Part shown: piece by piece, positions 1 through 64,000 of the stretch | Layout of the letters: every line of letters starts with the position of its first letter | Numbering within the stretch: the stretch's first letter is position 1 | Source of the DNA: Candidatus Peribacteraceae bacterium | GTDB taxonomy: Bacteria > Patescibacteriota > Gracilibacteria > Peribacterales > Peribacteraceae | DNA: 64,000 bases | Assembly: GCA_030750465.1 (NCBI GenBank) | Contig: JASMHZ010000002.1 | Location: forward strand, 1,948 to 65,947 | Direction: 5' to 3' | The notes under the pieces: generated by a model | Databases searched by the model: none | Told to the model about the DNA's origin: nothing | Seen by the model: only the letters and a program-made list of their open reading frames with translations | Program-made: the position numbers and the translations under genes

Positions 1-1
1 G

Positions 2-109
2 GGTATTTGTTATGTACTAGGGCAAATAAAAGAACAAGATATTAGTTCAGCAAATCTGCTTGAAGTATTCTCGAATAGACATTCGAGCTCACTTGAACGA
101 ATGAAATAA
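2..109 (+). CDS. 3' end of an unidentified CDS entering from the left edge (partial)
   Basis: The frame is open from the window start to TAA at 107-109, 1 nt before the next ATG. Only ~35 codons are visible and no motif is recognised. Confidence 0.25.
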   Translation, partial: GICYVLGQIKEQDISSANLLEVFSNRHSSSLERMK

Positions 110-110
110 C

Positions 111-563
111 ATGGAAAAACAAGTCATCCTTCTCGCCCACAATATCAGATCCTTATGGAACGTTGGATCATTCTTCCGAACTTGCGATGCTTTCGGAGTC
201 AGCAAACTAATTCTAACCGGGTATACCGCAACTCCACCACGTCGCGAAATAAGCAAAACCGCAATAGGAGCTGAGGAGTGGATACCGTGGGAGCATCATA
301 AAGATCCTCTTGAAGTAATAACTGATCTGAAGCAAGAAGGGTGGGGGATTGTAGGATTAGAAATTACTAAGGATGCTCAGAAAATTAATGAATATAATCC
401 TCCCGATAAAGTTTGTTTAATAGTAGGGCACGAAGTTAAGGGGGTACCTAAAGAAGTTTTAGATAAATGTGATGATGTTGTATATATTCCAATGCAGGGA
501 AAAAAGGAATCATTGAATGTGTCAGTTGCTACGGGGATAGCACTTAGTAGAATGTTAAATTAA
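111..563 (+). CDS. SpoU/TrmH-family RNA 2'-O-methyltransferase
   Basis: Carries the SpoU motifs NVGSFFRTCDAFGV, LIVGHEVKGVP and IPMQGKKESLNVSVATGIAL. At 150 aa it is the size of a minimal TrmH/TrmL-type enzyme. Confidence 0.85.
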   Translation: MEKQVILLAHNIRSLWNVGSFFRTCDAFGVSKLILTGYTATPPRREISKTAIGAEEWIPWEHHKDPLEVITDLKQEGWGIVGLEITKDAQKINEYNPPDKVCLIVGHEVKGVPKEVLDKCDDVVYIPMQGKKESLNVSVATGIALSRMLN

Positions 564-572
564 GAGATGAAT

Positions 573-1775
573 CTAAGATACCTTCTTCCATTTCTCCCAA
601 TCAGTATCCAACATTGCTCCAAATGCGATGAATACTCCAATCATAACTAATATCCAGCCGATTACGGGGATAATTCCAATGAACTTAAGGGCTATGAAGT
701 AGCCTAGTGATGAAAAGAATACTTTGGTCTTGCCCCATTTCTTTTTCGCGTACTTAATCTCTGTGCTTTTAGCAAGAACTATCGCGGTCAGAGGTTTGGC
801 AAAGAAGATCATGAAGCCGTACATGATGAAAATGAATAGCGAAATTGGAATACCAATGACGGTTATAAGGAACAGGACTCCGATTACCGGCGTAACAACA
901 AAGTAAAGAAGGCCTATAAGAGCGCTTCTGCCGGGTGCCTTAATTGCTTTCATGGAACAATCATTAAAGTATGTTTTCGTTATCAGAAGCATAATAAGGA
1001 TGAACAATGCAGCAGCGAGCAGGGAGTAACCGAATATTGCCATCAGGGCTACCTTGAATGCTCCTCTGGCCGTTGCTTCCACAATGTCTTTTGTAACGGC
1101 CTTAAGTTCCGGATTGAATTTAGTTGTTCCTCCAACAATGCCCGAGTAAGGATCTTTATCCTCATCCATCCAATATTCCATGTTACCGCTGATATATGCA
1201 TTCTCACCAACCTCAACATCTGCTGAGATAACTTGGGCGTCTCCCTTGACAATTCCCTCAATCTGGAATGCGTCTGATTTTACGTCAATATCTCCATTAA
1301 CAGTTCCTGTAAGAATCACGTCGCCTCCTGCGGTTCTTAGGTTTCCTTTAATCAGTCCTTCTATTATTAGCAATCCTCCAAATACATATGCGTCTCCTTC
1401 GATGATCGCATCTTTCGCAACGCGAATATTTCCTCCAGCAATAATAAGATCGTCTCCTACCATTCCTTCAATATCAATTTCACCTCCGGCTGCTCGCACA
1501 TCATCCAGGACTTTGCCTTTTACATCTATACTGCCTCCTGCTGCGATCAGGTCTTGTGATACATCGCCGGAAACCGAGACTTCACCTCCGGCGATTATCA
1601 GATCTCCTCCAACCATTTCATTCACATGAACAAGTCCACCTGCAACATAAAGGTCGTCCTGAATTGGGACAGAGACTGTAAACAGCTCATCATCACCACT
1701 TGCAGCTTGGAAGACTGCAGCGGAAGCTGTAATTGGAATAATCAGAGAAAGAAAGATTACGGAGAAGCGTTTCAT
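573..1775 (-). CDS. membrane protein with a signal peptide, a GG-repeat beta-helix-like ectodomain (bactofilin/DUF583-like) and a multi-TM C-terminus
   Basis: Signal peptide MKRFSVIFLSLIIPITASA. About 12 degenerate turns of the type GGDLIIAGGEVSVSGDV. The C-terminal third is hydrophobic. Confidence 0.6.
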   Translation of the reverse strand: MKRFSVIFLSLIIPITASAAVFQAASGDDELFTVSVPIQDDLYVAGGLVHVNEMVGGDLIIAGGEVSVSGDVSQDLIAAGGSIDVKGKVLDDVRAAGGEIDIEGMVGDDLIIAGGNIRVAKDAIIEGDAYVFGGLLIIEGLIKGNLRTAGGDVILTGTVNGDIDVKSDAFQIEGIVKGDAQVISADVEVGENAYISGNMEYWMDEDKDPYSGIVGGTTKFNPELKAVTKDIVEATARGAFKVALMAIFGYSLLAAALFILIMLLITKTYFNDCSMKAIKAPGRSALIGLLYFVVTPVIGVLFLITVIGIPISLFIFIMYGFMIFFAKPLTAIVLAKSTEIKYAKKKWGKTKVFFSSLGYFIALKFIGIIPVIGWILVMIGVFIAFGAMLDTDWEKWKKVS

Positions 1776-1789
1776 AGCAGAAAGGGGAA

Positions 1790-2569
1790 TTAGAAGAATA
1801 TAAGTTTAACAGAAAGTGCAGATACAACGAAAGCAAGCAAAACTCTTACCCACTTATCTCCTTTCTTAATTGCTGTTTTGGAGCCAATATGAGCTCCAAT
1901 TATGTATCCTAATCCGAGAGGAATTGCATAAGACCAAACAACAATACCCTCTAAAATGAATATAATCATTACCACAACACGAGAAAGAATCTTTGGCACA
2001 ATCATAGTTGCTTTACTTTCGATGAAAGTGAAGCCAAAGAAAAATACCAGAACATACATCGTTAAAGTCATGCCTCCTCCGGGGAAAATTCCCGACCAAA
2101 TGGAAATAATAAAAACGCAAAAATACCCTATTAATTTTTTCTTATGAGAAGTAATTTTATTCTTGATGCCGAATTCACTATTAAAAAGAAAGAATAGAGG
2201 AAGCATTATTGCTATACCTAATCCCTTTTTAAGAATGTCTGCATCGATACTTAGCATCATCTCTGCTCCGGTCACTCCTCCCAATAAAAATATAATCATA
2301 AACGGAACTGTATATTCCCACTTTATCTTGCCGGCTTTTGAATAGTTTCTAAGCGAGGGGGCAGCTCCAAATAGAGTTGCAACTCTGTGTACGGCAATTG
2401 CTGAATGTGAAGGAAGGCCAAGAAGTATCATTGAAGGAATCGAAATAGATCCTCCTCCGCCGACTTGCGATCCTACGAAACTCGCGCACATTCCTACAAT
2501 GAATGCGAGAATGGTTGTTGTTGGATCTGCCATTAATTCTATCTTACACTGTTTATGTTGGATCAACAT
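1790..2569 (-). CDS. TauE/SafE (DUF81) family anion exporter-like membrane protein
   Basis: Multi-pass membrane protein with the signature FVGSQVGGGGSISIPSMILLG. An ATG at 2533 is an alternative start that avoids overlap with the upstream gene. Confidence 0.8.
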   Translation of the reverse strand: MLIQHKQCKIELMADPTTTILAFIVGMCASFVGSQVGGGGSISIPSMILLGLPSHSAIAVHRVATLFGAAPSLRNYSKAGKIKWEYTVPFMIIFLLGGVTGAEMMLSIDADILKKGLGIAIMLPLFFLFNSEFGIKNKITSHKKKLIGYFCVFIISIWSGIFPGGGMTLTMYVLVFFFGFTFIESKATMIVPKILSRVVVMIIFILEGIVVWSYAIPLGLGYIIGAHIGSKTAIKKGDKWVRVLLAFVVSALSVKLIFF

Positions 2570-2903
2570 CTACTACTCCCTTTTGCCTCCAGGCATTTAG
2601 TAATAATTGGGCAGACAATCTTGCCACCAGACGTTTACGTTCCACAATTTGTTCTCTGGAGATTGGTACGCCAAATTGTTCATCTATTACTTCTTCAATT
2701 ATTCTTTCAAGTGCGTCTAGCATTGGCATATCCAAACCAGACAAATATCTACTCAGTATCTCATCTAAGCAATATCCTACTGTGGACCAATCTAAATTTT
2801 GAACTAATTCTTCTAATTCTGTATCTGCCAGTGTAGTAGCAATAGGCACTGCTACACTTTGTGATAGGATTTCATTGAGTGAGTCGTCAAGTGAATCATT
2901 CAT
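2553..2903 (-). CDS. hypothetical acidic protein
   Basis: 116-aa ORF in tandem with the neighbouring minus-strand genes. No motif recognised. Confidence 0.45.
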   Translation of the reverse strand: MNDSLDDSLNEILSQSVAVPIATTLADTELEELVQNLDWSTVGYCLDEILSRYLSGLDMPMLDALERIIEEVIDEQFGVPISREQIVERKRLVARLSAQLLLNAWRQKGVVDVDPT

Positions 2904-2973
2904 TATTAACAGATTAACAAATGAAATAGTATTCCATGATTATATAGAATTAAATCGCAGTCAAGATAATTAA

Positions 2974-5076
2974 TTAAACGCATTCAATAGGATCCACATC
3001 TACAACAACTCCCTTAAGATCCAGTTGCTTCAACACTTTCTCGGGATTAACCCCCCTGATCAACACCTGCCAAGTCTTACCTCCGCCGAAAAGTTGGGGT
3101 GATGCATGTGAAATTAGATCTGACTCGGATCGGATTTTATCACGAAGTTCTTTGGCTTTGGTCTCAGGATCTTCCCTGACGACAAGTCTGATTATTTTGG
3201 TTGCTGGCGGATATCTGGCATGGATTCGCAGTTTCAGCTCTTCATCCAAGAATTCTTCAGTTTTATGCTCGGCGGCAAACTTAACTTCCGGTGCATTTGG
3301 TCTGAAGGTTTGAATTATCACTTCGCCGGTCTTTGCCCTGCCTGATCTTCCCGTTAGTTGCGTGAGCAATTGGAAGATTCTTTCGCCTGCACGAAAGTGT
3401 GGGAGGCTTAGTCCAACATCAGCAACTAAAACCGCAGCCAATGTCACATTAGGAAGATCAAGGCCTTTTACAACTGATTGTGTTCCCAAAAGAATATCAG
3501 CCTGATTCTCTCTCATTTTTTTAAGAAGAAGTCTCATATGTTCAGGATGAGTTAGAGTGTCGCTATCGGCTCTCAGAAGTCTTGCATTAGGGAACTCTGC
3601 GTTCAAAATCTCTTCTATGCGCTGTGTACCTGCGCCTATTGCATGAAGTCTGACTGAGCTACATGATGGACAAGTCGCAGGAACTTCTCCGCGTGTGCCA
3701 GTTGTATGATCGAGCAAGTAAGGATTGCCCTGATAATCTTTGTGTACTGTGAATGGCAGATTGGATTCGGGAGATACAATTCTTCTTTTGCAGTCCAGAC
3801 ACATGAGTGCAGAAGAAACTCCTCTTCTATTAATAAATAAAACTGATTGCTCGTGCTTTTTAATTCTGTCCGAGATCGCATCAAGCAATGGGGGAGTGAA
3901 TGGGTATAGCTTTCCAAAATTTGAATCTGCCAAATCAATAATTCTGACACTAGGAAGAGGCTGATCTTGATAGCGCTCAGTAAGTTTTACAAAATTATAT
4001 TCACCTGACTTGGCTCTTGCCCAAGATTCAAGTGAAGGTGTCGCAGTTCCAAGTACCAGCTTAGCTCCCGCAAATTCGCAAAGCTTAACTGCCGTCTCTC
4101 GTGCGTGATAACGCGGACTCTGTTCATTCTTGTATGTCCATTCATGCTCTTCGTCGATTATGACTAAGCCTAAATTGGGTACAGGAGCAAATAATGCGCT
4201 TCTGGAGCCTATAACAAGACTAATTCCACCATTATGAATCTTGGTCCATGCTCTTCTGCGCTGAGCGATTGTGAGTCTGCTGTGAACTACTGCTATGTGC
4301 TTAAGCCCAAGCAGCTCATCAAAACGATGTATGCAGTGTTCAGTTAATAAAATTTCAGGTACAAGCAGTATTGCTTGTTTGCCTGAATGAACAGCATCTG
4401 AAATCATTTGGGCATAGATCTCTGTCTTTCCGCTTGATGTGATTCCAAATAGTAATGAAGGCTTATCTGACTTCTTGATTTTTTTATATGCTTCATTTTG
4501 AGCATTTGTAAGTTTAGGTTCATTTATCTCAGGCTTGATGTGGTCGTAAGTCTCCTCTCGCTCTTCCATCGCAAGTCTGCCTTTTTCTGCTAACTTCTTC
4601 AAACTTGAACCCGATACGTTTATTTCATCTTTAATCTGCGAAAGCGGCACCCAGTCTTTATCTCGCAGATATTCAACAATCATCTGTTGGTTTACTCCGC
4701 GCTTAGGAATAGTTGGATCAATTAATTTGAAGTAAGGCTCTTTCTTAGGCTTTAGTTTCTTCCAACTCGGAGTTGGAAGCCAAACTCGAAGCGCTTGCCT
4801 GAGGGAACAGCAATAGTAATTACTTATCCATTCTAAGGTCTTTAACTGAGTAGAGTTTAGAAGAGGGGACTCGGCCAAGACTGCCTCTACATTCTTGATA
4901 TCGAAATCTTGGTCTTTGCGTTGTTTCATAACTTCAAACACAACACCTTCGACAATCTCTTTTCTAAGCGGAATTGAAACATGCGAGCCCTCCTTCAGCT
5001 CAAAATCTCCGCAATCGTATGTAAGACCATTGCCGATTCCGGGAGAGCGCGAACGTGTGAGGACTCTGCAGAGCAT
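2974..5076 (-). CDS. priA: primosomal protein N' (replication restart helicase PriA)
   Basis: Walker A GITSSGKTEIY, the DEEHE box, a Cys-rich zinc region (CLDCKR...CPSCSS) and a length of 700 aa. Confidence 0.93.
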   Translation of the reverse strand: MLCRVLTRSRSPGIGNGLTYDCGDFELKEGSHVSIPLRKEIVEGVVFEVMKQRKDQDFDIKNVEAVLAESPLLNSTQLKTLEWISNYYCCSLRQALRVWLPTPSWKKLKPKKEPYFKLIDPTIPKRGVNQQMIVEYLRDKDWVPLSQIKDEINVSGSSLKKLAEKGRLAMEEREETYDHIKPEINEPKLTNAQNEAYKKIKKSDKPSLLFGITSSGKTEIYAQMISDAVHSGKQAILLVPEILLTEHCIHRFDELLGLKHIAVVHSRLTIAQRRRAWTKIHNGGISLVIGSRSALFAPVPNLGLVIIDEEHEWTYKNEQSPRYHARETAVKLCEFAGAKLVLGTATPSLESWARAKSGEYNFVKLTERYQDQPLPSVRIIDLADSNFGKLYPFTPPLLDAISDRIKKHEQSVLFINRRGVSSALMCLDCKRRIVSPESNLPFTVHKDYQGNPYLLDHTTGTRGEVPATCPSCSSVRLHAIGAGTQRIEEILNAEFPNARLLRADSDTLTHPEHMRLLLKKMRENQADILLGTQSVVKGLDLPNVTLAAVLVADVGLSLPHFRAGERIFQLLTQLTGRSGRAKTGEVIIQTFRPNAPEVKFAAEHKTEEFLDEELKLRIHARYPPATKIIRLVVREDPETKAKELRDKIRSESDLISHASPQLFGGGKTWQVLIRGVNPEKVLKQLDLKGVVVDVDPIECV

Positions 5077-5131
5077 TTATAGTGAGTGTAATCGAACTAT
5101 GAGGTGGTTATCATAGCTTAAGCCTGCAATT

Positions 5132-5282
5132 GTCTGAACCTTGATTTTTTCCACACGTAGAGCACGTCTTCGACGTGCGATGTAAACCAATAGCATTGAT
5201 CGCAGGTCTGGATTCGACAAGCTCACCACAGGGAAGACCTGCTCTCATCCATGATAAATAGATCGTGAATCAGGATTCAGAC
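5132..5282. mobile_element. MITE-like element, copy 1 (~151 bp)
   Basis: Terminal inverted repeats GTCTGAACCTTGAT and ATCAGGATTCAGAC. Internal hairpins GCACGTCTTCGACGTGC and GCAGGTC...GACCTGC. Roughly 80 percent identical, in reverse orientation, to 39363-39514. Confidence 0.7.
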
Positions 5283-5351
5283 AGATGGTGAACAAATAAA
5301 GAACCTGCACTCTAGCCATATGTGTGGTTTTGACGTAGAATAGGAAGAGAT

Positions 5352-5372
5352 CGGGGCTAGCTTAAGTTGGCT
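5352..5372 (+). repeat. decayed echo of the tRNA-Pro 5' end
   Basis: CGGGGCTAGCTTAAGTTGGCT compared with the tRNA 5' end CGGGGCGTAGCTCAGTTGGCT, located 107 nt upstream of the gene. Confidence 0.6.
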
Positions 5373-5458
5373 GTCGAGCGCACGCGAAGCGGGAGCGAGC
5401 AAATTAATAACCAGTACTCTAGCCATTCATCTGTTCTTTCATCATAATAGAAACACGT
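5373..5458 (+). promoter_or_regulatory. conserved tRNA promoter/leader cassette (tRNA-Pro copy)
   Basis: 86 nt, about three quarters identical to 19236-19322 on the minus strand. Contains TAGCCA-N17-CATAAT (-10 at 5443-5448), ending 10 nt before tRNA position +1. Confidence 0.55.
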
Positions 5459-5535
5459 CGGGGCGTAGCTCAGTTGGCTAGAGTACCTGCTTTGGGAGCA
5501 GGGGGTCGCTGGTTCGAGTCCAGTCGCCCCGACCA
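5459..5535 (+). tRNA. tRNA-Pro (anticodon TGG), CCA encoded
   Basis: Manual cloverleaf: acceptor stem CGGGGCG/CGCCCCG, anticodon stem CCTGC/GCAGG, loop TTTGGGA, T-loop TTCGAGT. Confidence 0.93.
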
Positions 5536-5550
5536 CACTCTCTTGTTCAT

Positions 5551-6258
5551 ATGAAAACCTTCAAATACTACGACTTCGTAATGGCTTCTTTTGTAGCCGT
5601 TTTGTTACTGAGCAACATCGCATCTTCCGCAAAGATCATAGATTGGAATACAGACATCTTCGGACTCAGATTAGCTTTCGATGCGGGAACATTGCTCTTC
5701 CCACTCAGTTACATCTTCGGAGATATCTTAACTGAGGTTTACGGTTATGCGAGAGCGAGGAAAGTAATTTGGACGGGTTTCCTATGGTCAGCAATAATGG
5801 CAGGAGTATTCTTCGTCATCCAAAAGATGCCGGGGGAATCTGAGTGGCTCGGATATGCAGGCAATGAAGCTTACGCAAGCATCCTTGGTGGTGTAAGTAC
5901 AGGTGGAATAATTGTCGCAAGCTTGTGTGCTTACTTTGTTGGTGAATTTTCCAACTCCTACGTTTTGGCAAAGATGAAGATAGCATCTGCGGGGAAAAAG
6001 CTTTGGGCAAGAACGATTGGATCAACTCTAATAGGTCAGGCTCTAGACACAACTGTATTCATTCTTATCGCATGCGCTCTTGGTGTTTTCCCTTGGGCAA
6101 TCGCAGTTAGCTTGATCGTCGCAAATTACATATTCAAAGTCGGGATTGAAGTTATATTAACTCCGGCGACTTACAAGGTTGTTGGATTCCTTAAAAAAGC
6201 TGAAAGTGAGGATTATTATGATAAGGGGACTGACTTTAATCCTTTTTACTGCAAGTAG
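5551..6258 (+). CDS. yhhQ: queuosine-precursor transporter, YhhQ/VUT (DUF165) family
   Basis: The family-typical motif FPLSYIFGDILTEVYGYARARKVIW and about 6 TM segments. Confidence 0.8.
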   Translation: MKTFKYYDFVMASFVAVLLLSNIASSAKIIDWNTDIFGLRLAFDAGTLLFPLSYIFGDILTEVYGYARARKVIWTGFLWSAIMAGVFFVIQKMPGESEWLGYAGNEAYASILGGVSTGGIIVASLCAYFVGEFSNSYVLAKMKIASAGKKLWARTIGSTLIGQALDTTVFILIACALGVFPWAIAVSLIVANYIFKVGIEVILTPATYKVVGFLKKAESEDYYDKGTDFNPFYCK

Positions 6259-6310
6259 ATAAAGTTAAATAGATGCTTGACCATACGTAAATTAGTTATA
6301 TTTTACACTC

Positions 6311-6601
6311 ATGACTGAAACAAGTTGGTTTCCCACCAGCGATGCGATAAGCGGAGATGATGATTCGGGTTACACTGTTTCTTTAACAACGAATCAGGAT
6401 AATGATATTCCAGAATCACTTGAGCAAGGATCTGGAGTTATAATTTGCGGTGATCATTGTTATCAAATATTAAGAGTTCTTTCATCAGTAGGAAATAAGG
6501 CAAGGCTTGTTGTTTCCATGTGTGATTGCGGCCAGGAGTTTGATCACAAGACAAATCAACTTGAATCATATAGTCATCCAATGGAATTTAGGCTCGCATA
6601 A
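6311..6601 (+). CDS. hypothetical protein
   Basis: 96-aa ORF on the opposite strand to its neighbours. No motif recognised. Confidence 0.35.
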   Translation: MTETSWFPTSDAISGDDDSGYTVSLTTNQDNDIPESLEQGSGVIICGDHCYQILRVLSSVGNKARLVVSMCDCGQEFDHKTNQLESYSHPMEFRLA

Positions 6602-6618
6602 TCCTGAGGTCAGGTTCA

Positions 6619-7365
6619 TCAATTACTTTCCGACTCTGCATCTTTAAACTTAATAAAAGGAATACTGGGATCAGCCTGATTCACTTTATACATTGCGTGA
6701 TGTGCGCCAAGAGTAAATTTTTTGCTAGTGTTGTTATTAGCTAAATTGATTGCAAAGGCATTGCCATTCTTGAATATGGTTCCGGCGTCAAAATTAAAGT
6801 CGTCTTCTCTGTCGGGCCTTTCATGTTGATATAAAAGATTCCCCAATACACCCAAGAATTTATCGGGGAGTATTTCTGTTAAGTGCTTTGTTCTTGCTCT
6901 AGTGTGATATATGTGACTCCTGCTTAGCTCCTCAACACTTAAGTGAGCAAGAGGAGCTGCAATCTTTAGGTCGTTTGGTTTGAGAGCAAGCCACAAAAGT
7001 CTATTCGCTTCTGCTATCATATTTCCGGGAGTCTTTCCTGATTCCTGAAAAGTCGGGGTAACTTCAATTTGAAGTGCGGTGTCACATATGGGCGGGATTG
7101 CAACATTCTTTGGAAATCTCTCTTTTCCCAGAGTTCCGGCAATATCATCGGAAACGCCAATCCTTACTCCGTTCAATCGAAAGGCAATTTCACCGCAAAC
7201 ATCTGCAAGTTTGGTGCTTTCTCCTTAAAGCATTTTAACGCCCAAAAAAGCTGTAACAGATCTGCAATCGGGGTTAGCAGATTGTTCTGGCTGTGTCCGC
7301 TCAGGTTCAGTACTTCTATGACGCGATGCTCCATAAGCACCGCCTACTCTGTTTCTGTGTGACAT
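6619..7365 (-). pseudogene. hypothetical ORF interrupted by one in-frame TAA (7225-7227)
   Basis: ATG at 7365 opens a 46-codon frame that stops at TAA. The same frame then continues into the 185-aa ORF 6619-7176. No family recognised. Confidence 0.4.
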
Positions 7366-7435
7366 TGGCAAAGGTTATATGCTCAGGTAGTGATTGTGTC
7401 AAATCTTTTCATGACTATTGATGGCAACTATAAAC

Positions 7436-7552
7436 CCTCATCCCCCTGCCCTTCTCCCAAGGGAGAAGGGAGCTACTTCTGTGAAATAAACGTGTATTTT
7501 TCATCAACGAAGTAGCTCCTCTCTCCTTGCAGGAGAGGGGTCGGGGGTGAGG
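7436..7552. other. 117-nt nested-palindrome element predicted to fold as a four-way junction
   Basis: Outer stem CCTCATCCCCC/GGGGGTGAGG encloses three hairpins: 7449-7470, a 10-bp stem; 7471-7517, a 9-bp stem with a 29-nt loop; and 7518-7540, a 10-bp stem. Confidence 0.5.
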
Positions 7553-7566
7553 TCGAATAGCTAGGC

Positions 7567-8217
7567 TTATTCTGCTTTCAAAAACTCTGCTTTCTTTTCT
7601 TTGATACATACAGCACGCTCCAAGCTAATTTTCTTTACACATGCTTTTCGTGCTTTAATCATTGCGTTGCGTTCCGCTCTTGCGCCAACGACTTGGTATC
7701 TCTCCTTCTTTCGAATTTGCGCGCGTTCATTAGAGCGGAATATCTGGAATTGGTGCGCCTTTTCGCGTTGCGTTTTAGGAATTCCAGAAGTGAACCTTCT
7801 GCGTATGCGTTGCTTGTTAACGATCGATCTATTAATTTGATTATCGGATGATTTCCTATTATCTACGCTTGTATTTACTTGTGCTTGCGTTCTTTTGACA
7901 GAACGCCTCGCTCCTCTGCGCTGGCGCCTGGAAAGATTTACCTGCCTTTGTTTTGTATTGATGCATCGATTTAGATTAAACCTAAGTGCTCCTAAGACAT
8001 CGCCTCCTGGGATCCCAAGCTCATCTCTACACTTTGTAGCCCATAGTTGATTTTGGTCTTCTTCGGATACTGAGTCTTGTTCAACTGGAACATCGACAAC
8101 AGGTGTTGAAGCTGATTTCTTGAAAGAAGAGAAATGATGAATAGAATATGCTGATGCAGAGAGGGGGATAGACAGGGCAACGGCCGCTGAAGTCAGTTTT
8201 ATAAGTAAGTTACTCAT
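7567..8217 (-). CDS. secreted, highly basic (R/K/Q-rich) hypothetical protein
   Basis: Signal peptide MSNLLIKLTSAAVALSIPLSASA from the ATG at 8217. A TTG at 8229 is also possible. Confidence 0.55.
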   Translation of the reverse strand: MSNLLIKLTSAAVALSIPLSASAYSIHHFSSFKKSASTPVVDVPVEQDSVSEEDQNQLWATKCRDELGIPGGDVLGALRFNLNRCINTKQRQVNLSRRQRRGARRSVKRTQAQVNTSVDNRKSSDNQINRSIVNKQRIRRRFTSGIPKTQREKAHQFQIFRSNERAQIRKKERYQVVGARAERNAMIKARKACVKKISLERAVCIKEKKAEFLKAE

Positions 8218-8260
8218 AGTGGTTATCAATTGTCCTCTATTGTTGATTTTAAGTCAAGTA

Positions 8261-8294
8261 TTTTAGTTTTTGGTTTTTAGTTTTTAGTTTTTAG
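8261..8294. repeat. tandem TTTTTAG-type heptamer tract
   Basis: The sequence is ttttagtttttggtttttagtttttagtttttag. It is a solo arm with no complementary partner nearby. Confidence 0.7.
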
Positions 8295-8317
8295 TATTCT
8301 TCTCTTATACTTCATTT

Positions 8318-10342
8318 GTGCATCTTAAAACTCCACTCTCATCTGTACTGCGAACGACAAAGGACCATCTGGAAGCTTTGCAAAGGATGGGCATAAGTAC
8401 GGTAGGGGAGTTCTTGATGTATCTTCCCAGATCGCACGAGGACTTAAGCCAGATGAGTACACTTACAACTGCGCCGCTTGATGAAAAAGTTACAATAAGA
8501 GGAAGTGTTGAAGGGCTTAAAGGCGTTAGAACAAGAAAGGGAAAGAGTTTAATTACCGGAAAGTTTATTGATCATGAAGGAGAGGTTGTGGAAGTAATAT
8601 GGTTTAACCAACCTCACATAATGAGGATGCTTAAAGAAGGCGACGAAGTTGTGATGACAGGAAAAATTGTAGAGAAGGGATACAAACTAAATTTCCAAAG
8701 CCCAACATTCGAAGTAGCGGATGACAAGCCACTTGTTCACTCAGGGCGACTAGTTCCCGTATATCCTCAACATGACATCATTAACACAAAGTGGATAAGG
8801 GAAAAGATGGTTCAGGTTAAGGATGCAATAGATTTCATTCCGGAGACTCTACCAGAAGATATAATAAAGGAAGAAAAACTGATGTGCTTGAGTGATGCAG
8901 TTAGAGCTTTGCATTTTCCTAACTTTCCGGAAGAAGTAGAGAACGCAAAAGAGCGCATGGCATTTGAAAAGATGTTCAATATGCAATTGGAAGTTTTGGA
9001 GAAGAAGAGGGAGTGGCAGGGGATTTCCGAGGAGAGGATCAAAACTCCTATGGATGTTGAGCTTATAAAAGCTTTCTTTAAATCATTAAACTTTACTCCA
9101 ACAGAAGGCCAGCGTGTTGCCATTTACGAAATTCTTAAAGATATGGAGGACTCGCATCCGATGTCGAGACTCCTTGAAGGAGATGTCGGCTCAGGTAAAA
9201 CTCTTGTAGCAATTGCGGTGATTGCCAATGCAATTAAGGATGGAGGGCAATGCGCTTTGATGGTTCCAACTGAAGTTCTGGCAAAACAGCATGTTGTATC
9301 GATTGCAAAGACACTCATAAATTTCCATAAGTTTGCAGGAGATAAAATGAAGATGAGACTTCCGACTGTAGAGCTTCTTACAGGATCTCTGACAGATTCA
9401 GACTCAAAGAAAGTTAAGCAAAGAATATTAAACGGAACAGTTGATCTTGTTATCGGAACCCATGCGCTGATAGTTGATAATGTTCAGTTTAAGGACCTCC
9501 GATTTGTTATTGTTGATGAACAACACAGATTTGGTGTTGAGCAACGCGAGAGACTTAAAGATAAAGGCAATCCGCATTTTCTTGCGATGACTGCAACTCC
9601 TATCCCAAGAACTCTTGCACTTACTGCACACGGCCATCATGACCTTTCCGTACTTTTGGAAAAACCTGGTAAACGCCAACCGATTCATACCAAGGTGGTT
9701 GCACCCAAAGGCCGTCAGACAGTCGAGAAATTCATTGACCACGAGATTGATGCAGGAAGGCAAGTGTTTGTAATTTGTCCTTTGATTCAAATTTCCGATA
9801 ACGAAGATATGGCTGAACTAAAGAGTGTTGAAGCAGAAGTTGCCCGACTCAAATTAGAGTTCCCTAGAAGGAACATTGAGTTTCTGCATGGCAAGATGAC
9901 GACTAAGGAAAAAGATGAAGTTATGAAGAACTTCAAAGAAACGAATTCAGATATTTTAGTTTCAACCTCAGTCATAGAAGTTGGAATTGATATTCCGAAT
10001 GCCGCGATTATCTGCATAGAAGGAGCCGAAAGGTTTGGTCTTGCCCAGCTTCATCAATTCAGAGGAAGGGTAGGAAGAGGGGATTACAAGAGCAATTGTT
10101 TCCTTTTTACAACAACTCCGGCTCAGGCAAATTCTCCTAGGTTAAAGGCTATGGAAGAGAATGACTCAGGATTTAAACTTGCAGAGATTGACCTGCAAAT
10201 CCGTGGGCCAGGCGAGCTATTTGGCATTAAGCAAAGTGGTATTCCGGATATTGAGCTTAGAAGGTTGTTTCAGCCTGAGTTGGTAGTAAGGGCGAGAAGA
10301 GCAGCTGAAAAAATCTTGACTCCAAAAAAACAAAGTATATGA
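8318..10342 (+). CDS. recG: ATP-dependent DNA helicase RecG
   Basis: N-terminal wedge/OB domain, GDVGSGKT, DEQHRFGV and QLHQFRGRVGRG. GTG start. Confidence 0.93.
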   Translation: MHLKTPLSSVLRTTKDHLEALQRMGISTVGEFLMYLPRSHEDLSQMSTLTTAPLDEKVTIRGSVEGLKGVRTRKGKSLITGKFIDHEGEVVEVIWFNQPHIMRMLKEGDEVVMTGKIVEKGYKLNFQSPTFEVADDKPLVHSGRLVPVYPQHDIINTKWIREKMVQVKDAIDFIPETLPEDIIKEEKLMCLSDAVRALHFPNFPEEVENAKERMAFEKMFNMQLEVLEKKREWQGISEERIKTPMDVELIKAFFKSLNFTPTEGQRVAIYEILKDMEDSHPMSRLLEGDVGSGKTLVAIAVIANAIKDGGQCALMVPTEVLAKQHVVSIAKTLINFHKFAGDKMKMRLPTVELLTGSLTDSDSKKVKQRILNGTVDLVIGTHALIVDNVQFKDLRFVIVDEQHRFGVEQRERLKDKGNPHFLAMTATPIPRTLALTAHGHHDLSVLLEKPGKRQPIHTKVVAPKGRQTVEKFIDHEIDAGRQVFVICPLIQISDNEDMAELKSVEAEVARLKLEFPRRNIEFLHGKMTTKEKDEVMKNFKETNSDILVSTSVIEVGIDIPNAAIICIEGAERFGLAQLHQFRGRVGRGDYKSNCFLFTTTPAQANSPRLKAMEENDSGFKLAEIDLQIRGPGELFGIKQSGIPDIELRRLFQPELVVRARRAAEKILTPKKQSI

Positions 10343-10535
10343 TGCCTGCTTATTCAAAGAGCCCAGAGAGCTGGTTCAGGGGGCGATTATCAGATTTCCT
10401 GATGGTACCACTTCAGAGCACCTGGAATTGGCAAGCAGAGTCGCAGCTTAAAACCTTGAAAATAATGAAAAATCAGATTGTTTCATAAATATACTCTGGT
10501 AGACTGCTTTACCGTATTCACTACTAAATTTGATT

Positions 10536-11318
10536 ATGGCAGACGACCCAACTCCACCGCCTCCAGCGGGCGGAACACCACCTCCACCGCCTCCACCTCC
10601 AGGTGGACAGCAGCCACCGCCCCACACGGGAGGCGGGGCAACGCCGTCAGCAAAGGATGGTCCTCCACCTCCAAAACCCGGAGATAAGGTACCTGATGGC
10701 GGATTGGACCCAACACAAGTCTTTTCTGCACCTCCACAACCACCTCCGGGAGCACAAGCTGGAGCTCAGCCACCATCAGGACAGGCAGGAGCTAAGGCAG
10801 GCGCACAACCTGGCGCAGGAGCACCACCTCCACCGCCTCCCCAGGACACAGGTCCTCCGCCGCCGCCTCCGGGGACTGCGGCTACCAAGGAAATGGGTTA
10901 TGACGATGAAGATATTAAGATTTTGAGAGAGGTTGGCGACTACAGATTTGGATCGATTGCTGCGGCTCTAACTAATGAAAACATTGTTGTACCGGAGCAT
11001 CCAGAAACAAAGTTTGATGAACAGTTGTTCCTGACATTGCTAAGCGGCTCAATCTCCCTTACTCGGGATGAGAAGTGGAGAATTGTTCAAGCAATACCTA
11101 ATCTTAATCAATTCCAGATTGATGAGCTTCAGAAAATTTTACAGGAAGAAAAAAAGAAGTTTTCTGAACTCAGTCCAAAGCATTTGCTACAGCTTATGAA
11201 GCTTGAGCAAAAGCATACGGAAGACTGGAAGGACCTTCAATCAGTTACAGTACAAGAAGGAGCTAAGCAAGAAGAAGATGAGCAGGCGGATGAAATAAGA
11301 AAACAACTTGGGTTGTAG
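10536..11318 (+). CDS. hypothetical protein with a ~115-aa Pro/Gly/Ala low-complexity N-terminus and a helical C-terminal domain
   Basis: PPPP runs encoded by a locally GC-rich stretch, followed by an ordinary-composition C-terminal half. ATG at 10536; the ORF track lists a TTG at 10530. Confidence 0.6.
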   Translation: MADDPTPPPPAGGTPPPPPPPPGGQQPPPHTGGGATPSAKDGPPPPKPGDKVPDGGLDPTQVFSAPPQPPPGAQAGAQPPSGQAGAKAGAQPGAGAPPPPPPQDTGPPPPPPGTAATKEMGYDDEDIKILREVGDYRFGSIAAALTNENIVVPEHPETKFDEQLFLTLLSGSISLTRDEKWRIVQAIPNLNQFQIDELQKILQEEKKKFSELSPKHLLQLMKLEQKHTEDWKDLQSVTVQEGAKQEEDEQADEIRKQLGL

Positions 11319-11342
11319 ATAGTTAATATAGATTTGGATAAT

Positions 11343-11450
11343 AATCAACACGCCCCGCTCACGCGGGGCTTTCTACAATCGACAATCAACATCTAAAAAA
11401 ATGTTGAAAGCGCACGGAGTGCGCGTGTCGATTGTCGATTGTTGATTGTC
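11343..11450. repeat. CAATCAACA-scaffold composite hairpin element, copy 1
   Basis: Two inverted units of CAATCAACA-YG-[GC hairpin]-CTTTC.ACAAT. The hairpins are CCCCGC/GCGGGG and GCGCAC/GTGCGC. It lies between convergent stop codons. Confidence 0.7.
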
Positions 11451-12016
11451 TAAGTATTTGCTCTATAGAAAACGAACACTCCGACTGCAAGCACAGTCAG
11501 CACAACTCCGCCAATAGTTCCTACCTTGATTCTTTTATATATGCTTGTGGCAAGAAGGAACAAGAAACAGGCAAGAGTGAAGCTTAGAATCAGAGGAGAA
11601 TAAAGAAATGCCAATACGTAAGGGATATCAAATGATAAAGGTTTTGTGAGCTTATAAAGACCAAGAATATAAGCTGTGAAGTAACCTACAAGAAGCCAGC
11701 CTGCATAAAGCCTAAGTGTATCTAGTAAGTGGAAATAAACTCGACGATTTTTGTTGTTGGATGGAAGTTCGTCTTTTGTGAATTTTACTTCATCATCAAC
11801 TGGAATCTCTGGAGTTGCTTGCCACTGAGGCGGTACAGATTTGATTTTCTTTGACGAATTATCTTTATTTTCGTTCAATGTTTGTTCGTGGATTTCTTCC
11901 GGAACCAGTTGAATATTTTCGAGAGCTGAGTTCGCTGCCTGCAAGCTCTCTGCGTCTATTGTTCCGCGAATAGTTTTTCCATCTTTATCCAGAGCTGTAT
12001 ATGAGAATAAAGGCAT
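11450..12016 (-). CDS. membrane protein with a GspF/PilC N-terminal-like domain
   Basis: N-terminus MPLFSYTALDKDGKTIRGTIDAESLQAANSALENIQLVPEEI resembles the start of T2SS/T4P platform proteins. The C-terminus has 3-4 TM helices. Confidence 0.5.
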   Translation of the reverse strand: MPLFSYTALDKDGKTIRGTIDAESLQAANSALENIQLVPEEIHEQTLNENKDNSSKKIKSVPPQWQATPEIPVDDEVKFTKDELPSNNKNRRVYFHLLDTLRLYAGWLLVGYFTAYILGLYKLTKPLSFDIPYVLAFLYSPLILSFTLACFLFLLATSIYKRIKVGTIGGVVLTVLAVGVFVFYRANT

Positions 12017-12025
12017 GTCTCTAGT

Positions 12026-12946
12026 TTACTCACTCTTATCCAAGTTTTCCATAATATATCTCACAGCTCCCTCTAGTGTGACCGGTGCGCTAATTTCAAA
12101 ATGACGCCCATCGGTCCAGGCCCTGTATCCAACAACATTTGGGCCTTTCTGCTTAATCTGCTTGTCCGAAACACCAAGAGAACTTATGTTTCCAGATACA
12201 AGATTTACATGTATCGGACCTGAGTACAAGTCGCCTAATTCTTCTGAACTTAATTCTACATGCCACAGAAGTGAAGATGTTGTGCCAAAGGATTTGAACC
12301 ACCAGTTGCGGTGTATTGGTACGCAGAAACCGATATGAGCCGTACAGTACTCCTGAGTCCATTGATCAGGTGTGTAGCTTTCGTTAGCCATATTCCTTAT
12401 TCTTTCCGCCAATTCTGCAGTTACTGGGGGCGTTTCAGGTTCTTCTGACGAAGAATCCGACGATTCCGAGGATTCATCATCGTCATCTTCGGTTTCTTTC
12501 TCATCATCATCTGCCTCATCGGTTTCCTCTGTTTCTTCTTCCTCTTCCGTTTCTTCCTCCTCTTTTTCCTCTTTCTCATCAACAATCAACTTCGCACTTT
12601 CTACTCTCATTATCATCCCTCCCTCCTCAACAGTAGGTCTGATAGCGCCGACCATTTCTACATGTTCACCAACGTATCCATTTAAATCCACAATGTCGCT
12701 TTCAAGCAAAATAAACTTACCAGTTTCCAACTGAAGCCTGTGGCTTCCTTGTTGATAAATGCTGATGCCCGCTGGTTTAACAACTCCCTGGTAAATAACG
12801 TTCTTTGTTTCGCGTACTTCAGCCTTTTTCTCTTCACTTGTACTGGATACCAATGGGGCAGTAGATTTCTCTTTTTTCTGCGGTGCTTTGGCACATGCGG
12901 TAGCAACAAGAGCTATAGAGGCTATACATAAAAAGTATTTTTTCAT
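12026..12946 (-). CDS. lipoprotein with an acidic E/D/S linker
   Basis: Lipobox LVATAC and a poly-E/D tract (EEKEEEETEEEEETEETDEADDDE). Confidence 0.6.
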   Translation of the reverse strand: MKKYFLCIASIALVATACAKAPQKKEKSTAPLVSSTSEEKKAEVRETKNVIYQGVVKPAGISIYQQGSHRLQLETGKFILLESDIVDLNGYVGEHVEMVGAIRPTVEEGGMIMRVESAKLIVDEKEEKEEEETEEEEETEETDEADDDEKETEDDDDESSESSDSSSEEPETPPVTAELAERIRNMANESYTPDQWTQEYCTAHIGFCVPIHRNWWFKSFGTTSSLLWHVELSSEELGDLYSGPIHVNLVSGNISSLGVSDKQIKQKGPNVVGYRAWTDGRHFEISAPVTLEGAVRYIMENLDKSE

Positions 12947-13020
12947 AATTCAAAAGGAATTGATGGGGCTATTATAACTTGTTTAGAGGTTTGCAATAGG
13001 AAATTGCGGATAATTACCGA

Positions 13021-13152
13021 AACACGCTCTAAACGAGCTCTCAACATGCTTTGCTGTCAACAATCAACACGGCGCCTTCGGCGCCTTTCAACAATTGGCA
13101 TAGTTGATAGTCGATTGTTGATTGTTGAGAGTCGCGCTTTGCGGGACGTGTT
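13021..13152. repeat. CAATCAACA-scaffold composite hairpin element, copy 2
   Basis: The ends are inverted copies of AACACG-[hairpin]-CTCTCAACA. An inner unit reads CAATCAACACG-GCGCC TTCG GGCGC-CTTTCAACAAT. Confidence 0.7.
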
Positions 13153-13153
13153 A

Positions 13154-14641
13154 TTAGTCGACTGCTGATGTATGCGTTCCTTGAGCTATTTCATCATCTT
13201 CCTCCTTCAGAACAAATTCCGTTGGCAGGCTTCTGGGGAGTGTTTTGTATCTGGATACAATCTGATTTTTCTTCGATGTTCCGTCTTCATATGTGACGTT
13301 ATAAAGCCACACAATCTCATTTCTGTACATTACTCTATCATTAATCTTAAGGTCATCCGGAGCATTTGATTTGAAATAAGGTCCTTTTAATGCAACCTCT
13401 CTTCCATCATCAATTCCATAAAATTTAACGAATGCATCTTTATCCTCGGTGTCGTAGGCCTGAATTAGAATCGGACCCGGAGTATCATTTTCGAATGTAA
13501 GATCCTGGGTGCCCGGATAAATAGTAGCGTCGATTCCAACACCGTATTTTTTATAATAATAAACATAAAGGCTATGACTTCTGCGATCAACAACCGGAAG
13601 TCCGGAATCTATAATTGCTCTATAAGTAGTAGTAGATGCCTGGCAAATACCTCCCCCGGGCGCTGGGCGAAGTTGGTCTCCTTCATATATTACCTTAGCC
13701 ATACTCCAGCCGTTTCCAAGGTTAACGGGGCCGTTTAATGTTTCGTTAAATGAATATGTTTCGCCTGGTTGAACTACGACGTTATGTACATGCTGTCTGA
13801 TTGCTTTTCTTACGTTTCTCATCCTCGACCATGTTGATCCTGTAAAATTAGAACGTCCTGCCCCTAGAAGTGTCAGTTTTCCATCGTCATCACCGTTGTC
13901 GTATGTAACTTCTCCTTCTCTCCATTCAAGATCAAATGAAACTTCCTCATCCCCATTTTCCAGGGATTTGGCAATTTTCTTGGAAGCTTTCTTAATATCA
14001 AGATCATATCCCGGCATTGCAATCCCATCGGTATGTGCTCGCAGGACTGATCCACTTAGCGATGTCTCAGTCAGTGTGATGTCATTAGGAAACACCAGAA
14101 AAAGGAGGGGATCTGTTTCCAGTTGCTTGGCAATTCTCTTTGGACTTACTTTGTATCTTGCTTCGGTCAATGAAAACTTTGACGTAAGCCATAAAGGATA
14201 CTTCTGAAGGCTTACATCCCAAACTTCATCAAGCTCATTTTCTTCCGATGTAAATTTAACATCTATTTTATTCTTAAGTACCTTTTGACGTTTATCTATT
14301 GCGTATGCAAGCGTGTGAATATTAGGTGTCGGGGCTTTGTTTTTTTTCAATCTCTTCTTGAGCCTTTTAGCTATTCGGTAATTAATTGTATCGGGATACA
14401 CAGCTCTATCATTAAATGACGAAATAATCTTTGCATTAAAGTTGCTGGATAGGTCCATCCTTTTCTCCTGAGACACTTTAGGAGCACGTTTTTTGGCTTC
14501 TACGGCAAATTCAGGAGATACTGAGGCTTTGTAGACTGAATATGACGGACTGGAATCCGGAATTGCTACAGTTATTGTCAAAATACTTAAACATATGGCT
14601 GTAGCGTGTGAAAGGTGGCGTTCTCGTCTTGTCATGTTCAT
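13154..14641 (-). CDS. VanW-family protein with an N-terminal TM anchor
   Basis: VanW core motif GGGICQASTTTYRA and an N-terminal hydrophobic helix. Confidence 0.8.
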   Translation of the reverse strand: MNMTRRERHLSHATAICLSILTITVAIPDSSPSYSVYKASVSPEFAVEAKKRAPKVSQEKRMDLSSNFNAKIISSFNDRAVYPDTINYRIAKRLKKRLKKNKAPTPNIHTLAYAIDKRQKVLKNKIDVKFTSEENELDEVWDVSLQKYPLWLTSKFSLTEARYKVSPKRIAKQLETDPLLFLVFPNDITLTETSLSGSVLRAHTDGIAMPGYDLDIKKASKKIAKSLENGDEEVSFDLEWREGEVTYDNGDDDGKLTLLGAGRSNFTGSTWSRMRNVRKAIRQHVHNVVVQPGETYSFNETLNGPVNLGNGWSMAKVIYEGDQLRPAPGGGICQASTTTYRAIIDSGLPVVDRRSHSLYVYYYKKYGVGIDATIYPGTQDLTFENDTPGPILIQAYDTEDKDAFVKFYGIDDGREVALKGPYFKSNAPDDLKINDRVMYRNEIVWLYNVTYEDGTSKKNQIVSRYKTLPRSLPTEFVLKEEDDEIAQGTHTSAVD

Positions 14642-14710
14642 GTTGTTGTCAAAAGTCTGTTTTCTTTGTGTTATTATACTATATATACAGAATATTGCAA
14701 GTATTAAGAA

Positions 14711-16549
14711 ATGTTGTTGAGTACCAAATATTTGTATAAAGTTCGATATATGAAAGAACTTCGGCTAGAGAAAGCGGTTATAACGCTTTCAATAATAACT
14801 TTGGGCATATTTTCATTTTCACTTTCAAATGATTTTGTAGCATTTGATGACGACCTTTTGATATATGAAAATCCGATAGTTTTGGAGTTCAATGGTTCAA
14901 CTTTGTGGAGAGCATTCACAACTTATGATCCTGAGTTGTACGTTCCTCTGACTATTCTCAGCTACCAGATAGAGAGAGCATTATTTGGCTTAAATCCCTT
15001 CATTTTTCATCTGACCAATCTACTTTTGCACCTCGGATCGGTGCTTTTAGTCTTTTATTGTGCTTTGAAGCTGGCCTGGAAGAAAATGGAATATTCAGAC
15101 GCTTTCTGGGTTGGATTGGTCTGCTCAATAATATTTGCTATTCATCCTTTGAACGCAGAGGCGGTCGCATGGGCTGCGGCGCGCAAAGATATTCTCTCGT
15201 CCTTTTTCTTCTTCGCGTCATTCGCCTTTTACATTAGATACTTGGAAGGGGAGGGGAAGCGTCCTTTTATGTGGAGTCTTGTGATGTTTCTTCTGGCTCT
15301 CGGAGCGAAAGCGTCTGTGATCATGCTTCCATTGATACTCGTACTTGTTGATCTTTGGTATAAAAGAAAAATTAGAATAGAAATGGTAATAGATAAAATT
15401 CCATTTGTTCTGCTCAGTGTCATCTTTGGAATTATTGCGATGCTTGGAAAGCAGATGCAGTTGGCTGGTCTTTCTTTAGCTCAGAAACTGTTTCTATCTG
15501 CGAAGGGCAGTGTGTTTTATGTAGGAAAGCTCATATGGCCCAGCAAGCTAAATATTTTCTATCCTCAGGAGTTTCCGTTTGACGTTTATACAGCTGAGTT
15601 GGTGTTCTATGCGGCAGTACTCGTTATCGGAGCAGTGCTGGCAATAGTCTCTTTAAGGAAGAATCGAGTGTTATTCTTCGGGCTGGCATTTTATCTGCTG
15701 ATGCTGATCCCTACGTTTGCAACCTTTTGGAAGAATGGATTTGTATATTACGCAACAGATAGATATCCATACGCGGCACAATTCGGATTAATTCTGGTTC
15801 TAACTTTTGCATTGGTGCCTAAAATCAGATCTTGCAAGAGACTCAATGTTGTAGCTTGTGCGAGTATTGCGCTGACGGTTTTTGTTTCTTTCCTGACGAT
15901 GAGACAATTAGATGTCTGGAAAGACAGCGAAGCATTATTCAGAAATGCTCTGAAATACAATCCAACTTCGGTTCATGCTCTTAATAATCTGGGTACTTCA
16001 TTGTACGATTTAGATAAGATGGATGAGGCGATTGCCGCTTACGATCAAGCGATTGAAATTAATTCCTATATTCCTCAAGTACATACAAATAAAGGTTTAC
16101 TTCTTATCAAGCAGAAGAAAGTGGAAGAGGCAAAGCGAGAATTTATTGCCGGCATTGAAAATGCTCCAAAGAATAGAATGTATATAGAGGATGATCTGTT
16201 GGCATATTATCAGCTCGCAAAGATTCTGGATGAACAAGGGCAATTGCATGAAGCAATCAGAGTACTTGAGAATGCGGCGAAAACTGGGAGTGCATTCGCG
16301 TCATCCCATTATTATCTTGGAATTAAGTACCAGCAGATAGGGGATAAGGAGGGAGCTTATAAAGAGTTCAAGTCAGCTACAGAAATTGATAAAAGGCATG
16401 TTGATGCACATTATCGTTTAGCGGCAGTTAGCGCCGAGCTTGGCAATCTTGATGAAGCGGTTGATGCACTTAAGCGAGTCCAGAGATTGCATCCCGGATA
16501 CGAGCAGACCGAAAAGCATTTGGAAAATATGAGGGATTTGATTAAGTAA
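14711..16549 (+). CDS. PMT/ArnT-like (DUF1736-type) membrane glycosyltransferase fused to C-terminal TPR repeats
   Basis: About 10 TM helices with HPLNAEAVAWAAARKDIL, then TPR units (ALNNLGTSLY..., AHYRLAAVSAELG...). An alternative ATG lies at 14750. Confidence 0.65.
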   Translation: MLLSTKYLYKVRYMKELRLEKAVITLSIITLGIFSFSLSNDFVAFDDDLLIYENPIVLEFNGSTLWRAFTTYDPELYVPLTILSYQIERALFGLNPFIFHLTNLLLHLGSVLLVFYCALKLAWKKMEYSDAFWVGLVCSIIFAIHPLNAEAVAWAAARKDILSSFFFFASFAFYIRYLEGEGKRPFMWSLVMFLLALGAKASVIMLPLILVLVDLWYKRKIRIEMVIDKIPFVLLSVIFGIIAMLGKQMQLAGLSLAQKLFLSAKGSVFYVGKLIWPSKLNIFYPQEFPFDVYTAELVFYAAVLVIGAVLAIVSLRKNRVLFFGLAFYLLMLIPTFATFWKNGFVYYATDRYPYAAQFGLILVLTFALVPKIRSCKRLNVVACASIALTVFVSFLTMRQLDVWKDSEALFRNALKYNPTSVHALNNLGTSLYDLDKMDEAIAAYDQAIEINSYIPQVHTNKGLLLIKQKKVEEAKREFIAGIENAPKNRMYIEDDLLAYYQLAKILDEQGQLHEAIRVLENAAKTGSAFASSHYYLGIKYQQIGDKEGAYKEFKSATEIDKRHVDAHYRLAAVSAELGNLDEAVDALKRVQRLHPGYEQTEKHLENMRDLIK

Positions 16550-16560
16550 TTGGTGGAGCT
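16550..16560. repeat. 11-bp copy of the tRNA-Ala 3' end (possible distal att)
   Basis: TTGGTGGAGCT is identical to 19158-19168, which is the 3' end of the minus-strand tRNA-Ala. Confidence 0.4.
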
Positions 16561-16771
16561 AGCTCGATCAATTTCAAACTCGTTCGGCTCTTCAAAACGG
16601 ATGCGATGACACTAGCAGAAACACTTCATGGATTGAAGATTTCATTGGATACGACCATTTTGACACTTCGCAACCCACCAGAGATGCGGCGTATGCTGGT
16701 CATGTAAAGGTGGTGCCTGTCAATGAGCTAGATCGAGTGATTTCAAACTTTAACAAAATAATTAAGTATGG

Positions 16772-16777
16772 TATAAT
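16772..16777 (+). promoter_or_regulatory. -10 box TATAAT, 6 nt before the ATG (leaderless-type start)
   Basis: The sequence ggTATAATtatactATG would place the transcription start at or next to the start codon at 16784. Confidence 0.35.
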
Positions 16778-16783
16778 TATACT

Positions 16784-18361
16784 ATGTCTTCCCCGTTCAG
16801 CGGAGGCCCGAGTGATTCAGAGGCCCACCCACTTAAAGCCAAGCATGCAGATGATTCACTTTCAGCATATCTTCCACGGCAAGGACATGATGAATTGAAG
16901 GCAATGGCCATTCATGTTCCTACTGGACATGGAGCATTGAGAGCGGGAGAGGGTGTAACAGTAGATGGTGGTCAATATGTAGTACGAGAAAGACTTGAAT
17001 CAGTTTTTGCAAACAGTGGATCGACTCTCGAAGAAGATGTTGTGCCAGTAGATGAAATCCTTAGTGAACTTGGCGAAGAAAGATCAGAGCCAGAGAAGGG
17101 GGTAAGGAATGCTCCACAGATTGTGGCCATAGGAAAAGAAACTGCAAAGCGTGTTGGAGATGCAGTTGATAAAGGATACTTCCCAATCATTATGGGGGGA
17201 GATCACTCCACCATGGTGATGGGATTTCCTGAGATGCTCGATAGATATCCAGACCCAGATGATCCAGAGTACAGCTCACTCAAGCTTGTCTTCATTGATG
17301 CCCATCCAGACATACTGCAAGATCCTGGTGAAGACGTGGGGAATGCCCATGGCAGAACAATCAGCACACTACTTGGTAAAGGGCCAAAAGATCTTATGCC
17401 TACAATGGAAGGTAGACGCAAGTTGCGACCAGAAAATATTCTCTACGTGGGAATCAGTAAGCCCGATGAGGATGAGAGAGATTTTATTCGTGACGAAAAA
17501 ATACAATGTTGGGATCTTGATAAAATGAGGAGAGATCCCCAAGGATTCTATAAGGCTGTACAGGAGTTTCTGACAGTTGAAAGAGATGGCCAGCAGTTTG
17601 CTACTCCTTTCTTTGCTGAGTTCGATCCAGATGTTTTATGCAAAAGAGATAGTAAAGGCACCCCCATGACTTCTGATGAAGGCATGGAGCGCAAAGAACT
17701 TTACAGTTTAGGTCGCCTTCTTAGTGCCCAAGGAGATCTGGTTGGAATGGGTACTGCTGAAGTGGCGCCTAAGCTCGATGTTGATGGTGGCACCGCTGAA
17801 AGTGTAAGTGGCTTCATGGCTCGTGCACTTGGAAAAGGTGACCCTGAGTACTATCACGAATACGATCCACATGCAGAGACTGGTGGACCTGCAGAGGTTA
17901 CTGTTGTGGGTAGACAAAGAAGTAGATGGCTAAGAAAGTTGTCAGGAGTGGCAGCGGGACTTGCTGCAGGTGTAGGGGGCTTGATCGTTGGACATCAGGC
18001 AAGTCAACACAACAAACCTACTGTTGCTGTAGTCAGACCTCACGATGATGAAGCAAAAACCAGCACTCCTGTTTTACAAGCTCGTGCTGATTTCCTTGGT
18101 CAGTTTAGCAGGTCAGGCTTTCGTGAGACTGCTGCACGTTTACGAATGGCAGCAGACCTTGGTGACCAGAATGGCGTGGAAGATGCATTGGATGACCTGG
18201 TAAGGACCTATACAACCGCAGCAAATGCTACTCCAAATGATGGGACAGAAAGCGATCTGGGGAGACTGACACTGAGCGAATTTGTTGGAGGATTTGGTTG
18301 GGATGGTGATTTGGACTCTTACTATCAGCAATTTCTTTCGAAGAAGCGGGAGCATGCCTAG
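16784..18361 (+). CDS. ureohydrolase (arginase/agmatinase/formiminoglutamase) superfamily protein with a TM helix and a C-terminal extension
   Basis: Motifs IMGGDHS, FIDAHPD and EFDPD. Hydrophobic segment VAAGLAAGVGGLIVG near aa 390. The gene is visibly more GC-rich than its flanks. Confidence 0.7.
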   Translation: MSSPFSGGPSDSEAHPLKAKHADDSLSAYLPRQGHDELKAMAIHVPTGHGALRAGEGVTVDGGQYVVRERLESVFANSGSTLEEDVVPVDEILSELGEERSEPEKGVRNAPQIVAIGKETAKRVGDAVDKGYFPIIMGGDHSTMVMGFPEMLDRYPDPDDPEYSSLKLVFIDAHPDILQDPGEDVGNAHGRTISTLLGKGPKDLMPTMEGRRKLRPENILYVGISKPDEDERDFIRDEKIQCWDLDKMRRDPQGFYKAVQEFLTVERDGQQFATPFFAEFDPDVLCKRDSKGTPMTSDEGMERKELYSLGRLLSAQGDLVGMGTAEVAPKLDVDGGTAESVSGFMARALGKGDPEYYHEYDPHAETGGPAEVTVVGRQRSRWLRKLSGVAAGLAAGVGGLIVGHQASQHNKPTVAVVRPHDDEAKTSTPVLQARADFLGQFSRSGFRETAARLRMAADLGDQNGVEDALDDLVRTYTTAANATPNDGTESDLGRLTLSEFVGGFGWDGDLDSYYQQFLSKKREHA

Positions 18362-18450
18362 AGGGAATTATCAAATCGCCCTAACTCTCCAAGAGGCAGG
18401 AGGCTCCAGTTAAAAGTGGGGGTCTGAAATTACAATATTGTAGGACTGCC

Positions 18451-18762
18451 TCAATATAAAGGCGTCCCATCCTTCGCAATCATAATGATACCAGGATCAT
18501 CCAAGGGTTCCTGCTCCTGAATCTCTTTCATGAGTAGCAGGAGGGCAATTGCATTGCTGAAATCGAAGTTTTCCCATTTCTCATTCAGCTTTTCTCTGAA
18601 TTCGGAATCCATGAGTGCAAACGGTTGATCAGCTGCGATATGAAAGCAACGAGAAGGACTGGACTGGCTTCGAGGAAGACATCCTTGAGAGCTAGAGAGA
18701 CTCAAGCTCTCGAAATGGCTTAGATCAACGACATTGGCCAAAATGACCAAAATAGTTTGCAA
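18451..18762 (-). CDS. hypothetical protein (start uncertain)
   Basis: 103-aa ORF. Only the C-terminal ~52 aa (MDSEFREKLNEKW...) look protein-like. Confidence 0.3.
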   Translation of the reverse strand: MQTILVILANVVDLSHFESLSLSSSQGCLPRSQSSPSRCFHIAADQPFALMDSEFREKLNEKWENFDFSNAIALLLLMKEIQEQEPLDDPGIIMIAKDGTPLY

Positions 18763-18776
18763 TCGTTCAAACTATT

Positions 18777-19040
18777 TCAGGACATTTTTCTTCTTCGATT
18801 CGGTACAAGATGCCGGTAGCGAAACATCGTTCCCGAACCCGACTTCAGGTACTTCTCAAACACAAGAGCCTGTTCTTTCGTGGGAAACGAACAAGCAAAT
18901 TTCAGCTTCCAAGGACGATGCTTGGAGGTATGTGGCACCTCTCCGTTATTGTGTTTCTCAAGCCGCTTTTTCACATCCTGCGTCGAGCCAACGTACTGTC
19001 GACCTTCGTCGTTTTCGAGGATGTAGACGTAGTGCCACAT
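18777..19040 (-). CDS. GIY-YIG nuclease superfamily small protein
   Basis: YVYILENDEGRQYVGSTQDVKKRLEKHN is the GIY-YIG core. The length of 87 aa is typical of the stand-alone UPF0213-type proteins. Confidence 0.8.
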   Translation of the reverse strand: MWHYVYILENDEGRQYVGSTQDVKKRLEKHNNGEVPHTSKHRPWKLKFACSFPTKEQALVFEKYLKSGSGTMFRYRHLVPNRRRKMS

Positions 19041-19158
19041 AGGTCGAACATTCTATGTTTTTTGAGTTGGCCTGCCAACCGTAGCCAGGAGGTCCTGACT
19101 GAAAAGTCAACCTCCGCTCGCTGCGGCGAGGCTACGGTTGACAACCTCCTGCGGAGGT

Positions 19159-19235
19159 TGGTGGAGCTGGAGGGACTCGAACCCTCGACCTTCTGATTGC
19201 GAACCAGACGCTCTAGCCAGCTGAGCTACAGCCCC
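19159..19235 (-). tRNA. tRNA-Ala (anticodon CGC), CCA encoded
   Basis: Acceptor stem GGGGCTG/CAGCTCC with the G3:U70 Ala identity pair, and anticodon loop TTCGCAA. Confidence 0.93.
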
Positions 19236-19322
19236 AAGTGTTTCTATTATGATAGATGATCAGAATAATGGCTAGAGCGCAGACTTATTAAATGGCTCGC
19301 TCCCGCTTCGCGGGCGCTCGAC
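19236..19322 (-). promoter_or_regulatory. conserved tRNA promoter/leader cassette (tRNA-Ala copy)
   Basis: 87 nt homologous to 5373-5458. On the minus strand CATAAT lies at 19246-19251 and TAGCCA lies 17 nt upstream of it. Confidence 0.55.
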
Positions 19323-19363
19323 AGCCAGCTGACCTGCCTGCCGGCAGGCAGGGCTACAGCCCC
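19323..19363 (-). repeat. echo of the tRNA-Ala 5' end, split by the 20-bp palindrome
   Basis: AGCCAGCTGA[CCTGCCTGCCGGCAGGCAGG]GCTACAGCCCC compared with the uninterrupted AGCCAGCTGAGCTACAGCCCC at 19215-19235. Confidence 0.65.
19333..19352. repeat. 20-bp perfect palindrome CCTGCCTGCCGGCAGGCAGG, copy 1
   Basis: Perfect dyad. The same 20-mer occurs at 23598-23617, and at 40410-40429 with one mismatch. Confidence 0.85.
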
Positions 19364-19425
19364 AAAACAATAGAATATTATTCGATTGTCTTTTGATTAG
19401 AAAGAGAATTAAGTATAATTACAAC

Positions 19426-19445
19426 GTGGCTCGGTAGTTCAGTTG
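19426..19445 (+). repeat. decayed echo of the tRNA-Phe 5' end
   Basis: GTGGCTCGGTAGTTCAGTTG compared with the tRNA region GTGGCCCGGTAGCTCAGTTG, 97 nt downstream. It is preceded by TATAAT at 19414-19419. Confidence 0.55.
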
Positions 19446-19524
19446 CCTAGCCGAGGCCTGCCGAGGCGTAATATAATAAGCACGCTCGTTCTAATTCACA
19501 TCATCGACGTTGTAAAACCCATGT

Positions 19525-19600
19525 GGCCCGGTAGCTCAGTTGGTAGAGCACTCGCTTGAAGAGCGAGGTGTCGTCAGTTCGATCCTGACCTGGGCCACCA
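19525..19600 (+). tRNA. tRNA-Phe (anticodon GAA), CCA encoded
   Basis: Acceptor stem GGCCCGG/CTGGGCC, anticodon stem CTCGC/GCGAG, loop TTGAAGA. Confidence 0.93.
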
Positions 19601-19774
19601 TTAGCTTCCGCAAGCCATTTATTTGGAATATCGTTGCTATAACTTTTTGGATCATTACAATTGCAGTTGATGAGCCAAAGAGAATTTATTGATGACCTTG
19701 GTCCAGAAAGCGGGCTGCGGCTAGTGCAACCTATTCCAATAAATAACCGATTTGAAAAAATAAAATGCACTAAA

Positions 19775-21079
19775 TCAGAGATAATTATTCACTGGTATTC
19801 CACCAATAATCACATCAACATCATTTTCTCCAATCTCATTCTCCAGCGTTTGTTTAAGGCCGATTCGCTCCAATACGTCCCTGAATCTTTGTACTGCTCC
19901 TTCCTTAGAAAAATCAGTCATCACAGTAAATTGCTCTAGTCTTTTACCGCTGACGATGATTGATCCATCAGATTGTTTCTCGATCTGGTAGGCACCCATT
20001 TTATTAGAATCATCCAGAGGCTTAAGCGTTGGTATCTTGTCGGGGTCCTCTTTGACCGGTACGCGTTTCTCTCGTTCTTCCAAAACTATCGGATGTATCT
20101 TCTTTGTAAGAAGATCTGTTCCTTCGCGTGTTGCGGAAGAGATGCTCATAAATATATCGATGCCAAGTTTCTTTAGCTCAGTTTCAATTGAATCTGAGTT
20201 ATCTGCAATCAAATCAATTTTGTTAAGTATCACAAATTCTTTCTTTTTCGAAAGGGTAGGGGAGTAAGCCTCCAACTCCTTTCTGATTGCATCGTAATCC
20301 TCTTTAAGTTTTTCTACATTAACTTCGGTTCCTTCAAGTGCACGGCTGACGTCGAGTAAGTGAAGTAATATCCCGCATCGTTCAATGTGCCTTAGGAATT
20401 TATCTCCTAGGCCTTTGCCTTCGCTTGCACCTTCGATGAGTCCTGGAACATCACAGACAATGTAAGAACGGTCCTCGACATCTACAACTCCCAGATTGGG
20501 GACAAGTGTTGTAAATGGATAATCTGCAATCTTTGGTTTAGCTGAACTAATGACCGAGATAAGAGTTGATTTACCAACGCTCGGGTATCCGATGATTCCA
20601 ACATCGGCGACAAGCTTAAGTTCCAGCTTGATAATCTTCTCTTCACCCGGCTCTCCCAATTCTGCAAAGTCCGGTTTTTGCCTGACAGAAGATTTGAAGT
20701 GAGAATTTCCAAAACCTCCTTTGCCTCCGTGGGCAATCACAACTTTCTGACCATTTACAGATAAGTCTGCAAGGTGTTCGCCATTTTCGCCTGTAACAAC
20801 AGTCCCAGGGGGTACCTTTAGCAATAGATCTTCTCCGCCTCTACCATTCATGTTTTTCCCGAGACCCATTTTGCCCTTTGGAGCTCCAAAGCGTTTGTCC
20901 GAGGCGTAGTCGCTTAGGGTATCTGTATTCTCATCTGCAATTAAGATTACATTTCCTCCACCTCCGCCATCGCCTCCATTAGGACCACCTCTGGGTACAT
21001 ACTTTTCCCGCCTGTAGCTTACACAGCCTTTTCCGCCATAGCCTCCGGAAACATCGATGGTGGCTTCATCTAAAAACAT
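19775..21079 (-). CDS. obg: GTPase Obg/CgtA
   Basis: Glycine-rich Obg fold (GGYGGKGCVSYRREKYVPRGGPNGGDGGGGG), G1 motif GYPSVGKST, G3 motif DVPGLIEGA, and a C-terminal OCT domain. Confidence 0.95.
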   Translation of the reverse strand: MFLDEATIDVSGGYGGKGCVSYRREKYVPRGGPNGGDGGGGGNVILIADENTDTLSDYASDKRFGAPKGKMGLGKNMNGRGGEDLLLKVPPGTVVTGENGEHLADLSVNGQKVVIAHGGKGGFGNSHFKSSVRQKPDFAELGEPGEEKIIKLELKLVADVGIIGYPSVGKSTLISVISSAKPKIADYPFTTLVPNLGVVDVEDRSYIVCDVPGLIEGASEGKGLGDKFLRHIERCGILLHLLDVSRALEGTEVNVEKLKEDYDAIRKELEAYSPTLSKKKEFVILNKIDLIADNSDSIETELKKLGIDIFMSISSATREGTDLLTKKIHPIVLEEREKRVPVKEDPDKIPTLKPLDDSNKMGAYQIEKQSDGSIIVSGKRLEQFTVMTDFSKEGAVQRFRDVLERIGLKQTLENEIGENDVDVIIGGIPVNNYL

Positions 21080-21143
21080 GAAAAGGTTAAAAGTTAAAAG
21101 TTAAGAGTGAATAGTTATTTACAATAACAGTAAGAAGTTTAAA

Positions 21144-21173
21144 GTGAATAGTGAATAGTGAATAGTGAATAGT
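21144..21173. repeat. tandem GAATAGT heptamer arm (left arm flanking the four-helix-bundle gene)
   Basis: GT(GAATAGT)x4, complementary to 21552-21583. It abuts the stop codon at 21173-21175. Confidence 0.8.
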
Positions 21174-21526
21174 TAGTTATTCTTCTTAGAAGTTTTCACA
21201 ATTGCGGTTAGCAGTTTTATTAACTCATTCACTTTTATCAATAATTCTTTAACTTCCGATTTTTTGCTTGATCCAACTACGTTGATAAGTTGAAGCCAAT
21301 ATCTGGTTTCTCTCGCCTCCTTTAATGCAATATGCATTTTATGAGCAAAATCTTTTTTGCTTTCTGCATATTGTGCTTCCTGAATATTTGCTCCAATACT
21401 GGTCCCAGATCTAAGTAATTGTTTGCTGATAACAAAAGCCTTTTTATTATTCAGATGACCACAGAATTCTATTATCAAAACGGAGAATTCAAATGATTTT
21501 ACCTCTGCTGGTCCATTTTCTTGCAT
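21173..21526 (-). CDS. four-helix-bundle protein (23S rRNA intervening-sequence protein family)
   Basis: The family core QLLRSGTSIGANIQEAQYAESKKDFAHKMHIALKEARETRYWLQLI, and a length of 117 aa. Confidence 0.85.
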   Translation of the reverse strand: MQENGPAEVKSFEFSVLIIEFCGHLNNKKAFVISKQLLRSGTSIGANIQEAQYAESKKDFAHKMHIALKEARETRYWLQLINVVGSSKKSEVKELLIKVNELIKLLTAIVKTSKKNN

Positions 21527-21551
21527 AGCGGATCAATATACATAAAAAGGA

Positions 21552-21583
21552 CACTATTCACTATTAACTATTCACTATTCATT
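21552..21583. repeat. ACTATTC heptamer arm (right arm, inverted copy of 21144-21173)
   Basis: The reverse complement of cactattcactattaactattcactattcatt is aatGAATAGTGAATAGTTAATAGTGAATAGTg. Confidence 0.8.
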
Positions 21584-21619
21584 AAATCTTCATAAGCAAA
21601 AATATCGAGATTATACTCA

Positions 21620-21648
21620 TTGACGAGCTAGTATTAGCACTCTATACT
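21620..21648 (+). promoter_or_regulatory. sigma-70-type promoter of dnaK (TTGACG-N17-TATACT)
   Basis: -35 at 21620-21625 and -10 at 21643-21648, about 30 nt upstream of the dnaK ATG. Confidence 0.6.
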
Positions 21649-21660
21649 TCCGACTGCTAA
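21634..21660 (+). promoter_or_regulatory. CIRCE operator (HrcA binding site)
   Basis: TTAGCACTC-N9-GACTGCTAA compared with the consensus TTAGCACTC-N9-GAGTGCTAA (1 mismatch). It overlaps the dnaK promoter. Confidence 0.8.
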
Positions 21661-21678
21661 ATTTACCCATAACATATT

Positions 21679-23580
21679 ATGTCAAAAATCATTGGAATCG
21701 ACCTAGGAACAACAAATTCCTGCATGGCTGTAATAGAAGGCGGAGAGCCCGTAATTATACCAAATGCGGAAGGGAACAGGACCACTCCATCAGTTGTAGC
21801 ATTCAAAGACTCGGAAGTGATGGTAGGCGTTGCTGCCAAGAGGCAGGCTGTTACTAATCCAAAGAACACCATATTCTCTGCAAAAAGATTTGTAGGGCGA
21901 AGGCATGATGAAGTTAAAGAAGACGCAAAGCATATGCCTTTTGAAGTAAAGTCAGGTAAAGAGGGGAGAGTAACAATTGATGTAAATGGAAAAGAAATGC
22001 TTCCTCAGGAAATAAGCGCAAAGGTTCTACAAAAACTTAAGAAAGATGCAGAGGCTTATCTTGGAACAACTGTTGATAAAGCAGTAATTACTGTTCCTGC
22101 TTACTTCGATGATTCACAGAGAAAGGCTACCGAGAATGCGGGTAAGATTGCAGGACTGGAAGTAGAAAGAATTATTAATGAACCTACTGCTGCCGCTCTT
22201 GCTTACGGTCTTGATAAAGGAAATGAACACAAGATTGTAGTTTATGACCTTGGAGGTGGAACGTTTGATGTAACTGTTCTCGAGATTTCCGGTGATGGAC
22301 ATTTTGAAGTTCTCTCAACTAACGGAGATACACAATTGGGAGGAGATGACTTCGACAAGGTAATCATCTTCCACATACTTGAGGAATTTAAGAAAGATCA
22401 GGGCGTGGATCTAAGTAAAGATAACATCGCGCTTCAACGACTTAAGGAAGGTGCAGAAAAAGCAAAGATTGAACTCAGCTCGGTAACAGAAACCGAGATC
22501 AACCTGCCATTCATTACAGCAGACTCAAGCGGACCTAAACATCTGAATATGAAACTAAGCCGTGCCAAGCTGGAGTCTTTAATTTCTGATCTTGTTGAAA
22601 AGACTTCCAAGCCTTGCGAGCAAGCTCTTAAAGATGCGAAGCTGGATAAAGGAGATATCGCAGAAGTTGTGCTTGTAGGAGGAATGACGCGCATGCCTTT
22701 TGTGCAGGCAAAGGTTAAGGAAATGTTCGGTAAAGATCCTCATCAAGGAGTGAATCCCGACGAGGTTGTCGCAATAGGAGCTGCTATTCAAGCCGGTCAA
22801 ATCGGAGGCGACATAGATCGTGATATTACGATTGTCGATGTAACACCTCTTAGTTTAGGAATTGAAACTCTTGGAGGTGTTGCTACAAAGCTTATTGAAA
22901 AGAATATGAAAATCCCTACAAAGAAGAGTCAGATCTTCTCAACTGCTGCGGATAATCAGCCGTCAGTCGAGGTTCACGTGGTACAAGGAGAGCGTGAGAT
23001 GGCAAGTGATAACAAATCGCTCGGGCGATTTATTCTGGACGGTATTCCTCCTTCACCTCGTGGTGTTCCTCAGATCGAAGTCACATTCGACATTGATACT
23101 AATGGAATCCTTCATGTGACTGCGAAGGACAAGGGAACCAATAAGGAACAGCACATCACTATTCAGGGTTCAACAGGGCTATCTGACGAAGAGGTTGATA
23201 AGATGAAGAAAGATGCAGAAGTTCATGCGGAAGAAGATAAGAAGAAGAAAGAAGAGATTGATATCAGAAACAATGCTGACGCGCTTGTATTCAACTTAGA
23301 GAAGCAAATGCGCGATCATGACGATAAGATCGAAGATGACCTCAAGAAGAAGGTAAACACGAAGATAGGGGACCTTAAGGATCTCCTTAAGAAAGATGGT
23401 GCATCCTCAGAAGATATTAAGAAAGCAACCGAAGACCTTTCAGCTGAGGCGCAGGAAATCGGGAAGATTGTGTATGAGGCGGCAGCTAAGGAGAACCAGG
23501 GTCAGAGTAAGGATGAGGGCAATCAGAAAAAGGATGACAAGGTTGTTGATGCGGAGGTTGTGGATGAGAAGAAGGAGTAA
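21679..23580 (+). CDS. dnaK: molecular chaperone DnaK (Hsp70)
   Basis: Motifs [18 protein letters not shown] and [10 protein letters not shown], and a length of 633 aa. Confidence 0.97.
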
Positions 23581-23585
23581 GAGGT

Positions 23586-23624
23586 GTATGTACAATGCCT
23601 GCCTGCCGGCAGGCAGGTACATAC
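23586..23624. repeat. 20-bp palindrome copy 2 inside an extended hairpin (possible dnaK terminator)
   Basis: GTATGTAC-AAT-G-CCTGCCTGCCGGCAGGCAGG-TACATAC, 6 nt after the dnaK stop. No T-tract follows. Confidence 0.6.
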
Positions 23625-23725
23625 AGCCAATTGAATGGATAATACAGCTGTATATGGCTGATATAAGTCATTTGCTCATTTTTCTTAAATATATTATAAT
23701 ATAAGTACAAACACCTAATACAAAT

Positions 23726-24106
23726 ATGACTGAACAAACAGACGGTAAAGAAGAGCCATCAGCACTAGAAACAGCAGAGTCACTACTCGCTGAGGTTAAA
23801 GCTATTGATGATCCGGAGGAGCGTGGTGATGAATTGGATTTTCTTTTCCGAAATCTTGTTGATGAACAGCAAGTCGAGCCCCGTATAAGAGCTGTTCTAG
23901 AGGAGATTAGACAATTATCAACAGAAGTTGCCGGTCAATTTGAAGAGGATGGTGATACTCGTATGCAATGGAAAAGATATACTCACTTTGTAGATGAAAT
24001 GAATAGGAAATTAAGTTCTAGCAAAGTGGAGGTAGCAAGAAGAAGAAGGGATGGAAATGTCGTAAGAGACGATTGGAGTCAGACAGTCGGTAGACAGGAT
24101 GCATAG
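23726..24106 (+). CDS. hypothetical acidic protein
   Basis: 126-aa ORF. No motif recognised and it is not GrpE-like. Confidence 0.45.
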   Translation: MTEQTDGKEEPSALETAESLLAEVKAIDDPEERGDELDFLFRNLVDEQQVEPRIRAVLEEIRQLSTEVAGQFEEDGDTRMQWKRYTHFVDEMNRKLSSSKVEVARRRRDGNVVRDDWSQTVGRQDA

Positions 24107-24119
24107 TTGATTGAAGAAA

Positions 24120-25130
24120 TTAGAGCTTCCCACCAACGTACTGCGCAAGCTCTACCATCCTATTACTGTAACCCCATTCGTTGTCGTACCAAGCTAAAGT
24201 TTTAACGAGAGTGATTCCATCTTCAGTATGAACTTTGGTGCTAAGTGCATCGACAATTGAGCTTCTGGGATCGCCGACGTAATCGACTAGGACCAATGGT
24301 TTTTCTTCGTATCCGAGTATTCCCTTCAGTTCTTTATCGGAAGCTTTTTTGAATACGGCATTTACTTCTTCTTCAGAAACCTCCTTTTCAACAATGGAAG
24401 TCAGATCAACAATAGATCCTGTAAGAGTTGGAGTTCGGATAGACATCCCATCCAGCTTTCCTTGTAGTTCAGGTAATACCAAACCAACGGCTTTAGCGGC
24501 TCCCGTTGTCGTTGGAATCAAGTTATTCATTGCAGATCTCGCACGCCTCCAGTCCTTGTCCGGACCATCTACGAGCTTCTGACTCGAAGTCCAGCTATGA
24601 ATTGTGGTCATAAATCCTTGTTTAACTGTGAAGTTATCGTGAAGAACCTTCACCATAGGAGCTAGGCACATAGTTGTACAAGACGCATTGGAAATTATGT
24701 CCATCGATGGTTCGTAAGTTTCGTGGTTTACTCCCATTACAAACGTGCCATCGATCTCGTCTTTTGCGGGGGCCGAGATTATTACTTTCTTTGCTCCGGC
24801 ATCTAAGTGTTTTTGTGCCCCTTCTCGTTTTCTAAATACTCCAGTGCATTCCAGAACAACATCAACCTTCATTTCCTTATGCGGAAGCTCAGAAGGATCC
24901 TTAATGTCGGTCATCTTTATCTCGCCATGCTTTGTTACAAGTTTGTCATCCGTAACTTTCTTTACGCACGCGTAATGCCCGTATGTACTATCGTGCTCAA
25001 GCAAATGAGCAAGCATGTCATTCGGAGATAAGTCATTAATCAGCACAACGTTAATATCCGGATACTTCTCGCAAATTATGCGGAAACACTGGCGCCCGAT
25101 GCGTCCGAAACCGTTTATGGCAAGGTTCAT
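24120..25130 (-). CDS. gap: glyceraldehyde-3-phosphate dehydrogenase, type I (paralog 1)
   Basis: INGFGRIGRQ, the catalytic SNASCTTMCLAP, and WYDNEWGYS. ATG at 25130; a TTG at 25163 is possible. Confidence 0.93.
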   Translation of the reverse strand: MNLAINGFGRIGRQCFRIICEKYPDINVVLINDLSPNDMLAHLLEHDSTYGHYACVKKVTDDKLVTKHGEIKMTDIKDPSELPHKEMKVDVVLECTGVFRKREGAQKHLDAGAKKVIISAPAKDEIDGTFVMGVNHETYEPSMDIISNASCTTMCLAPMVKVLHDNFTVKQGFMTTIHSWTSSQKLVDGPDKDWRRARSAMNNLIPTTTGAAKAVGLVLPELQGKLDGMSIRTPTLTGSIVDLTSIVEKEVSEEEVNAVFKKASDKELKGILGYEEKPLVLVDYVGDPRSSIVDALSTKVHTEDGITLVKTLAWYDNEWGYSNRMVELAQYVGGKL

Positions 25131-25175
25131 AGATTTAGGGGAATGTTGGAGATACTTTATCAAGAACTCGATAAA

Positions 25176-25210
25176 GAGTGAATAGTGAATAGTTAATAGT
25201 GAATAGTATT
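25176..25210. repeat. solo GAATAGT-family arm
   Basis: GAATAGTGAATAGTTAATAGTGAATAGT is 28 nt identical to the reverse complement of the arm at 21552-21583. No partner arm is nearby. Confidence 0.75.
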
Positions 25211-25296
25211 GTATTTATTGTCTGGCTGAACTAACGAGTCTCCTTCTAAATTGTCCTTAATTAAATGGTCCTCTGAAAAAATCTGACATAAGGAAG

Positions 25297-26124
25297 TTAT
25301 GCTAATTTAGCATAGTTATTTTGCAACAAAATAGTGTCTTCTTCAAGGTTGGGGGATTCGCATACCAAAACACCTTCAATCTGGCGTTTTTTGAGTACTT
25401 TAAGGTATTCCTTCCACTTTGCATCGCTTTTTTTGAGGACCAGGTGCCTCCTTTCACCCTTGGCTGTGTACTCGATGCCTGAATAGTGGAGGTGCATGTT
25501 TTTAAGTGATTTCTTGCCTAAGTACTTCTCATATACATCAAAAACCTCATTAAATTCCTTTGTTGAGTTATATCCTCCATTAGTCCTTGCGTGAAGATGA
25601 GCGATGTCAACGCATGGATAGATATCAAATTCCTTGCTGATCTTAAGTACCTCCTCAAGCGTCCCGAATTGGGTACCTTTACCCATTGTCTCATAAGCTA
25701 AATTGACTGAAGGGAAAAGCTTGGGTTTCTTTTGCATAATCTCAGCTGTAGCCTTTTGGACGTTTGTGAATGCAATATCCGGTTCCATTCCAAGATAAAA
25801 TGCAGGATGAACGCAGACTGACTTTGCTCCTGCAAGCTCTGCCATTTCCAGTGCTTTTAGAATTCTTTTCTTTGAAGCTTCAAGTTTTTCGGGTTCCTTA
25901 GCATTTAAGTTTACAAAGTATGGAGCATGTACAGTTAGAGTAACATTAAGTGCTTTAGAAACTGCTTTGATCTCTGCCATTCTCTTTGGAGCATCCGGCA
26001 CTCTTTGCACCCATTCTATTTCTAATGCATTGATGCCAAGTTCAGAAGATTGCTTGATGCCCTCGACGGTTCCGCCCGGAGCGGGAGTTGAAAGGGGAGA
26101 GCCTGCGACAGCGAAGTGAAGCAT
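25297..26124 (-). CDS. endonuclease IV-like AP endonuclease (xylose isomerase-like TIM barrel)
   Basis: It lines up with the Nfo blocks: HAPYFVNL, VHPAF, YETMGKGTQFG, CVDIAHLHA and VCESPN. Confidence 0.65.
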   Translation of the reverse strand: MLHFAVAGSPLSTPAPGGTVEGIKQSSELGINALEIEWVQRVPDAPKRMAEIKAVSKALNVTLTVHAPYFVNLNAKEPEKLEASKKRILKALEMAELAGAKSVCVHPAFYLGMEPDIAFTNVQKATAEIMQKKPKLFPSVNLAYETMGKGTQFGTLEEVLKISKEFDIYPCVDIAHLHARTNGGYNSTKEFNEVFDVYEKYLGKKSLKNMHLHYSGIEYTAKGERRHLVLKKSDAKWKEYLKVLKKRQIEGVLVCESPNLEEDTILLQNNYAKLA

Positions 26125-26133
26125 GTCAAAATT

Positions 26134-26232
26134 ATAGCTTTTAGCTTTTAGCTTGGTTAGCTTTAATTAGTGGCAATAAATTGGTGATTACAGGCTGAAG
26201 CTAGTGAAGCTAAAAGCTATAAGCTAAGCTAT
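26134..26232. repeat. inverted repeat built from AGCTTTT/AGCTAAA words in a divergent promoter region
   Basis: Left arm atagcttttagcttttagcttggttagcttta. Right arm gaagctagtgaagctaaaagctataagctaagctat. Confidence 0.7.
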
Positions 26233-26240
26233 TGGTAATT

Positions 26241-27590
26241 ATGATAGACAAAACAATCATCGATCGCACCCTCTCCTCACCTCAAGGAGAGTCAGGTTAT
26301 AAAGTGGTTGAAACACTCACTGATGCTGGATTCGACACATGGTGGGTGGGAGGATGTGTAAGAGATATGATGATGGGGGAAGTTCCAGATGATATTGATA
26401 TTGCAACAGAAGCGTTACCCGAGAATATAATCGGGTTGTTTAAAAAAACTGATGAAACTTCAGCAAAATTTGGATCAGTCCTTGTGTCTCTTAAAGGCTC
26501 TGTATTTGAAGTAACTACATTCAGGCAAGATGACACTGCATCTGATGGCAGGCATCCGGAGTCCGTTAAATTTGGAAAGCGTGAGGAAGATTCGGTAAGG
26601 CGCGACTTTACGGTTAACTGCATGTACTTAAATCCTATATCCGGAGATCTGTTCGATCCGCATAAAGGAGAAATTGATTTAAATGAAAGACTTATCAGGT
26701 TTATCGGAGATTCTGAAGAGAGGATTGAACATGATGCACTTAGACTTTTGAGGGCAATAAGGTTTCGAGCTCAAATAGATGGGCAATATCACCCGGAAAC
26801 TTTTGAAGCTTTGCATAAGAAAGCAAAGAACATAAAGGTCCTCTCCGGCACGAGGCGATTTACGGAACTTGAAAAGATGCTTATGGGACCTCATCCAAAT
26901 CGAGCCTTTGAGGATCTGTGGGAAACGGATGTTATTGAGCATCTGGTTCCGGAGCTTCATGCATGCAAGGGCATTGCTCAGCCTGGGACTATGCATGAGG
27001 AGGGAGATGTTTGGGACCACACGTTGGATGTAATTTCTAAATTCACGGAAGACCATGAGGCGGACGTAAGGTGGGCAGCACTGCTTCACGACATTGGGAA
27101 GCCAAAGACATTTTCGATCGAGGCAGATCGAATTCACTTCAATGAACATGCTCCGGTTGGCGGAGATATGTCAAAGGAAGTTTTGGATAGGCTCCAATGT
27201 ACAGCTAAGAGAAGGGACAAGATCGCATGGCTTATAAGCCACCATATGACGATGTCCACGTACGGAGAGATTGATGATAAAAGGAAGGCGCACTGGTACT
27301 TCCATCCATGGTTTATAGAGCTTATACAGCTCTTCTGGCTTGATGCTGCTGGAACTGAACCACAGTGTTTTGATTTGTACGAGTCGATAATTAAGGATTA
27401 CAACCAATTTCTGGACGCCCATCCTCGCCCCAAAAAGCCCATTCTTTCCGGCGATGAGGTTATGGAGATCATGGGAATAGAGCCGGGCGCTCGAGTTGGA
27501 GAGCTATTGGAGAAGTTAAATAAAGCTCAGATCAGCGGTGAAGTTAAGTTGAAGAGAGAAGCTAGAGAGTATCTGAAAAACATCAAATGA
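26241..27590 (+). CDS. cca: CCA-adding enzyme / tRNA nucleotidyltransferase with an HD domain
   Basis: GGCVRDMMMGEVPDDIDIAT head domain, RFRAQ, and HD motif LLHDIGKP. The ORF track lists a TTG at 26232. Confidence 0.88.
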   Translation: MIDKTIIDRTLSSPQGESGYKVVETLTDAGFDTWWVGGCVRDMMMGEVPDDIDIATEALPENIIGLFKKTDETSAKFGSVLVSLKGSVFEVTTFRQDDTASDGRHPESVKFGKREEDSVRRDFTVNCMYLNPISGDLFDPHKGEIDLNERLIRFIGDSEERIEHDALRLLRAIRFRAQIDGQYHPETFEALHKKAKNIKVLSGTRRFTELEKMLMGPHPNRAFEDLWETDVIEHLVPELHACKGIAQPGTMHEEGDVWDHTLDVISKFTEDHEADVRWAALLHDIGKPKTFSIEADRIHFNEHAPVGGDMSKEVLDRLQCTAKRRDKIAWLISHHMTMSTYGEIDDKRKAHWYFHPWFIELIQLFWLDAAGTEPQCFDLYESIIKDYNQFLDAHPRPKKPILSGDEVMEIMGIEPGARVGELLEKLNKAQISGEVKLKREAREYLKNIK

Positions 27591-27612
27591 TGTGCTATAA
27601 TATAGATTATTG

Positions 27613-28590
27613 ATGATTGAACTAATATCAATAGCGGTTCTGTTTGTCCTTCTCTCCGGCTTCTTTGCAATGGTGGAGGCGGCTGTTTTAAACATTTCTC
27701 ATGCTGAGGTTGAGGAGCTTTGTGTTAAGAAGAAGAGCGGAGCTAGGGCATTTAGAACTGTTACGAGAAAGCTCACCAGGTCAGTCATTGTTCTTGTGAT
27801 ATTTACCAACATTGTAAACATTCTTGGGCCGATAATGGTCGGTAAAATGGCAATTGAGCTTTATGGCAACTTTGCGATTGGTGCTGTTACTGCAATTCTG
27901 ACTCTGGCTACAATTGTTTTTTCGGAAATTATTCCAAAATCAATTGGAGCCCATAGGGCGCCGATGATCGGAAGACTTTCGGCTCCGTACATTCTTGCAC
28001 TTACAACAATACTTTATCCTCTTGTATTGCCCTTGGAAAAGCTTACTGAATTCTTTAAGACTGGAAAGAGGGTCATTGGGAGTGAACAGCAGATAAGATC
28101 TTTGGCAAGCATGGGAAGAAAAGCCGGACACATAGAGAGCGACGAAGGCCAGTTGGTTCACAGGGCTTTTCTTTTGAATGATAGAACTGCCGCGGATGTA
28201 ATGACTCCTCTTAAGGACATCATAAGCGTAAGTGAAGCTTCAACAGTTCGAGATGCTGCGGACAAAGTATTTAAAACGCCTTATTCCAGATATCCGATAT
28301 TCGGTTCTTCAGTCAACGAAGTTAAAGGTCTGGCTATGAGCCAGGATGTTCTGGAGGCGATGACCGAAGGCAAGGATAATGAACCAATAATGTCCTTAGC
28401 AGGGGAAGCATTGATTGTGCCTTCTCAAAAACCTTCTGATGAGCTATTGGCGCTATTCAGAGAAAAGTTCATTCACTTAGCGATTGTTCAGGAAGACGGC
28501 CATACAATTGGATTAGTGACTCTTGAAGATGTGTTGGAGGAGCTGGTTGGGGAGATTGAGGATGAGGCGGACGTTGAGGATAACAGTTGA
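27613..28590 (+). CDS. CNNM/DUF21 transmembrane domain plus CBS-pair protein (TlyC/CorC-like)
   Basis: N-terminal 4-TM DUF21 domain, then a tandem CBS region ending LEDVLEELVGEIEDE. Confidence 0.8.
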   Translation: MIELISIAVLFVLLSGFFAMVEAAVLNISHAEVEELCVKKKSGARAFRTVTRKLTRSVIVLVIFTNIVNILGPIMVGKMAIELYGNFAIGAVTAILTLATIVFSEIIPKSIGAHRAPMIGRLSAPYILALTTILYPLVLPLEKLTEFFKTGKRVIGSEQQIRSLASMGRKAGHIESDEGQLVHRAFLLNDRTAADVMTPLKDIISVSEASTVRDAADKVFKTPYSRYPIFGSSVNEVKGLAMSQDVLEAMTEGKDNEPIMSLAGEALIVPSQKPSDELLALFREKFIHLAIVQEDGHTIGLVTLEDVLEELVGEIEDEADVEDNS

Positions 28591-28594
28591 GGGT

Positions 28595-28728
28595 TGACAG
28601 TCGACAATCAACAATCAACACGTCCGCCTAGGCGGACTCTCAACAATCTATAGCTATATATTGGCTGAATTAGTTGATTGTTGAATGTTGAAAGCGAGTC
28701 CCCAAAAGGGACGAGCATGTTGATTGTC
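28595..28728. repeat. CAATCAACA-scaffold composite hairpin element, copy 3
   Basis: CAATCAACAATCAACACG-GTCCGCC TA GGCGGAC-CTCTCAACAAT, plus an inverted unit with the hairpin GTCCC/GGGAC. The right end overlaps the stop codon at 28727-28729. Confidence 0.7.
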
Positions 28729-30604
28729 ATAATAACTCCATCAACCATGGATTCTCTTTTATCATAATCCTTCTTCTTTCCGATTTATCATCATAGAAAA
28801 AATCAGGAAGCACCTCGATGATCTTATTTATCATTGAAACTGAGTGCTCGCGCATTCCTATTGAATTGTAAATAAGTGCTCCGGTTCTAAGTGTTGGTAC
28901 ATGCATTGGATTCTTGTATAACGCTTCGTGAATCAGATCGTCCACAACAGAGCTTTCAAAATCCAGGAAGCGCAAAGATTCATTCCAAGCAGAAAGCAGA
29001 TCTCCGATGCCATCTTTACCTGATGTAAGGAAGGAATGAAGTTTGAGAGTATCGCGGACTGAATCCTGCAAATACCCTCTTCTTTCAACATCGTCAAAAT
29101 TTGCATTGGCAGAAGCAGAGAGCCAGCTTTGTTCAGCAATCATATTCTGTGCGTTGCTTATAAGTACCGATCTATCAAAAGGAAATAGATAAACTGATTT
29201 TTGTCCTGGTTTAAGATAATCATTTAAATATCCTTCATTGAATAGTACATTGGACTGGAATGATCTGAATCTTGCAGCATTCCATTGCGAGTAAGCGATC
29301 ATGCTTACAAGTACAAGAAATGTGCTGACCAGATATATGGCACACTCCAAGCGTGGCTTCTTTGTTTTTCTTACAGGAAGAGTGACCCCAAGCGAGAGCC
29401 CCATTATCATCCAAAAGAATACGTGCGTTACTGCTGTATCGAAGCTAAAGAGCAGACAAATAGAAGCTCCCAATAATGATAGGAATGAAGTGATGACTAT
29501 CGGTTCTTCCCGTCTTTTCCAGAGGGAATGTAAGTGTTTTGTGAGTAATGTGTAGTAGGCAAGGAGTCCGAGAATACCGAGTGTTATCAGCAGATCAAAT
29601 GGTTTGCTATACGCGCGGTCCACAACTGTCTCCAGCGGTTCATATTCGAATATCTCTTTATCTATAAACTTGGGAGAGAAGAGTGCCATGGAGTCCAGTC
29701 CGTATCCAATCGGACGATGAATGGACATGTCCGCAGAAGCATCCCAAATAACAGAGCGCGAACCGAGCCCAATATGCTGGGTTGGAGTGGAAAAGCGCTC
29801 AGAGAATTCCAATACAGCTGATATTAATATAAGGAACAAGGCAATAGACGTTAAACTGAGCAAGATTTTATTGCTGGCTTTGATTTGTTTCTTCCAGTTC
29901 TCTGATCGAACTACTACTATCGCAAATACAATTAAAAATCCAATAAGCGCAGATCTGCTTGCGGTTGTTGCAAGTACAAGCAAGTTAAGAAGACATAGAG
30001 ATGAGAGAATTGCTTTGGGACGATCTTTGGACTCTTGCATTCCTTTATAAGCGAATGGAAGGGTCAGCAATATAAAGAGCCCGAGGAAGTTCGGTTGTCC
30101 CAGAGTCGAGAATGTCCTGCCAAGAAAAGTTGCATCGTCCCAAGCAGTCTTGAACGGATCAATGCCCAGAATTTGAAAAGCTCCGTAAAGTATTACAAGT
30201 GCATTGCTAAGAACTATTGCATTCACCAAATAAGATTGATTTCTTTTTCTTCTAGCAAACGCGAAAGCGGATAATGAAATCGAAAAGAAAACAAAATATG
30301 CCAAAAGACCTTCGAATCTTGGGGAAGAACCAACAAAGCTAAGTAAAGGAGCTTTTGACCAGAGAGGGGAGATTAGAACAATTGCAAAGAATGAGAGGAA
30401 TAATTTACCTGTTTGTGTTTTATAAAGAGGAGCAAGAGACTGCGGTTTCTCTGCGAATGAAATAATCAAAAGTCCTGCAAGTCCCGCGGCTGAGTAGAGG
30501 AGGAGCTTGGGCAGAACAAAGCCGAAAGAAGGAAGTGGGACAAAAATAATTGTCCCCAACACGATCAGAAGGCCGTAAAAACGAATAGCCCAATCCTTAG
30601 TCAT
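28727..30604 (-). CDS. O-antigen ligase/polymerase-like (Wzy_C) membrane protein with a C-terminal soluble domain
   Basis: About 12 TM helices with the ATTASRSALIGFLIV loop typical of Wzy_C. 625 aa. Confidence 0.7.
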   Translation of the reverse strand: MTKDWAIRFYGLLIVLGTIIFVPLPSFGFVLPKLLLYSAAGLAGLLIISFAEKPQSLAPLYKTQTGKLFLSFFAIVLISPLWSKAPLLSFVGSSPRFEGLLAYFVFFSISLSAFAFARRKRNQSYLVNAIVLSNALVILYGAFQILGIDPFKTAWDDATFLGRTFSTLGQPNFLGLFILLTLPFAYKGMQESKDRPKAILSSLCLLNLLVLATTASRSALIGFLIVFAIVVVRSENWKKQIKASNKILLSLTSIALFLILISAVLEFSERFSTPTQHIGLGSRSVIWDASADMSIHRPIGYGLDSMALFSPKFIDKEIFEYEPLETVVDRAYSKPFDLLITLGILGLLAYYTLLTKHLHSLWKRREEPIVITSFLSLLGASICLLFSFDTAVTHVFFWMIMGLSLGVTLPVRKTKKPRLECAIYLVSTFLVLVSMIAYSQWNAARFRSFQSNVLFNEGYLNDYLKPGQKSVYLFPFDRSVLISNAQNMIAEQSWLSASANANFDDVERRGYLQDSVRDTLKLHSFLTSGKDGIGDLLSAWNESLRFLDFESSVVDDLIHEALYKNPMHVPTLRTGALIYNSIGMREHSVSMINKIIEVLPDFFYDDKSERRRIMIKENPWLMELL

Positions 30605-30667
30605 AGGATTGGGGAATATTGTCTCTTATTTTAATTCAATATGCAATTTCTGGTATCATATATATAA

Positions 30668-30680
30668 GGGCCAGTAGCTC
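30668..30680 (+). repeat. exact 13-nt echo of the tRNA-Ile 5' end
   Basis: GGGCCAGTAGCTC is identical to 30756-30768, 88 nt upstream of the gene. Confidence 0.75.
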
Positions 30681-30755
30681 CCACCTTCGCTCTTCGAGCT
30701 TCGGCGGGCTGGAAGTGGAAGCATAAGAGGCTCACAATCTGTATCATTGCAATAC

Positions 30756-30832
30756 GGGCCAGTAGCTCAGTTGGTTAGAGCACCGGACTTATAAACCGGC
30801 GGTCGGTGGTTCAAATCCACCCTGGCCCACCA
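30756..30832 (+). tRNA. tRNA-Ile (anticodon TAT), CCA encoded
   Basis: Acceptor stem GGGCCAG/CTGGCCC, anticodon loop CTTATAA, T-loop TTCAAAT. There is an A31-A39 mismatch at the base of the anticodon stem. Confidence 0.8.
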
Positions 30833-30989
30833 TTCACTTTATGGCTTATATAAGCCATTATCTAAATGTTAGACCCTCTTGTAGAAACATCTACTTCTCC
30901 AATTATCTCATAGTTTTTTGATGGATTTGTGGAAACAAGTTTAGGCATATAAGAATTATATCACTCTAGACACAAACTCCTAGCTATAT

Positions 30990-31577
30990 ATGTATAATGT
31001 GTACATGGTACATAATCATATTTTTGTTATACGTCATGGTGAATCCGAAAATAATATTTTACAAATTGACTCTGCGAAATTAGAGAATAAAGATAAGTTT
31101 GGCTTAACCGATAAAGGCAAAAAGCAAATAGAACTAGAAACTAAGAAATTTACTGATTTTGATCTAATTATCACTTCACCGCTAAGAAGGGCAAAAGAAA
31201 CCGCAATGATATTTGCAAAGACTTCTAAATGCAAAGTCATCGAAAATGATTTACTTTCAGAAGTTGATCACGGTGATTTTGAACTTTGCTCATATGAAGA
31301 AACTGACTCATTTTTAGCAGATCATAATGATGAATCAGTCCCATTTCCAAATGGAGAAAGTCTATTGGATGCAAAGAATAGAACTGTCCAATTCTTAAAG
31401 AAACTAAATCAGAACCATTTAAACAAAAGGATTCTCATCGTTACGCACGGGCACATTGCTCTTTTTATTTTAGAATTGCTCTTGCCAGACTTTAATAGAC
31501 AAGAGGCTATTAAAAATTACAATGATGATAAATCCAGACAGGTTACTGAGATACCTCTTGTAGATACAAGCCCCTAG
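30990..31577 (+). CDS. histidine phosphatase (phosphoglycerate mutase-like) family protein
   Basis: The catalytic VIRHGESENN motif, RRAKETA, and VTHGH. AT-rich gene. Confidence 0.8.
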   Translation: MYNVYMVHNHIFVIRHGESENNILQIDSAKLENKDKFGLTDKGKKQIELETKKFTDFDLIITSPLRRAKETAMIFAKTSKCKVIENDLLSEVDHGDFELCSYEETDSFLADHNDESVPFPNGESLLDAKNRTVQFLKKLNQNHLNKRILIVTHGHIALFILELLLPDFNRQEAIKNYNDDKSRQVTEIPLVDTSP

Positions 31578-31633
31578 CAGCACACTCTTCCAGCTCTCAG
31601 AATCTGATAAATCTCCCTAAGTTCAGAAAACAG

Positions 31634-31649
31634 CCACCCTGGCCCACCA
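31634..31649. repeat. 16-bp direct repeat of the tRNA-Ile 3' end (att-like)
   Basis: CCACCCTGGCCCACCA is identical to 30817-30832. Confidence 0.75.
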
Positions 31650-31653
31650 GAAA

Positions 31654-32142
31654 TTAATAACGTCTCAGAAATTCAATAGCATTATTACAGACTTCAATAT
31701 TTCCAACTACACAGATATCTTGGCAACAAAACGTGAGAGTATCCGATTTTTCACCGCGTAATTCTCCTCCAGTAATCATATACAATCCTGAAGATGCTAT
31801 TCCCTGGACGAAAGGCTCCGGTATCGGAATCGGATTTAAACTAAATCCAATTATTTCATTAGCGCCAATATGCAACGTACAACCTAAATCTTCTCGTATA
31901 GGCTCGCTAAATTTTCGATTACTTTTTACATTTACATCAACGGTGGTCTGTATTGTAGTGTCACGATAATTGCCATTAGAATCTATTGTGCAGTCTCTAT
32001 ATATGTTTGAAATTTCTATCGAGCGCACCTTAACGAACGTAGGTTCGCCAAAGTAGTTGTATGAGACATAAGTTATCCCTGCAACAGAAGCAGATATAAT
32101 TATCAAAATAATTACTAATTTGAGAAATATTTTCATAGTCAT
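31654..32142 (-). CDS. hypothetical membrane-anchored or secreted protein
   Basis: N-terminal TM helix MTMKIFLKLVIILIIISASVAG. No motif recognised. Confidence 0.5.
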   Translation of the reverse strand: MTMKIFLKLVIILIIISASVAGITYVSYNYFGEPTFVKVRSIEISNIYRDCTIDSNGNYRDTTIQTTVDVNVKSNRKFSEPIREDLGCTLHIGANEIIGFSLNPIPIPEPFVQGIASSGLYMITGGELRGEKSDTLTFCCQDICVVGNIEVCNNAIEFLRRY

Positions 32143-32188
32143 ATAATAAAACTACTTGGCTAATCAGGGTAGGGGATTTATGTCTGAA

Positions 32189-32635
32189 TTACTTCTCTTC
32201 TTTAACAACAACCTTCAGTTCCTGCTCTTCCGGTCCGATCTTCAGCTTTACATCAAAATCACCGAGCGCTTTGATGGGCTCGGCGATAATGACCATTGCT
32301 TCGTTTACGTCGATCTTGTGCTCCTTCTTCAGAGCCTCAACAATATGCTTCTCTGTGATAGCAGCATAAAGCTTGCCTGCTTTTGTAACTTTCCTTTCAA
32401 ACTTAAGGCTGAGGCCAGCAAGAGCTTCTGCGGCTCCGGTCTCAAGCTTCTTCTCTAGCTCCTTCTGCTCAGCGCGCCTGCGAATCTCCTCTGCGTAACG
32501 CTTGCGGACTGTTGGAGTGGCGACTATTGCTTTTTGCTGTGGGAGTAAGAAGTTTAGAGCATATCCGTCTCCTACCATTAGTAGGTCGTTTTTCTGGCCG
32601 ACTTTCGGAACATCTTGGAGTAGGAGAACTTCCAT
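32189..32635 (-). CDS. rplI: 50S ribosomal protein L9
   Basis: MEVLLLQDVPKVGQKNDLLMVGDGYALNFLLPQQKA matches the bL9 N-terminal domain. 148 aa. Confidence 0.93.
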   Translation of the reverse strand: MEVLLLQDVPKVGQKNDLLMVGDGYALNFLLPQQKAIVATPTVRKRYAEEIRRRAEQKELEKKLETGAAEALAGLSLKFERKVTKAGKLYAAITEKHIVEALKKEHKIDVNEAMVIIAEPIKALGDFDVKLKIGPEEQELKVVVKEEK

Positions 32636-32788
32636 GGTGGGAAGATTGTTAATGACTGCCTAAAAATAAGGGTAACAGTCATAGAGCCGACAAAGTTTAA
32701 GGAAGTGATGGGGCAGTGTCAAGAGGTGTTTACTCCTCGAGGTTGCTAAATCTTCAGTTTATGGCTTTTGGAAGCTAAAAACTTATTT

Positions 32789-35002
32789 TTACAGTAGTCC
32801 GAACATCCATCTAGGAAAGCTCCACCAGTTTTTACCTGCTTGGAACACCCTTTCTTGCTTTATAAACCAGTTGTGGAGCGTAAGGAACCGGTCTGAATGC
32901 AAAGATAGATTCTTGAGAGCTACACCGCGAACATCCTTGTCGTATGCGAATGTATAAAGAGGGGCATACAGGAATATGGCGGGGACATCGTTCTTCAGTA
33001 CCTCTCGCAGCTCCTCCAGCGAAGTACTTCTCTCGGATTCATTAGAAGTTTGTCTTATAGATTCAAGCAACGTATCTGCTTCGAGAGATGTGTATTGGGA
33101 GAGGTTATAAGCATCTAATCGAAGATCAGATCTCTCGCCCGTGAGCTTTTGCTTCCCGGAACTATGCCAGTATGGATAACTATCCAGATTATCCAAAAGC
33201 GACTGGCCGAAAAGCAGCATGTCGTAATCGCGGCTGAGTAGTTTCTCTTCGAATTTATGTCTGGATTCAGGTATCACGATTGAAACATGGACCCCAAGAG
33301 GCTCCCATTGTTTCTGAATTACCTTCGCAATCTTTTTATATTGCGGTGGATTGGAACTCGTCATCAGGGTTAGCGATAACTTATCGCCTGCTCCGTTTAC
33401 TCTTATGTCATAAGGATCAGTGGAAAGTCTTCTTCTTAACATTCCTTTTTCTCTGTAAAGATCTCTGAATGAGACGCTTAGGTCTACGGCAAGGTCTCCT
33501 TCTCTGGTTTTAATAAATCTCTCAAGTAAATTTTGTTCTTCGTCAGCTCGCTTGAAGTCTTTTGGTTTGTCTGTTCTCCAGAGATAGAAAGAATCAATCG
33601 TTTCACCTTCTGAGTTTTGCAATTTGATTGAATTTGTTCCCAATTTTATACTGCCAGTATTCCCAAGTGTTGGCAGTGAAATAATCCATGCTCCGGACTC
33701 TGTGGGATGATTAACAATGGGAATTGAATTAAGTGTTGATCCAATGGGGGCATCTGCGATACTTCCGGTGATAGTAAGCGCAGCGCCAGTATCCATAAGT
33801 ACAATAGGCTCTATCTTTAGGGCTCCAACTTCATTGGCATCGCGCATTTCCAGAAGATGCTGAAGTCGAACTTTTTCTGGTAGGTGCCAATCAGATTCAA
33901 AAAGCGCTCCTTGAGCAGCTTGCATATCCGATTTATATCTCCAATCTGCTAAATCTATTTCAAGCAGGGGAGTATCAACAATAAGTGATTCGCTAATTTC
34001 ATCAACTATTTCCTGTTTGTTGGTGCCTAATTGCAATCCTGTCCTTAAGAGCTTATCAGAGAGGATAGGACGTTCCATGTTTAGAAACAGTGCAACATAC
34101 TGCGGGAGAGAATATTCGGTAGCAGTAAATTTACGGGGTATGATCGGTTCTCCGCTCTCGTTTCGAGGAACATGACGTACTCCGTCCAAGTTTCTTATGT
34201 CAGATAGAAGTGTTGTGTAATCCGGGAATATTCTAAAAATAATCTGATTAAGGTGGAATATTTCTTCTTTATCTATATCACGCTCGAATCGTTCAAGTGT
34301 TACTTCACTGGACAGCTCAGTTTGAATAAAGCTCTTAAATACGTATGGGCCCGCACCAATGGGGTTGAATCCAAAGTCCAAGGTCTGATCAAGTTTGGAA
34401 ATTGGAATACCTTCAAAAGATCTTTTTGGCAAAATTCCGAGTGTTAAGTTGCTTGGAAAGAAACTGTAGCTTTCAGAAAGTTCGAATCTAATTTTACGGT
34501 CATCTAGTTTTTCCATATCAACTCCAAGGTAGTTTTGTCTAAGGAGTGTATTTGGGAATTCTGGGTCTTGAATTGTTTGGAATGTGAAGATGACATCTTC
34601 CGGTGTTACAAGATGCGGGTTTTCTTTTGTTGAATCATGCCAATGAATATCATCCTTGAGAGTGAGAGTGTAGATTCTGTTGTCGGGACTAACTTCCAGG
34701 GTTGCCAAATCATCTTCAATGAGTTGACTTTCGGGGTTGTATCTAAGAAGTCCGGAAAATACCAGTGATACGATGTCTCTGTTTACATCATTTGTAACCG
34801 AGAACCATGGATTAATTGTTTGCAGCTCGCCAACTGATCCCTCTATGTATGTTCCTCCAAATGCAGGCACAAGGTGTGTGTTGTCCTTCCAGAATTTATA
34901 AAGAAGAACTATGAAGCTAATTGCACAGAGAGCTACTGCGAAGATGAGTATTAATTTGTCCCAGCCTAAATGTGTTTTCCGGTGGATATGAAGCTGATTC
35001 AT
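32789..35002 (-). CDS. family-5 extracellular solute-binding protein (OppA/DppA-like), membrane-anchored, with no adjacent ABC components
   Basis: The block IYTLTLKDDIHWHD...VTPEDVIFTF is typical of SBP_bac_5. N-terminal TM helix. ATG at 35002; TTG at 35074 in the ORF track. Confidence 0.75.
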   Translation of the reverse strand: MNQLHIHRKTHLGWDKLILIFAVALCAISFIVLLYKFWKDNTHLVPAFGGTYIEGSVGELQTINPWFSVTNDVNRDIVSLVFSGLLRYNPESQLIEDDLATLEVSPDNRIYTLTLKDDIHWHDSTKENPHLVTPEDVIFTFQTIQDPEFPNTLLRQNYLGVDMEKLDDRKIRFELSESYSFFPSNLTLGILPKRSFEGIPISKLDQTLDFGFNPIGAGPYVFKSFIQTELSSEVTLERFERDIDKEEIFHLNQIIFRIFPDYTTLLSDIRNLDGVRHVPRNESGEPIIPRKFTATEYSLPQYVALFLNMERPILSDKLLRTGLQLGTNKQEIVDEISESLIVDTPLLEIDLADWRYKSDMQAAQGALFESDWHLPEKVRLQHLLEMRDANEVGALKIEPIVLMDTGAALTITGSIADAPIGSTLNSIPIVNHPTESGAWIISLPTLGNTGSIKLGTNSIKLQNSEGETIDSFYLWRTDKPKDFKRADEEQNLLERFIKTREGDLAVDLSVSFRDLYREKGMLRRRLSTDPYDIRVNGAGDKLSLTLMTSSNPPQYKKIAKVIQKQWEPLGVHVSIVIPESRHKFEEKLLSRDYDMLLFGQSLLDNLDSYPYWHSSGKQKLTGERSDLRLDAYNLSQYTSLEADTLLESIRQTSNESERSTSLEELREVLKNDVPAIFLYAPLYTFAYDKDVRGVALKNLSLHSDRFLTLHNWFIKQERVFQAGKNWWSFPRWMFGLL

Positions 35003-35113
35003 TTTGTGAGGATAGAATAATGGAATATTGGAGTATTGGTAACTTGTTTGTTGCTGAAGATGATATTGAAACAATATCCCAATATTCTATTATTCCAATA
35101 TTCGAATAGGTTA

Positions 35114-35335
35114 TTATCCGATGTACCAAAGCAACACAGGTATAAGTAAAAACACAAAGCTACTCCAAATAGCCAGTCTGAAAAGAAGCTTTTCGGCTCC
35201 TCTTCTTTGAATGTATGTAGTTGCGCCCCCGCCGCCAAATGTAGCAGATAGTCCGGATGCTCTGTGTTGCAAGAGAATGCAGATCATCAGAACCACGGAT
35301 GTGATTGCTTCAATTAAGAGTAAGAGTTTTACCAT
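35114..35335 (-). CDS. secG: preprotein translocase subunit SecG
   Basis: 73 aa with two TM helices and the motif ILLQHRASGLSATFGGGG. Confidence 0.85.
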   Translation of the reverse strand: MVKLLLLIEAITSVVLMICILLQHRASGLSATFGGGGATTYIQRRGAEKLLFRLAIWSSFVFLLIPVLLWYIG

Positions 35336-35460
35336 ATGGGAGGAGTTTAGTAGGGAAGGGGTTTTTGGGCAATCAGATAGGCATGTTTGATGTACATTGT
35401 GACTATTGACAAATATATATAAATATGGTTATATAACCTACTTTAATAAAAGTAATAATT

Positions 35461-36327
35461 ATGTCTGACGAAAGCAATGTACCCGATAATGCAATATTGC
35501 ATGCACCAGAATTCCTGCTCCAAATGGATGAAAGGCATCGTGTTATGTTTATGGGATTTTTAAACCAGCAAACAATTTATGAATTATTAAAAGGAAACGA
35601 CGGTCAATCAAACTCGTTGTATGCGTCTATCTGTTGCGATGATGACTATATATCATGTCAACCAAATGAATCAGTATCCCGTCTAGGTATACGTACTTAT
35701 AAACCGAATGCAAAGATTGTCTGGCAAGCATTGCGAAATTTGTTAAATGAATGTTGTATTCATGTTGAATTGCCTCGGTATGAAGAAGACCAGCTTACTG
35801 ATGCTGATGATGCACTTGAGAATAGTAGCCCTGAATACCTTAGTCATATTAACCATGCAATTATTGCAAGACGGTTACAAGATGCTTTAGAAGAAGCAAA
35901 TGGTAATGGAACACAGATATTGTCTGACATGCTTAATAGGCAGAGAGAAAGAGTAAGAAAGATTATGAAAACGTTTGGCTCCGATAGAGATCCCCTTGGT
36001 GAAGAAATTCTTGATCTACTCACAATACAACCAGACGAAGTTATTAATCATGAAGGAGGCTGGTTTAACAGTTACAGAGTCGATTCTATTGTGCTTGCAG
36101 ACAACCATGTGCCATCAAGTGTGATAAAACATTACTTTGATCACTACGACCTAGATAAAGAGGACGATATGCAATTCAAGAGGTACAGAGTGCTTCGAGT
36201 AACAGTATATCCGGCGGCATCACAAGAAGATCACTTCTATCGTTGGTATGACTTTATGGATGGTACATTTATTTCTCAATCACTAGAAAGTGACACGTTC
36301 ACAATAGAGGAACAAAGAGGCTCCTGA
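35461..36327 (+). CDS. hypothetical protein
   Basis: 288-aa ORF, cytoplasmic-looking, Cys-containing N-terminal half. No family recognised. Confidence 0.5.
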   Translation: MSDESNVPDNAILHAPEFLLQMDERHRVMFMGFLNQQTIYELLKGNDGQSNSLYASICCDDDYISCQPNESVSRLGIRTYKPNAKIVWQALRNLLNECCIHVELPRYEEDQLTDADDALENSSPEYLSHINHAIIARRLQDALEEANGNGTQILSDMLNRQRERVRKIMKTFGSDRDPLGEEILDLLTIQPDEVINHEGGWFNSYRVDSIVLADNHVPSSVIKHYFDHYDLDKEDDMQFKRYRVLRVTVYPAASQEDHFYRWYDFMDGTFISQSLESDTFTIEEQRGS

Positions 36328-36422
36328 GCAATTAGATAGGAAAGAGAATGGCTTGTCACGCGAAGCACAACGTAATTACTTCTTCGCAAAGCTTCGCGGG
36401 GCACACTTCGCTGTGCGAAGTG

Positions 36423-36500
36423 TGGTGGGCGATACAGGGGTCGAACCTGTGACCTTCTGGGTGTAAACCAGACGCTCTAGACCAACTGAGCTAATCGCCC
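36423..36500 (-). tRNA. tRNA-Val (anticodon TAC), CCA encoded
   Basis: Acceptor stem GGGCGAT/ATCGCCC, anticodon stem TCTGG/CCAGA, loop TTTACAC. Confidence 0.93.
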
Positions 36501-36704
36501 ATACACGTGTATTGTATCAGAATAGCATCAAAATCTTAGTAACAAAGTAGAAGAACCCAAAATGCAAGATGCCAAGAGGACAAGGAAAAACCAAAATTAT
36601 AATAAATTAAGGCTTGTTATATTGAATAATGTTTTTGAGATTTCCTTGAATTCTTGAGGCCTTGACATTTCTTATTTTGTAGCCAAATTGTAAGGTAAAC
36701 ATAC

Positions 36705-36733
36705 TTGACAAATTTGTATCTCACTATTATAGT
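36705..36733 (+). promoter_or_regulatory. sigma-70-type promoter TTGACA-N17-TATAGT
   Basis: Consensus -35 and a near-consensus -10, 33 nt upstream of the ATG at 36766. Confidence 0.6.
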
Positions 36734-36765
36734 CACAACCTTTTGTTTATCCCAAATCTGTAGAT

Positions 36766-38550
36766 ATGCTTAGAATCGCTAAAAGGACCCGCATATTGGC
36801 AAGTATCGGAGTCCTCACATTGGCCTTAACAGCAGTGCACAGCATTGTCGTCCAAAATGCATTTGAGGGCGTATCTGCGGTTATTTTTCCAGAATGCTCA
36901 GATGGGATAGATAACGACGTAGATGGCATAATTGACTATCCATTGGACCATGACTGTGATTCTCCTAATGACTTGCAGGAAGGTACTACGGACAGAGATC
37001 TATATATGACGATATCTGACGGATTGGATGATATTAATTCTGAAGATAATGCGACATATACAATTGGACTAAGGACCGATAGCAATCAGCCAGAGCTTGT
37101 AACAGTCCGTTTTTATAAGCCACAATTTTCTACTGTAACTACTGCGAGTGAGAATGGAAGGATTGCAGGAAATACAGTGATATGGAAAGACACAGTTATC
37201 CACCCGGGATACGTAAAAGAACTTTTCGTAAACATACATTTGAATAGTGATGCACGAGAAGGGGATTTGATTATTGCTGAAGCATATGCGGGAGACATCC
37301 GAGTAACCGATACAACTCGCGTACACGATGGAAATGAGATGCGAGTTCCAATGGAAATTTTTGTAGATGATGGAAAGATTTATGCAGAGCCGGATGAGGT
37401 GCTTACGTATCAGGTTTTGGTAAAGAACACTTTCGGCGAAGACCGCGAGTTTACACTCAGGACACAGCTTCCTCCTCCGCTCCATTTCATAGGTGCTTCC
37501 GGAGAATATAAAAGGACAAATAGGTCAGTTGAATGGGAGGATCAATTCCTTCCTGCAGGTGGTGAAGCATTGTATGAACTTAAAGCTCAAATTGATCGTG
37601 AAACAACAGAGTTTGGAACGTTGCGTGTTCGCTTTGCAGTAGAGGCAGCATTTGGAACAGATACAACTACAATCCTTTACGAAGAGCTTCCTCCAGCAAC
37701 AATTGACGTAGGAATGACTGATGGATACAGCGAGGCCAAAGTTGGAGAATTGCTAACGTATGCCATAAATATAAAGAACAATCAGACAAAACTCGTTCAG
37801 GGTGTGGATGTAAAAGGCGCAATCCCTATGTACACTGAATTTGTCGACGCTTCCGAAGGTGGTTACTGGAATGGACAGGATATCTTCTGGAAAGGAGTAA
37901 CGATCAGTCCTCATGGATCCAGAATTCTTCTATTAACAGTAAGAGTAAGACGTGATGCTCCTCTTGGAGCAATTATGAGGGGGAGCGTAAGTGTTGAAGG
38001 CCGCGAGGCTGTGGATCAAACAGTCGTATCTGAAAGGAATGTTAAGAGTGGACAGACTGTCGAAAGGCCTAAGGATACTAACACACTGCTGAGAAAAATC
38101 GCAGATAGGCATGAAGTTCGTCCGGGCGACACTGTAAGGTATTCAATTTACTTGAAGAATACTTACGGTCATCCAATCCGTAATGTGAGAATTGAAGATA
38201 GAATCGATTCGCAATTCAGCGCGATTGTTGATGCTCAGCAAGGAGTAATGGAAGGTGATCGAATTGTGTGGAATGTCCCTGTTCTAAATCCAGGAGAAGG
38301 ATGGGAAGTACATTACACTGTTAGAGTTTTTCCAAATGTTCCACACGGAATGGAGATTGCAAATATCGTCTCTGTTAATGGGGAAGGCCTAGAATCCATT
38401 TCTCTATCTGAAAGGGTAAGAGTAGGTTCAGTTGGAGTAGTAACTAAAATGCCTAAAAGCGGAGCCCCCTTGGATGTCATCTTTGCTAGTTTAATGGCTG
38501 TACTGGGTGGTGTGCCTACGATACTAATTAGACGTAGATATATAATCTAA
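36766..38550 (+). CDS. secreted DUF11/CARDB-like repeat surface protein with a C-terminal sortase-type sorting signal
   Basis: Signal/TM helix at the N-terminus and the motif ECSDGIDNDVDGIIDYPLDHDCD. Repeated DUF11-like beta modules (GDTVRYSIYLKNT..., GELLTYAINIKNN...). Tail KMPKSGA plus a hydrophobic helix plus RRRYII. Confidence 0.7.
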   Translation: MLRIAKRTRILASIGVLTLALTAVHSIVVQNAFEGVSAVIFPECSDGIDNDVDGIIDYPLDHDCDSPNDLQEGTTDRDLYMTISDGLDDINSEDNATYTIGLRTDSNQPELVTVRFYKPQFSTVTTASENGRIAGNTVIWKDTVIHPGYVKELFVNIHLNSDAREGDLIIAEAYAGDIRVTDTTRVHDGNEMRVPMEIFVDDGKIYAEPDEVLTYQVLVKNTFGEDREFTLRTQLPPPLHFIGASGEYKRTNRSVEWEDQFLPAGGEALYELKAQIDRETTEFGTLRVRFAVEAAFGTDTTTILYEELPPATIDVGMTDGYSEAKVGELLTYAINIKNNQTKLVQGVDVKGAIPMYTEFVDASEGGYWNGQDIFWKGVTISPHGSRILLLTVRVRRDAPLGAIMRGSVSVEGREAVDQTVVSERNVKSGQTVERPKDTNTLLRKIADRHEVRPGDTVRYSIYLKNTYGHPIRNVRIEDRIDSQFSAIVDAQQGVMEGDRIVWNVPVLNPGEGWEVHYTVRVFPNVPHGMEIANIVSVNGEGLESISLSERVRVGSVGVVTKMPKSGAPLDVIFASLMAVLGGVPTILIRRRYII

Positions 38551-38577
38551 AAATGTCCATTAATTGTTATTTTAGCT

Positions 38578-38734
38578 ACCAAACACGCCCTAAAGGGCTT
38601 TTAACACGCTCATCCGCCCGAGGAGGCGGATTCGCTTTCAACAATCAACAATGACAAATGTGGAGAGCGAAGAAGCGTGCCTGCCGCGCCGTAGCCCGCA
38701 GGCGAAGGATGGTTGATTGTTGATTGTCGATTTG
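38578..38734. repeat. CAATCAACA-scaffold composite hairpin element, copy 4
   Basis: AACACG-CCC TAAA GGG-CTTTTAACACG-...ATCCGCC/GGCGGAT...-CTTTCAACAATCAACAAT, and at the far end an inverted GGTTGATTGTTGATTGTCGAT. Confidence 0.7.
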
Positions 38735-38750
38735 TTACCATTCCAGAGTT

Positions 38751-39020
38751 ATGACGGATACGAAAACCACGGAACTACCTGGATACGAGTTTCTTAAGTA
38801 TATCCTGGAGAACATAGTCGAGGACAAAGAAGCCCTCTCCATAGACGCAAGGAAGGATGATTTGGGTATTTTGCTTACTGTTAAGGTAGGAGAGAATGAT
38901 ATGGGTAAGCTAATTGGCAAAAGCGGTCAAACGATAAAAGCCCTGCGTACCTTGCTTCGTATAGTAGGAGGAGGGGATAATCGCATTAACTTAAAAGTTA
39001 TCGAGCCTGGAGAGGCTTAA
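38751..39020 (+). CDS. KH-domain RNA-binding protein (YlqC/UPF0109 family)
   Basis: LLTVKVGENDMGKLIGKSGQTIKALRTLL contains the GxxG KH signature. The ORF-track start at 38724 lies inside the repeat element. Confidence 0.8.
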   Translation: MTDTKTTELPGYEFLKYILENIVEDKEALSIDARKDDLGILLTVKVGENDMGKLIGKSGQTIKALRTLLRIVGGGDNRINLKVIEPGEA

Positions 39021-39045
39021 TTACACTCTTTTTCCCCATTATCTA

Positions 39046-39363
39046 ATGATAAGAGATCTACTGGAAAACGCATCCATAATCGAGATCGTTGCTACGTTTG
39101 TAGCCCTGGCATTAATTGCTGCAACTATCCTTTGTTTGGTTTACATAATTGTTGGAGGCATAACTTTCATTCTCTCTGCGGGGAATGAAGAAAAAATTAA
39201 GAAGGCAGTACATACAATAAGGTTCGCAATCATAGGACTTTTTGTATCTTTCATTGCGTTCTTCATAGTTAAATTCATGGCAGTACTTCTGGATATTCCA
39301 TTTGATCTATCATTTAGCTTAATTATAGATCTCGTGGGCGATATCTTTAGTGCGCTTGAATAG
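39046..39363 (+). CDS. small two-TM protein, T4SS-pilin-like (TrbC/VirB2-like) family common in CPR
   Basis: LVYIIVGGITFILSAGNEEKIKKAVHTIRFAIIGLFVSF fits the GG..(Y/F)I.SAG....K.A...I..AIIGL pattern of that family. Confidence 0.5.
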   Translation: MIRDLLENASIIEIVATFVALALIAATILCLVYIIVGGITFILSAGNEEKIKKAVHTIRFAIIGLFVSFIAFFIVKFMAVLLDIPFDLSFSLIIDLVGDIFSALE

Positions 39364-39514
39364 TCTGAACCATGATTAATCCATTATTTACATAAATGAG
39401 AGCAGGTCTTCCCTGTGGTGAGCTTGTCGAATCCAGACCTGCGATGTATTGACATGTTATAATCGCACGTCGAAGACGTGCTCTTCGTGTAGGTAAAAAT
39501 CACAAGGTTCAGAC
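39363..39514. mobile_element. MITE-like element, copy 2 (152 bp), filling the gap between two stop codons
   Basis: TIRs GTCTGAACCATG and CAAGGTTCAGAC, with the same internal hairpins as copy 1. The first base is the G of TAG (39361-39363). The last 6 nt are the Val codon and TGA of rpsP. Confidence 0.75.
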
Positions 39515-39994
39515 ATCTGATTCTTCTTTCTTAGCTTCTTCTTCAGCTGGCTTTTCTGCTGGAGCTTCTTCGTTGGCTGGGGCTGGTTCTTCTGAAGCTT
39601 CAACAGGCTTTTCATTTGGTTTATCTTCAGCTGGAGCTGGTTCATCGCCACCACTTAAATCTTCGACCTTCTCGGCCGGGGCCTCTGCAGGAGTTTCTTC
39701 TTCAGTCTCCTTCTTCTTTTTCTGCTTTGTGTACCTGAGGATATATTGATCCATCCCATCCATTCCATCTTTCTTAAGAATTCTTGCAAGTGTATCGCTT
39801 GGTTTAGCTCCCTTTTCCATCCAATATTTAATTCGGTCTTGCTTTAATACCAAATGAACAGGATCTCTTTGTGGAATGTAATTACCAACAGTTTCGAGCG
39901 ACTTCTTTTTTACAGGATCGGATTTCTCGGCCACTACAACCTTGTAAGTGGCTTCTTTATTTTTGCCTGTGCGCTGGAGTCGGAGTACTAGCAT
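39509..39994 (-). CDS. rpsP: 30S ribosomal protein S16 with an ~80-aa E/P/A/K-rich C-terminal extension
   Basis: MLVLRLQRTGKNKEATYKVVVAEKSDP...GAKPSDTL is the bS16 core. The remainder is low complexity. Confidence 0.9.
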   Translation of the reverse strand: MLVLRLQRTGKNKEATYKVVVAEKSDPVKKKSLETVGNYIPQRDPVHLVLKQDRIKYWMEKGAKPSDTLARILKKDGMDGMDQYILRYTKQKKKKETEEETPAEAPAEKVEDLSGGDEPAPAEDKPNEKPVEASEEPAPANEEAPAEKPAEEEAKKEESDV

Positions 39995-40057
39995 TTATAA
40001 AGTTCCGAATGAGTCTATGGAACCTGAAGCTCGCGTGCAAGCCATTAAAGGCTTATT

Positions 40058-40345
40058 TTATTGAGATCTTATAATTCTAATTTCCAAAATATTGTGGCCC
40101 TTTTCCGATAAATGCTCTTTGAGCTCAAGTAGAACTTGGTTCAATTCCTGAGCACATACTGAATTTTCTGCATTAATAAGCAATATTCCATCCTTAAAAG
40201 ACTTAGCAATCAGTTGGTCTTGGTAGCCTTCAAGCTCGGTTATTATCCATTCCTGAGTGTGCAGAATTACATGGGAGGCCTTTGCATGGTCTTGTAATCC
40301 ACGTTTTTTTAGGACCTTTGGGAGAAGTTCTTTTATGTGATACAT
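40058..40345 (-). CDS. DUF721/DciA-like protein
   Basis: The pattern LKKRGL...HTQEWI...AKSFKDGILLINAENSVCAQELN is typical of DUF721. The ORF-track extension to 40462 runs through the palindrome element. Confidence 0.55.
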   Translation of the reverse strand: MYHIKELLPKVLKKRGLQDHAKASHVILHTQEWIITELEGYQDQLIAKSFKDGILLINAENSVCAQELNQVLLELKEHLSEKGHNILEIRIIRSQ

Positions 40346-40409
40346 AGTTTGATGGTAGCAGATGGTCTTTGAGTTAGGTATTGTCCCATTAATGCACCCT
40401 CCCCCCTGG

Positions 40410-40429
40410 CCTGCCTGCCGGTAGGCAGG
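40410..40429. repeat. 20-bp palindrome copy 3 (one mismatch), within a larger ATTAATG-flanked inverted repeat (~40386-40470)
   Basis: CCTGCCTGCCGGTAGGCAGG. The flanks are attaatgcaccctcccc and gggcgggatgccattaat. Confidence 0.75.
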
Positions 40430-40579
40430 GGTGGGTATAGAACTGGGTGGGCGGGATGCCATTAATATGTGTCAGTGCTGAAATCTCGTCAATACCATCT
40501 CAAAAAAATCTTGAATGCACTTCAAGTTTTCCCTTTGAACTAGGGATCTTTCCAGTTTCGCTCTTAAGCGGAACAGCAT

Positions 40580-41602
40580 CTATCCAACTTGGTCTAAAGA
40601 TTTCATAAGTACATTCAGAGTCTTATCGGCCGTGTCTGACCACTTTGGACTTAGGTAGTTAACTGGAGGGCCCGGGGGACTCTTCATAGCGCTAATGAAT
40701 TGCTCAATATTCGGTTCAATCAATTTGGCCTCATCCCCGGCAACTTCCGGAATGGCCCCCTGATTACTTGCGATCACAGGACATCCGCAAGCCTGAGCTT
40801 CGGTGACCGGCAAGCAATATCCTTCATAAAGCGAAGCTGTAACGAATGCTTTTGCAGATGAGTAGAGTGCAGGAAGTTCTTCATCATTAATTTCTGAAAT
40901 TAATCTGACTCGGTTATTGATCTTAAGTCTTTTGGATTCCGTTCCTCCACATACTAAAACCAGAGAAGGGGAGTCATCCGGTAGTTGTTTATGTGCATCG
41001 ATCAGAGTTTGTACATTCTTATGCTCTTTTGCATTTCCAACATAAAGGAAAAACTCATCATTCTGCTCAACTTCTGATCTTGGATAGAAGTTATCCGAAA
41101 CTCCTTCATAAATAACTGATGTTTTATTCTTAATTTTGTTTCTACCGTAAGTTTGCGCAATGTCATTTAGAACAAAGTTACTGATTGTGATTATATGCTT
41201 AGATTTTCTAACTGCTCGTGACATAAGTAATTTGTAAGCAAATCTTTTAAGTACTGATGATTGATTGGGATATCTATGAAGAATCAGATCATGGATTGTA
41301 ATTACATATGGAATAGGGCAGAAGAAAGGTACGTTGAAGTGCGGGGAGAATAAAAGATCAGCCTTAATACTTTTAAGTAATTTAGGAAGTCTCCTCTGCT
41401 CAGATAATGAATAATGATCGAAAGGTGCATGAATTAGCTCAGCTCGATTGGGCCAAGTTTCAGAGACTGATTTTACAAGTAGCTTCCAATTGCATTCATT
41501 GGACTTTATGAGTTCAGAAACCAGCTCACGCGTATAACGTCCAATTCCCGAATTGGTTGAAGCAAACCTGCAATCGATTGCTATTGTTTTCACAATTGGC
41601 AT
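40580..41602 (-). CDS. glycosyltransferase family 1 (GT4-type)
   Basis: GT-B C-terminal block LPALYSSAKAFVTASLYEGYCLPVTEAQACGCPVIASN. The ATG at 41602 avoids a 5' overlap with the divergent prmC. Confidence 0.85.
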   Translation of the reverse strand: MPIVKTIAIDCRFASTNSGIGRYTRELVSELIKSNECNWKLLVKSVSETWPNRAELIHAPFDHYSLSEQRRLPKLLKSIKADLLFSPHFNVPFFCPIPYVITIHDLILHRYPNQSSVLKRFAYKLLMSRAVRKSKHIITISNFVLNDIAQTYGRNKIKNKTSVIYEGVSDNFYPRSEVEQNDEFFLYVGNAKEHKNVQTLIDAHKQLPDDSPSLVLVCGGTESKRLKINNRVRLISEINDEELPALYSSAKAFVTASLYEGYCLPVTEAQACGCPVIASNQGAIPEVAGDEAKLIEPNIEQFISAMKSPPGPPVNYLSPKWSDTADKTLNVLMKSLDQVG

Positions 41603-41611
41603 TATAGGGAT

Positions 41612-42403
41612 ATGAAGGTTGCCGAGATACTCACAAAGCATAAATTGCCGTCATTGGAAAATGAGCTTGTTGTGGGCCATATATTGCATAAACGACGCGA
41701 ATGGGTTATTGCAAATCCAAAATATAAGGTATCAGATGATCAATCTGATCAGATAAGTGAGCTAATTAAAAGAAGAACCTCCGGAGAGCCATTGGCATAC
41801 ATTATTGGAAAGAAAGAGTTTTATGGTCGTGAGTTTGAAGTAAATCCTTCGGTTCTTATTCCACGCCCATCAACCGAGACTCTAATTGAACTTACATTGG
41901 AGTATGTGAAGAATCCTCATGATGAAGTTCGACAAGCCGATAGGGGAGTGGTATGTTTTTCCAAAGTACTCAGAGAAGACTTTGACCCCAAGACCATTGT
42001 GGATATCGGAACTGGTAGTGGATGTATAGCTATTACACTTGCATTAGAGAATCCTGATCTGAGTATAATTGCCATTGATATAAGTAAGGATGCATTGGAA
42101 GTTGCAAAACAGAATTCGGAGTCACATAACGCTCAAGTGGAGTTTAGAAAAGGCAACTTGATGGAGCCGCTGAATGATGTATCAGAGCCGTTTATTCTGG
42201 TCAGCAATCCACCTTATATTCCGGATTCCGAGGAATTGATGAAAGATGTAAAAGATTATGAACCAAGTTATGCTTTATTTGGTGGAGAGGATGGAATGGA
42301 TGTTCTAAATGAGCTAATGAGGCAAGCTAAGGTCAATCCTTTGTGCACTGGAGTTGTTATTGAATGCAGAGAAAAACATGCGAATTTATTTGTTACTGAC
42401 TAA
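41612..42403 (+). CDS. prmC: release-factor glutamine methyltransferase PrmC (HemK)
   Basis: PLAYIIGKKEFYG, VLIPRPSTE, the SAM motif VDIGTGSGCI, and the catalytic NPPY. Confidence 0.9.
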   Translation: MKVAEILTKHKLPSLENELVVGHILHKRREWVIANPKYKVSDDQSDQISELIKRRTSGEPLAYIIGKKEFYGREFEVNPSVLIPRPSTETLIELTLEYVKNPHDEVRQADRGVVCFSKVLREDFDPKTIVDIGTGSGCIAITLALENPDLSIIAIDISKDALEVAKQNSESHNAQVEFRKGNLMEPLNDVSEPFILVSNPPYIPDSEELMKDVKDYEPSYALFGGEDGMDVLNELMRQAKVNPLCTGVVIECREKHANLFVTD

Positions 42404-42433
42404 ATAATTTGATAATGTCTATTTGTGACTGAC

Positions 42434-43648
42434 ATGACTTCATCCTTCGGAAACGTCTGCGCAATTATAGGCGCTCAGTGGGGGGATGAGGGGAAGGGAA
42501 AGGTAGTCGACATTGTAGCCCAGCACTACGATGTTATTGCACGTGCTTGCGGGGGCGCGAATGCGGGCCACACGATTGTAATTGACGGTGTTCAGCATAT
42601 ATTCCACTTACTTCCATCTGGATGCTTTCATGAAGGTAAACCAATTATTTTGGGTGCAGGGATGGTTTTGCATTTACCAACGCTTTTGGAGGAGATCGAG
42701 GAAATGAAGAAGGCAGGATTTGATGTTCTGCCAAGACTTTATATTTCGTCCGAAGCTCATATTCTTTTTGAATATCACAAAAAGCTAGATGGAGTATTCG
42801 AGGAAGCTAGAGCAAAAAAGAAAGGGAAGGGGATTGGAACTACGATGCGCGGAATAGGTCCTGCATATCAAGATAAGGCTGCAAGGACGGGCATCAGAAT
42901 GGAATCACTCGATGCAGATCTTACATCAGAGTTAAAAGAAAGAGCTGAGAGCATTAAAGAACAATTTGGTTTGGACATCGATATAAATATTGAATTGAAG
43001 AATTTAGAAGATGCGAGGAGTGTTCTAAAAGGATGTGTAACTGATACGGTTTCACTTATTCATGAGTATTTGGAGGATGGTAAAAGCATTCTGATTGAGG
43101 GAGCTCAGGGAGCGTTGTTGGATTTGGATCACGGTTCATACCCATATGTAACAAGCAGTTCAACCACAATTTCCGGTGCATTACAGGGACTGGGACTTCC
43201 TCCAAAGGTGCTTAAGTCCTGTATTGGTATCGCCAAGGCGTATTGCACCCGTGTGGGAGAAGGTGAGTTCTCATCAGAGGCTAGTGAAGACGATGGCAAC
43301 AGAATCAGAGAAAGAGGAGGCGAATACGGCGCAACAACAGGAAGGCCCAGAAGGTGCGGGTGGTTAAGCGTTCCTGATTTGCTAAAAGTGGTAAGGCTAA
43401 ATGGATACACTCACTGGAATATTACAAAACTGGATGTCCTAGATGAGGAAGATCAAATTCCGGTAATGATGTCAGATGGATACCAGAATCTGCCTGGCTG
43501 GAAAGCATCTACAAAAGGACTTACATCGTTTGATGAACTTCCCGAAAATGCAAAGAAATATATTCAGTTCATCGAAGAACAAACAGGAGTTCCTGTTGCT
43601 TTTATTGGAACCGGGCCGGAGAGAGAGGAGATGATTATGAAAGAATGA
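42434..43648 (+). CDS. purA: adenylosuccinate synthetase
   Basis: GAQWGDEGKGK P-loop, GTTMRGIGPAY and GATTGRPRRCGW. The ORF track lists a GTG at 42425. Confidence 0.95.
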   Translation: MTSSFGNVCAIIGAQWGDEGKGKVVDIVAQHYDVIARACGGANAGHTIVIDGVQHIFHLLPSGCFHEGKPIILGAGMVLHLPTLLEEIEEMKKAGFDVLPRLYISSEAHILFEYHKKLDGVFEEARAKKKGKGIGTTMRGIGPAYQDKAARTGIRMESLDADLTSELKERAESIKEQFGLDIDINIELKNLEDARSVLKGCVTDTVSLIHEYLEDGKSILIEGAQGALLDLDHGSYPYVTSSSTTISGALQGLGLPPKVLKSCIGIAKAYCTRVGEGEFSSEASEDDGNRIRERGGEYGATTGRPRRCGWLSVPDLLKVVRLNGYTHWNITKLDVLDEEDQIPVMMSDGYQNLPGWKASTKGLTSFDELPENAKKYIQFIEEQTGVPVAFIGTGPEREEMIMKE

Positions 43649-43805
43649 ATAAAAGAAGGAAAGAACTAAAGAAAGAAAGGAAGATTAAAAAGAGGAAAAG
43701 AATTGAAGAAAGAAGGAAAGAATGAAAGCTTTTTTCTTTAATAATCTTTTTCCTTAAATCTTTTATCTTTCTTTTTCTCTTTTATTCTTTCTATCTTTCA
43801 TTCTT
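43649..43805. repeat. purine-arm/pyrimidine-arm hairpin element R1
   Basis: An A/G-only arm, centre AAAGCTTTT, then a T/C-only arm. 43708-43789 is the exact reverse complement of 49029-49110. It lies between convergent stop codons. Confidence 0.8.
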
Positions 43806-44690
43806 TTACCCCGCCCTTTCCCCCCACTTCAATTTCTTCCTAAGCGTCGCAAAGAATGTGTCCTGTTTTCGCCTGAGGAATTTTACCGTATTTGGATGGA
43901 CATGCGCCTCGACCTTGTCTCCGCCTTCCAGTTCGACATAAACTTGTCCGTCAATTGTTAAAACAACATCCGCGTCCTGGTATTTATTTGGTTTAGTATC
44001 TACAACAACTTCTACTTTAGATTCACCAGGGATAACTATGGGTTTTTGGCTAAAGCTATATGGATTAAGAGGCGTTAAGATGGTTGCGTTGATAGTTGGA
44101 TATACAAGAGGTCCTCCTGCTGCAAGAGAATAGGCTGTGGATCCTGTCGGCGTTGAAATAATCAGACCATCGGCATGATAGCTTGCCAATTCTTCTCCGT
44201 TTACAGTTGTTTTTAAATTAACAAGCCTGGCGATGGTGCCTTGATTGATAACAGCTTCATTTAAAGCATGCCCTTCCAAAAGCACTTTGCCGTTCCTTCT
44301 TGCTTTCACGTGCAGAAGTCCGCGCTCTTCTATGACTCCACTGCCATTTAAAAGCTTTGGAATTAATTCTTCAGCTTCATCTACGTTAATCTCAGCCAAA
44401 AAACCTACAGTTCCCCAATTAACACTTAAGATTGGTATATCAAAGTCTTTCAGTTCTCTCACTGATCTAAGTATGGTTCCGTCTCCGCCTATGACTATTA
44501 GAAGATCGATATCTTCGATAGCCTTCATCTTCATTAAATCCTTAGAGCATTTAAGATGGCTTAATCTTTCGGAGTCCACGCAAATATCAACATCAAGTTT
44601 CTTTAAAATATCGATAACTCCTGCAACGGCTTCTTCTTTCTGGTCGAGTCGCGATTTAGCTGTAATGCCTATATGCTTATATTTAATCAT
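43806..44690 (-). CDS. nadK: NAD kinase
   Basis: GGDGT motif (VIGGDGTILRS), NEAVI, and DGLIISTPTGSTAYSLAAGGP. Confidence 0.93.
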   Translation of the reverse strand: MIKYKHIGITAKSRLDQKEEAVAGVIDILKKLDVDICVDSERLSHLKCSKDLMKMKAIEDIDLLIVIGGDGTILRSVRELKDFDIPILSVNWGTVGFLAEINVDEAEELIPKLLNGSGVIEERGLLHVKARRNGKVLLEGHALNEAVINQGTIARLVNLKTTVNGEELASYHADGLIISTPTGSTAYSLAAGGPLVYPTINATILTPLNPYSFSQKPIVIPGESKVEVVVDTKPNKYQDADVVLTIDGQVYVELEGGDKVEAHVHPNTVKFLRRKQDTFFATLRKKLKWGERAG

Positions 44691-44699
44691 CTATTTCGA

Positions 44700-45746
44700 T
44701 TATATAGCATCTAAAAACAAATCTACCGTTCTTTTCCATGAAAATTTCTCGGATTGCACGGGGCCTTCTTCATGCAATCTGGATCTGAGGGATTCATCCG
44801 ATAAAATCTTCTCCAAGCCATTTTTTATTGATTCTACATCAAGAGGATTTACAACAACCGCACAATTACCAGCAACTTCGGTGAGGCTTCCCATATCTGA
44901 ACAAAGCACCGGTACACCCATTTTTTCTGCATCGAGTATTTGAAGTCCAAAACCTTCGTAAAGAGAGGGGAGTGCCAGTACAGTACAAGTTCTTAAAAGT
45001 TCATGATATTTATCTTCCTTTACATATCCGATCCAATTAACGTCGTTTGTAAGTTGGGCTTCTTTAATTATTTTTTTGTCATTCCAGCCTCTCCCTCCGG
45101 CAAGTACTAATTTGTATTTTGACTTAAGTGCGTCAGGTAATTTCTGGTATGCCTTTATTAGTCTAAGTTGATTTTTGCGTGGTGATAAAGTTCCAACGCA
45201 AAGAATAATTCTTTCATCAGCAGAGTTTCCAGACGTTTTTACGTTAGACGGGCCTGCGAATATTGCTGTAGTTTTATTGGAAGCAAATGGATACTTTTTA
45301 ACTAAATCATTGCGGGTATTATCGCTATTTGTCATGACTCTGTGTGCAGACTTAATCGCCTTATTAAGCAATAGTCTTTCAATCATTTTTGCTTTTATAT
45401 CATGCTTGCCTTTTTGAAATGCAATAAGATCGTGAATAATGGGGATAGTTTTAATACTTTTATTGACTAGGCTTGGGACTATAAAACTTGTTGGGCTGAT
45501 ATAAATTGAATCGAACAGGTTCTTCTTTAAATAGCCAGATACTCTTAAATGCCACGAGAATCCGCCCGGGTAAATAATCACTTCACTTGATGAGCCTTCC
45601 CATTCTTTTGGCAGATTCTGATCTGTGAGGAGTACTATTTTATGTTCTCTATTTAGGAACTCATTTACAAATCCATAGGTCCATTGCCCTTTTCCAGTTC
45701 TTTTCTTTCTGCAGGCCTCTCTGACATCTATCGAAAATACCGCCAT
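44700..45746 (-). CDS. glycosyltransferase family 1
   Basis: YHELLRTCTVLALPSLYEGFGLQILDAEKMGVPVLCSD. ATG at 45746; TTG at 45776 in the ORF track. Confidence 0.85.
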   Translation of the reverse strand: MAVFSIDVREACRKKRTGKGQWTYGFVNEFLNREHKIVLLTDQNLPKEWEGSSSEVIIYPGGFSWHLRVSGYLKKNLFDSIYISPTSFIVPSLVNKSIKTIPIIHDLIAFQKGKHDIKAKMIERLLLNKAIKSAHRVMTNSDNTRNDLVKKYPFASNKTTAIFAGPSNVKTSGNSADERIILCVGTLSPRKNQLRLIKAYQKLPDALKSKYKLVLAGGRGWNDKKIIKEAQLTNDVNWIGYVKEDKYHELLRTCTVLALPSLYEGFGLQILDAEKMGVPVLCSDMGSLTEVAGNCAVVVNPLDVESIKNGLEKILSDESLRSRLHEEGPVQSEKFSWKRTVDLFLDAI

Positions 45747-45784
45747 GGACAAATTATAGCTTAGTCTTGTAAACAATCTTAATT

Positions 45785-46381
45785 ATGTGCTACATTCCCA
45801 TTATGGTACCCAGAATGTTGCGCCGTTTCGGTTCATTGGACCTTGAGGAAAAGATAATAAACTCAGCTGCATTTATTGCCGTTATAGCCGTGTTTTGCCC
45901 TTGGGCTAGCGGTTATCTTTTGGGAAGTGATCCAGTTTCCTACTCCGGGCTTGGGTTTTATACATCGTTTATTGGCGCATCTGTACTACTCATAAATGTG
46001 TATATTCTTTCCCTTACAGTAGTTCCTCTTACAGGAGGCCCAATAATACTTAAAAAGCGAAAGAAAGATAATGTAAGGCTTGCATGCAGTGCTGTATCAA
46101 CCATTTTGATACTTTCGGCTTTGTCGGTTCTAATGAGGATTACATTCCAGTTTTCGAGAATGGAAATTCGATTTGGGATTAATACAGCTCTAATAGCCAG
46201 TATGGTTGTTACGTTTTATGCATTTTTGAGAGTTCAAGAACAAAAGAAATCAGAAGTTGAAGAGATTTTCCAAAATCCAACAAGAAACGATTTATCCGAG
46301 AGGGTAGATCAAATAAAGGAGAAAGTTTTAGCTCCAGCTCCGCCGGAACCGGAAGAGCACAGACTCTCCAGGAATATATGA
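45785..46381 (+). CDS. hypothetical 4-TM membrane protein
   Basis: Hydrophobic segments. Its stop overlaps the next start (ATGA). Confidence 0.5.
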   Translation: MCYIPIMVPRMLRRFGSLDLEEKIINSAAFIAVIAVFCPWASGYLLGSDPVSYSGLGFYTSFIGASVLLINVYILSLTVVPLTGGPIILKKRKKDNVRLACSAVSTILILSALSVLMRITFQFSRMEIRFGINTALIASMVVTFYAFLRVQEQKKSEVEEIFQNPTRNDLSERVDQIKEKVLAPAPPEPEEHRLSRNI

Positions 46382-46677
46382 CGCAGTATAACGACGATGA
46401 TTTGGTTTATGTTGATCCTCAGAAACGAGAGGTTATTAGCTTGGTAAAGTGGGATAAGGATGGAAATGCTGTAAAGCTAGAAAAAGAAGAAGTTGAAGAA
46501 AAGCAGGAGGACGGAAATAAAAAAAGGGGAAAGAAATATAAAAGTTATTATCCGTGGGGCACATATAAAACCATGAAGAAGATTCATAAGATTGAAGGGA
46601 AAGCAAAAGAAGATTCAGCGAATCAACCATTTGATGAGGCGTTCACAAAAGCTACAAAAGAGGCGTTTTGGGATTAA
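46378..46677 (+). CDS. hypothetical K/E-rich protein
   Basis: 99-aa ORF with a start translationally coupled to the upstream gene. Confidence 0.45.
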   Translation: MTQYNDDDLVYVDPQKREVISLVKWDKDGNAVKLEKEEVEEKQEDGNKKRGKKYKSYYPWGTYKTMKKIHKIEGKAKEDSANQPFDEAFTKATKEAFWD

Positions 46678-46810
46678 TATAAAAGAACGAAAGAAAGAAA
46701 TGCTTCAAGAGAAAAAGGAAGATTAAAATGAAAAATGTTTTATCTTCTGATTTTTTTATCTTTGGGCTTCCTTTCGTTCTTTCATTCTTTCGCTCTTTCG
46801 TTCTTTATTT
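46678..46810. repeat. purine-arm/pyrimidine-arm hairpin element R2
   Basis: Same architecture as R1. Its reverse complement aligns with R3 over ~120 nt, with the first 33 nt exact. Confidence 0.8.
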
Positions 46811-46838
46811 ACTATCATTCAACAATTCAGCCATTCAT

Positions 46839-47801
46839 TCATTTATTCAATAGTGAACACACTCTCTCGACCTCATTCCTAGACCCAATTATTATTGGTG
46901 TTCTTTGATGAAGGTCAGTTATTTCTATATCTAATATTGCTTTAGTGCCGTCAGATGAAGCGCCTCCGGCCTGTTCCATCAAATATGAAAGCGGACCACA
47001 CTCAAATACCAACCTAAGCTTTCCTTCAGGATATTTACTCCCTGTAGGATATGTAAACACACCTTGGCCTTTGGAAAAAATATGACTTACATCTGCAGTC
47101 ATACAGCCTGAGTATCTAATTGTCATTTTTCTTTCGAACCAGTCTTCCAGTACTTTTCTATAGGGCTTATATTCCAATATATCTCTTACATTTCCAGGAC
47201 TATAATTCTTTGCGTCATCTGCAATTCCAATATTTTCCCTGTATAAGATAAATTCTCCTACATCGTTAAGTAGAAACTCGTGAACGCCACTTCCAGATGA
47301 ATAAACCAATGTTGTTCGTGGGCCGTATAAAATATAGATAGCTGATACCAAATCTCTTGATGTTTTCCCAATTACATCTTTGCCTTCGAATATACCAATG
47401 ATTGAACCGAGTGCAAAATTTGCATCAACTAATGATGATCCATCAAGGGGATCAAATACAACGCTGTAGGGAGCATCATCTGTAATTGCTACAATTTCCT
47501 TCTGCTCTTCTGATGAATAACAGCATACCAAATCACTTTCACATAAATGTTGCTCAAAGATAGTATTGCTTAATACATCTAGCTTGAGTTGTTCTTCTCC
47601 GGATTCGTTTGTTCCACCAGACAGGCCAGCTTCCGATGTTTGAATAGCATAACTGATGTATTTTGCCGCCCTTGATAAGTCTAAAATTAAATGCCTAAGA
47701 TTATGAGGAATAGAAGCCTTATTAAATAGATGGTAGTTGAGAGAGACGCGCTCGGGGACTTTGCAGTTTGAATCCATAAATTTATTGAGCTGTAAGAACA
47801 T
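46839..47801 (-). CDS. fbp: fructose-1,6-bisphosphatase class 1
   Basis: GEEQLKLDVLSN, DPLDGSS, and GGASSDG near the C-terminus. Confidence 0.9.
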   Translation of the reverse strand: MFLQLNKFMDSNCKVPERVSLNYHLFNKASIPHNLRHLILDLSRAAKYISYAIQTSEAGLSGGTNESGEEQLKLDVLSNTIFEQHLCESDLVCCYSSEEQKEIVAITDDAPYSVVFDPLDGSSLVDANFALGSIIGIFEGKDVIGKTSRDLVSAIYILYGPRTTLVYSSGSGVHEFLLNDVGEFILYRENIGIADDAKNYSPGNVRDILEYKPYRKVLEDWFERKMTIRYSGCMTADVSHIFSKGQGVFTYPTGSKYPEGKLRLVFECGPLSYLMEQAGGASSDGTKAILDIEITDLHQRTPIIIGSRNEVERVCSLLNK

Positions 47802-47817
47802 GATGATAATACCAGAT

Positions 47818-47936
47818 AATAAAGAACGAAAGAGCGAAAGAATGAAAGAATGAAAGGAAATCTAAAAGATCAAAAGATTAAAGCATTTTTCCTTTCAATC
47901 TTCCTTTTTCTCTTGATACATTTCTTTCTTTCGTTC
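47818..47936. repeat. purine-arm/pyrimidine-arm hairpin element R3
   Basis: An inverted copy of R2 on the other side of fbp. Confidence 0.8.
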
Positions 47937-48956
47937 TTATACCATCATTTCATTTATTTCAACCACCATTTCCGTAACTCTCATCGCGTATCCCCATTCG
48001 TTGTCATACCAGCTGAGGATTTGAGCAGCTTTCCCGTCAACAACTTTGGTTGAAAGGGCATCTACAATTGATGAATGGGGGTTTGTCTGGAAATCTATTG
48101 ATACACATTCATCGTCAGAATAATCCAATACCTCAACCATAGGACCGCTCTGGGAAGCGCTTTTTAGAAGTGAGTTAATTTCTTCGGTTGAAGTATTATT
48201 TTTAAGGAAAAATGCCATGTATGCGCAACTGACTGTTGGCACTGGTACTCGAAATGCCATACCATCGATCTTCCCTTTCAGATGCGGAAATATATCTGCA
48301 CATGCTTTCACTGCTCCGGTTTTTGTAGGAATTATTGAAAGTGTGGCAGCTCTGGTTCTCCTTAGATCGCCTTCCTTATTATTATTGTCCAGAAGATTTT
48401 GCGAAGCTGTAAATGCGTGAACGGAATTCACGAGCAGATTTTCTATTTCAAATGTTTCATCAATAACTTTGATCACTGGAGCTATGCAGTTAGTAGTGCA
48501 AGATGCATTAGATACAATTTCCATGTCGGGTTTAATTTCTTTGTGATTAACTCCTTTAACAAATGTCGGAGTATCATCTTTCATCGGAGCTGTGACAATT
48601 ACTCTCTTTGCACCGGCAAGAAGATGACCGTTTGCAAGTTCCCTCGTTCTAAATTTGCCTGTAGCTTCAACAACAATATCGACATCCAATTCTTTCCACG
48701 GGCATTTAGATGGATCTTTTTCTTTAACAACTCGCACAGTTTTTCCATTAACAATTATATTATTCTCATCTTTGACGGATATTTCTCCTTTAAATTTTCT
48801 ATGTAGAGAATCATATTTAAGAAGATAAGCTCTCATTTCGGAAGATGTAGATGCATTTATTCCTACAACCTGCACACTATCTCCAAACCTATCTTCGAAT
48901 TGTCTGTGTACATTTCTTCCTATACGGCCGTAGCCGTTAATTGCAACATTAATCAT
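47937..48956 (-). CDS. gap: glyceraldehyde-3-phosphate dehydrogenase, type I (paralog 2)
   Basis: INGYGRIGRN, the catalytic SNASCTTNCIAP, and WYDNEWGYA. Confidence 0.93.
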   Translation of the reverse strand: MINVAINGYGRIGRNVHRQFEDRFGDSVQVVGINASTSSEMRAYLLKYDSLHRKFKGEISVKDENNIIVNGKTVRVVKEKDPSKCPWKELDVDIVVEATGKFRTRELANGHLLAGAKRVIVTAPMKDDTPTFVKGVNHKEIKPDMEIVSNASCTTNCIAPVIKVIDETFEIENLLVNSVHAFTASQNLLDNNNKEGDLRRTRAATLSIIPTKTGAVKACADIFPHLKGKIDGMAFRVPVPTVSCAYMAFFLKNNTSTEEINSLLKSASQSGPMVEVLDYSDDECVSIDFQTNPHSSIVDALSTKVVDGKAAQILSWYDNEWGYAMRVTEMVVEINEMMV

Positions 48957-49007
48957 GTCCTAATAATATGACTTATTGAGTGTAGTGCAAGTAAGGGAAG
49001 TTAACAT

Positions 49008-49152
49008 TATAAAAGAAGGGAAGAAGGGAAGAATAAAAGAGAAAAAGAAAGATAAAAGATTTAAGGAAAAAGATTATTAAAGAAAAAAGCTTTCATTCTT
49101 TCCTTCTTTCGTTCTTTTATTCTTTCTTCAGTTCTTTCCTTCTTTCGTTCTT
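49008..49152. repeat. purine-arm/pyrimidine-arm hairpin element R4
   Basis: Contains the 82-nt exact inverted match to R1. Confidence 0.8.
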
Positions 49153-50214
49153 TTAACCAAATAGCCCTATGACCAATCCTAAAAATGCTACAAATCCTCC
49201 AATTATCCAAAATCGCATTGTAACTTTACTCTCCCCCCATTCCAAAGCTTCAAAATGATGGTGGATTGGAGCTGCTTTAAACACTTTCTTTCCTCCTCTG
49301 AATTTTTTACTTGTTAGTTGAATAATCACAGAAAGCATTTCTATAACAAATATAAATCCGATAAAAGGCAGTACCAATACGTTATCAGTCATCATAGCGA
49401 TCACCCCCAGAGTTCCCCCAAGAGCCAGAGAACCGGTATCACCCATGAAGAAAAGTGCAGGAGGCACATTGTGCCAAAGGAAGGCAGCTACTGCTCCGCT
49501 ACATGCTGCACAGAAAGCGGCAAGTACGGCGAGTCCGCTTAGATAAGCCAAAAGACTGAAGGCACCAAATGCTATGACAAGAAGTCCGCCAGCCAAACCA
49601 TCAAGTCCGTCGGTTACATTGACCGCATTTGCTGTGCCAATAATGATGAATATAAATATTGGTATGTACCAAATTCCGACCGTCATATCTCCAACGTATG
49701 GGATGTGAATCTGGTTGTAGTCCAGCTTGAAGTAAAACCAAAAGGCTCCAACAATACTAATTGTAAGAAGAGTGATAATTTTTGGAAGCCAATCAAGACC
49801 ACGCTTTTTCCCAGATCCAATTATGTTTAAATAATCATCAACTCCACCAAGGGCTGCAAATGCAATTAGTGTGAATAATGGAAGGTAAACTTGGCCCCTT
49901 TGCAGAAGAGAATGATCAACAAGTCCGAAATAAGAAAGTATTCTGGAAAATATAATTGTAAGAAGAATTGATCCCCATATAAGAATACCTCCCATTGTAG
50001 GAGTTCCTTTCTTATGCTGATGAAACTTTCTAAAGACTGATGCTTCTCTTCCGTCGACAGTTTCTATTCTTAATTGTTTTCCAAGCTTGTTTCTTCTTAA
50101 GAAAGAAATAAACGGAGGAGTGAGTACAAGACCAGCAATAAATGCAAAGAATGCATAACCTAATATTGCTGACAGAGGAATCTCAGGGCGTATTGGAATG
50201 AATGGGTCGATCAT
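49153..50214 (-). CDS. mraY: phospho-N-acetylmuramoyl-pentapeptide transferase MraY
   Basis: KKGTPTMGGILI and NAVNVTDGLDGLAGG, with 10 TM helices. Confidence 0.95.
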   Translation of the reverse strand: MIDPFIPIRPEIPLSAILGYAFFAFIAGLVLTPPFISFLRRNKLGKQLRIETVDGREASVFRKFHQHKKGTPTMGGILIWGSILLTIIFSRILSYFGLVDHSLLQRGQVYLPLFTLIAFAALGGVDDYLNIIGSGKKRGLDWLPKIITLLTISIVGAFWFYFKLDYNQIHIPYVGDMTVGIWYIPIFIFIIIGTANAVNVTDGLDGLAGGLLVIAFGAFSLLAYLSGLAVLAAFCAACSGAVAAFLWHNVPPALFFMGDTGSLALGGTLGVIAMMTDNVLVLPFIGFIFVIEMLSVIIQLTSKKFRGGKKVFKAAPIHHHFEALEWGESKVTMRFWIIGGFVAFLGLVIGLFG

Positions 50215-50217
50215 GGC

Positions 50218-50388
50218 TGAAGAATAGTAAAAAGAAGGAAAGAAGGGAAGAGTAAAAAGAAAGAATAAAAGATAGAAAGAAGGGAAGGAAGATTAAAAAG
50301 AAAAAAATGCTTTAATTCTTTCTCTCTTTCCTTCTTCCTTTCTTTCTTCAGTTCTTTCTCTCTTTTTAAGTATTTCTTTCCGCCGTTC
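50218..50388. repeat. purine-arm/pyrimidine-arm hairpin element R5
   Basis: The same architecture, with centre GAAGATTAAAAAGAAAAAAATGCTTTAATTC. Confidence 0.75.
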
Positions 50389-50389
50389 T

Positions 50390-51751
50390 TTACGAATGTG
50401 CTTTATCGATATCAAAGAATTTCATTTGTTCTTTTTTAAACATTAGCTCAACGCGTCCTATCGGTCCATTTCGATGTTTTCTGATGTATATGTCTGCCAA
50501 ACCGGGCCTGTCCGAATCTTCTTCATAATAGTCTTCCCTGTACATCATCAGGACAACATCTGCATCCTGCTCGATAGATCCTGAATCTCGTAAATCCGAC
50601 AACAAAGGAATGTTGCCCGGTCTGCTTTCTACTGCTCTGGAAAGCTGAGAGAGAGCTAAGCAGGGGATATGCAGTTCTCTTGCAAGTTGCTTAAGAGAAC
50701 GGGAGATTTCTGATATCTCCTGTACTCGGTTACCGGCGTAATTGGCATTTCCAGTACTCATAAGCTGTAGATAGTCGACTATAAGCAAATCCAGGCCGTG
50801 TTCCATTTGAAGTCTGCGGGCTTTCGCACGCAGTTCTGGCATAGATGATATTACGGAGTCATCTATATATATGTTTGCTTTGTTTAGCTCATCCATAATC
50901 GGTCCCATATTCTGGAAGTCACTATCTTCAAGCTTCCCCCTCTGTAGTTTCCATGAATCTACACCCAGCATTGATGCAAATAGTCTGTCTACTAGTTGTT
51001 CCTTGCTCATTTCAAGCGAGAATATTCCGATGTGCTTGCCATGCCTAATAGCTGCATTTTGTGCAATATTAAGTGCAAGGCTTGTTTTGCCCATGCTAGG
51101 CCTTGCTGCAATAATTATCAGGTCGCTTGGATGAAGACCTGAGAGTTTTTGATCAAGAGTTTGAAATCCAGTTGAGACTCCTTTTACCATTTCTTCGTCA
51201 TCTGTTTCGTGGAGTTCTGCAAAGCGTTCATATCTCTGTTCCAGAACATCTCTAATATGCATGAATTTCTCTTTTAAAAACGTATTAGTTATTTGGAATA
51301 TAGTTTTTTCAACTTCTTCCAATATTTCCGGGATTGGCCTTCCTTCTTCGTATCCAACTCCTGTTATTTTTTGCCCTGCTTCAATAATTCTCCTGTGAAC
51401 TGCCTTTGTTTTTACAATTTGGCCGTATTGATAGATGTGTGATGAGGTTGGAACTTCATCAGCAAGCTGTGCCAAAAAAGCACTGCCTCCGATATCTTTA
51501 ATTTTCTTGTTATCTTTTAATTTCGTGGAAACAGTAACAAAATCAATTGGCTCATGCTCCTGATATAAGGCGAATACAGCAAGATATATGTCTTTGAGTA
51601 CCGGATCATAGAAATCTTCCGGCCTTAAAAAATCTGAAACCTTTATGATTGCATCAGGATCCATTAAAAGAGCTCCTATGACTGTCCTCTCCACTTCTAA
51701 TGAGTGAGGTTGTGTTAACGATGCGGCAGTGGATTGGTTGCTGGCAGGCAT
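50390..51751 (-). CDS. dnaB: replicative DNA helicase DnaB
   Basis: PHSLEVERTVIGALLMD N-terminal domain, Walker A AARPSMGKTSLALNIA, and LIVDYLQLM. Confidence 0.95.
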   Translation of the reverse strand: MPASNQSTAASLTQPHSLEVERTVIGALLMDPDAIIKVSDFLRPEDFYDPVLKDIYLAVFALYQEHEPIDFVTVSTKLKDNKKIKDIGGSAFLAQLADEVPTSSHIYQYGQIVKTKAVHRRIIEAGQKITGVGYEEGRPIPEILEEVEKTIFQITNTFLKEKFMHIRDVLEQRYERFAELHETDDEEMVKGVSTGFQTLDQKLSGLHPSDLIIIAARPSMGKTSLALNIAQNAAIRHGKHIGIFSLEMSKEQLVDRLFASMLGVDSWKLQRGKLEDSDFQNMGPIMDELNKANIYIDDSVISSMPELRAKARRLQMEHGLDLLIVDYLQLMSTGNANYAGNRVQEISEISRSLKQLARELHIPCLALSQLSRAVESRPGNIPLLSDLRDSGSIEQDADVVLMMYREDYYEEDSDRPGLADIYIRKHRNGPIGRVELMFKKEQMKFFDIDKAHS

Positions 51752-51850
51752 GCGGGCTTAGAATTCTATTACTATTAGAGAATCTGGCAAATAATTGATG
51801 TTGCAACAGATTGCGATTACTGTCGGCTGTGAGGATTAGATGTGGAAAAG

Positions 51851-52003
51851 ATCTGAATCTTGATTTAGCTCTCACACGGAGAGCAGGTCTTCGACCTGCG
51901 ATGTTGTTGATAGAAATCGCACGTCGAAGACGTGCTCTCAATCATGTTAATCTTTTAATAATGCCTGTCCTGAGCTAGTCGAAGGGTGAATCTTGTTTCA
52001 GAC
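51851..52003. mobile_element. MITE-like element, copy 3 (~153 bp, diverged)
   Basis: Ends ATCTGAATCTTGAT and ATCTTGTTTCAGAC, with hairpins GCAGGTCTTCGACCTGC and GCACGTCGAAGACGTGC. The last 6 nt are the Val codon and TGA of recA. Confidence 0.65.
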
Positions 52004-53098
52004 TGCAATTGTCATAATCTTCTTTTCAAGCTCCTGAGCAAGCTTCTTATCATCAATCAGTGTCTGTCTAGCCTGTTCCCGCCCTTGCCCCAGAGTATTT
52101 TCGCCGGTCTTAAAGTATGCTCCTGACCTCTCAATTAATCCATATTTAACTCCCAAATCTATGATATCTCCTTCCTTGCTTATTCCTTGTGCGTAAAGAA
52201 TATCAAATTCTGCCTGTTTGAATGGGGGGGCAATCTTGTTTTTAACGATCTTTGCGCGTGTTCTGTTTCCAACTACTTCCTGCCTGTCGGCCGTAGCCTT
52301 GGCGGAGGCTGGCATTTTACTCGTTTTATCGTCAGAATTTGCCGTGGATGGTGCTTTCTCCAATATTTTATCAATTCTTCTTACGTCGATTCGCACAGAC
52401 GAATAGAACTTAAGGGCATTGCCTCCTGTTGTAGTCTCGGGATTTCCAAACATTACTCCTATCTTCATTCTTAGCTGATTTATGAATATAACAGTACAGC
52501 TTGTTTTGCTGACTATAGATGTAAGTTTTCTGAGTGCCTGACTCATTAGTCTCGCCTGAAGCCCCATATGGCTGTCTCCCATCATTCCTTCGATTTCTGC
52601 TCTTGGAGTAAGGGCTGCAACAGAGTCGATAACTATAATGTCTATTCCTCCCGACCTGACAAGAGTCTCTGTAATTTCCAAGGCCTGTTCTCCATCATCT
52701 GGTTGAGATACCAAAAGGCTATCTACATCAACTCCTATCTTTCGGGCATATTGAGCATCAAGTGCATGCTCAGCATCGATGAATGCTGCTTTGCCTCCGG
52801 CTCTTTGTCTTTCCGCTATTGCATGCAAGGCGAGAGTTGTTTTACCGGATGACTCCGGTCCGTATATTTCGACAATGCGTCCTCCGGGAAGCCCTCCTCC
52901 CAATGCAATATCCAGCGATAGGGATCCTGATGGATACCTTTGAATATCAATTATATTATCTTTGTTCATTTCCATGATTGCACCGACTCCGTATTGCTTT
53001 TCTATACTAGCGAGAGCAGCAGTTACAGAGTCTAGCTTTGCATCATGTGGAATTGAGTTTATTTTTTGTTGTGGAGTTTTTCTTGTTGTCTTTGGCAT
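51998..53098 (-). CDS. recA: recombinase RecA (with a ~24-aa insertion)
   Basis: [22 protein letters not shown] and [10 protein letters not shown] take the start at MPKTTRK (53098). The ORF-track extension to 53191 is unlikely. Confidence 0.93.
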
Positions 53099-53242
53099 TG
53101 GATAGGGGAGTAAATGCTTGCACTGAGCAAGTCGAAGTGTAAAGAATAATATATAGGTGATTGAACGTACACCATAGTAAATGGTCTGCAATCTTTATCA
53201 AGAAGTAGGGGTTGATGGTTTGTTTGTCTGTTGTATAATGGT

Positions 53243-53306
53243 AAAGAAAGAAAGAGAGAAAGAAGGAAAGAAAAAAAGAACTAAAGAAGGGAAGATGAGA
53301 AGATTA
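53243..53306. repeat. R6a: purine arm of a split hairpin element
   Basis: An A/G-only arm ending GAAGATTAA, the same centre-proximal word as in R1, R2 and R5. It abuts the stop codon of the four-helix-bundle gene. Confidence 0.7.
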
Positions 53307-53666
53307 ATCACGAGTAAGTTTGTCGACCATCGAACATAGTATGTAAAACAATTCTTTCGCCTCATTCAATAGATAATCTCTCTCCTTATTTAGGATTATA
53401 TTTCTACCAGTATCGATTAACTCCAGCCAATGAGTACTTTCCTTTGCTTCTTTCTTTGATATTTTCATATACTTTATTCCATCTTTTTTACTTAGACCTT
53501 CGCCTGCTTCTATATAGTTTGCTCCTATTGAGCCGGACGAACGAACTAATTGTTTTGAGTATTCATTATTTGAAACAGAATATGGTAATTTATTAACAAA
53601 ATCTCTAACGTCTTTGCCAAAATTTCTTGACCTTAATCCAAAAGAGAAAACTTTTATTTTGTTCAT
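53304..53666 (-). CDS. four-helix-bundle protein (23S rRNA intervening-sequence protein family)
   Basis: QLVRSSGSIGANYIEAGEGLSKKDGIKYMKISKKEAKESTHWLELI. I take the start at MNKIK (53666). The ORF-track N-terminal extension is a translation of the repeat arm. Confidence 0.85.
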   Translation of the reverse strand: MNKIKVFSFGLRSRNFGKDVRDFVNKLPYSVSNNEYSKQLVRSSGSIGANYIEAGEGLSKKDGIKYMKISKKEAKESTHWLELIDTGRNIILNKERDYLLNEAKELFYILCSMVDKLTRD

Positions 53667-53689
53667 AGGGTGGATGATCCTACACCTTA

Positions 53690-53751
53690 ATATAAAAGAT
53701 AAAAAGAAAATTCCTTCTTTCTTCAGTTCTTCCTCTCTTTCTTTCTTTTTA
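53690..53751. repeat. R6b: pyrimidine arm of the split hairpin element
   Basis: ttccttctttcttcagttcttcctctctttctttcttttt is complementary in kind to R6a. The word cttcagttct also occurs in R4 and R5. Confidence 0.7.
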
Positions 53752-53776
53752 TCCACTATGCTATCATCCATTCATT

Positions 53777-54718
53777 ATGAAAAGACTAATCCTAATTTCT
53801 CTTGCAGGACTTCTTGTTACTGCGTGCGGACCAAAGCCCCAACAAGCCGAAATCACTTTTCTTGGAATCTCCAGCGGTACACTAAAAACTCCGTTAAACG
53901 AGCTCGCTTTCAAGGACAGATTTGGCGTTGACGAAAAGAAATTGGTTGCGGTTGTCGCTTTTGGAGAGAGCGTCGATGAAACGAATGTGCAGGCAACATG
54001 GTTTTCTCCTGACGACAGAAGGATGCCATTGGGAAGAAAATCAATCACTATGGAATCCGGTGCAACTATTGCTAGGTTCAGTTTTGCTACAAACGATGAA
54101 TGGCAAAAGTCTCCATTCATGTTGGATATACGTACAAAGACAGGAGAAGGGGAGGAGGCAAAGAGCTCCAGCGGGCAACTTCATTTCTTTGTCGGATTGG
54201 AAGAGAAACGAATTGTTGCATACAACGATGAATACAGTGCATACAAGGATCATGAGGCAGAAAAGAGGAAGATGTATACAATAAAAAAGGAGAAGGAAGA
54301 AAGTGCACGTGATAAGGTCAGGTTAAGGTTGAATGCTTCGGTTGCAGATATTGGACATAGGTATGATGTAAACGGTGATGGGGAAGAGGAGCTTATTATT
54401 ATCGATCCCCCGACCGATGAACCGTTTATGGGTGCGACTGAAACTGGAGCCGTGTTCTCTGCGGATGTTAAGAAGTTCTCGATTACAAATCTAAGCGGTT
54501 CTACGGTATTGGAAACTCGTGAGGAAACCGGCGAAGTTATTATTCATGGAGTTCAGGGGCCGCTTGCGACAAGCTTTAAGAAAGGCAAAGAAATTCACTT
54601 CGTCTTATATCCTGATTCGGTAACTATTGAGTGGGGTGAAGACGATTCGGTGTGCAAGCAGATATTTAAGTTTGATAAAGAATGGGTAGATGAAGGCGAG
54701 GGGGTTGTGTGTGAATAG
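53777..54718 (+). CDS. hypothetical lipoprotein
   Basis: Lipobox LLVTAC after MKRLILISLAG. No domain recognised. Confidence 0.6.
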   Translation: MKRLILISLAGLLVTACGPKPQQAEITFLGISSGTLKTPLNELAFKDRFGVDEKKLVAVVAFGESVDETNVQATWFSPDDRRMPLGRKSITMESGATIARFSFATNDEWQKSPFMLDIRTKTGEGEEAKSSSGQLHFFVGLEEKRIVAYNDEYSAYKDHEAEKRKMYTIKKEKEESARDKVRLRLNASVADIGHRYDVNGDGEEELIIIDPPTDEPFMGATETGAVFSADVKKFSITNLSGSTVLETREETGEVIIHGVQGPLATSFKKGKEIHFVLYPDSVTIEWGEDDSVCKQIFKFDKEWVDEGEGVVCE

Positions 54719-54720
54719 AT

Positions 54721-54879
54721 ATGGAAAGAACGGAAGAAAGAAAGACTAGAAAGAGAAAAAGGAAGTGGGAAAGAACGAAAGAATAGAAGCTTTTTTTGCT
54801 TAAAATCTTCTTCCTTTATCCTTCCTTTCGATCTTTCTCTCTTTCCTTCTTCCTCTCTTTCATTCTTTCGTTCTTTTAT
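54721..54879. repeat. purine-arm/pyrimidine-arm hairpin element R7
   Basis: The same architecture, with centre AGAAGCTTTTTTTGCTT, lying between convergent stop codons. Confidence 0.75.
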
Positions 54880-57800
54880 TTATATGTCTCTCCACCTTCG
54901 ACGCCACATCATCCACCACCACTCGACATTAACTGCTGCAAGTAATAGTGCGATCAGCCAGAACATCCAGTGAATGCCTCGTCCTCCGTTGACCTTGTCG
55001 TACAGAGGATCGTTTACAATTACGTGGATTGACGGAAGTGTTACGTCAATAACATCAATTCTCTCTTCTTCTATAAGTGTTGGAGGCTCAAGAATAAATG
55101 TTCTCTTTTCGACTTGTTGTCCGCTCTTATGAATTTCAATAACGTGTGCGCCAACTTCTACCTTGTGGAACGTAGCCATTCCTTCATCGTTTGTAATCGC
55201 AACCTTTGGAGTAGAGAAGAGCACAACCGGAGTTCTTCTGTATGGATTACCCATATCTGTAAATACTCCAATATTAAGCGAAGCAAGTAATGTTTGGTTG
55301 TTCTCCCTTACAATCTGCGTCTTGAAGTGTCTTGGTTCCGGAATAGGTTTGGAATGATCCTTAAGGTACTCTCTCGCTTTCCATGCGAGCGCATTAGTAT
55401 TTTCTGCGGTTCTCTTTCCGTAGAATTCAATTGATTCCTTTGTGATCAAAACGGTGTCCGTAACTTCATCGGAAACAGCAACACTAACTCTGGATACGGC
55501 CTTTAGTCCTTTTTCTGATGCGTCGGTTGCAATTATCAACGAATCTTTGAATTGGCCTGCAATTTGCTTTGTATTCTGGAGTGTCTTGCTTGCCAATAGA
55601 ACTCCGGCGTCTTTGGTGACTTCGATGCTCTTGTCTGCGAATGTAATGCCAAGTTCTTTCACGCTGTCGCTTGCGATCTTGGTTGTCAGATCTTCTTTGG
55701 TATCAATATATTTTGCGATTCTCTTAGCTTGGTCGGATGCAGCAAACAGAATTGCCTTTGTACTTTCCTGAGCTACTTTGGTTGCAAGTCCTGCCTCTGT
55801 ATCTACGAAGTCGCTGATTCTATTTACTGTATTTACACCCTTTGCCATCTGAGTACCAGCATATTTGGCTGAGTGTACCAAGTTATCCTGTAGTACTTTG
55901 GCAGTACCTACCACTACAACTCCATATTTTCCTAGCTTTTCTGATGCAAATAGAATTGCCGCATCTTTTCTATAAGCAGCCCTATCAATTACATCATTTG
56001 CCTGATCCTTTGCAAATCCAAATAGAATTCTCTTTGCGAGCTGATCGCCCTTGGAATCAAGTTCAGACTTCTTAAGAGCAACCCTCCTGTCTCTTGCAAT
56101 CTTATCTGTTGCGATCTGGTAATTGCCTGCAATATTGACTCCGGCATCTCTGAATGCGTCTGCAACTCTGCCAACGGCATTCTTGACTCCGCCGAATGCT
56201 ATCTGCGTTGTACCACTGATATTTTCTTCAGCACCCCTAAACGATTCTGCGATTCTATCCGATCCTTCCTTGAGCTTACCAAATGCTAATTGTGATGTGC
56301 CAGCAATATTCTCACCTGCTCCCCTGAACGCTGTAGCTGTTCTCTTCGCAAGCTGATCTATTGCTTTCCTGGCTATTCTACTAACAGGTTTTACGAATGG
56401 CATTATCTTGACCGATGGAATCGCAGGATTGAATATCATGCTGACTGCATGATCAGGCATTTCCCTGATTCTTCGCTCAGCATCTCTGATCCTTTGTTCC
56501 TTGGTTGCCTCAGCACTCTCTCGTCTCTCCTCACGCCTCTTAGCAAGATCAATTACTGCCTCATGCCTTGGTGTCACTGTCGGTCTCCTATCTTCTGCAT
56601 CTTCTGATTCCTCTGCTTCCTCCGGAGATGAAGCGTGAACCTGAACAATAGTTATTTCTCTATTTGCAACATCCACACCTCCGCCTATATTCGTTCCTTC
56701 ACCGCGATGAGAGCCGGTGTCCCCGCTGCTTGTAGTTGTGTCGGCAGCTGCAGTTCTGCTGTATCGGAAGTCCACCGTTTCCGATGATCCTGCAGTAGTA
56801 ACAGTAAATGATGCGCTGTTTGCATCACGCGCCGTGTATCCGGATGGGGGATCGATGGCTATCACATATGAACCGCTAGAAATGTTCAGGCCGCTAATGG
56901 AATATATTCCCTCGCTGTTTGTCGTACCAGAAGCGCTTACTGCTCCTCCTGTCGCGCTGGTTCCGATAACAGATATTTCTCTGCCAGGGAAGTAAGACTC
57001 GCCGACGTCGTAAGTACTGTCATTATCCGCATCTTCGTAAGCGCGTCCCGTGACTGTTGATTCATCAATGTAACCAAATTCAAGTGTAATTGCACTTCCT
57101 GTACCCACAACAATACTTCCAGAGGTGGAGTAAGTTGTGGATATATAATCAGACGGAATAATGCCGGCACTATCGGTCAACAGTAAACTGTATCCCGACA
57201 GTGAGCTCAAGGCGGCACCGCTGAACGCGAAAGTGCCGACAAAGTCCGTCTGCGTAGTTAGGGCGAGAGTTGCCCCCGTTGTTGTCGTTCCCGACAACCG
57301 GAGACTCACCCCCGAGAATGCATCACTCTCCCCGGCGTCGTGTACGCCGTCACCGTCTGTATCTGTCCAAACTTTTCCGTTAATGGCACCTGTGCCTGTC
57401 CTGTACTTCATTAAGAATGTACCGGAAGGCATATGGGTACCTGTCCCCATTGCGTTTTGATTTTGATTTGAGAGCGTTACCGAGTGTGAAGCACCCTTAG
57501 TAACACTTATAGTGTAATTACCGCTGCTTGCAGGCACTTCGTAGAAGCTGAATGCGCCTGTTGATGTTGAAGCAGCGGTAAGGCTCAAGCTGGCTCCCGT
57601 AACTGTGGAACCTGTAAGCGTTACCGTCGCTCCAATAATTGCATTTGTATCACCGGCATCCTCGACTCCATCTCCATCTTCATCCCAGAATACAACTCCA
57701 CTCATTGTTCCATACCAGCTGTATCCGTAGTTGATTGTAATTGTTGATCCGGTTTCTACAATATTTCCACCTGAGCTTGTGAAGTTCGTATTCCTGTATC

Positions 57801-60800
57801 CCGCAGAAACCGTAGCGCCGCTTACAGAAACCGTGTAACCCGTAGAATCGCTTCTGTAAACCGGTGTGAGTGTGTATGAACCGGACGTAGAAGCAGTAGA
57901 TCCTGTAATCGTAAGGGCGGCTCCGGTGATTGTATTTCCTGTCAATTCTATAACAACACTCGTCAGGCCTGATGTTTCCCCGGCATCTTTAACGCCGTCA
58001 TAATCCTTGTCGTACCAAACGTTACCAAGTATATCTCCGGTTCCTGTGAAGTAACCAAACAGCCAGTTTGTATTGTTATCACTATCAGTTGATCCGCTTG
58101 GCGTAAGAAGAGAACCTCCGGTTGCATCATTATCGGTTACATCCAAGAGTTGCAGATCCTGAGTTCCCGCGCTTGCGTCCAGAATTAGCTTAGACGCACT
58201 ACCGGACTTGGTTGTAGTAAGAGTAAGTAAGTTGGCTGATGCTCCCTTAAGCGTAAGCGCTCCAGAAACTGACTGTCTTGAGGTGTAATCGAACTTCAAA
58301 GTATCATTCGAACTTCCCGTTGAAGTTAAGTTCCAGAACACAGTTGATCCGCTTATTGTCTGATCACTTCCATCAAAGTTAACTGTTCCACCTCCATCAT
58401 GAGTAAAGTCTCCCATATTTAACCAGTTACCTGACATTGTGATTGATCCTGAGCTGACCAAATTACCGGTGTAGTTCTTTAAGTCTCCTGCGATGTCGAG
58501 TGATGCTCCAAGTGTGTAGTATCCTGAACCGGTTGATGGATTACCCGAATTGAGGTTAGCTACCTCAGAAGCGCTAAGGGCTCTGTTGTAGATTCGTACG
58601 TCGTCGATGAGGCCGTTGAATGGCCTGAACTGACCGTCCGTGCTATCTCTTCCAATGCTCAGAACAGAGCTGTAGTTTGTAGTAGCATCGCTATCAGTTG
58701 TGTTTGCGACGGATGTTGCATCCCTATACATGTTCCACGAGCTTCCGTTTCGCACAAGGGCAACGTGGAACCAGGTATTTTGGGTGTATGCAGATGCATC
58801 GTTTTCCCCAAAGTTTACAACAAATCCAGTGTTATAATCCCAGAAATTCAATCCTGGAACCCCTTGAGATGAATCTCGCCAGAGGAATTCCCACAGGTGA
58901 TCGTTGTCCGGTCCATGTGAAACGATTGCATGTTGAGCATTTATATCTTCTATACTGATCCATGAGCTGATGCTGAAGTTTTGACTGCCAAAATCCCATA
59001 AGTCACTGTCAGAGACACTTACATAATCATCCGTCCCATCAAAATCAAGAGCGTACGCATTGTAGAAGTTGGTTGTTCCGGTTCCTGCGGATATATCAAC
59101 CCAATCTTCTGCATCCATATTCGTAAGCGTTCCATCATTACTATTCGCACTTGAATCTCTTGCATTCGTCCCCGCGCCTTCGTCGAATTTCCAATATCCA
59201 ACTAAGCCGTTATCAAGAGTGATGTTATTGAATGTACTTCCGGACAAAGTCTTTGAGTCCCCATTATCAACAGTTCCATCAAGTAACAGAGTTCCCGTTC
59301 CTGCTGTAAATGATCCGTTTTCAGCTTCTATCCAGCTCCCGGAAAGCGTAATTGTTTGTCCGTTTGTGGTAACAAGCGTTCCTCCGGTAATTGTAAGGTC
59401 TCCTGCAATTCCAACGTTTCCTCCAATATGGAATGAAGTGTCGGATGCTCCTGCGAGATTTACATTGTTGTAATTCTCACCCGGCAAGTATCTGGTTCCT
59501 GTAAGGGAGGCCAGAACCACTCTTCCAGTGCCTGCGCTAAACGCCCCTCCGCCGTCTATCCATGAGCCGGAGATTGTGAGAGTTTGTGCGTTTGTTGTCT
59601 TAAGTGTTCCTCCAGTCATTGTCAGATCTCCGTTGACTTCCAGATTTGTAATTGAACCTGTAAGGTGGAACTCTGTGCCGGCGTTATTTACTCCAAGGTT
59701 GAAGTAGGTAGTGTCGATCAGTGTGCTACCACTGTCATTGGTTTGCCCTGTGTAGTTGATCGTGCTTCCTGCTCCATCAAGCTCTGTTTTAAACGTGCCA
59801 CTGATCGTATTCCCTGTGCCACCAAGGACAAGCGTTCCACTATTTGTCATTTCTGTGCCGCTTTGTACATCCAGCACTGCCCCCGTTCCTCCTGCAGTGA
59901 GCGTGACGCCGGTGCCGACGTGGAATATGGCAGCTCCCGAAAGGGTGATCGACCCGACTATCACGCCGCCGCTGTGTGATGCATGGATAAGCTTTGTCTT
60001 TGCAGTTGTCGAAGCGCCGTGATTACCGATAACGAGCTCGCCTCCACCACTCCCATCATTCGCATCCTCCAGGTACACCGTCCCCGCGGCTCCATCGTCG
60101 TTTCCTGTAGTTCCCTTCGCTTCGATCTTCACGTCACTGAAGTCCGTTCCACTCGAGAGCACGATGGCAACGCGTCCTCCTCCTCCCCCACCATATGAAG
60201 CTGCTCCCGCATTGGCAGTGATCGTCCCGGAACCGGTGAATACAGTTGTTTTGATATTGATGGATCCTCCCGCATCGCCACCGTTACTGCCTGTGAGACT
60301 AGCGGCGTTGGCAGACATTGTACCATTCACGATGACTGATCCACTTGCGCTGATGATGATGGCACCACCACCGGCTGTACCATACATGCCGCCGCTCCCG
60401 AGGTACTCTGGATTCGTCACGGAACCGTATACCGGTCCGACACCTCCAGCCGTACCGTTATCACCACCTTCTCCACCGTGCGATGCACCATTTCGATCGC
60501 TGTTGTTGCCCGTACCCCAACCTGGCCCATCTTCTGCTCCGAATCCGAATTCATTTGCAGTGAGAGTGCCACCTAACTGCACATTCAATGATGTACCGGC
60601 ATTGGTGAGAAGCAGTTTTGCCACTTTACCCTTGCCTCCGTTCTGCTGAGGATCCGCGTCCAGTTCGAGCGTGCCATCGTTCTGAATGGTGATGGAGCCA
60701 AATGTGTAGTTATTTGTTCCATCGGTACCCAGGCGAAGTGTGGTGATGCCGGTAGAAGATCCAATGACAAGATGGTTTCTACTTGTTGCATCGAAGTAGA

Positions 60801-63800
60801 CTGTTCCTGCGCGGCCGCTACCACCACCGTTTGCTTGCAAAGTCCCGCGGAATCCATTGGTTGTTACACCGTTCAAACCTATGCGACCACCTCCGCCTCC
60901 ACCATATGCACTTGCATCTCCATTTGCTTTGATAACACCTGCACCAGTGAGCGTATTTGCTGTGATGTTGATGGAACCACCCGCAGCACCGCTGCAGCTG
61001 CCACCGCATGACGCACCTCCGTTTGCCGACAGGAGACCATCTACGGTTATCGTGCCGTTTACATTCAGAATAATGGCACCTCCACCTGCCTTCCCAAAGA
61101 TGCCGCCACTCCCGAGAGAAGAGGGATCAGTGAAAGAACCATAGGTATCACCCGCATCGTTATCTTTCACATGTTCACCGCCTCTCCCACCGTGCGATAC
61201 GCCGTTGCGATCACCGACAACGGCATTCGCACCCGGTCCGCTGTCGGCACCAAATCCTCCTTCATCCGCCGTAATCGTCCCCGTCCCCGTTCCATCTCCA
61301 AACACCGTCAGATTCCCATCCACCCGAATACTCTGACCGCTCCCATTCCCGCTCGTACTTGATCTTGCAACAGTTACGTACGCACCGCTATTCACATCCA
61401 TATTCCCAACGACATGCAGGTCATTCTCCTCGTCCTGCGTCCAGGTGATTCCTGTTGTTGATGTGCCGGAATGCGTCAGCGCTCCGCTGATCGAGAGGGG
61501 GGTGGAGATTGTGAGAGAGCCCGTAAAACTGTCTGTAACTGTAAAGTTATTTGCGAATGCGGCTGTGTCTATTACAACATTCGTCTGTCCCGTACCATCA
61601 AACAGCGCATTATCATCATGCGTAGGCACAGTGTCGCTTGTCCAGTTTTCAGCCGTACTCCAATTGGTATCTGCTCCGCCTGCATCCCATGTTCTGGTTA
61701 ATCTGTATGTCCAGTTTGTAGTGTTTCCACTGTCTGTGCTATTTACACCGGCAGCAAGAGTAGTGCCTCCCGAAGCGTCATTATCTTTAACATCCAGGTA
61801 ACTAAGTATCTGAGTGCCAGCACTGGCATCAAGTAAGAGCTTAGATGCTGACCCGCTCTTCGAGCTCTCAACACTCAACAATCCACCATCAACACCTTCC
61901 AACACAAGTGAGCCGCTGATGTTCTGCCTTGCTGTGTAATCAAATGTAAGCGTATCGGCTGTACTACCTGTTGATTGTAGTTTCCAGAAGACAGTGCTTC
62001 CGGATATAGTCTGATTGGAACCATCAAACAGAACAGTTCCAGATCCATCATGCGTAAAGTCTCCAACATTAAGCCAGTTTCCACTCATTGTAATTGATCC
62101 GGAGCTTACGAGGTTTCCGGTGTAGTTTGCGAAGTCTCCTGCGATATCAAGGCTTGCACCGAGTGTGTAATAACCGGAGCCTGTTGATGGATTGCCATTC
62201 GCGAGGTTAGCTACTTCGGAAGCCGCGAGTGCACGGTTGTAGATTCGTACGTCGTCGAGGAGGCCGTCGAATGCCCGTGTCTTATTGTCATAATTCCCTA
62301 TATGTGCCGTTTGGGTTGTAAACGCCGGTAGTGTTGCTCCGATCGTCCCACTGAATGTGTCGATAGTGACCTGAGAACCATTAATGAATAGCTTGAGCCG
62401 ATTACTGTTGCCACTTGCAGCTCCATCAAATACAACTGTAAGCTGATGCCAGCTGCCAGCTGACACATAAGGAGAATAGTCATCGACAACACCATATCCT
62501 CCTGATCCATCTCCGAATTCCAGCCAAAGAGATCCGTCTGAATAAGTATATATTCGTATGTCACTGGATGAATCAATTGCGAGCGCAAACAAGCCGTCAA
62601 ACTGATCAATTACGTCTTGCTGGAACCAGGTCGAAAACGTGAAAGCTGAAGCCCCTGCGATATCAGCAACGATCGTTTCGCCATCAACATAATCATTCGC
62701 CCCGTCAAACTCCAATGCATAAGGATTATAGAAATTAGTCGTTCCTGTTCCCGCGCTTATATCCACCCAATCCTCCGCATCCATATTTGTTAATGTTCCA
62801 TCATTTCCATTTGCACTACTGTCCCTCGCAACCGTCCCCGCGCCTTCATCAAACTTCCAGTATCCTACAAGGCCGTTATCAAGAGTTAGATTATTAAACC
62901 CAACATTCTCGTAAATTATCTCCTGATTCGCCTGATCCGGTGTACCGTCGAAGGTAATGGTGCCACTACCAGCAACAAATTGACCTCCATAGTTCAACCA
63001 GCTTCCACTAACTGTTAACCCTAACCCTAACCCATTCGTCGAGATACCACCTGTATACATCGATAAATCACCATTAATATCAAGGGAACTCCCTAGCGAG
63101 TAAACTCCGCTTCCTGTGTATGCGTTACCGTTTGCGAGGCTACCTACTTCGGAAGAGGAGAGTGCACGATTGTAGATGCGGACGTCGTCGATGAGGCCAT
63201 CTGTTTTATATGTATTAGTTGCTTTACCAATGGTACAAGATTGGAAATTCGTAATACTCCCAGTTTTTCCTGTTGCAGAACCAACTGATACTCCATTTTT
63301 GTAGATGGTCATTGTTGATCCATCCCATGTGCCTACGATATGCAACCACTGATCGTAGACCATTTGTTCACTGACATTCAGATCGAATACGCCATCAAGA
63401 TAGAGGTACAACCAGTTACCGGAAATATCTCTATCACCACCAAGCCAATACCCATTTGAAATGCTGCTTGGATCAGAGCTGATAAATGTTGGTCGTGATG
63501 TTGAAGGCACGTTGATCCAGTTTGATAGCGTGATTGCATCTCTTATATCCAGACTCGCGTCTGTTCCACAATCCACATAATCATCACTTCCATCAAAGTC
63601 CAAACTATATGGATTGTAGAACGTCGTCCCAGTATTTCCTGCAGGTGTGGTATTCAGGATCCAATCCTGATCGGCATCCATACCGGTGAGCGTTCCATGG
63701 TTTCCATGTCGTGAGCTATCACGTGCAACAGTAGAACCGGAGCCATCATCGAACTTCCAGTATCCAACCAACCCATCATCAATAGTTAGGTTGCTGAAGG

Positions 63801-64000
63801 CATTTGATCCTGAGAGTGTTAATCCTGTTGAGCCTGTTCCCATAAGAATAACTGTTCCTGTTCCTGCGTTGAAGTTTCCTGAGGAGTACTGTGTCCAGCT
63901 TTCTGTTACTGCAAGATCGAATCCTACAACGCTTAGAGTTCCACCTGAAAGTACAACTGAACCGGAGATTCCCATTGGCTGCTGGAGAGAAATTGTTCCA
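54880..64000 (-). CDS. giant cell-surface protein (more than 3031 aa, 5' end beyond the window): LamG x3, Gly-rich beta-helix-like region, four Cna-B/SdrD-B-like modules, helical repeats, C-terminal TM anchor
   Basis: LamG-type modules each begin GLVGYWKFD(E/D)G(A/S)G and end (L/I)DDVRIYNRAL (about 63140-63790, 62200-62880 and 58545-59225). The GG-rich region lies at about 59950-61450. Modules with the words DGDGV.DAGE/DNDSTYDVGE lie at about 56750-58040. The TM tail is WLIALLLAAVNVEWWWMMW. The frame stays open upstream of the first listed Met. Confidence 0.85.
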   Translation of the reverse strand, partial: GTISLQQPMGISGSVVLSGGTLSVVGFDLAVTESWTQYSSGNFNAGTGTVILMGTGSTGLTLSGSNAFSNLTIDDGLVGYWKFDDGSGSTVARDSSRHGNHGTLTGMDADQDWILNTTPAGNTGTTFYNPYSLDFDGSDDYVDCGTDASLDIRDAITLSNWINVPSTSRPTFISSDPSSISNGYWLGGDRDISGNWLYLYLDGVFDLNVSEQMVYDQWLHIVGTWDGSTMTIYKNGVSVGSATGKTGSITNFQSCTIGKATNTYKTDGLIDDVRIYNRALSSSEVGSLANGNAYTGSGVYSLGSSLDINGDLSMYTGGISTNGLGLGLTVSGSWLNYGGQFVAGSGTITFDGTPDQANQEIIYENVGFNNLTLDNGLVGYWKFDEGAGTVARDSSANGNDGTLTNMDAEDWVDISAGTGTTNFYNPYALEFDGANDYVDGETIVADIAGASAFTFSTWFQQDVIDQFDGLFALAIDSSSDIRIYTYSDGSLWLEFGDGSGGYGVVDDYSPYVSAGSWHQLTVVFDGAASGNSNRLKLFINGSQVTIDTFSGTIGATLPAFTTQTAHIGNYDNKTRAFDGLLDDVRIYNRALAASEVANLANGNPSTGSGYYTLGASLDIAGDFANYTGNLVSSGSITMSGNWLNVGDFTHDGSGTVLFDGSNQTISGSTVFWKLQSTGSTADTLTFDYTARQNISGSLVLEGVDGGLLSVESSKSGSASKLLLDASAGTQILSYLDVKDNDASGGTTLAAGVNSTDSGNTTNWTYRLTRTWDAGGADTNWSTAENWTSDTVPTHDDNALFDGTGQTNVVIDTAAFANNFTVTDSFTGSLTISTPLSISGALTHSGTSTTGITWTQDEENDLHVVGNMDVNSGAYVTVARSSTSGNGSGQSIRVDGNLTVFGDGTGTGTITADEGGFGADSGPGANAVVGDRNGVSHGGRGGEHVKDNDAGDTYGSFTDPSSLGSGGIFGKAGGGAIILNVNGTITVDGLLSANGGASCGGSCSGAAGGSINITANTLTGAGVIKANGDASAYGGGGGGRIGLNGVTTNGFRGTLQANGGGSGRAGTVYFDATSRNHLVIGSSTGITTLRLGTDGTNNYTFGSITIQNDGTLELDADPQQNGGKGKVAKLLLTNAGTSLNVQLGGTLTANEFGFGAEDGPGWGTGNNSDRNGASHGGEGGDNGTAGGVGPVYGSVTNPEYLGSGGMYGTAGGGAIIISASGSVIVNGTMSANAASLTGSNGGDAGGSINIKTTVFTGSGTITANAGAASYGGGGGGRVAIVLSSGTDFSDVKIEAKGTTGNDDGAAGTVYLEDANDGSGGGELVIGNHGASTTAKTKLIHASHSGGVIVGSITLSGAAIFHVGTGVTLTAGGTGAVLDVQSGTEMTNSGTLVLGGTGNTISGTFKTELDGAGSTINYTGQTNDSGSTLIDTTYFNLGVNNAGTEFHLTGSITNLEVNGDLTMTGGTLKTTNAQTLTISGSWIDGGGAFSAGTGRVVLASLTGTRYLPGENYNNVNLAGASDTSFHIGGNVGIAGDLTITGGTLVTTNGQTITLSGSWIEAENGSFTAGTGTLLLDGTVDNGDSKTLSGSTFNNITLDNGLVGYWKFDEGAGTNARDSSANSNDGTLTNMDAEDWVDISAGTGTTNFYNAYALDFDGTDDYVSVSDSDLWDFGSQNFSISSWISIEDINAQHAIVSHGPDNDHLWEFLWRDSSQGVPGLNFWDYNTGFVVNFGENDASAYTQNTWFHVALVRNGSSWNMYRDATSVANTTDSDATTNYSSVLSIGRDSTDGQFRPFNGLIDDVRIYNRALSASEVANLNSGNPSTGSGYYTLGASLDIAGDLKNYTGNLVSSGSITMSGNWLNMGDFTHDGGGTVNFDGSDQTISGSTVFWNLTSTGSSNDTLKFDYTSRQSVSGALTLKGASANLLTLTTTKSGSASKLILDASAGTQDLQLLDVTDNDATGGSLLTPSGSTDSDNNTNWLFGYFTGTGDILGNVWYDKDYDGVKDAGETSGLTSVVIELTGNTITGAALTITGSTASTSGSYTLTPVYRSDSTGYTVSVSGATVSAGYRNTNFTSSGGNIVETGSTITINYGYSWYGTMSGVVFWDEDGDGVEDAGDTNAIIGATVTLTGSTVTGASLSLTAASTSTGAFSFYEVPASSGNYTISVTKGASHSVTLSNQNQNAMGTGTHMPSGTFLMKYRTGTGAINGKVWTDTDGDGVHDAGESDAFSGVSLRLSGTTTTGATLALTTQTDFVGTFAFSGAALSSLSGYSLLLTDSAGIIPSDYISTTYSTSGSIVVGTGSAITLEFGYIDESTVTGRAYEDADNDSTYDVGESYFPGREISVIGTSATGGAVSASGTTNSEGIYSISGLNISSGSYVIAIDPPSGYTARDANSASFTVTTAGSSETVDFRYSRTAAADTTTSSGDTGSHRGEGTNIGGGVDVANREITIVQVHASSPEEAEESEDAEDRRPTVTPRHEAVIDLAKRREERRESAEATKEQRIRDAERRIREMPDHAVSMIFNPAIPSVKIMPFVKPVSRIARKAIDQLAKRTATAFRGAGENIAGTSQLAFGKLKEGSDRIAESFRGAEENISGTTQIAFGGVKNAVGRVADAFRDAGVNIAGNYQIATDKIARDRRVALKKSELDSKGDQLAKRILFGFAKDQANDVIDRAAYRKDAAILFASEKLGKYGVVVVGTAKVLQDNLVHSAKYAGTQMAKGVNTVNRISDFVDTEAGLATKVAQESTKAILFAASDQAKRIAKYIDTKEDLTTKIASDSVKELGITFADKSIEVTKDAGVLLASKTLQNTKQIAGQFKDSLIIATDASEKGLKAVSRVSVAVSDEVTDTVLITKESIEFYGKRTAENTNALAWKAREYLKDHSKPIPEPRHFKTQIVRENNQTLLASLNIGVFTDMGNPYRRTPVVLFSTPKVAITNDEGMATFHKVEVGAHVIEIHKSGQQVEKRTFILEPPTLIEEERIDVIDVTLPSIHVIVNDPLYDKVNGGRGIHWMFWLIALLLAAVNVEWWWMMWRRRWRDI

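Follow-up and report, generated by a model that had tools for sequence, protein, structure and literature searches.

The window, that is, the whole 64,000-nucleotide stretch of Candidatus Peribacteraceae DNA analyzed here, harbors four composite elements, which lie exactly where a preliminary description of this sequence had placed them and which, as composites, are not assigned to a strand. Element 1 (11343..11450) is located between two convergent genes (10530..11318 on the plus strand and 11450..12016 on the minus strand), and its right end adjoins the TAG stop of the latter. Its parts are one forward unit, the inner heptamers, a loop of 10 nt, one reverse unit and the outer heptamers. The forward unit (11348..11376, plus strand) reads ACACG CCCCGC-TCAC-GCGGGG CTTTCTAC, and the reverse unit (11403..11428, minus strand) gives ACACG CGCAC-TCC-GTGCG CTTTCAAC in the minus-strand reading. 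Element 2 (13021..13152) lies between the tandem minus-strand genes 13154..14641 (VanW-like) and 12026..12946 and contains three forward units, one of them minimal, as well as one reverse unit. The forward units are found at 13022..13045 (ACACG CTC-TAAAC-GAG CTCTCAAC), 13044..13061 (the minimal one, ACATG CTTTG CTGTCAAC) and 13067..13092 (ACACG GCGCC-TTC-GGCGC CTTTCAAC), all on the plus strand, and the reverse unit (13124..13151, minus strand) has an imperfect stem, TCCCGC-AAA-GCGCGA, with one C.C/G.G mismatch.

Element 3 (28595..28728) is again flanked by convergent genes (27610..28590, plus strand, and 28727..30604, minus strand, Wzy_C-like), and the TGA stop of the latter either comes from the right end of the element or overlaps it. 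Its plus-strand unit (28618..28644; ACACG TCCGCC-TA-GGCGGA CTCTCAAC) belongs to a hairpin class with a T-A pair beside the base, and its minus-strand unit (28687..28720; ACATG CTCG-TCCCC-TTT-GGGGA-CTCG CTTTCAAC) is of a nested type with a TC/TC internal loop. Element 4 (38578..38734) follows the plus-strand gene 36766..38550 (DUF11) and lies just before 38724..39020 (plus strand, KhpA-like KH protein). It comprises two plus-strand units (38583..38605, ACACG CCC-TAAA-GGG CTTTTAAC; 38604..38642, ACACG CTC-ATCCGCC-CGAGGAG-GCGGAT-TCG CTTTCAAC, of the nested type), inner heptamers, a reverse part that is degenerate and has a GCCTGC/GCAGGC hairpin at 38679-38703, and outer heptamers (38711-38734). 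The preliminary description had counted at least nine units in the window; a scan with a strict pattern (ACA[CT]G-core-CT.T[CT][AGT]AC with heptamer context) returned nine, a tenth lies at 38583-38605, and every stem that it had listed was recovered.

The composites share one order, an ACAATCA arm followed by a TGATTGT arm, with one to 14 ACAATCR copies per arm. Those tested fold arm-to-arm (z = -8.0, -8.9 and -3.9), and in such a model the element RNA should fold into a stem formed by the two arms, with two GC hairpins at its sides, as predicted for element 1 (-52.5 kcal/mol, z -8.0); for element 3 the predicted fold reached -58.7 kcal/mol (z -8.9).

Covariation in the hairpin stems

Extending the search to the whole Candidatus Peribacter genome (G000, 1.0 Mb) yielded 77 units, about 40 of them in head-to-head pairs, with the consensus (ACAATCR)n-ACAC-G-[X]-C-NNN-G-[X']-C-TNTCAAC-(AATCRAC)n. 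The word CAATCAACA alone occurs in 46 and 48 copies on the two strands of this genome, against about 5 expected per strand. The 77 units contain 67 distinct cores; 14 are minimal (ACACG CTTCG CTTTC, with a 2-bp stem), in 16 an internal TC/TC loop is conserved (CTC[hairpin]TCG), and about five show a single mismatch or wobble. Since the loops favor T-N-C with a closing C-G, and pairing between the flanking G and C is invariant, both the center and the base of the hairpin form part of the constant scaffold. The earlier statement that the stems all differ proved too strong, as a limited set of hairpin variants recurs across loci and species (of the 44 foreign cores, 23 occur in G000 as well); within one composite, the two hairpins never match each other. 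Other heptamer flavors in G000 lack GC hairpin modules, so that the module is not needed for this type of element as such.

Pairing within the cores was far above that produced by exchanging arms. In 52 units with cores of 11-18 nt, 89.6% of the mirrored positions were Watson-Crick pairs, versus 44.6 ± 3.1% after swapping 3' arms between units (maximum 57.5% in 2000 trials), and for 44 independent units of three other species the values were 86% versus 42 ± 4%. When 26 units were aligned without gaps, both sides changed at four of the six pairs and 46 doubly changed cells were counted, compared with 19.6 ± 3.2 in shuffles, a level reached in 0 of 500; all slid registers of this alignment collapse.

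The same trend was observed at orthologous positions in three species, where six of seven changed pair positions were compensated and none was changed on one side only. In the unit at 11348..11376, the G005 orthologue retains the stem with a different loop, and at 11403..11428 CGCAC/GTGCG is replaced in G005 by GGCGC/GCGCC through two compensated pairs. Element 2 has orthologues in both G005 and G007, with compensated stem changes: at 13022..13045, CTC/GAG corresponds to CCC/GGG in G005 and to TCCA/TGGA in G007; at 13067..13092, G005 keeps the stem with the loop TGC and G007 has CCCC-TTT-GGGG, i.e., GCGCC/GGCGC versus CCCC/GGGG; and at 13124..13151 the stem is perfect in both (TCACGC/GCGTGA). 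The view that structure is kept while sequence is free was therefore upheld by strong covariation, both in paralogous copies and at orthologous positions in three species.

The extent to which mutation and repair, rather than function, could account for this pairing deserves consideration. Under this alternative, gene conversion would swap hairpins between copies through the homology of the scaffold, or template switching would restore the palindromes, and the elements would be junk inserts. Template-switch correction of quasi-palindromes or conversion between copies could keep pairing intact in old, immobile orthologous copies, and several observations agree with it: identical hairpin variants at different loci and in different species, a G007 orthologue of one unit in which stem length and several pairs differ at once, as from a swap, a whole orthologous element that differs in heptamer flavor between G000 and G005, and one orthologue in which the mirrored position changed to the identical base (G.G) and not to the complement. 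However, conversion accounts for the spread of arm sequences, at least 29 of which are distinct and all of which pair, and not for how they arose; loops vary freely beside intact stems; and single compensated pairs in otherwise identical orthologous hairpins (CTC/GAG versus CCC/GGG) look like point changes. We consider this explanation improbable.

Gene-bearing relatives and the 23S rRNA gene

The double heptamer was detected in 8/8 genomes of the genus and in 0/33 genomes of other genera. The family is one of a single genus of tiny uncultured bacteria (Peribacter, CPR), in which most copies have lost their gene and sit behind ordinary genes. Comparison with G007 or G003 provided three pairs of filled and empty sites, namely those of element 1, element 3 and a copy in dnaE. 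At the site of element 1, G007 is empty and its convergent stops are 1 base apart, overlapping in CTAG, and G005 is filled with another heptamer flavor. At the site of element 3, only 9 nt separate the convergent stops of G007, which is likewise empty, and G005 exhibits the same architecture carrying a gene of the PF05635 (S23p) family: ACACG-hairpin-CTTTTGACAATTGACA, then the PF05635 gene, then an inverted unit. The dnaE copy is an in-frame insertion of 93 nt, equivalent to 31 extra residues in a loop of DnaE, and is missing from G007 and G003; further in-frame copies occur in an HMG-CoA-reductase-like gene and in a giant ORF. A MITE would show terminal inverted repeats and a target-site duplication; inverted arms are present here, and no duplication was visible at the three filled/empty sites, the flanks of which have diverged. 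A search for a transposase-like partner of the elements found none.

A PF05635 gene flanked by CAATCAA arms and a TCCGCC hairpin was also found in G000 (C62:34093-34404). Its product and that of the G005 gene at the element 3 site are mutual best hits with 63% identity, compared with 25-47% for paralogues. The nearest relatives of these two proteins in G005, G003, G006, G001 and G007 are all encoded behind an (ACAATCA)n left arm in one polarity, and the inverted right arm is present in G005, G003, G006 and G001; in G007, where the gene is cut at residue 108, the right arm was not seen. Full-length gene-bearing copies were located in G000 (C62), G005 (C14 and C77), G003 (C1), G006 (C152), G001 (C23) and G002 (C49). 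CAATYRA-armed copies with a gene amount to only a handful, and in the genus 30 further PF05635 loci have different arms and no ACACG unit. All four copies in the window are gene-less, and no close cognate gene is present in the two genomes poorest in repeats (G004 and G002). The only product of the gene-bearing parent, which has the same ends as the composites, is a four-helix-bundle protein of 120 aa; it matches the solved S23p protein XCC0516 (PDB 2GSC) and is no known transposase.

In the congener G002, the 23S rRNA gene contains a gene of the cognate lineage that has heptamer arms and an ACACG TCCCTTTGGGGA CTTTCAAC unit, and the predicted fold of this intervening sequence (IVS) is a stem bearing the ACACG unit as a side branch (z -5.0). 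The G000 assembly is without a 23S gene, and the window copies lie between protein genes, outside 23S rRNA. Intervening sequences of this kind are known from Coxiella burnetii and Leptospira, where a PF05635 gene is likewise found in the loop of a stem formed by terminal inverted repeats (Warrier et al. 2016, PMC4990558). In Coxiella, the 23S IVS consists of an S23p ORF and a 28-bp terminal stem that is cut by RNase III, and the tandem heptamers of the arms vary in number, as they do here (PMC4990558). Unlike these sequences, the window copies are situated behind or between protein genes, one copy in the genome is in frame in dnaE, gene-less copies reach about 40 per genome, and the arms additionally carry GC hairpin modules. 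Copies of the family with and without the gene have, in the sequence comparison, shown how the two forms are related: a complete element comprises a left (ACAATCR)n arm, the PF05635 four-helix-bundle gene and a right arm of inverted heptamers, each arm bearing zero to two in-phase ACAC-G-[stem-loop]-C-TNTCA modules, and loss of the gene leaves the head-to-head composite of the window. To our knowledge, GC hairpin modules with free stems have not been described for IVSs.

Because the same arms and units bracket a PF05635 gene elsewhere, the four elements are probably dispersed, gene-less copies of a selfish element of the IVS type, as found in 23S rRNA, a reading that we hold with somewhat better than even confidence. 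Copies would have inserted at gene ends, sometimes in frame within genes, and would then have been kept. Co-transcribed with their neighbors, the two arms of each copy would pair into a long stem from which two GC hairpins branch off. By analogy with rRNA intervening sequences, the arm stem would be a likely substrate of RNase III, whose gene (rnc) is present at C6:3728-4111; interrupted by the side branches, the arm duplex forms helices 10-16 bp long, a short length for this enzyme. At the resulting RNA ends, we infer that the GC hairpins may act as stable caps, exonuclease barriers or weak terminators, a role that would demand pairing and not sequence. The suggestion of a protein or RNase recognition site, made in the preliminary description, is closer to this evidence than host terminators, given that the family belongs to the RNase III-processed IVS type.

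Host terminators, REPINs and other known repeats

One of the roles proposed at first was that of bidirectional terminator modules, with transcripts ending at the CTTTC after each stem. Such modules would be host-evolved intrinsic terminators in which the hairpin and its flank stop the facing gene, the scaffold words being equivalents of the A-tract and U-tract. Like intrinsic terminators, the units place a GC-rich stem-loop after stop codons, with pairing required and sequence free. The location immediately 3' of genes holds within the window; genome-wide, the composites are distributed over 22 convergent and 26 tandem gaps, at most one or two real divergent gaps and a few ORFs, and the convergent share (22 of about 58 placed, versus 20% of intergenic gaps) together with the near lack of divergent positions would suit terminators. 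Moreover, canonical hairpin-plus-T-run terminators were detected at only 16/930 ORF ends, for which reason the genome might rely on something else, and in the reverse reading the hairpin is followed by GUGUUGAUUG, at the top of a terminator-like scan.

This terminator-like reading exists, however, only in the opposite orientation, where a lenient scan accepts a G/U-rich heptamer tail (GTGTTGATTG); toward the gene, the tail reads CTNTC, a poor U-tract and not a U-run, and in the 14 minimal units of the 77 the stem has only 2 bp. Insertion of an element brought the hairpins: G007, a sister species, has none at two of the same convergent gene pairs, with stops that overlap or lie 9 nt apart, which indicates that the host does not need hairpins there. 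In addition, the family is restricted to one genus and polymorphic in the manner of an insert, and its copies also reside in frame in ORFs and in a 23S rRNA IVS. The elements probably derive from gene-bearing 23S rRNA intervening sequences, and an origin as home-grown host terminators appears unlikely.

REP, BIME and REPIN elements of proteobacteria are thought to stabilize upstream mRNA and resemble the composites as short, GC-rich extragenic palindromes of high copy number that form inverted pairs separated by short spacers, occur at 3' ends and within operons, and are rare in divergent promoter regions. In the present family the flanks are constant and the stems vary, the reverse of REPs, and neither tandem-heptamer arms nor a four-helix-bundle parent gene are REP features. 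Mobilization of the elements as inverted doublets by a RAYT (Y1 transposase) is very unlikely: Y1_Tnp (PF01797) genes occur in 8/8 genomes, with four in G000, three of them RAYT-like, and on one strand the loops are GNA triloops with C-G closure, which are very stable in single-stranded DNA, but the RAYT-like genes are flanked by GAGAGCACGTCTTCGACGTGC and GTAGCGCGGGG... hairpin families instead of ACACG units or CAATCRA heptamers (none of the four G000 PF01797 genes is flanked by the family's own units), the two REPs of a REPIN are alike whereas the hairpins of a composite are not, the GTAG head is missing, and the gene-carrying copies hold PF05635 instead of RAYT.

Rickettsia palindromic elements and other MITE-like repeats are likewise palindromes about 100-150 bp long that occupy intergenic positions and also lie in frame in essential genes; their sequence is unrelated, and the present elements differ in having arms of tandem heptamers and a gene-carrying form. 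Heptameric repeats of Xanthomonas (GGGAATC) and Nostoc (GGGGAYT/STRR) are transcribed 7-nt arrays of variable copy number that are enriched close to stop codons between aligned or convergent ORFs and were described as single arrays that form G-quadruplexes (Rehm et al. 2015, PMC4692102). In contrast, the arrays analyzed here are A/C-rich, occur as inverted pairs, include hairpin modules and have a link to a PF05635 gene.

Unit design and covariation of the hairpin cores

The four composites announced in the preliminary description are all present at window positions 11343-11450, 13021-13152, 28595-28728 and 38578-38734 (elements 1 to 4, respectively), and belong to a family spread through the genome under study (G000; 1.0 Mb, 42% GC, 64 contigs), whose assembly has a completeness of 82% and lacks the 23S gene, and in which ORFs were called by a longest-ORF heuristic. 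The window corresponds to C22:1948-65947 of this assembly. Each composite comprises at least one forward unit, a short spacer and at least one reverse unit, the general formula of a unit being (ACAATCR)n ACAC-G-[X]-C-NNN-G-[X']-C-TNTCAAC (AATCRAC)n. One array heptamer, ACA-A-TCA, is replaced by the module ACA-CG...CT-NTCA, and as the module substitutes for one heptamer it lies in phase with the array. The two strands contain 46 and 48 copies of the word CAATCAACA, where about 5 would be expected on each, and a strict pattern with heptamer context retrieved 77 units, with distinct cores in 67. The flanking G and C at the hairpin base are paired in every unit, the loop is mostly T-N-C with a C-G closing pair, and the variable part X measures from 0 to about 8 bp. 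The units form a nested series, the smallest being ACACG CTTCG CTTTC; at the upper end the stems are long and a small unit serves as the loop. One sub-type, CTC[hairpin]TCG, has a conserved TC/TC internal loop. Hairpins with a T-A pair beside the base (T-class) occur exactly once in 16 composites, are absent from nine and never occur twice, which hints at a rule by which each composite combines a T-class hairpin with one of another kind. Scanning the whole window at Rfam gathering scores revealed five tRNAs only and no known RNA family for the elements.

The cores vary in sequence while remaining paired. Among 52 units of G000 with 11-18-nt cores, mirrored positions were Watson-Crick in 89.6% of cases, compared with 44.6 ± 3.1% after exchanging 3' arms between units, and 44 more units from three other species of the genus gave 86% compared with 42 ± 4%. 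In a gap-free alignment of 26 units, both sides vary in four of the six pairs, doubly changed cells number 46 against 19.6 ± 3.2 in shuffles (0/500), and every slid register collapses; the 17 unpaired cells are those of the CTC[hairpin]TCG sub-type with its TC/TC internal loop. The non-pairing cores that the preliminary description had named as evidence against conserved folding did not turn up as a feature of the additional copies, the exceptions being about five units with one mismatch or wobble and one odd non-pairing core beside a gene-carrying copy in G006, a congeneric genome.

The same trend was observed between orthologous units of G000 and two other genomes of the genus, G005 and G007. 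One unit reads CTC/GAG, CCC/GGG and TCCA/TGGA in the three genomes; a second reads GCGCC/GGCGC twice (loops TTC and TGC) and CCCC/GGGG once; a third, CGCAC/GTGCG versus GGCGC/GCGCC; and a fourth, TCACGC/GCGTGA twice versus TCGCGC/GCGGGA, in which the mirrored positions changed to one and the same base. Over these few orthologous loci, six of the seven changed pair positions are compensated and none is one-sided, within a nearly constant scaffold and with freely varying loops. Judging from the sequences, hairpin pairing is kept in place over speciation, which points either to the hairpin being used or to its maintenance by repair or conversion. The selection on folding proposed in the preliminary description is supported as far as covariation goes, while repair or conversion may instead be the cause; identical hairpin variants were found at several loci and in several species, a recurrence compatible with conversion between copies. 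These recurrent variants, such as GCCCTTCGGGC present three times in G007, disfavor construction of the hairpin anew at each insertion. Wobble pairs were too few for a G.U bias to indicate the functional strand. With its constant scaffold around a stem free in sequence yet paired, the family provides an unusually clean case of covariation.

Derivation from gene-carrying S23p elements

At the site orthologous to element 3 (28595-28728), G005 has the same architecture in the CAATTGA flavor (the heptamer word of the array), and between its two units lies a gene of 125 residues of PF05635, the four-helix-bundle family of the 23S rRNA-intervening-sequence protein, S23p. Genomes of the genus harbor 11-21 PF05635 genes each, and 10 of the 11 in G000 lie between inverted arms of tandem heptamers, the word differing from gene to gene. 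The one at C62:34093-34404 is bracketed by CAATCAA arms with a TCCGCC hairpin; the C62 and G005 proteins are mutual best hits with 63% identity, compared with 25-47% for paralogues. Their closest relatives in G005, G003, G006, G001 and G007 each stand behind an (ACAATCA)n left arm with one polarity throughout. All but the G007 copy also have a (TGATTGT)n right arm; the G007 gene is cut at residue 108, and its right arm was not seen. The arm order of every gene-less composite is that of the gene-carrying copies, and G004 and G002 contain almost no CAATCRA repeats and no close cognate gene. The protein matches the solved Xanthomonas S23p (2GSC).

A gene of this lineage was also found within the 23S rRNA gene of G002, accompanied by heptamer arms and the unit ACACG TCCCTTTGGGGA CTTTCAAC. 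In the predicted fold of this intervening sequence (IVS), the two arms pair into a long stem from which the unit hairpin branches off, and the loop contains the gene. Its host helix, flanked by the conserved CCGUAACUUCGG and GACUGUUUACCAAAAACACAG blocks, was placed by eye because the Rfam scan of the locus (L098) returned one global LSU hit. The 23S gene of G002 (C49:13709-20121; loci L081 and L098) spans 6.4 kb and bears, besides this IVS, a group I intron (Rfam RF00028, 50.5 bits), and those of G004 and G001 exceed the normal length by 1.1-1.6 kb. The 23S IVS of Coxiella has been described in the same terms (PMC4990558): its loop carries an S23p ORF, RNase III cuts its terminal stem of 28 bp, and its tandem heptamers vary in number. 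Its origin is given there as unknown, and it has been proposed to be mobile.

Because the same arms and units bracket PF05635 genes, including the one within 23S rRNA, the window elements are, on sequence grounds, scattered copies of an IVS-type element, each devoid of the gene, and the family as a whole represents an S23p/IVS-type lineage that has proliferated, mostly in gene-less form. IVS-type elements themselves are known, and in the literature searched we found no description of the dispersed gene-less form, no paper on Peribacteria describing these repeats and none giving a function for PF05635.

Insertion and loss at gene ends

The double heptamer occurs in 8/8 genomes of the genus and in 0/33 from other genera of the family and class. 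At the element 3 site, G007 (flanking protein 92% identical) has no element, and 9 nt separate the stop codons of the convergent genes; where G000 has element 1 (11343-11450), the stops of G007 overlap in CTAG. The dnaE gene of G000 (C15:2600-2720; locus L089 1620-1745) contains an in-frame 93-nt CAATCGA composite of two minimal units, adding 31 residues in a loop, which is absent from G007 and G003 (flanks 84-93% identical). The same loop carries a different repeat-like insert in G001. No target duplication was visible at the filled and empty sites of element 1, element 3 or dnaE.

Genome-wide, the elements lie within 0-7 nt of stop codons, in 22 convergent and 26 tandem gaps, and divergent gaps are nearly devoid of them, with one real composite; a few others lie inside ORFs. 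They supply or displace stop codons, occupy many 3' intergenic gaps and alter protein C-termini, which matters for the annotation of streamlined CPR genomes. At window 28727-28760, a Wzy_C-like C-terminus differs between species (ESMVDGVIM* versus ESVA*, in comparison with G005 and G007) because the element shifts where the frame ends. An HMG-CoA-reductase-like ORF contains an in-frame pair of arms (C11:11250-11416), the left one with a TCCGCC hairpin and the right one consisting of (TCGATTG)x3; they bracket 90 nt coding for a conserved GGGT...Q..CL segment, and therefore enclose host coding DNA.

The terminator module of the preliminary description retains at best a secondary role. A terminator-like reading comes from the far unit, through its hairpin followed by GUGUUGAUUG, whereas the tail facing the gene, CTNTC, is a poor U-tract. 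Copies within dnaE, the HMG-CoA-reductase-like gene, a giant ORF and 23S rRNA argue against the elements being obligatory terminators. A canonical GC hairpin with T-run lies within 130 nt downstream of 16/930 ORF ends in G000, so intrinsic signals exist and are rare; 3/16 of these sites are CAATTGA-flavor units with a CTTTTGAC tail. The idea that the hairpins are older host terminators captured by the arms was rejected, as empty sites have no hairpin and the units are in phase with the heptamer array.

Proposed mechanism and other repeat families

In the predicted fold of the composites, the arms form two duplexes, outer and inner, from which the two GC hairpins branch off (z -8.0, -8.9 and -3.9). 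An rnc gene is present in G000. By analogy with rRNA IVSs, elements read through from neighboring genes would have their arm duplex processed by RNase III, and the GC hairpins may then act as stable ends, barriers or weak terminators. We also put forward a wider reading, doubtful as it stands, in which the S23p/four-helix-bundle protein would confer specificity on mobile hairpin elements of a widespread class that is so far undescribed, with rRNA IVSs as no more than its most familiar landing site. Every lineage of the protein would read its own heptamer word, the approximately 40 gene-less Peribacter copies per genome would stem from one lineage served in trans, and the GC modules would matter by structure only, needed by the machinery or guarding cut RNA ends; such structure-only modules would explain the pairing kept in old copies and in the in-frame dnaE copy.

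The rRNA IVSs and their S23p gene have been a puzzle for 30 years as to origin, function and way of moving. In this genus the family looks live: gene-carrying and gene-less copies share their arms, a site may be filled in one species and empty in a close one, one copy still sits within 23S rRNA, and dnaE has received an insertion in frame. The family is useful for asking what IVSs and their protein are: IVS mobility and the protein's role become testable by ordinary assays, and any role in RNA-end protection or termination by simple stem swaps.

The search for a mover among Y1 (RAYT-like) and reverse transcriptase genes identified none. PF01797 genes exist but are flanked by other hairpin families, which dismisses a RAYT/REP link, and a mover of the RT/DGR type, suggested by the Avd-like fold, was rejected as G000 has no RVT_1. 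RT genes at C13:8168-9846 of G007 and C72:358-1494 of G005 adjoin PF05635 genes that are separate and score weakly; such neighbors are probably genuine Avd-RT pairs of DGRs and not heptamer-armed cassettes.

Other heptamer flavors in G000 are without the GC module, which has therefore been added in this lineage. The genome contains 162 period-7 tandem arrays outside ORFs (window examples at 21144-21583 and 26131-26233), 59 of them with an inverted partner within 800 nt, in flavors such as CAATTGA/CAATGGA, GAATAGT, AGCTTTT, GTCACAG and AATTTTC; the majority have no gene inside, and a few surround one of PF05635. Further intergenic GC-hairpin families likewise combine constant flanks with varying stems, including CCCCTCTCCT...AGGAGAGGGG (about 35 copies), CCTGCCTGCCGGCAGGCAGG, GTTCCGC-N4-GCGGAAC and cttc-GTCCGCC...GGCGGAC-tacgagggg, with window examples at 7449-7540, 19333-19352 and 23596-23619. 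The RAYT-like Y1 genes (C4:20970-21520 and C8:8822-9322) have flanking REP-like hairpins of their own, GAGAGCACGTC-TTC-GACGTGC and GTAGCGCGGGG..., and copies of the former are present in the window (5162-5178, 39465-39481 and 51883-51935), as part of a 152-bp MITE-like element.

Follow-up and report, generated by a model that had tools for sequence, protein, structure and literature searches.

The window analysed here, a stretch of 64 kb from a marine Peribacteraceae (CPR) genome, carries a small open reading frame (21173–21526, minus strand) between obg and dnaK, and thus between two protein-coding genes and not within a 23S or 16S rRNA helix. The obg gene (19775–21079, minus strand), assigned from the ORF list and from a match to Pfam GTP1_OBG on an identical locus, is co-directional with the small ORF and lies downstream of it. 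On the dnaK side, the region is bounded by the dnaK promoter TTGACG-17-TATACT (21620–21660, plus strand; 10 of 12 matches in the promoter scan), which overlaps an operator, TTAGCACTC-N9-GACTGCTAA (21634–21660), that we take to be CIRCE from its consensus. The promoter/CIRCE sequence is kept in loci L001, L003 and L027–L040. Over some 3 kb to either side, the genes called on the identical locus encode GAPDH, HSP70 (DnaK), OBG, a GIY-YIG protein and an arginase-family protein, and three short ORFs of 126, 46 and 53 aa without a Pfam match are also present.

The 117-aa product of the small ORF matches PF05635 over residues 10–107 (E = 1.3e-25; 90.1 bits, cut-off 33.8) and TIGR02436 (E = 6e-31; 106.9 bits, cut-off 24), and its sequence also matches PDB entry 2RLD, which has five chains (E = 2.7e-25). 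It has all 22 of the columns that are invariant among 37 homologues, and the conserved core motif (QLLRSGTSIGANI.EA ... KEA.ET.YW) is present. As judged by these matches, the ORF encodes a four-helix-bundle (4HB; 23S rRNA intervening sequence, IVS) protein of the PF05635/TIGR02436 family. No transposase-like domain was detected in it by the PF05635/TIGR02436 profile searches. The identical protein is found on at least 24 metagenome contigs under the name 'four helix bundle protein [Candidatus Peribacteraceae]', and the family as a whole is very large, with ~8000 significant matches among the candidates scored.

The 4HB ORF is bracketed by inverted arrays of tandem heptamers. In the sense of the gene, the 5' arm (21552–21595) consists of (GAAUAGU)n, including one UAAUAGU unit, at 21552–21583 and of an outer extension, GAAGAUUUAAU; the 3' arm (21131–21173), which lies within the obg leader, consists of (ACUAUUC)4 at 21144–21173 and of the extension ACUUUAAACUUCU. 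TRF reported AGTGAAT ×4.4 at 21143–21173 with 100% matches and CACTATT ×4.3 at 21552–21581 with 91% matches. In a repeat search, 21145–21173 and 21553–21581 were found as inverted arms of 29 nt that are complementary at 28 of 29 positions (97%) and are separated by 379 nt. Base 21173 is at the same time the final base of the TAA stop codon of the 4HB gene, an overlap of one base. An initial annotation of this DNA had described the ORF as bracketed by (GAATAGT)4 touching its stop codon and by a complementary (ACTATTC)n arm, and both analyses agree with that description. When GAATAGTGAATAGT was searched with up to two mismatches, 11 matches were found in the 64-kb window against 0.64 expected, a number reached by none of 100 shuffles. 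All 11 belong to three arms, i.e. the two described and a solo arm at 25.2 kb, and to one degenerate unit at 21102; GAATAGT arrays are confined, within the window, to these three linked arms.

Folding of the region as RNA, as the same annotation had proposed, gave −117.8 kcal/mol for 21120–21610 (minus strand), with z = −4.05 and 0 of 100 shuffles as stable. The long-range arm–arm stem, enclosing the ORF, was present in both the MFE and the centroid structures. An Rfam search of the window and of L003 at the gathering thresholds returned only tRNAs.

A further array, (AACUUUU)5 in the sense of the gene (21082–21117, minus strand; TRF period 7, 5.1 copies), lies immediately before the ATG of obg (21079). 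Units of the AACTTTT type serve as the 3' arm in L002 and L031, and (TAAAAGT)n as the 5' arm in L034; by its sequence, the array at 21082–21117 is probably a remnant of a 3' arm of an earlier type. The distance from the obg start to the 4HB stop is 93 nt in the window and 22–40 nt in relatives. On the other side of the ORF, a short, conserved leader (21527–21551, minus strand), which separates the 5' arm from the ATG, includes an extended −10-like box, TG-TATATT (21535–21542), and a box of the form TG(n)TATAyT/TACAAT/TATAAT stands 8–12 nt before the 4HB ATG in L001, L021, L031, L034, L040 and L041. This box may be read as a promoter. If it is one, the 4HB mRNA would have almost no leader and would exclude the 5' arm, which would count against pairing of the arms in RNA. 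In a simple scan, which did find the dnaK promoter, no minus-strand sigma-70 promoter was detected upstream of the 5' arm, and a simple terminator scan gave no terminator-like site at the arms.

The orthologous obg–dnaK regions of related genomes, also proposed for comparison initially, contain the 4HB gene together with arms in five diverged relatives and an empty spacer in one. In the five, the order dnaK–4HB–obg is retained and the arm units change jointly on both sides: GAATAGT and ACTATTC in the window and L001; GAAGAAT, GAATAAT and ATTCTTC, ATTATTC in L041; GAAAAGT, TAAGAGT and ACTTTTC, ACTCTTA in L031; GAAAAAT, GAATAGT, GAATAAT and ATTTTTC, ACTATTC, ATTATTC in L040. Identity across these genomes drops to 64% for 4HB and 61% for Obg, and that of 4HB tracks the host. 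The 5' arm of the window is identical across 10 metagenome contigs, and the 3' arm of L001 has two units only. The contig of L002 (Obg 86% identical) starts within the 4HB gene, leaving only the 3' arm readable, and in L034–L037 the C-terminus of 4HB is replaced and the contigs end ~75 nt later, so that the missing 3' arm is uninformative there. A matrix of arms compared across the Peribacteraceae genomes was diagonal only in part, since the units resemble one another; the mismatched-flank null of the family-wide survey described below is the stronger test.

A 4HB gene with 77–79% identity to that of the window is found in L021–L026 in a different context, between an rve-like gene and one for a 475-aa product. 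Homology between the window and this relocated copy (L021) extends from the 5' arm into or beyond the 3' arm, the 3' arms being homologous, and the assembly with the relocated gene has the empty dnaK–obg spacer (L003). The arms go with the gene and not with the locus. Relocation of a gene with its arms, leaving homology bounded by the arms and an empty original site in that assembly, is also what a mobile element acting at the DNA level would produce. In that case the 4HB protein or an enzyme of the host would use the arms, as terminal inverted repeats or as sites that form hairpins or cruciforms in DNA, to transpose, home or exchange the cassette; the RNA stem would be a by-product, and ORF-less hairpins would be non-autonomous, MITE-like derivatives or targets. 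The hypothesis of IVSs as mobile elements or as remnants of transposition is an old one (cited in PMC4990558). However, the locus has been stable while Obg diverged to 61%, with 4HB identity following the host, no target-site duplication was found at the relocated L021 copy, and the 117-aa protein lacks a transposase-like domain in the searches described. Thus, among the properties of a MITE-like element or transposon, terminal inverted repeats bounding the unit are present, but target duplication and many near-identical copies are not. This explanation, which is compatible with the one preferred below, is considered fairly unlikely.

A second cassette with identical architecture is located at 53243–53748 (minus strand), with arms at 53243–53295 and 53711–53748 and a 4HB gene whose true CDS is, from the sequence, most likely 53304–53667. 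The two 4HB copies of the window are distant paralogues (phmmer E = 9.5e-12; E = 9e-21 with the A1 profile), and the AAAGAA/TTCTTT arms of the 53.3-kb cassette show no sequence relationship to those of the GAATAGT type, as had been noted before. The spacers near the second cassette hold complete ORF-less AAAGAA-type hairpins, at least six of which, in 12 kb, share the arm type of this cassette; this sharing is a further point for a mobile element. ORF-less hairpins of tandem 7/8-mers are common in the intergenic spacers of this genome regardless of gene content, and orthologous spacers retain tandem-repeat hairpins, but with unrelated units. The initial argument, that two independent instances with different arms make the arrangement a property of the gene family, would therefore be inconclusive from the two local cases alone, although its conclusion holds family-wide. 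The abundance of such hairpins without a 4HB gene, in the window and in orthologous spacers, would also suit a generic intergenic hairpin (terminator, insulator or REP-like) that holds the 4HB gene in its loop by accident.

The association was examined in 75 unrelated metagenomic 4HB loci from other environments, with mismatched flanks as the null. Inverted flanks scored above the 95th percentile of the null in 50 of the 75 loci and above the 99th in 36, and the controls gave 1 of 59 for neighbouring genes and 9 of 75 for the 4HB flanks compared in direct orientation; 25 of the 75 loci were without significant arms. The arm–ORF–inverted arm layout characterises the gene family, as seen from the co-varying orthologous arms, the relocation of arms with the gene and the ratio of 50/75 against 1/59, and the arms are maintained by selection or by a copying process. 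A generic hairpin is largely refuted by this survey, which extends the association to other lineages. Arms that move with the gene, loops that hold both 4HB genes of the window, and arms without a terminator-like site also speak against it, and we regard it as very improbable.

Arms of the survey loci have a median length of 32 nt. Their period is 7 in 37–40 and 8 in 9–11 of ~50 (about 80% period 7), and the median copy numbers of the two arms are 4.6 and 4.4 (IQR 4.1–5.3 and 3.7–4.7). Among 48 unit sequences, 37 are different. The neighbouring genes are mostly co-directional with 4HB (54 versus 7 loci upstream and 46 versus 16 downstream), unlike dnaK, the upstream neighbour in the window, which is divergent. 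Arms abut the flanking genes, the median distance being −3.5 nt from the stop of the gene upstream and +3 nt to the start of the one that follows, and the flanking genes include such operon partners as ABC ATPase and MacB permease, mevalonate decarboxylase and GHMP kinase, and thiolase and acyl-CoA dehydrogenase. A cultured example is provided by Nostoc flagelliforme, in which a 4HB gene has octamer arms, (AATTCAAA)4 ... (TTTTGAAT)4.

Two further observations bear on mobility. Extra copies of the arm units were found in 6 of 52 loci, and ORF-less hairpins built from cassette units lie near the cassettes in L041 (2181–2270), L104 (1096–1183) and L090, as would be expected of derivatives or targets of a mobile element. 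On the other hand, multiple or near-identical copies are rare: 1 of 80 loci has two, L065 is the only other two-copy case among the 113 loci with a family match, and three identical 4HB copies on a N. flagelliforme plasmid lie in larger duplicated segments and are uninformative on mobility of the cassette itself.

Inverted repeats of ~30 bp flanking a segment of 0.4 kb are also the signature by which invertons are called, and the arms could accordingly be recombination sites that flip the gene in a phase-variable manner. All 10 independent contigs that carry the identical gene, however, have it in a single orientation, family members run in the direction of their neighbours (54 versus 7 loci), and no recombinase gene is adjacent. 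Flipping would, moreover, scramble a strand polarity of the arms: on the sense strand, G exceeds C in the 5' arm at 50 of 55 loci (p = 2e-10), the 5' side being C-poor. An invertible segment is thus extremely improbable.

The same polarity argues for a strand-specific role of the arms at the level of RNA or of a single strand. No excess of G·U over A·C was found among the sense-strand mismatches of the arms (42 versus 52), a test weakened by unit heterogeneity and register shifts, and the arms thus give no direct RNA-level signature. Polarity would also fit arms that serve, as RNA or DNA, as binding arrays for their own homopentameric protein, one heptamer per subunit, as TRAP binds triplet repeats, for autoregulation or for control of flanking genes or of cognate hairpins such as that in the gap leader. 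Avd, a relative of the 4HB proteins, itself binds nucleic acid. Copy number is tightly peaked at 4–5 per arm with a period fixed at 7, less often 8, every paralogue has its own units, shared by cognate gene-less arrays, and the Avd relatives act with a reverse transcriptase in RNA-templated cDNA synthesis. The family crystallises as pentamers (the five chains of 2RLD, and the S23p homopentamer of Xanthomonas, cited in PMC4990558). However, the units are highly diverse (37 of 48 different) as compared with the near-invariant protein core of 22 columns, and binding alone would leave the inverted, complementary arrangement of the arms unexplained. We find this reading quite unlikely.

The explanation preferred here, to which we would give about an even chance, is that the locus is an IVS-type cassette outside rRNA, placed in the obg leader, with arms that pair in RNA and are presumably processed by RNase III. 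The PF05635 gene would occupy the loop of a 29–45-bp stem whose strands are inverted arrays of 4–5 tandem heptamers. Transcription would start in the dnaK–4HB spacer and include the cassette together with obg; in the RNA, the 5' arm (GAAUAGU)n would pair with the 3' arm (ACUAUUC)n, looping out the 4HB ORF. The duplex, of at least 29 bp, should be compatible with an RNase III substrate, and by analogy with rRNA IVSs, which are removed from the precursor without re-ligation, the enzyme may cut it; the 4HB mRNA would thereby be released from that of obg, with the host transcript still functional. The build from tandem repeats should make pairing tolerant of register, and the arms would drift together by slippage and compensatory change. 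Co-varying inverted repeats would be equally expected from DNA-level terminal repeats or from gene conversion. Inheritance of the cassette would be mostly vertical, with occasional relocation together with its arms possible, and ORF-less hairpins with matching units would be gene-less cognates of the cassette.

The closest known systems are the rRNA IVSs with an S23p/IVP ORF, found in Leptospira, Coxiella burnetii, Xanthomonas, Brucella and CPR, which have a protein of the same family encoded in the loop. In Coxiella, the S23p ORF of the 23S IVS lies in the loop of a stem of 28-bp terminal inverted repeats, is preceded by 2–3 tandem heptamers (GACAGAT), and the IVS is excised by RNase III (PMC4990558); rRNA insertions of CPR bacteria also encode 23S_rRNA_IVP ORFs (10.1101/2024.02.27.582315). 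The terminal inverted repeats, a stem of ~28 bp, a loop of ~0.4 kb, heptamers in the 5' arm and a total size of ~430–440 nt are common to these elements and the cassette. The cassette differs in its location in the spacer of protein genes (the obg leader here, and between operon cistrons elsewhere) instead of an rRNA helix, and its excision by RNase III is proposed by analogy, whereas that of the Coxiella IVS has been demonstrated. Furthermore, the ORF of the cassette is intact and conserved across species, whereas decay is reported for that of Coxiella (PMC4990558).

Other systems share fewer properties with the cassette. Avd of diversity-generating retroelements (DGRs) has a homologous pentameric four-helix-bundle fold, and no Pfam family is associated with DGRs more often than PF05635 (PMC10053308). 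However, no reverse transcriptase gene is present within ~3 kb of the 4HB gene, and the heptamer arms were the only repeats found, with no template or variable repeats. To our knowledge, inverted tandem-heptamer arms are no described feature of DGRs. Palindromes of the Correia/NEMIS (Neisseria), REP/BIME and ERIC types are short, have inverted ends, lie in transcribed spacers and form long RNA hairpins, which in Correia elements are cut by RNase III, and gene-less copies are dispersed in spacers. They are non-coding, with conserved end sequences and target duplications, whereas the cassette has a protein gene in its loop and ends of locus-specific tandem 7/8-mers, and no target duplication was seen. 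The STRR heptamers of cyanobacteria form tandem intergenic arrays in dispersed repeat families, and Nostoc 4HB genes are likewise flanked by tandem arrays, a link that rests on the one N. flagelliforme locus; STRRs are, however, not described as inverted pairs around a particular gene family. In the literature searched, mostly outside subscription journals, no description of arms around free-standing 4HB genes was found.

Where bacterial rRNA IVSs come from, and what their conserved ORF does, has been asked since the early 1990s. If free-standing genes share the heptamer stem within operons, the rRNA IVS would be only the most conspicuous example of a more general element, which would then be accessible in tractable organisms (Bacteroides, Nostoc). 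Cultured carriers include Bacteroides thetaiotaomicron (BT_0352, the protein of 2RLD), Nostoc PCC 7120 (alr0549) and N. flagelliforme (COO91_RS40980). Structured RNA or DNA would be recognised in thousands of spacers now called 'hypothetical', assembly breaks at heptamer arrays would be accounted for, and what the Avd-like fold does outside DGRs would become easier to approach. A bolder proposal, which we consider quite unlikely, is that PF05635 cassettes constitute one widespread, unrecognised class of intervening elements in transcribed spacers, namely operon gaps, mRNA leaders and rRNA helices, the last being where they were first noticed as IVSs; in this class the homopentamer would read the 4–5 heptamers of its own arms, one per subunit, and gene-less hairpins would be non-autonomous partners; given the kinship with Avd, spread might use an RNA intermediate.

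The solo arm lies upstream of gap (25176–25210, plus strand; TRF 25177–25207) and reads (ACUAUUC)n in the sense of the gap mRNA. (ACTATTC)n arrays were also considered as upstream operators of obg, dnaK and gap, as all three point toward a gene; this idea was set aside because, across the family, the cassette is found between genes read in one direction and its units vary in sequence. Positions 25179–25207 are complementary to the 5' arm 21553–21581 at 29 of 29 positions, with a match that extends to 40 nt at 90%, and are identical to the 3' arm at 28 of 29. The arm noticed in the initial annotation is thus real, but its interpretation as the scar of an excised cassette is not borne out, and inspection for remnants of a partner arm revealed none within the 64-kb window. 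The arm is absent from L040 and conserved in UBA2144 (L001, 1697–1732), and the orthologous spacer upstream of gap in L041 has, at 2181–2270, a full ORF-less hairpin made of L041's own arm units. From these comparisons, the solo arm looks like one half of a cognate ORF-less hairpin rather than an emptied site.

The ORF at 21173-21526 (reverse strand) encodes a 117-aa protein that scores far over the curated cut-offs of PF05635 (23S rRNA-intervening sequence protein) and TIGR02436 (four helix bundle protein, 4HB), and matches PDB 2RLD (E=2.7e-25). The source genome is that of a marine Candidatus Peribacter/Peribacteraceae (Peregrinibacteria, CPR; 42% G+C), and the public Obg proteins closest to that of the window (95%, 86% and 76% identity) come from Peribacter MAGs. 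The initial annotation described a heptamer arm touching the 4HB stop codon and an inverted partner on the other flank, and this was borne out. The final base of arm A, GT(GAATAGT)4 at 21144-21173, is the final base of the stop codon, and arm B, (ACTATTC)n at 21552-21583, lies on the opposite flank; the two are complementary at 28/29 positions. The 14-mer GAATAGTGAATAGT occurs 11 times in the 64-kb window with up to two mismatches (0.64 expected). All matches fall in arms A and B, in a solo arm (arm C) near 25.2 kb and in one degenerate unit at 21102, and hence no general abundance of GAATAGT arrays was seen in the 64 kb. When 21120-21610, which takes in the stretch proposed for folding, was folded as RNA of the gene strand, a long-range arm-arm stem around the ORF was present in both the MFE and the centroid structure (-117.8 kcal/mol, z=-4.05). 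An extra (AAAAGTT)5 array at 21082-21117, the units of which match arm units of the Peribacteraceae loci L002, L031 and L034, resembles a remnant left by an older type of arm.

At least 10 metagenome contigs carry gene and arms in identical form, always in the order dnaK(-), 4HB(+), obg(+), and none of them varies in copy number. More distant Peribacteraceae keep this order at 64-79% (4HB), 61-95% (Obg) and 79-98% (DnaK) identity. All of them retain inverted tandem-heptamer arms, with the obg ATG 22-40 nt past the end of the 3' arm. The initial annotation had called for this comparison of the obg-dnaK spacer, and it showed the gene and arms kept and the units, which differ by genome, changed in step on both sides. 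The 5' and 3' units are, respectively, GAATAGT and ACTATTC in the window and in L001 (UBA2144); GAAGAAT, GAATAAT and ATTCTTC, ATTATTC in L041; GAAAAGT, TAAGAGT, TAATAGT and ACTTTTC, ACTCTTA, ACTTTTA in L031; and GAAAAAT, GAATAGT, GAATAAT and ATTTTTC, ACTATTC, ATTATTC in L040. The 4HB protein evolves faster than its neighbours, and its identity roughly tracks host divergence, which argues that the gene is mainly inherited vertically. In a lineage with 94% identical DnaK (L034-L037, 2800-2932) the 4HB protein carries a replacement C-terminus, and the contigs reach their ends without a visible 3' arm; these four contigs, from different samples, each end ~75 nt past the stop, which suggests a repeat or insertion there.

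The dnaK-obg spacer of L003 (assembly CAZYBL01; Obg 76-77% identical) contains neither a 4HB gene nor heptamer arms. A 4HB gene with 77-79% identity lies elsewhere in the same assembly (L023) and on five other contigs, in the context rve-like(-), 4HB(+), 475-aa ORF(+), with the 475-aa ORF 38 nt downstream. Homology between the window and the relocated copy begins within the 5' arm (TTAATAGTGAA.AGTG) and stops just past the 3' arm; these limits indicate, at the level of the alignment, that the arms move together with the gene. Such movement would also be expected if the arms functioned at the DNA level, as terminal repeats of a mobile element; however, no target duplication is visible at the relocated copy, and we regard this reading as rather unlikely. 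The cassette, i.e. the ORF with its two arms, could also be an invertible segment, which seems to us barely credible. The L003 spacer itself (69-450, ~380 nt) holds G+C-rich hairpins, e.g. gcagccggga...tcccggct and gccgggagccacggctcccggc, and gave no match in an Rfam search.

All 29 nt of the arm C array (25179-25207) are complementary to 21553-21581 in arm B (29/29), which arm C thus matches better than arm A does. It is present upstream of gap also in UBA2144 (L001, 1697-1732). The orthologous spacer of L041 contains a full ORF-less hairpin made of L041's own arm units (AATGAAGAATGAATAATGAATAATGA, a 30-nt loop, then ATTCTTCATTATTCATTATTCATTATT) that shares 29 identical nt with the 5' arm of the L041 cassette, and L040 has nothing at this spacer. 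The solo arm had been suggested to mark an excised or empty site. It is real and arm-related, but the search for remnants of a partner arm found none in the window. Given its conservation in L001, the full hairpin in L041 and the missing partner, arm C most plausibly represents one half of a gene-less hairpin that is cognate to the cassette and evolves in concert with its arms, rather than the scar of an excision. Cognate ORF-less hairpins near cassettes recur in other lineages (L104, 1096-1183; L090). In L104, from an unrelated lineage, a (CAGTTGA)n-armed cassette at 254-709 is followed 385 nt later by the same-unit hairpin, and the two bracket the intervening segment as arms B and C do around dnaK-gap.

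ORF-less hairpins with tandem 7/8-mer arms are abundant in the window. Six have AAAGAA-type (purine-rich) and TTCTTT-type arms (43639-43806, 46680-46806, 47818-47941, 49010-49155, 50217-50365 and 54724-54880; 130-185 nt, dG -34 to -60 kcal/mol, 70-92% alike) and are found in nearly every spacer of a 12-kb stretch, the genes on either side being convergent or in tandem. A single spacer there is divergent, namely the split one with the second 4HB gene, the CDS of which (most likely 53304-53667) lies between a single AAAGAA-type and a single TTCTTT-type arm; the other spacers of this type (43.6-54.9 kb) have both arms, and the second gene therefore looks like a gene within the loop of such a hairpin. 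Further arrays are a GAATATTG/CAATATTC hairpin at 35015-35108 and ACAATCA/TGATTGT arrays at 28604-28692, 38638-38732, 11426-11450 and 13103-13128, of which the 28.6- and 38.7-kb arrays form paired inverted arms and, like the one at 13.1 kb, adjoin or enclose GC-rich hairpins. Orthologous spacers retain tandem-repeat hairpins with unrelated units. The divergent spacer of CCA-adding enzyme and AP endonuclease 2 has arrays of TAGCTTT in the window (a hairpin, 26135-26226), GTTACTAC in L041 (1232-1324) and TTTCGAA in L040 (767-798), as paired inverted arms in the first two and as a self-complementary unit in L040; here the structure is kept and the sequence is not. The arm-ORF-inverted arm layout shared by the two 4HB genes, from which a family property had been deduced, is thus present but not conclusive alone, since ORF-less hairpins are so abundant. 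On the window evidence by itself the arms could be a generic hairpin of the source genome.

Public metagenome contigs were scanned with a 37-sequence alignment, giving 80 loci with 43-59% identity to the query. Flanks were usable at 75/80 loci; there, the 150 nt preceding the start codon were compared with the 150 nt following the stop codon, and the highest-scoring gap-free complementary match gave the arm score. The score exceeded the 95th percentile of a mismatched-flank null at 50/75 loci, the 99th percentile at 36/75 and the null maximum at 12/75, as against 1/59 for complete neighbouring genes of the same loci and 9/75 for the same flanks in direct orientation. With conservation in relatives and movement with the gene, this upholds the layout as a property of the 4HB family; for all the ORF-less hairpins in the window, the contrast with neighbouring genes makes a generic hairpin very improbable. 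The arms are nearly always tandem repeats, with period 7 in 37-40 and period 8 in 9-11 of ~50 arms, median copy numbers of 4.6 (IQR 4.1-5.3) and 4.4 (3.7-4.7) and a median length of 32 nt. Units are specific to the locus (37 different among 48, including GGGTTTT, TGTTGAA, AATGGAG, GTTCGGA and CAGTTGA). The arms are also polar, with sense-strand G>C in the 5' arm at 50/55 loci (p=2e-10), and stop codons in all three frames occur in 26/55 5' arms versus 7/55 3' arms. A cultured example, Nostoc flagelliforme, has (AATTCAAA)4 before and (TTTTGAAT)4 after the gene, with the G/C polarity reversed from the family norm. On its plasmid pNFSY05 (L122) arrays at 1376-1474 and 1839-1875 flank an annotated 'four helix bundle protein', and the arrangement occurs on three plasmids inside larger duplicated segments.

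Neighbouring genes are mostly co-directional, upstream at 54 versus 7 loci and downstream at 46 versus 16. The arms fill the spacers, with median gaps of -3.5 nt between the arm and the preceding stop codon and +3 nt between the arm and the following start codon, and the genes on the two sides belong together functionally (ABC ATPase/MacB permease, mevalonate diphosphate decarboxylase/GHMP kinase, thiolase/acyl-CoA dehydrogenase, LMW phosphatase/SBF transporter). Such abutting partners indicate that the cassette usually sits as an insert between two cistrons of one operon, with which it would have to be transcribed. At 22/38 of the metagenome loci (L042-L121) the co-directional ORF upstream runs on into the 5' arm, where it ends; the three-frame stop codons of the arms may be what terminates the host gene.

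The analysis shows arms that belong to the gene, complement each other, co-vary, are polar and family-wide, and occupy transcribed positions. A comparable element is the 428-nt IVS (intervening sequence) of Coxiella burnetii 23S rRNA, which has two or three tandem heptamers (GACAGAT) in its 5' part, the number being strain-dependent, has terminal inverted repeats that form a 28-bp stem, encodes S23p in its loop and is excised by RNase III (PMC4990558). The loop ORFs of the Coxiella IVS and the window cassette are from the same protein family, and the cassette shares every anatomical feature of an rRNA IVS except the defining location in rRNA. ORFs of this family are found in CPR rRNA insertions too (10.1101/2024.02.27.582315), and an origin of IVSs from transposon remnants or mobile elements is a long-standing proposal (PMC4990558). 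The family is also homologous to Avd, the accessory protein of diversity-generating retroelements (PMC10053308), but no reverse transcriptase was found near the window gene.

By analogy with rRNA IVSs, a transcript running from the dnaK-4HB spacer into obg would contain both arms, the pairing of which would loop out the 4HB ORF and create an RNase III substrate. Cleavage would release or insulate the 4HB message and leave the host message usable. Tandem units would permit pairing in several registers, and could change in concert by slippage and compensation or by templated correction. We consider this processing of paired arms in the obg leader about evenly balanced between right and wrong. 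Its weak points are that a simple scan found no promoter upstream of the cassette and that G.U pairs are not in excess among the arm mismatches. A TG(n)TATAyT box conserved in Peribacteraceae between the 5' arm and the ATG could be a promoter; the 5' arm would then be untranscribed, which counts against pairing in RNA. The rival readings overlap partly with this mechanism. For Xanthomonas S23p, a homopentameric assembly of four-helix bundles is reported (PMC4990558). Arms serving as binding arrays for a pentameric 4HB protein are an unlikely possibility. Earlier work had described the 4HB protein family, rRNA IVSs and the heptamers of Coxiella. The literature searched, with most subscription journals outside its reach, held no report of inverted 4-5x 7/8-mer arrays, with units specific to the locus, enclosing free-standing family genes as a rule, of free-standing 4HB genes sited between operon genes or of their cognate gene-less hairpins.

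Several further features were observed in the window. The sequence TTAGCACTC-N9-GACTGCTAA at 21634-21660, which we take to be a CIRCE-like operator, overlaps the dnaK promoter TTGACG-17-TATACT (21620-21648) and is kept in all the relatives compared. The palindrome CTTTATCAAGAACTCGATAAAG at 25155-25178, between arm C and the gap start, is present in L001 as ctttatcaagttcttgataaag and may be an operator. An 87-aa GIY-YIG ORF (18777-19040, reverse strand) adjoins tRNA-Ala and tRNA-Phe downstream of obg. A tRNA-Ile with the anticodon UAU, an uncommon bacterial way of reading AUA, lies at 30756-30832, and a single 3031-aa ORF occupies 54880-63975 on the reverse strand.

Follow-up and report, generated by a model that had tools for sequence, protein, structure and literature searches.

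Hairpin-Linked Copies of tRNA 5′ Ends Upstream of tRNA Genes in Peribacteraceae Suggest Recurrent Small Insertions With Duplication

Introduction

Few genes are as conserved or as heavily transcribed as those for tRNAs, and to our knowledge the insertions normally described within them are the work of integrases that act at the 3′ end. The locus studied here raises the question of how the 5′ end of a tRNA gene can come to be present twice on the same strand, once in the intact gene and once, truncated, upstream of it. It lies in a stretch of 64,000 nucleotides (the window) from the genome of a Candidatus Peribacteraceae bacterium. A first-pass annotation of the window reported such direct copies, here called echoes, ahead of four of its five tRNA genes, and proposed either that a promoter-bearing segment had entered the gene at the D-loop and displaced the original 5′ part, or that a long target had been duplicated. 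The annotation was not aware of any description of such echoes, and full-text literature searches likewise found no published description of 5′ tRNA duplications with hairpin cassettes.

Results

Echoes in the window

Five tRNA genes were identified in the window using ARAGORN and Rfam, and all four of the reported echoes were found on reading the sequence (Table 1). The tRNA-Ile(UAU) echo, which starts 88 nt before the tRNA start at 30756, had been described as an exact 13-mer. The exact copy consists of 12 nt; the base at "position 13" (30680) covaries with the 3′ end of the adjoining hairpin (C..G or T..A), and the exact repeat at hairpins of this family (family A, below) therefore corresponds to positions 1-12, with base 13 belonging to the hairpin. 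At the orthologous locus of the congeneric genome G007 a different hairpin is present, and the flanks are otherwise 87-95% identical. The Ile spacer ends in GTATCAT followed by 8 nt, and the sequence before the Ile echo ends likewise.

The tRNA-Pro(UGG) echo, annotated as 21 nt with a few changes, differs from the tRNA by one deletion, one insertion and one substitution. The tRNA-Ala(CGC) echo is on the minus strand and is interrupted by a palindrome exactly as annotated, and the leader of this tRNA is homologous to that of tRNA-Pro(UGG). For tRNA-Phe(GAA) the echo amounts to 18 nt with two mismatches; the preceding GT, which had been counted to give 20 nt, is shared as well. As the annotation stated, tRNA-Val(UAC) is the only window tRNA that lacks an echo, and with a score below the shuffle mean it provides an internal negative example.

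Table 1. Features of the five tRNA loci of the window (positions in the window; promoter-like elements are predicted from motif resemblance).
Locus	Feature	Position	Strand	Details
Pro(UGG)	Putative ancestral promoter region	5307-5351	+	GCACTCTAGCCA box; promoter-like TAGCCA-17-TAGAAT (5313-5341); promoter scan
Pro(UGG)	Echo, positions 1-21, degenerate	5352-5372	+	GCTCAG to GCTTAAG, one G lost
Pro(UGG)	Family-C hairpin GTCGAGCGCACGCGAAGCGGGAGCGAGC	5373-5400	+	Common to Ala-CGC and Pro-CGG leaders
Pro(UGG)	AT-rich stretch	5401-5458	+	Second box copy GTACTCTAGCCA (5414-5425); promoter-like TAGCCA-17-CATAAT (5420-5448)
Pro(UGG)	Intact tRNA	5459-5535	+	ARAGORN and Rfam
Ala(CGC)	Intact tRNA, 5′ end at 19235	19159-19235	-	ARAGORN and Rfam
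Ala(CGC)	Family-C spacer	19236-19294	-	CGCTCTAGCCA box (19269-19279); promoter-like TAGCCA-17-CATAAT (19274 to 19246)
Ala(CGC)	Family-C hairpin GTCGAGCGCCCGCGAAGCGGGAGCGAGC	19295-19322	-	
Ala(CGC)	Echo, positions 1-11 (19353-19363) and 12-21 (19323-19332)	19323-19363	-	Split by 20-bp palindrome
Ala(CGC)	20-bp palindrome CCTGCCTGCCGGCAGGCAGG	19333-19352	-	Interrupts echo after C11
Phe(GAA)	Echo, positions 1-18	19428-19445	+	2 mismatches
Phe(GAA)	Family-B cassette	19446-19524	+	CCTAGCC hairpin GGCGT (19446-19469), AT-rich stretch, GCTCG motif, promoter-like tail
Phe(GAA)	Intact tRNA	19525-19600	+	ARAGORN and Rfam
Ile(UAU)	Echo, positions 1-12, GGGCCAGTAGCT(C)	30668-30679(80)	+	Exact 12/12; conserved in G007
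Ile(UAU)	Family-A hairpin CCCACC TTC GCTC TTC GAGC TTC GGCGGG..	30680-30713	+	nhmmer match C22:32627-32660
Ile(UAU)	Spacer, 42 nt	30714-30755	+	Opens with degenerate D-loop continuation AAGTGG..TAAGAGGC
Ile(UAU)	Intact tRNA	30756-30832	+	ARAGORN and Rfam RF00005, 74 bits
Val(UAC)	tRNA without echo	36423-36500	-	Echo score 10

Census of echoes in the genome and its relatives

The assembly containing the window (G000; 1.0 Mb, 64 contigs, 42% GC) was scanned by aligning positions 1-26 of each of its 42 tRNAs with the tRNA's own 250 nt upstream, using 200 shuffles per tRNA. A same-sense copy of the 5′ end scored above all 200 upstream shuffles at 15 of the 42 tRNAs, and one 7-nt case was found in addition. 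Glu-CUC on contig C34 was left out of this count because its apparent match is a neighbouring tRNA. In the comparison that the annotation had recommended as a check, echoes therefore lie far above shuffled upstream regions. The distance of 75-110 nt given for the window widens to mostly 75-130 nt genome-wide, and the echoes are direct rather than complementary, as annotated: both the reverse-complement and the downstream controls of the same scan stayed at background level.

Echoes recur in the related genomes. They precede approximately 11 of 47 tRNAs in G007, which together with G000 and G005 represents one genus, and approximately 19 of 45 in G018, from another genus; they are also present in G155, from another family. 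Exact copies of positions 1-7 were found at 6 further loci among 90 "echo-less" tRNAs of three genomes, where 0.5 were expected.

Hairpin families joined to the echoes

Each echo either contains or ends at a GC-rich hairpin repeat, and at least five repeat families were distinguished. Family A (YCCNCC-TTC-stem-loop-stem-TWC-GGNGGR-CAGG; window Ile) follows position 12, sometimes position 7 or 22, and is inverted in Tyr. Family B (CCTAGSC-hairpin-GSCGT, an AT-rich stretch, GCTCGG, then 32-36 nt; window Phe, and Lys) follows G18, and family C (GTCGAG-hairpin-CGAGC; window Pro and Ala) follows position 21. The 20-bp palindrome, with at least 10 occurrences in the genome, follows C11 both in the window Ala leader and in the first unit of a tRNA-Pro(CGG) array on contig C5. 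Family E of G155 (TCCGCCGYGGCGGAC; Ala, Val, Phe and His) directly follows the tRNA's own GTAG at positions 7-10. Families B and C lack GTAG at the hairpin foot, and in family A a CTAC (GTAG on the other strand) is found within an internal loop, not at the foot.

Past the hairpin, many leaders resume the D-loop variant of their own tRNA (CAGGG, CAGTG, CAGCTGGTT, AGTGGT, AGTTGGTTAGA or TAGCTCAG), which indicates that the duplicated segment comprises positions 1 to about 16-22 and that the hairpin lies inside it. An AT-rich spacer of approximately 30-55 nt then separates the hairpin from the intact tRNA. The last 30 nt or so of this spacer resemble the upstream regions of echo-less tRNAs in carrying a TTCTTTC-like motif and a weak -10-like hexamer 9-11 nt from +1. 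On this motif resemblance to native tRNA promoters, the inserted segment may be promoter-bearing, as the annotation had supposed.

Counted with an nhmmer profile, family-A-like hairpins number approximately 32 in G000, and 9 of these are within 200 nt of a tRNA compared with 0.6 expected. Of the 301 genomes of the class, 103 contain the core motif of the family, as do 76 of 188 genera; this is about 10-fold above a reversed-pattern control. A pattern search for family B in 151 genomes of the family recovered no copies away from tRNA starts. Its approximately 17 genuine loci, distributed over 14 genera, precede tRNAs for Lys, Pro, Thr, Ala, Asn, Met and Trp, and at each of them positions 1-17/18 of the tRNA itself abut CCTAG. 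The hairpin is the sole conserved structure of family B.

The hairpins were also considered as regulatory structures. No terminator-like site (a GC hairpin with a T-tract) was found at the leader hairpins, and in family B the next sequence is A-rich; a role as intrinsic terminator or attenuator was rejected, since T-tracts are absent from every leader hairpin. Scans of the leaders with the Rfam 15 covariance models (at the gathering threshold and at E<=1) returned only tRNAs and overlapping noise, and with no Rfam match a known structured RNA family was rejected as well.

Hairpins of this type were also seen at the other end of tRNA genes. A related nested hairpin abuts the CCA of the window tRNA-Ala. 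In other families the family-A core often sits directly on the 3′ CCA end (L100, L101, L109, L113; about 9-11 of 33 tRNAs in G155), and once, in L112 of another family, a hairpin pair is flanked by a 14-nt repeat of a tRNA 3′ end.

Empty and filled sites

At tRNA-Val(GAC) and tRNA-Thr(CGU), G007 has a promoter flank followed by the tRNA, whereas G000 has the same flank followed by echo, hairpin, spacer and tRNA. Further empty sites were found for tRNA-Pro(UGG) in G005, where the homologue of the region 5307-5351 directly abuts the tRNA, and for tRNA-Lys(CUU) in G003; here too the upstream flank is homologous to the pre-echo flank of the filled genomes. Because the flank of the empty site is the flank that precedes the echo, it is the ancestral promoter that abuts the echo, and the echo is the product of a DNA-level insertion plus a duplication within the tRNA gene. 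These four pairs of alleles bear out the annotated idea that a segment inserted at the D-arm or D-loop displaces the 5′ part. That idea has to be revised with respect to the hairpins, which proved to be separable from the event.

The separation is seen at tRNA-Val(CAC). The same 22-nt echo is present in G000 and G005, and a 38-nt family-A hairpin is present in G005 only, inserted precisely between T12 and C13 without a target duplication. Thus, the hairpins are separate repeat elements that are able to enter an existing echo without duplication. This echo also keeps the ancestral GGACGAT, still found in the tRNA of G007 and G018, whereas the live tRNA has changed to GGACAGC or GGGCAGC; the echo is therefore a fossil that does not track its tRNA. 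Throughout G000, a flanking repeat was found at all 8 family-A hairpins in leaders, and nearly all of the 24 in other places lacked one. The idea that the hairpin intrinsically duplicates its target site was rejected because the copies away from tRNAs lack the repeat. The second annotated idea, a long target duplication, accordingly stands insofar as the target segment is duplicated, and fails insofar as the duplication is not intrinsic to the hairpins.

Comparison of orthologous leaders revealed that the spacer is approximately 85-90% identical and that the inner stem-loop can differ (Ile and Gly-GCC). Conversely, leaders that are unrelated can share an identical hairpin, as do Ala-UGC and Gly-GCC (47 nt) and the Thr-CGU of G000 and Thr-UGU of G003 (46/46).

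Turnover between close relatives

The set of affected tRNAs differs among G000, G005, G007 and G018, with more than 10 loci differing between very close relatives. Between congeners, cassettes appear to be both gained and lost. At tRNA-Tyr, the promoter flanks of G000 and G005 are 100% identical, and the echo (18 vs 7 nt), the hairpin and the spacer are all different. At tRNA-Pro(UGG), G000 shares the filled state with its more distant relative G007, and the site is empty in the closer G005, which implies precise loss by recombination between the repeats. At tRNA-Ala(UGC) of G000, a family-A insert is nested between an older family-C unit, which is common to G007, and the tRNA; the newest insert being nearest to the tRNA is what would be expected if new events hit the live gene. 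Tandem arrays were found at Lys-UUU (two units), Pro-CGG (three), Pro of G059 (three) and Phe of G155 (three), and from these it follows that unequal exchange occurs. A full-length tRNA carrying a hairpin, as an intermediate state, was found in none of 121 genomes.

Recurrent insertion plus duplication

The reading that we favor, with a probability of somewhat less than 0.6 (0.58), is that a small insertion-plus-duplication has occurred recurrently at tRNA starts, that the echoes are displaced 5′ ends, and that several hairpin families are involved. The layout that results would be the old promoter, the echo (positions 1 to about 16-22), the hairpin, an AT-rich spacer and the complete tRNA, with the hairpin either interrupting the echo (after position 7, 10, 11 or 12) or marking its end (after 18 or 21). 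Units of hairpin plus spacer, with family B as the clearest case, may be small non-coding cassettes directed at the first 20 bp or so of tRNA genes, with the survivors being only those insertions that regenerate a full gene. The process would be a recurrent one in which cassettes are gained, precisely lost by recombination between copies, nested and tandemly amplified. Hairpins also move alone into existing echoes, with GTAG(C)(T) at tRNA positions 7-12 as a hot spot. The cassettes are probably mobile elements, and transcription of the tRNA would begin either at the old promoter, with read-through and RNase P processing, or at a promoter within the spacer.

In terms of boundaries, the right edge of the duplication falls in the D-loop, between +16 and +22. 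The left edge outside family C is +1 or a few bases upstream, where 2-5 nt are often shared, perhaps as a common promoter motif. Repeats of 7 to 22 nt that share their left edge are not explained by a transposase with a fixed stagger. We speculate that the edges may mark where transcription starts and how far RNA polymerase reaches downstream on strong promoters, and that the route may be either targeted integration or fork stalling with template switching. For the left edge, the boundary of the polymerase open complex would be another candidate.

The protein-coding content of the genomes was searched for enzymes. In G000, three proteins score above the cut-off of NF047646 (REP-associated tyrosine transposase, NCBIfam) with 80.3, 97.4 and 100.1 bits, and one IS200/IS605 TnpA is encoded approximately 240 nt downstream of the tRNA-Pro(CGG) array on C5. 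This IS200-like element beside the tRNA-Pro(CGG) array was the only IS encountered, and its ends are different. Y1 genes are present in all six genomes checked. Among 20 RAYT/Y1 loci of these 6 genomes, however, family-A hairpins occur within about 700 nt at 4, are weak there and are never adjacent, and the RAYTs of G000 are flanked by other hairpins; on this evidence from the flanks, membership of family A in the REP/RAYT system was rejected. Reverse transcriptase is absent from four of the six genomes (G000, G004, G012 and G018), and a retro-mechanism was rejected for that reason. No transposase or integrase linked to the cassettes was found.

Among the observations against a cassette, the spacers of family A within one genome are unrelated although the hairpins beside them can be identical, which is odd for a copy-and-paste element. 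As for the source of the spacers, a copy from elsewhere was rejected since, outside family C, no match to the genome, the promoter or the 3′ flank was obtained.

Tandem duplication followed by hairpins

The alternative that we take most seriously, and still consider unlikely, dispenses with a dedicated element. Small spontaneous tandem duplications reaching from a few to about 50 nt upstream of the tRNA start to the D-loop would arise by slippage, template switching or unequal exchange at heavily transcribed promoters, and REP-like hairpins would then colonise the non-essential upstream copy, keeping the two repeats apart and stabilising the duplication. Family C fits this description. It is a tandem duplication of approximately -47 to +21 that includes about 47 nt of promoter, as in the window Pro locus, where 5401-5458 is a tandem copy of the ancestral promoter region. 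For Pro and Ala the duplication reading of the annotation therefore has to be corrected, because the duplicated segment does not start at +1. The Gln and Met loci of G155 are plain tandem duplications in which 23-30 nt of promoter are repeated. At the Val(CAC) locus of G005 only 7 nt, resembling a promoter end, separate echo and tRNA, and the hairpin came later. The pre-echo promoter flank and the spacer of the same locus show a weak similarity when anchored in register, which is marginal (p = 0.04). The occurrence of hairpins elsewhere without a duplication, and the proof of unequal exchange that the tandem arrays provide, point in the same direction.

Against this alternative, most family-A and family-B spacers are unlike the local promoter even where the echo is perfect. 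Family B presents one architecture of approximately 80 nt before more than 10 different tRNAs in 14 genera and nowhere else. In addition, the 16-mer CAGTTTCCAACTTCGC that follows the family-A hairpin is 100% conserved across genera and different tRNAs, being identical in the Val, Trp, Ile-GAU and Pro leaders of four genera. The phenomenon is heterogeneous, with plain tandem duplications at some loci and apparent cassette insertions at others.

Family C also carries an "anti-D" box, the reverse complement of tRNA positions 17-28 (5414-5425 in the window Pro leader), which overlaps the -35-like TAGCCA. Significant complementarity of this kind was found only in family C (7/7), and the empty Pro site of G005 already contains the box, which makes it a feature of the native promoter region. 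Pairing with the D-arm as a general feature was therefore rejected.

Conservation of the echoes and a possible function

A bolder form of the preferred reading is that a hitherto unrecognised class of gene-free cassettes homes in on the complex that starts transcription at tRNA genes, duplicates the 20 bp or so transcribed first, roughly between the start site and the downstream polymerase edge, and brings a replacement promoter, and/or that the echo serves as a decoy 5′ strand or a conserved initial transcript by which tRNA expression or maturation would be tuned in CPR bacteria. We would bet against this form as a whole. It is distinctly improbable that the leader is simply a selected functional unit, serving as initially transcribed region, as decoy or alternative 5′ strand for folding or RNase P, or as protein-binding site. 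What speaks for a function is above all conservation. Between orthologous leaders of G000 and those of G005 and G007 the echoes differ at 5 of 113 sites, or at 1 of 102 without the badly aligned Ala-CGC pair, whereas differences amount to 16.7% for the spacer, 17.7% for the hairpin and about 7% for those promoter flanks that align well (Fisher p ~5e-7). Echoes thus change approximately 4-15 times more slowly than their flanks, and even the degenerate Pro(UGG) echo of the window is identical in G007 (0/21 differences). This is more conservation than a dead scar predicts. The structure of the hairpins is likewise kept by compensatory changes in the stems (double changes in 5 of 7 pairs in family B; also in the Pro family-C stem of G007), and their spacing to the tRNA is constant, with 41-47 nt from the hairpin end to the tRNA start in 6 of 8 family-A leaders and 32-36 nt from GCTCGG to the tRNA in family B.

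The same unit, however, is present or absent at the more than 10 loci mentioned above in very close relatives, two-thirds of the tRNAs have no leader, and the Val-CAC echo does not follow the changes of its tRNA. No leader segment complementary to the acceptor 5′ strand and no conserved long-range pairing in the leaders were found; the hairpin is the sole conserved structure. Echo length, hairpin family and hairpin orientation all vary, and the anti-D complementarity is, as described, a native promoter feature confined to family C. Taken together, the lack of acceptor complementarity and long-range pairing, an echo that does not track its tRNA and the turnover of cassettes disfavor an RNA switch between leader and tRNA. 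Homogenisation by unequal exchange could account for the conservation, and the data are consistent either with constraint on the echoes, for example as the initially transcribed region of the old promoter, or with such homogenisation. The leader was also compared with the rest of its tRNA, and decay of a full tRNA copy was rejected (12.5 for the remainder of its own tRNA vs 12.3 for other tRNAs), the exceptions being Met and Gln of G155.

Remnants of larger elements, and chance

It is very improbable that the echoes are classical att scars, left as short remnants after larger integrative elements had targeted the 5′ part of tRNA genes and had later been deleted. Integrases do produce duplications of a tRNA segment around an insert (PMC9897764). 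The inserts seen here are, however, tightly clustered in size (approximately 60-110 nt) with a conserved architecture, inserts of 30-110 nt contain no ORF, integrase remnants are absent, the same cassette family recurs at many different tRNAs, and the tRNA segment that known integrases duplicate is the 3′ one. Chance matches or assembly artefacts, for which only the shortness of some echoes (12-13 nt) could be adduced, are practically negligible in view of the shuffle, reverse-complement, downstream and non-cognate controls and of the recurrence in independent assemblies and many genera.

Discussion

Recurrent insertion plus duplication would mean that, in a reduced genome, one tRNA gene in three carries a very small 5′ insertion that rebuilds the gene, with turnover between close relatives. 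If confirmed, this would represent a new target and a new mode of spread for small non-coding repeats. It would account for fragments of tRNA 5′ ends and for unusual tRNA leaders in CPR genomes, with consequences for annotation and promoter prediction, and it would provide natural markers of strain-level history. It would also raise the question of whether the transcription complex or the nascent transcript sets the boundaries of a DNA duplication. The unexpected conservation of the echoes may reflect a part in regulating the expression of tRNAs, in organisms of whose gene regulation very little is known.

The hairpins resemble small palindromic repeats, which include REP sequences with their RAYT transposases, RPE, Correia, ERIC and MITEs. 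They are dispersed, GC-rich, imperfect palindromes of several families with compensated stems; their insertion is precise and leaves the target unduplicated, and the genomes encode RAYTs. Unlike in REP systems, these hairpins do not flank the RAYT genes, they are strongly tied to both ends of tRNA genes, with family B occurring only at tRNAs, and at tRNA starts they come with a duplication of 7-22 nt and a promoter-like spacer. Unlike MITEs, the units have no terminal inverted repeats (in family B only the internal hairpin is conserved), and their direct repeats vary in length, with 7 to 22 nt in most cases and about 68 nt in family C, and are missing at sites away from tRNAs.

The definition of insertion sites relative to the start of a tRNA gene is shared with two eukaryotic retrotransposons. 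TRE5-A of Dictyostelium uses the tRNA transcription complex as a landmark. Ty3 inserts at the Pol III start sites of tRNA genes (PMC6673722). Both insert upstream of the gene, whereas in the genomes described above reverse transcriptase is lacking, with the exceptions given, and the 5′ segment of the tRNA is duplicated.

Duplications at att sites in tRNA genes were reportedly treated by Reiter in 1989 and Williams in 2002. The echoes are similar to them in that an insertion occurs in the tRNA gene, the interrupted segment is directly repeated, one intact gene is kept and a fragment is left behind. In phages, ICEs and islands, integrases create attL and attR as partial tRNA duplications (PMC9897764). 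Those involve the 3′ part of the gene and a kb-sized element that encodes the integrase, in contrast to the positions 1-22 and the short inserts without ORF reported here.

The tRNA-linked repeats (TLRs) of E. coli are said to have been treated already by Egan and Landy in 1978 and by Rudd in 1999. Like them, the units described here adjoin a tRNA gene, copy a gene end (12-22 nt) and form tandem arrays of two and three. TLRs are short non-coding units beside tRNA or rRNA genes, often in tandem, in which 18-19 bp exactly copy the gene before them at its 3′ end; for most of them no function is known (Stenum et al. 2021, PMC8144298). In contrast to TLRs, which lie downstream and copy the 3′ end, the units of Peribacteraceae lie upstream, between promoter and gene, and copy the 5′ end; they are joined to hairpins, are present at one in three tRNA genes and come and go among congeners. 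By this analogy, the putative cassette scars at the starts of tRNA genes are best read as a 5′ mirror image of the TLRs of E. coli.

Inverted repeat of promoter and D-arm

In this genus, the tRNA genes for Pro and Ala have a -35-like region, xxCTCTAGCCA, that exactly matches the reverse complement of positions 17-28 of the same tRNA. This box covaries with tRNA positions 25-26 in Pro-UGG, Pro-CGG, Ala-CGC, Ala-UGC and Ala-GGC. Further boxes of this kind are found on contigs C5 and C11 of the genome and in the congener G007. The complementary box is also present at the Pro site of the congener G005, which is empty (no echo, that is, no same-sense upstream copy of the tRNA 5' end), and because the inverted repeat already exists there, it is a native feature of the promoter and D-arm.

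Repeats, transposase genes and tRNA variation

A nested hairpin block starts immediately after the CCA end of the tRNA-Ala gene in the window. Its first hairpin is ACCTCC-GCA-GGAGGT, and its second part, CAACC-GTAG-CC ... GG-CTAC-GGTTG-GCAGGCC, includes the tail of family A, one of the GC-rich hairpin repeat families joined to echoes. Many tRNAs in other families of the class carry a family-A hairpin directly on the CCA end (loci L100, L101, L109 and L113; genome G155). At locus L112 (G237, another family), two family-A hairpins in inverted orientation lie between 14-nt direct repeats of the tRNA-Asn 3' end, an arrangement that mirrors the 5' echoes at the other end of the gene.

The dispersed repeat is a perfect 20-bp palindrome, CCTGCCTGCCGGCAGGCAGG, with at least 10 copies genome-wide; a larger palindrome, GTATGTACAATG...TACATAC, often has it at its centre. 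It was inserted after nucleotide C11 in two different tRNA echoes, Ala-CGC in the window and Pro-CGG on contig C5. The latter gene begins with a three-unit tandem array. Each of the three RAYT-class (REP-associated tyrosine transposase) genes has GTAG-type hairpins or inverted repeats of its own on its flanks.

The tRNA-Val(CAC) acceptor stem differs among close relatives, being GGACGAT in G007 and G018 (another genus), GGACAGC in the genome studied and GGGCAGC in G005, and the upstream echo retains the older form. This reflects either unusually fast acceptor-stem change or gene replacement. A UAU anticodon in tRNA-Ile is uncommon in bacteria; the tRNA that carries it here is kept at 92-99% identity throughout the family (window gene and loci L002-L012).

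Coordinates of the features (C, contigs of the genome studied, G000)
Feature	Position	Remark
-35-like box	window 5307-5318, 5414-5425, 19269-19279	reverse complement of tRNA 17-28
Nested hairpin block	window 19075-19140	minus strand; follows the 3' end of tRNA-Ala
20-bp palindrome	window 19333-19352, 23598-23617, 40410-40429	
tRNA-Ile(UAU)	window 30756-30832	
tRNA-Val(CAC) loci compared	L146 (G005); C11:26068 (G000); G007; G018	
IS200/IS605 TnpA gene	C5:24677-25114	outside window; ~240 nt downstream of tRNA-Pro(CGG)
RAYT-class genes (n=3)	C11:39034-39468; C8:8861-9295; C4 near 21174-21416	
Family-A hairpins in ORF-like sequence	C13:6470-6580; C55:27910-27940; C8:21147-21177; C33:38976-39006	

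Some family-A hairpins lie in ORF-like, low-complexity sequence, with short repeats of this host sequence on their flanks, and are reminiscent of the in-frame palindromic elements of Rickettsia.
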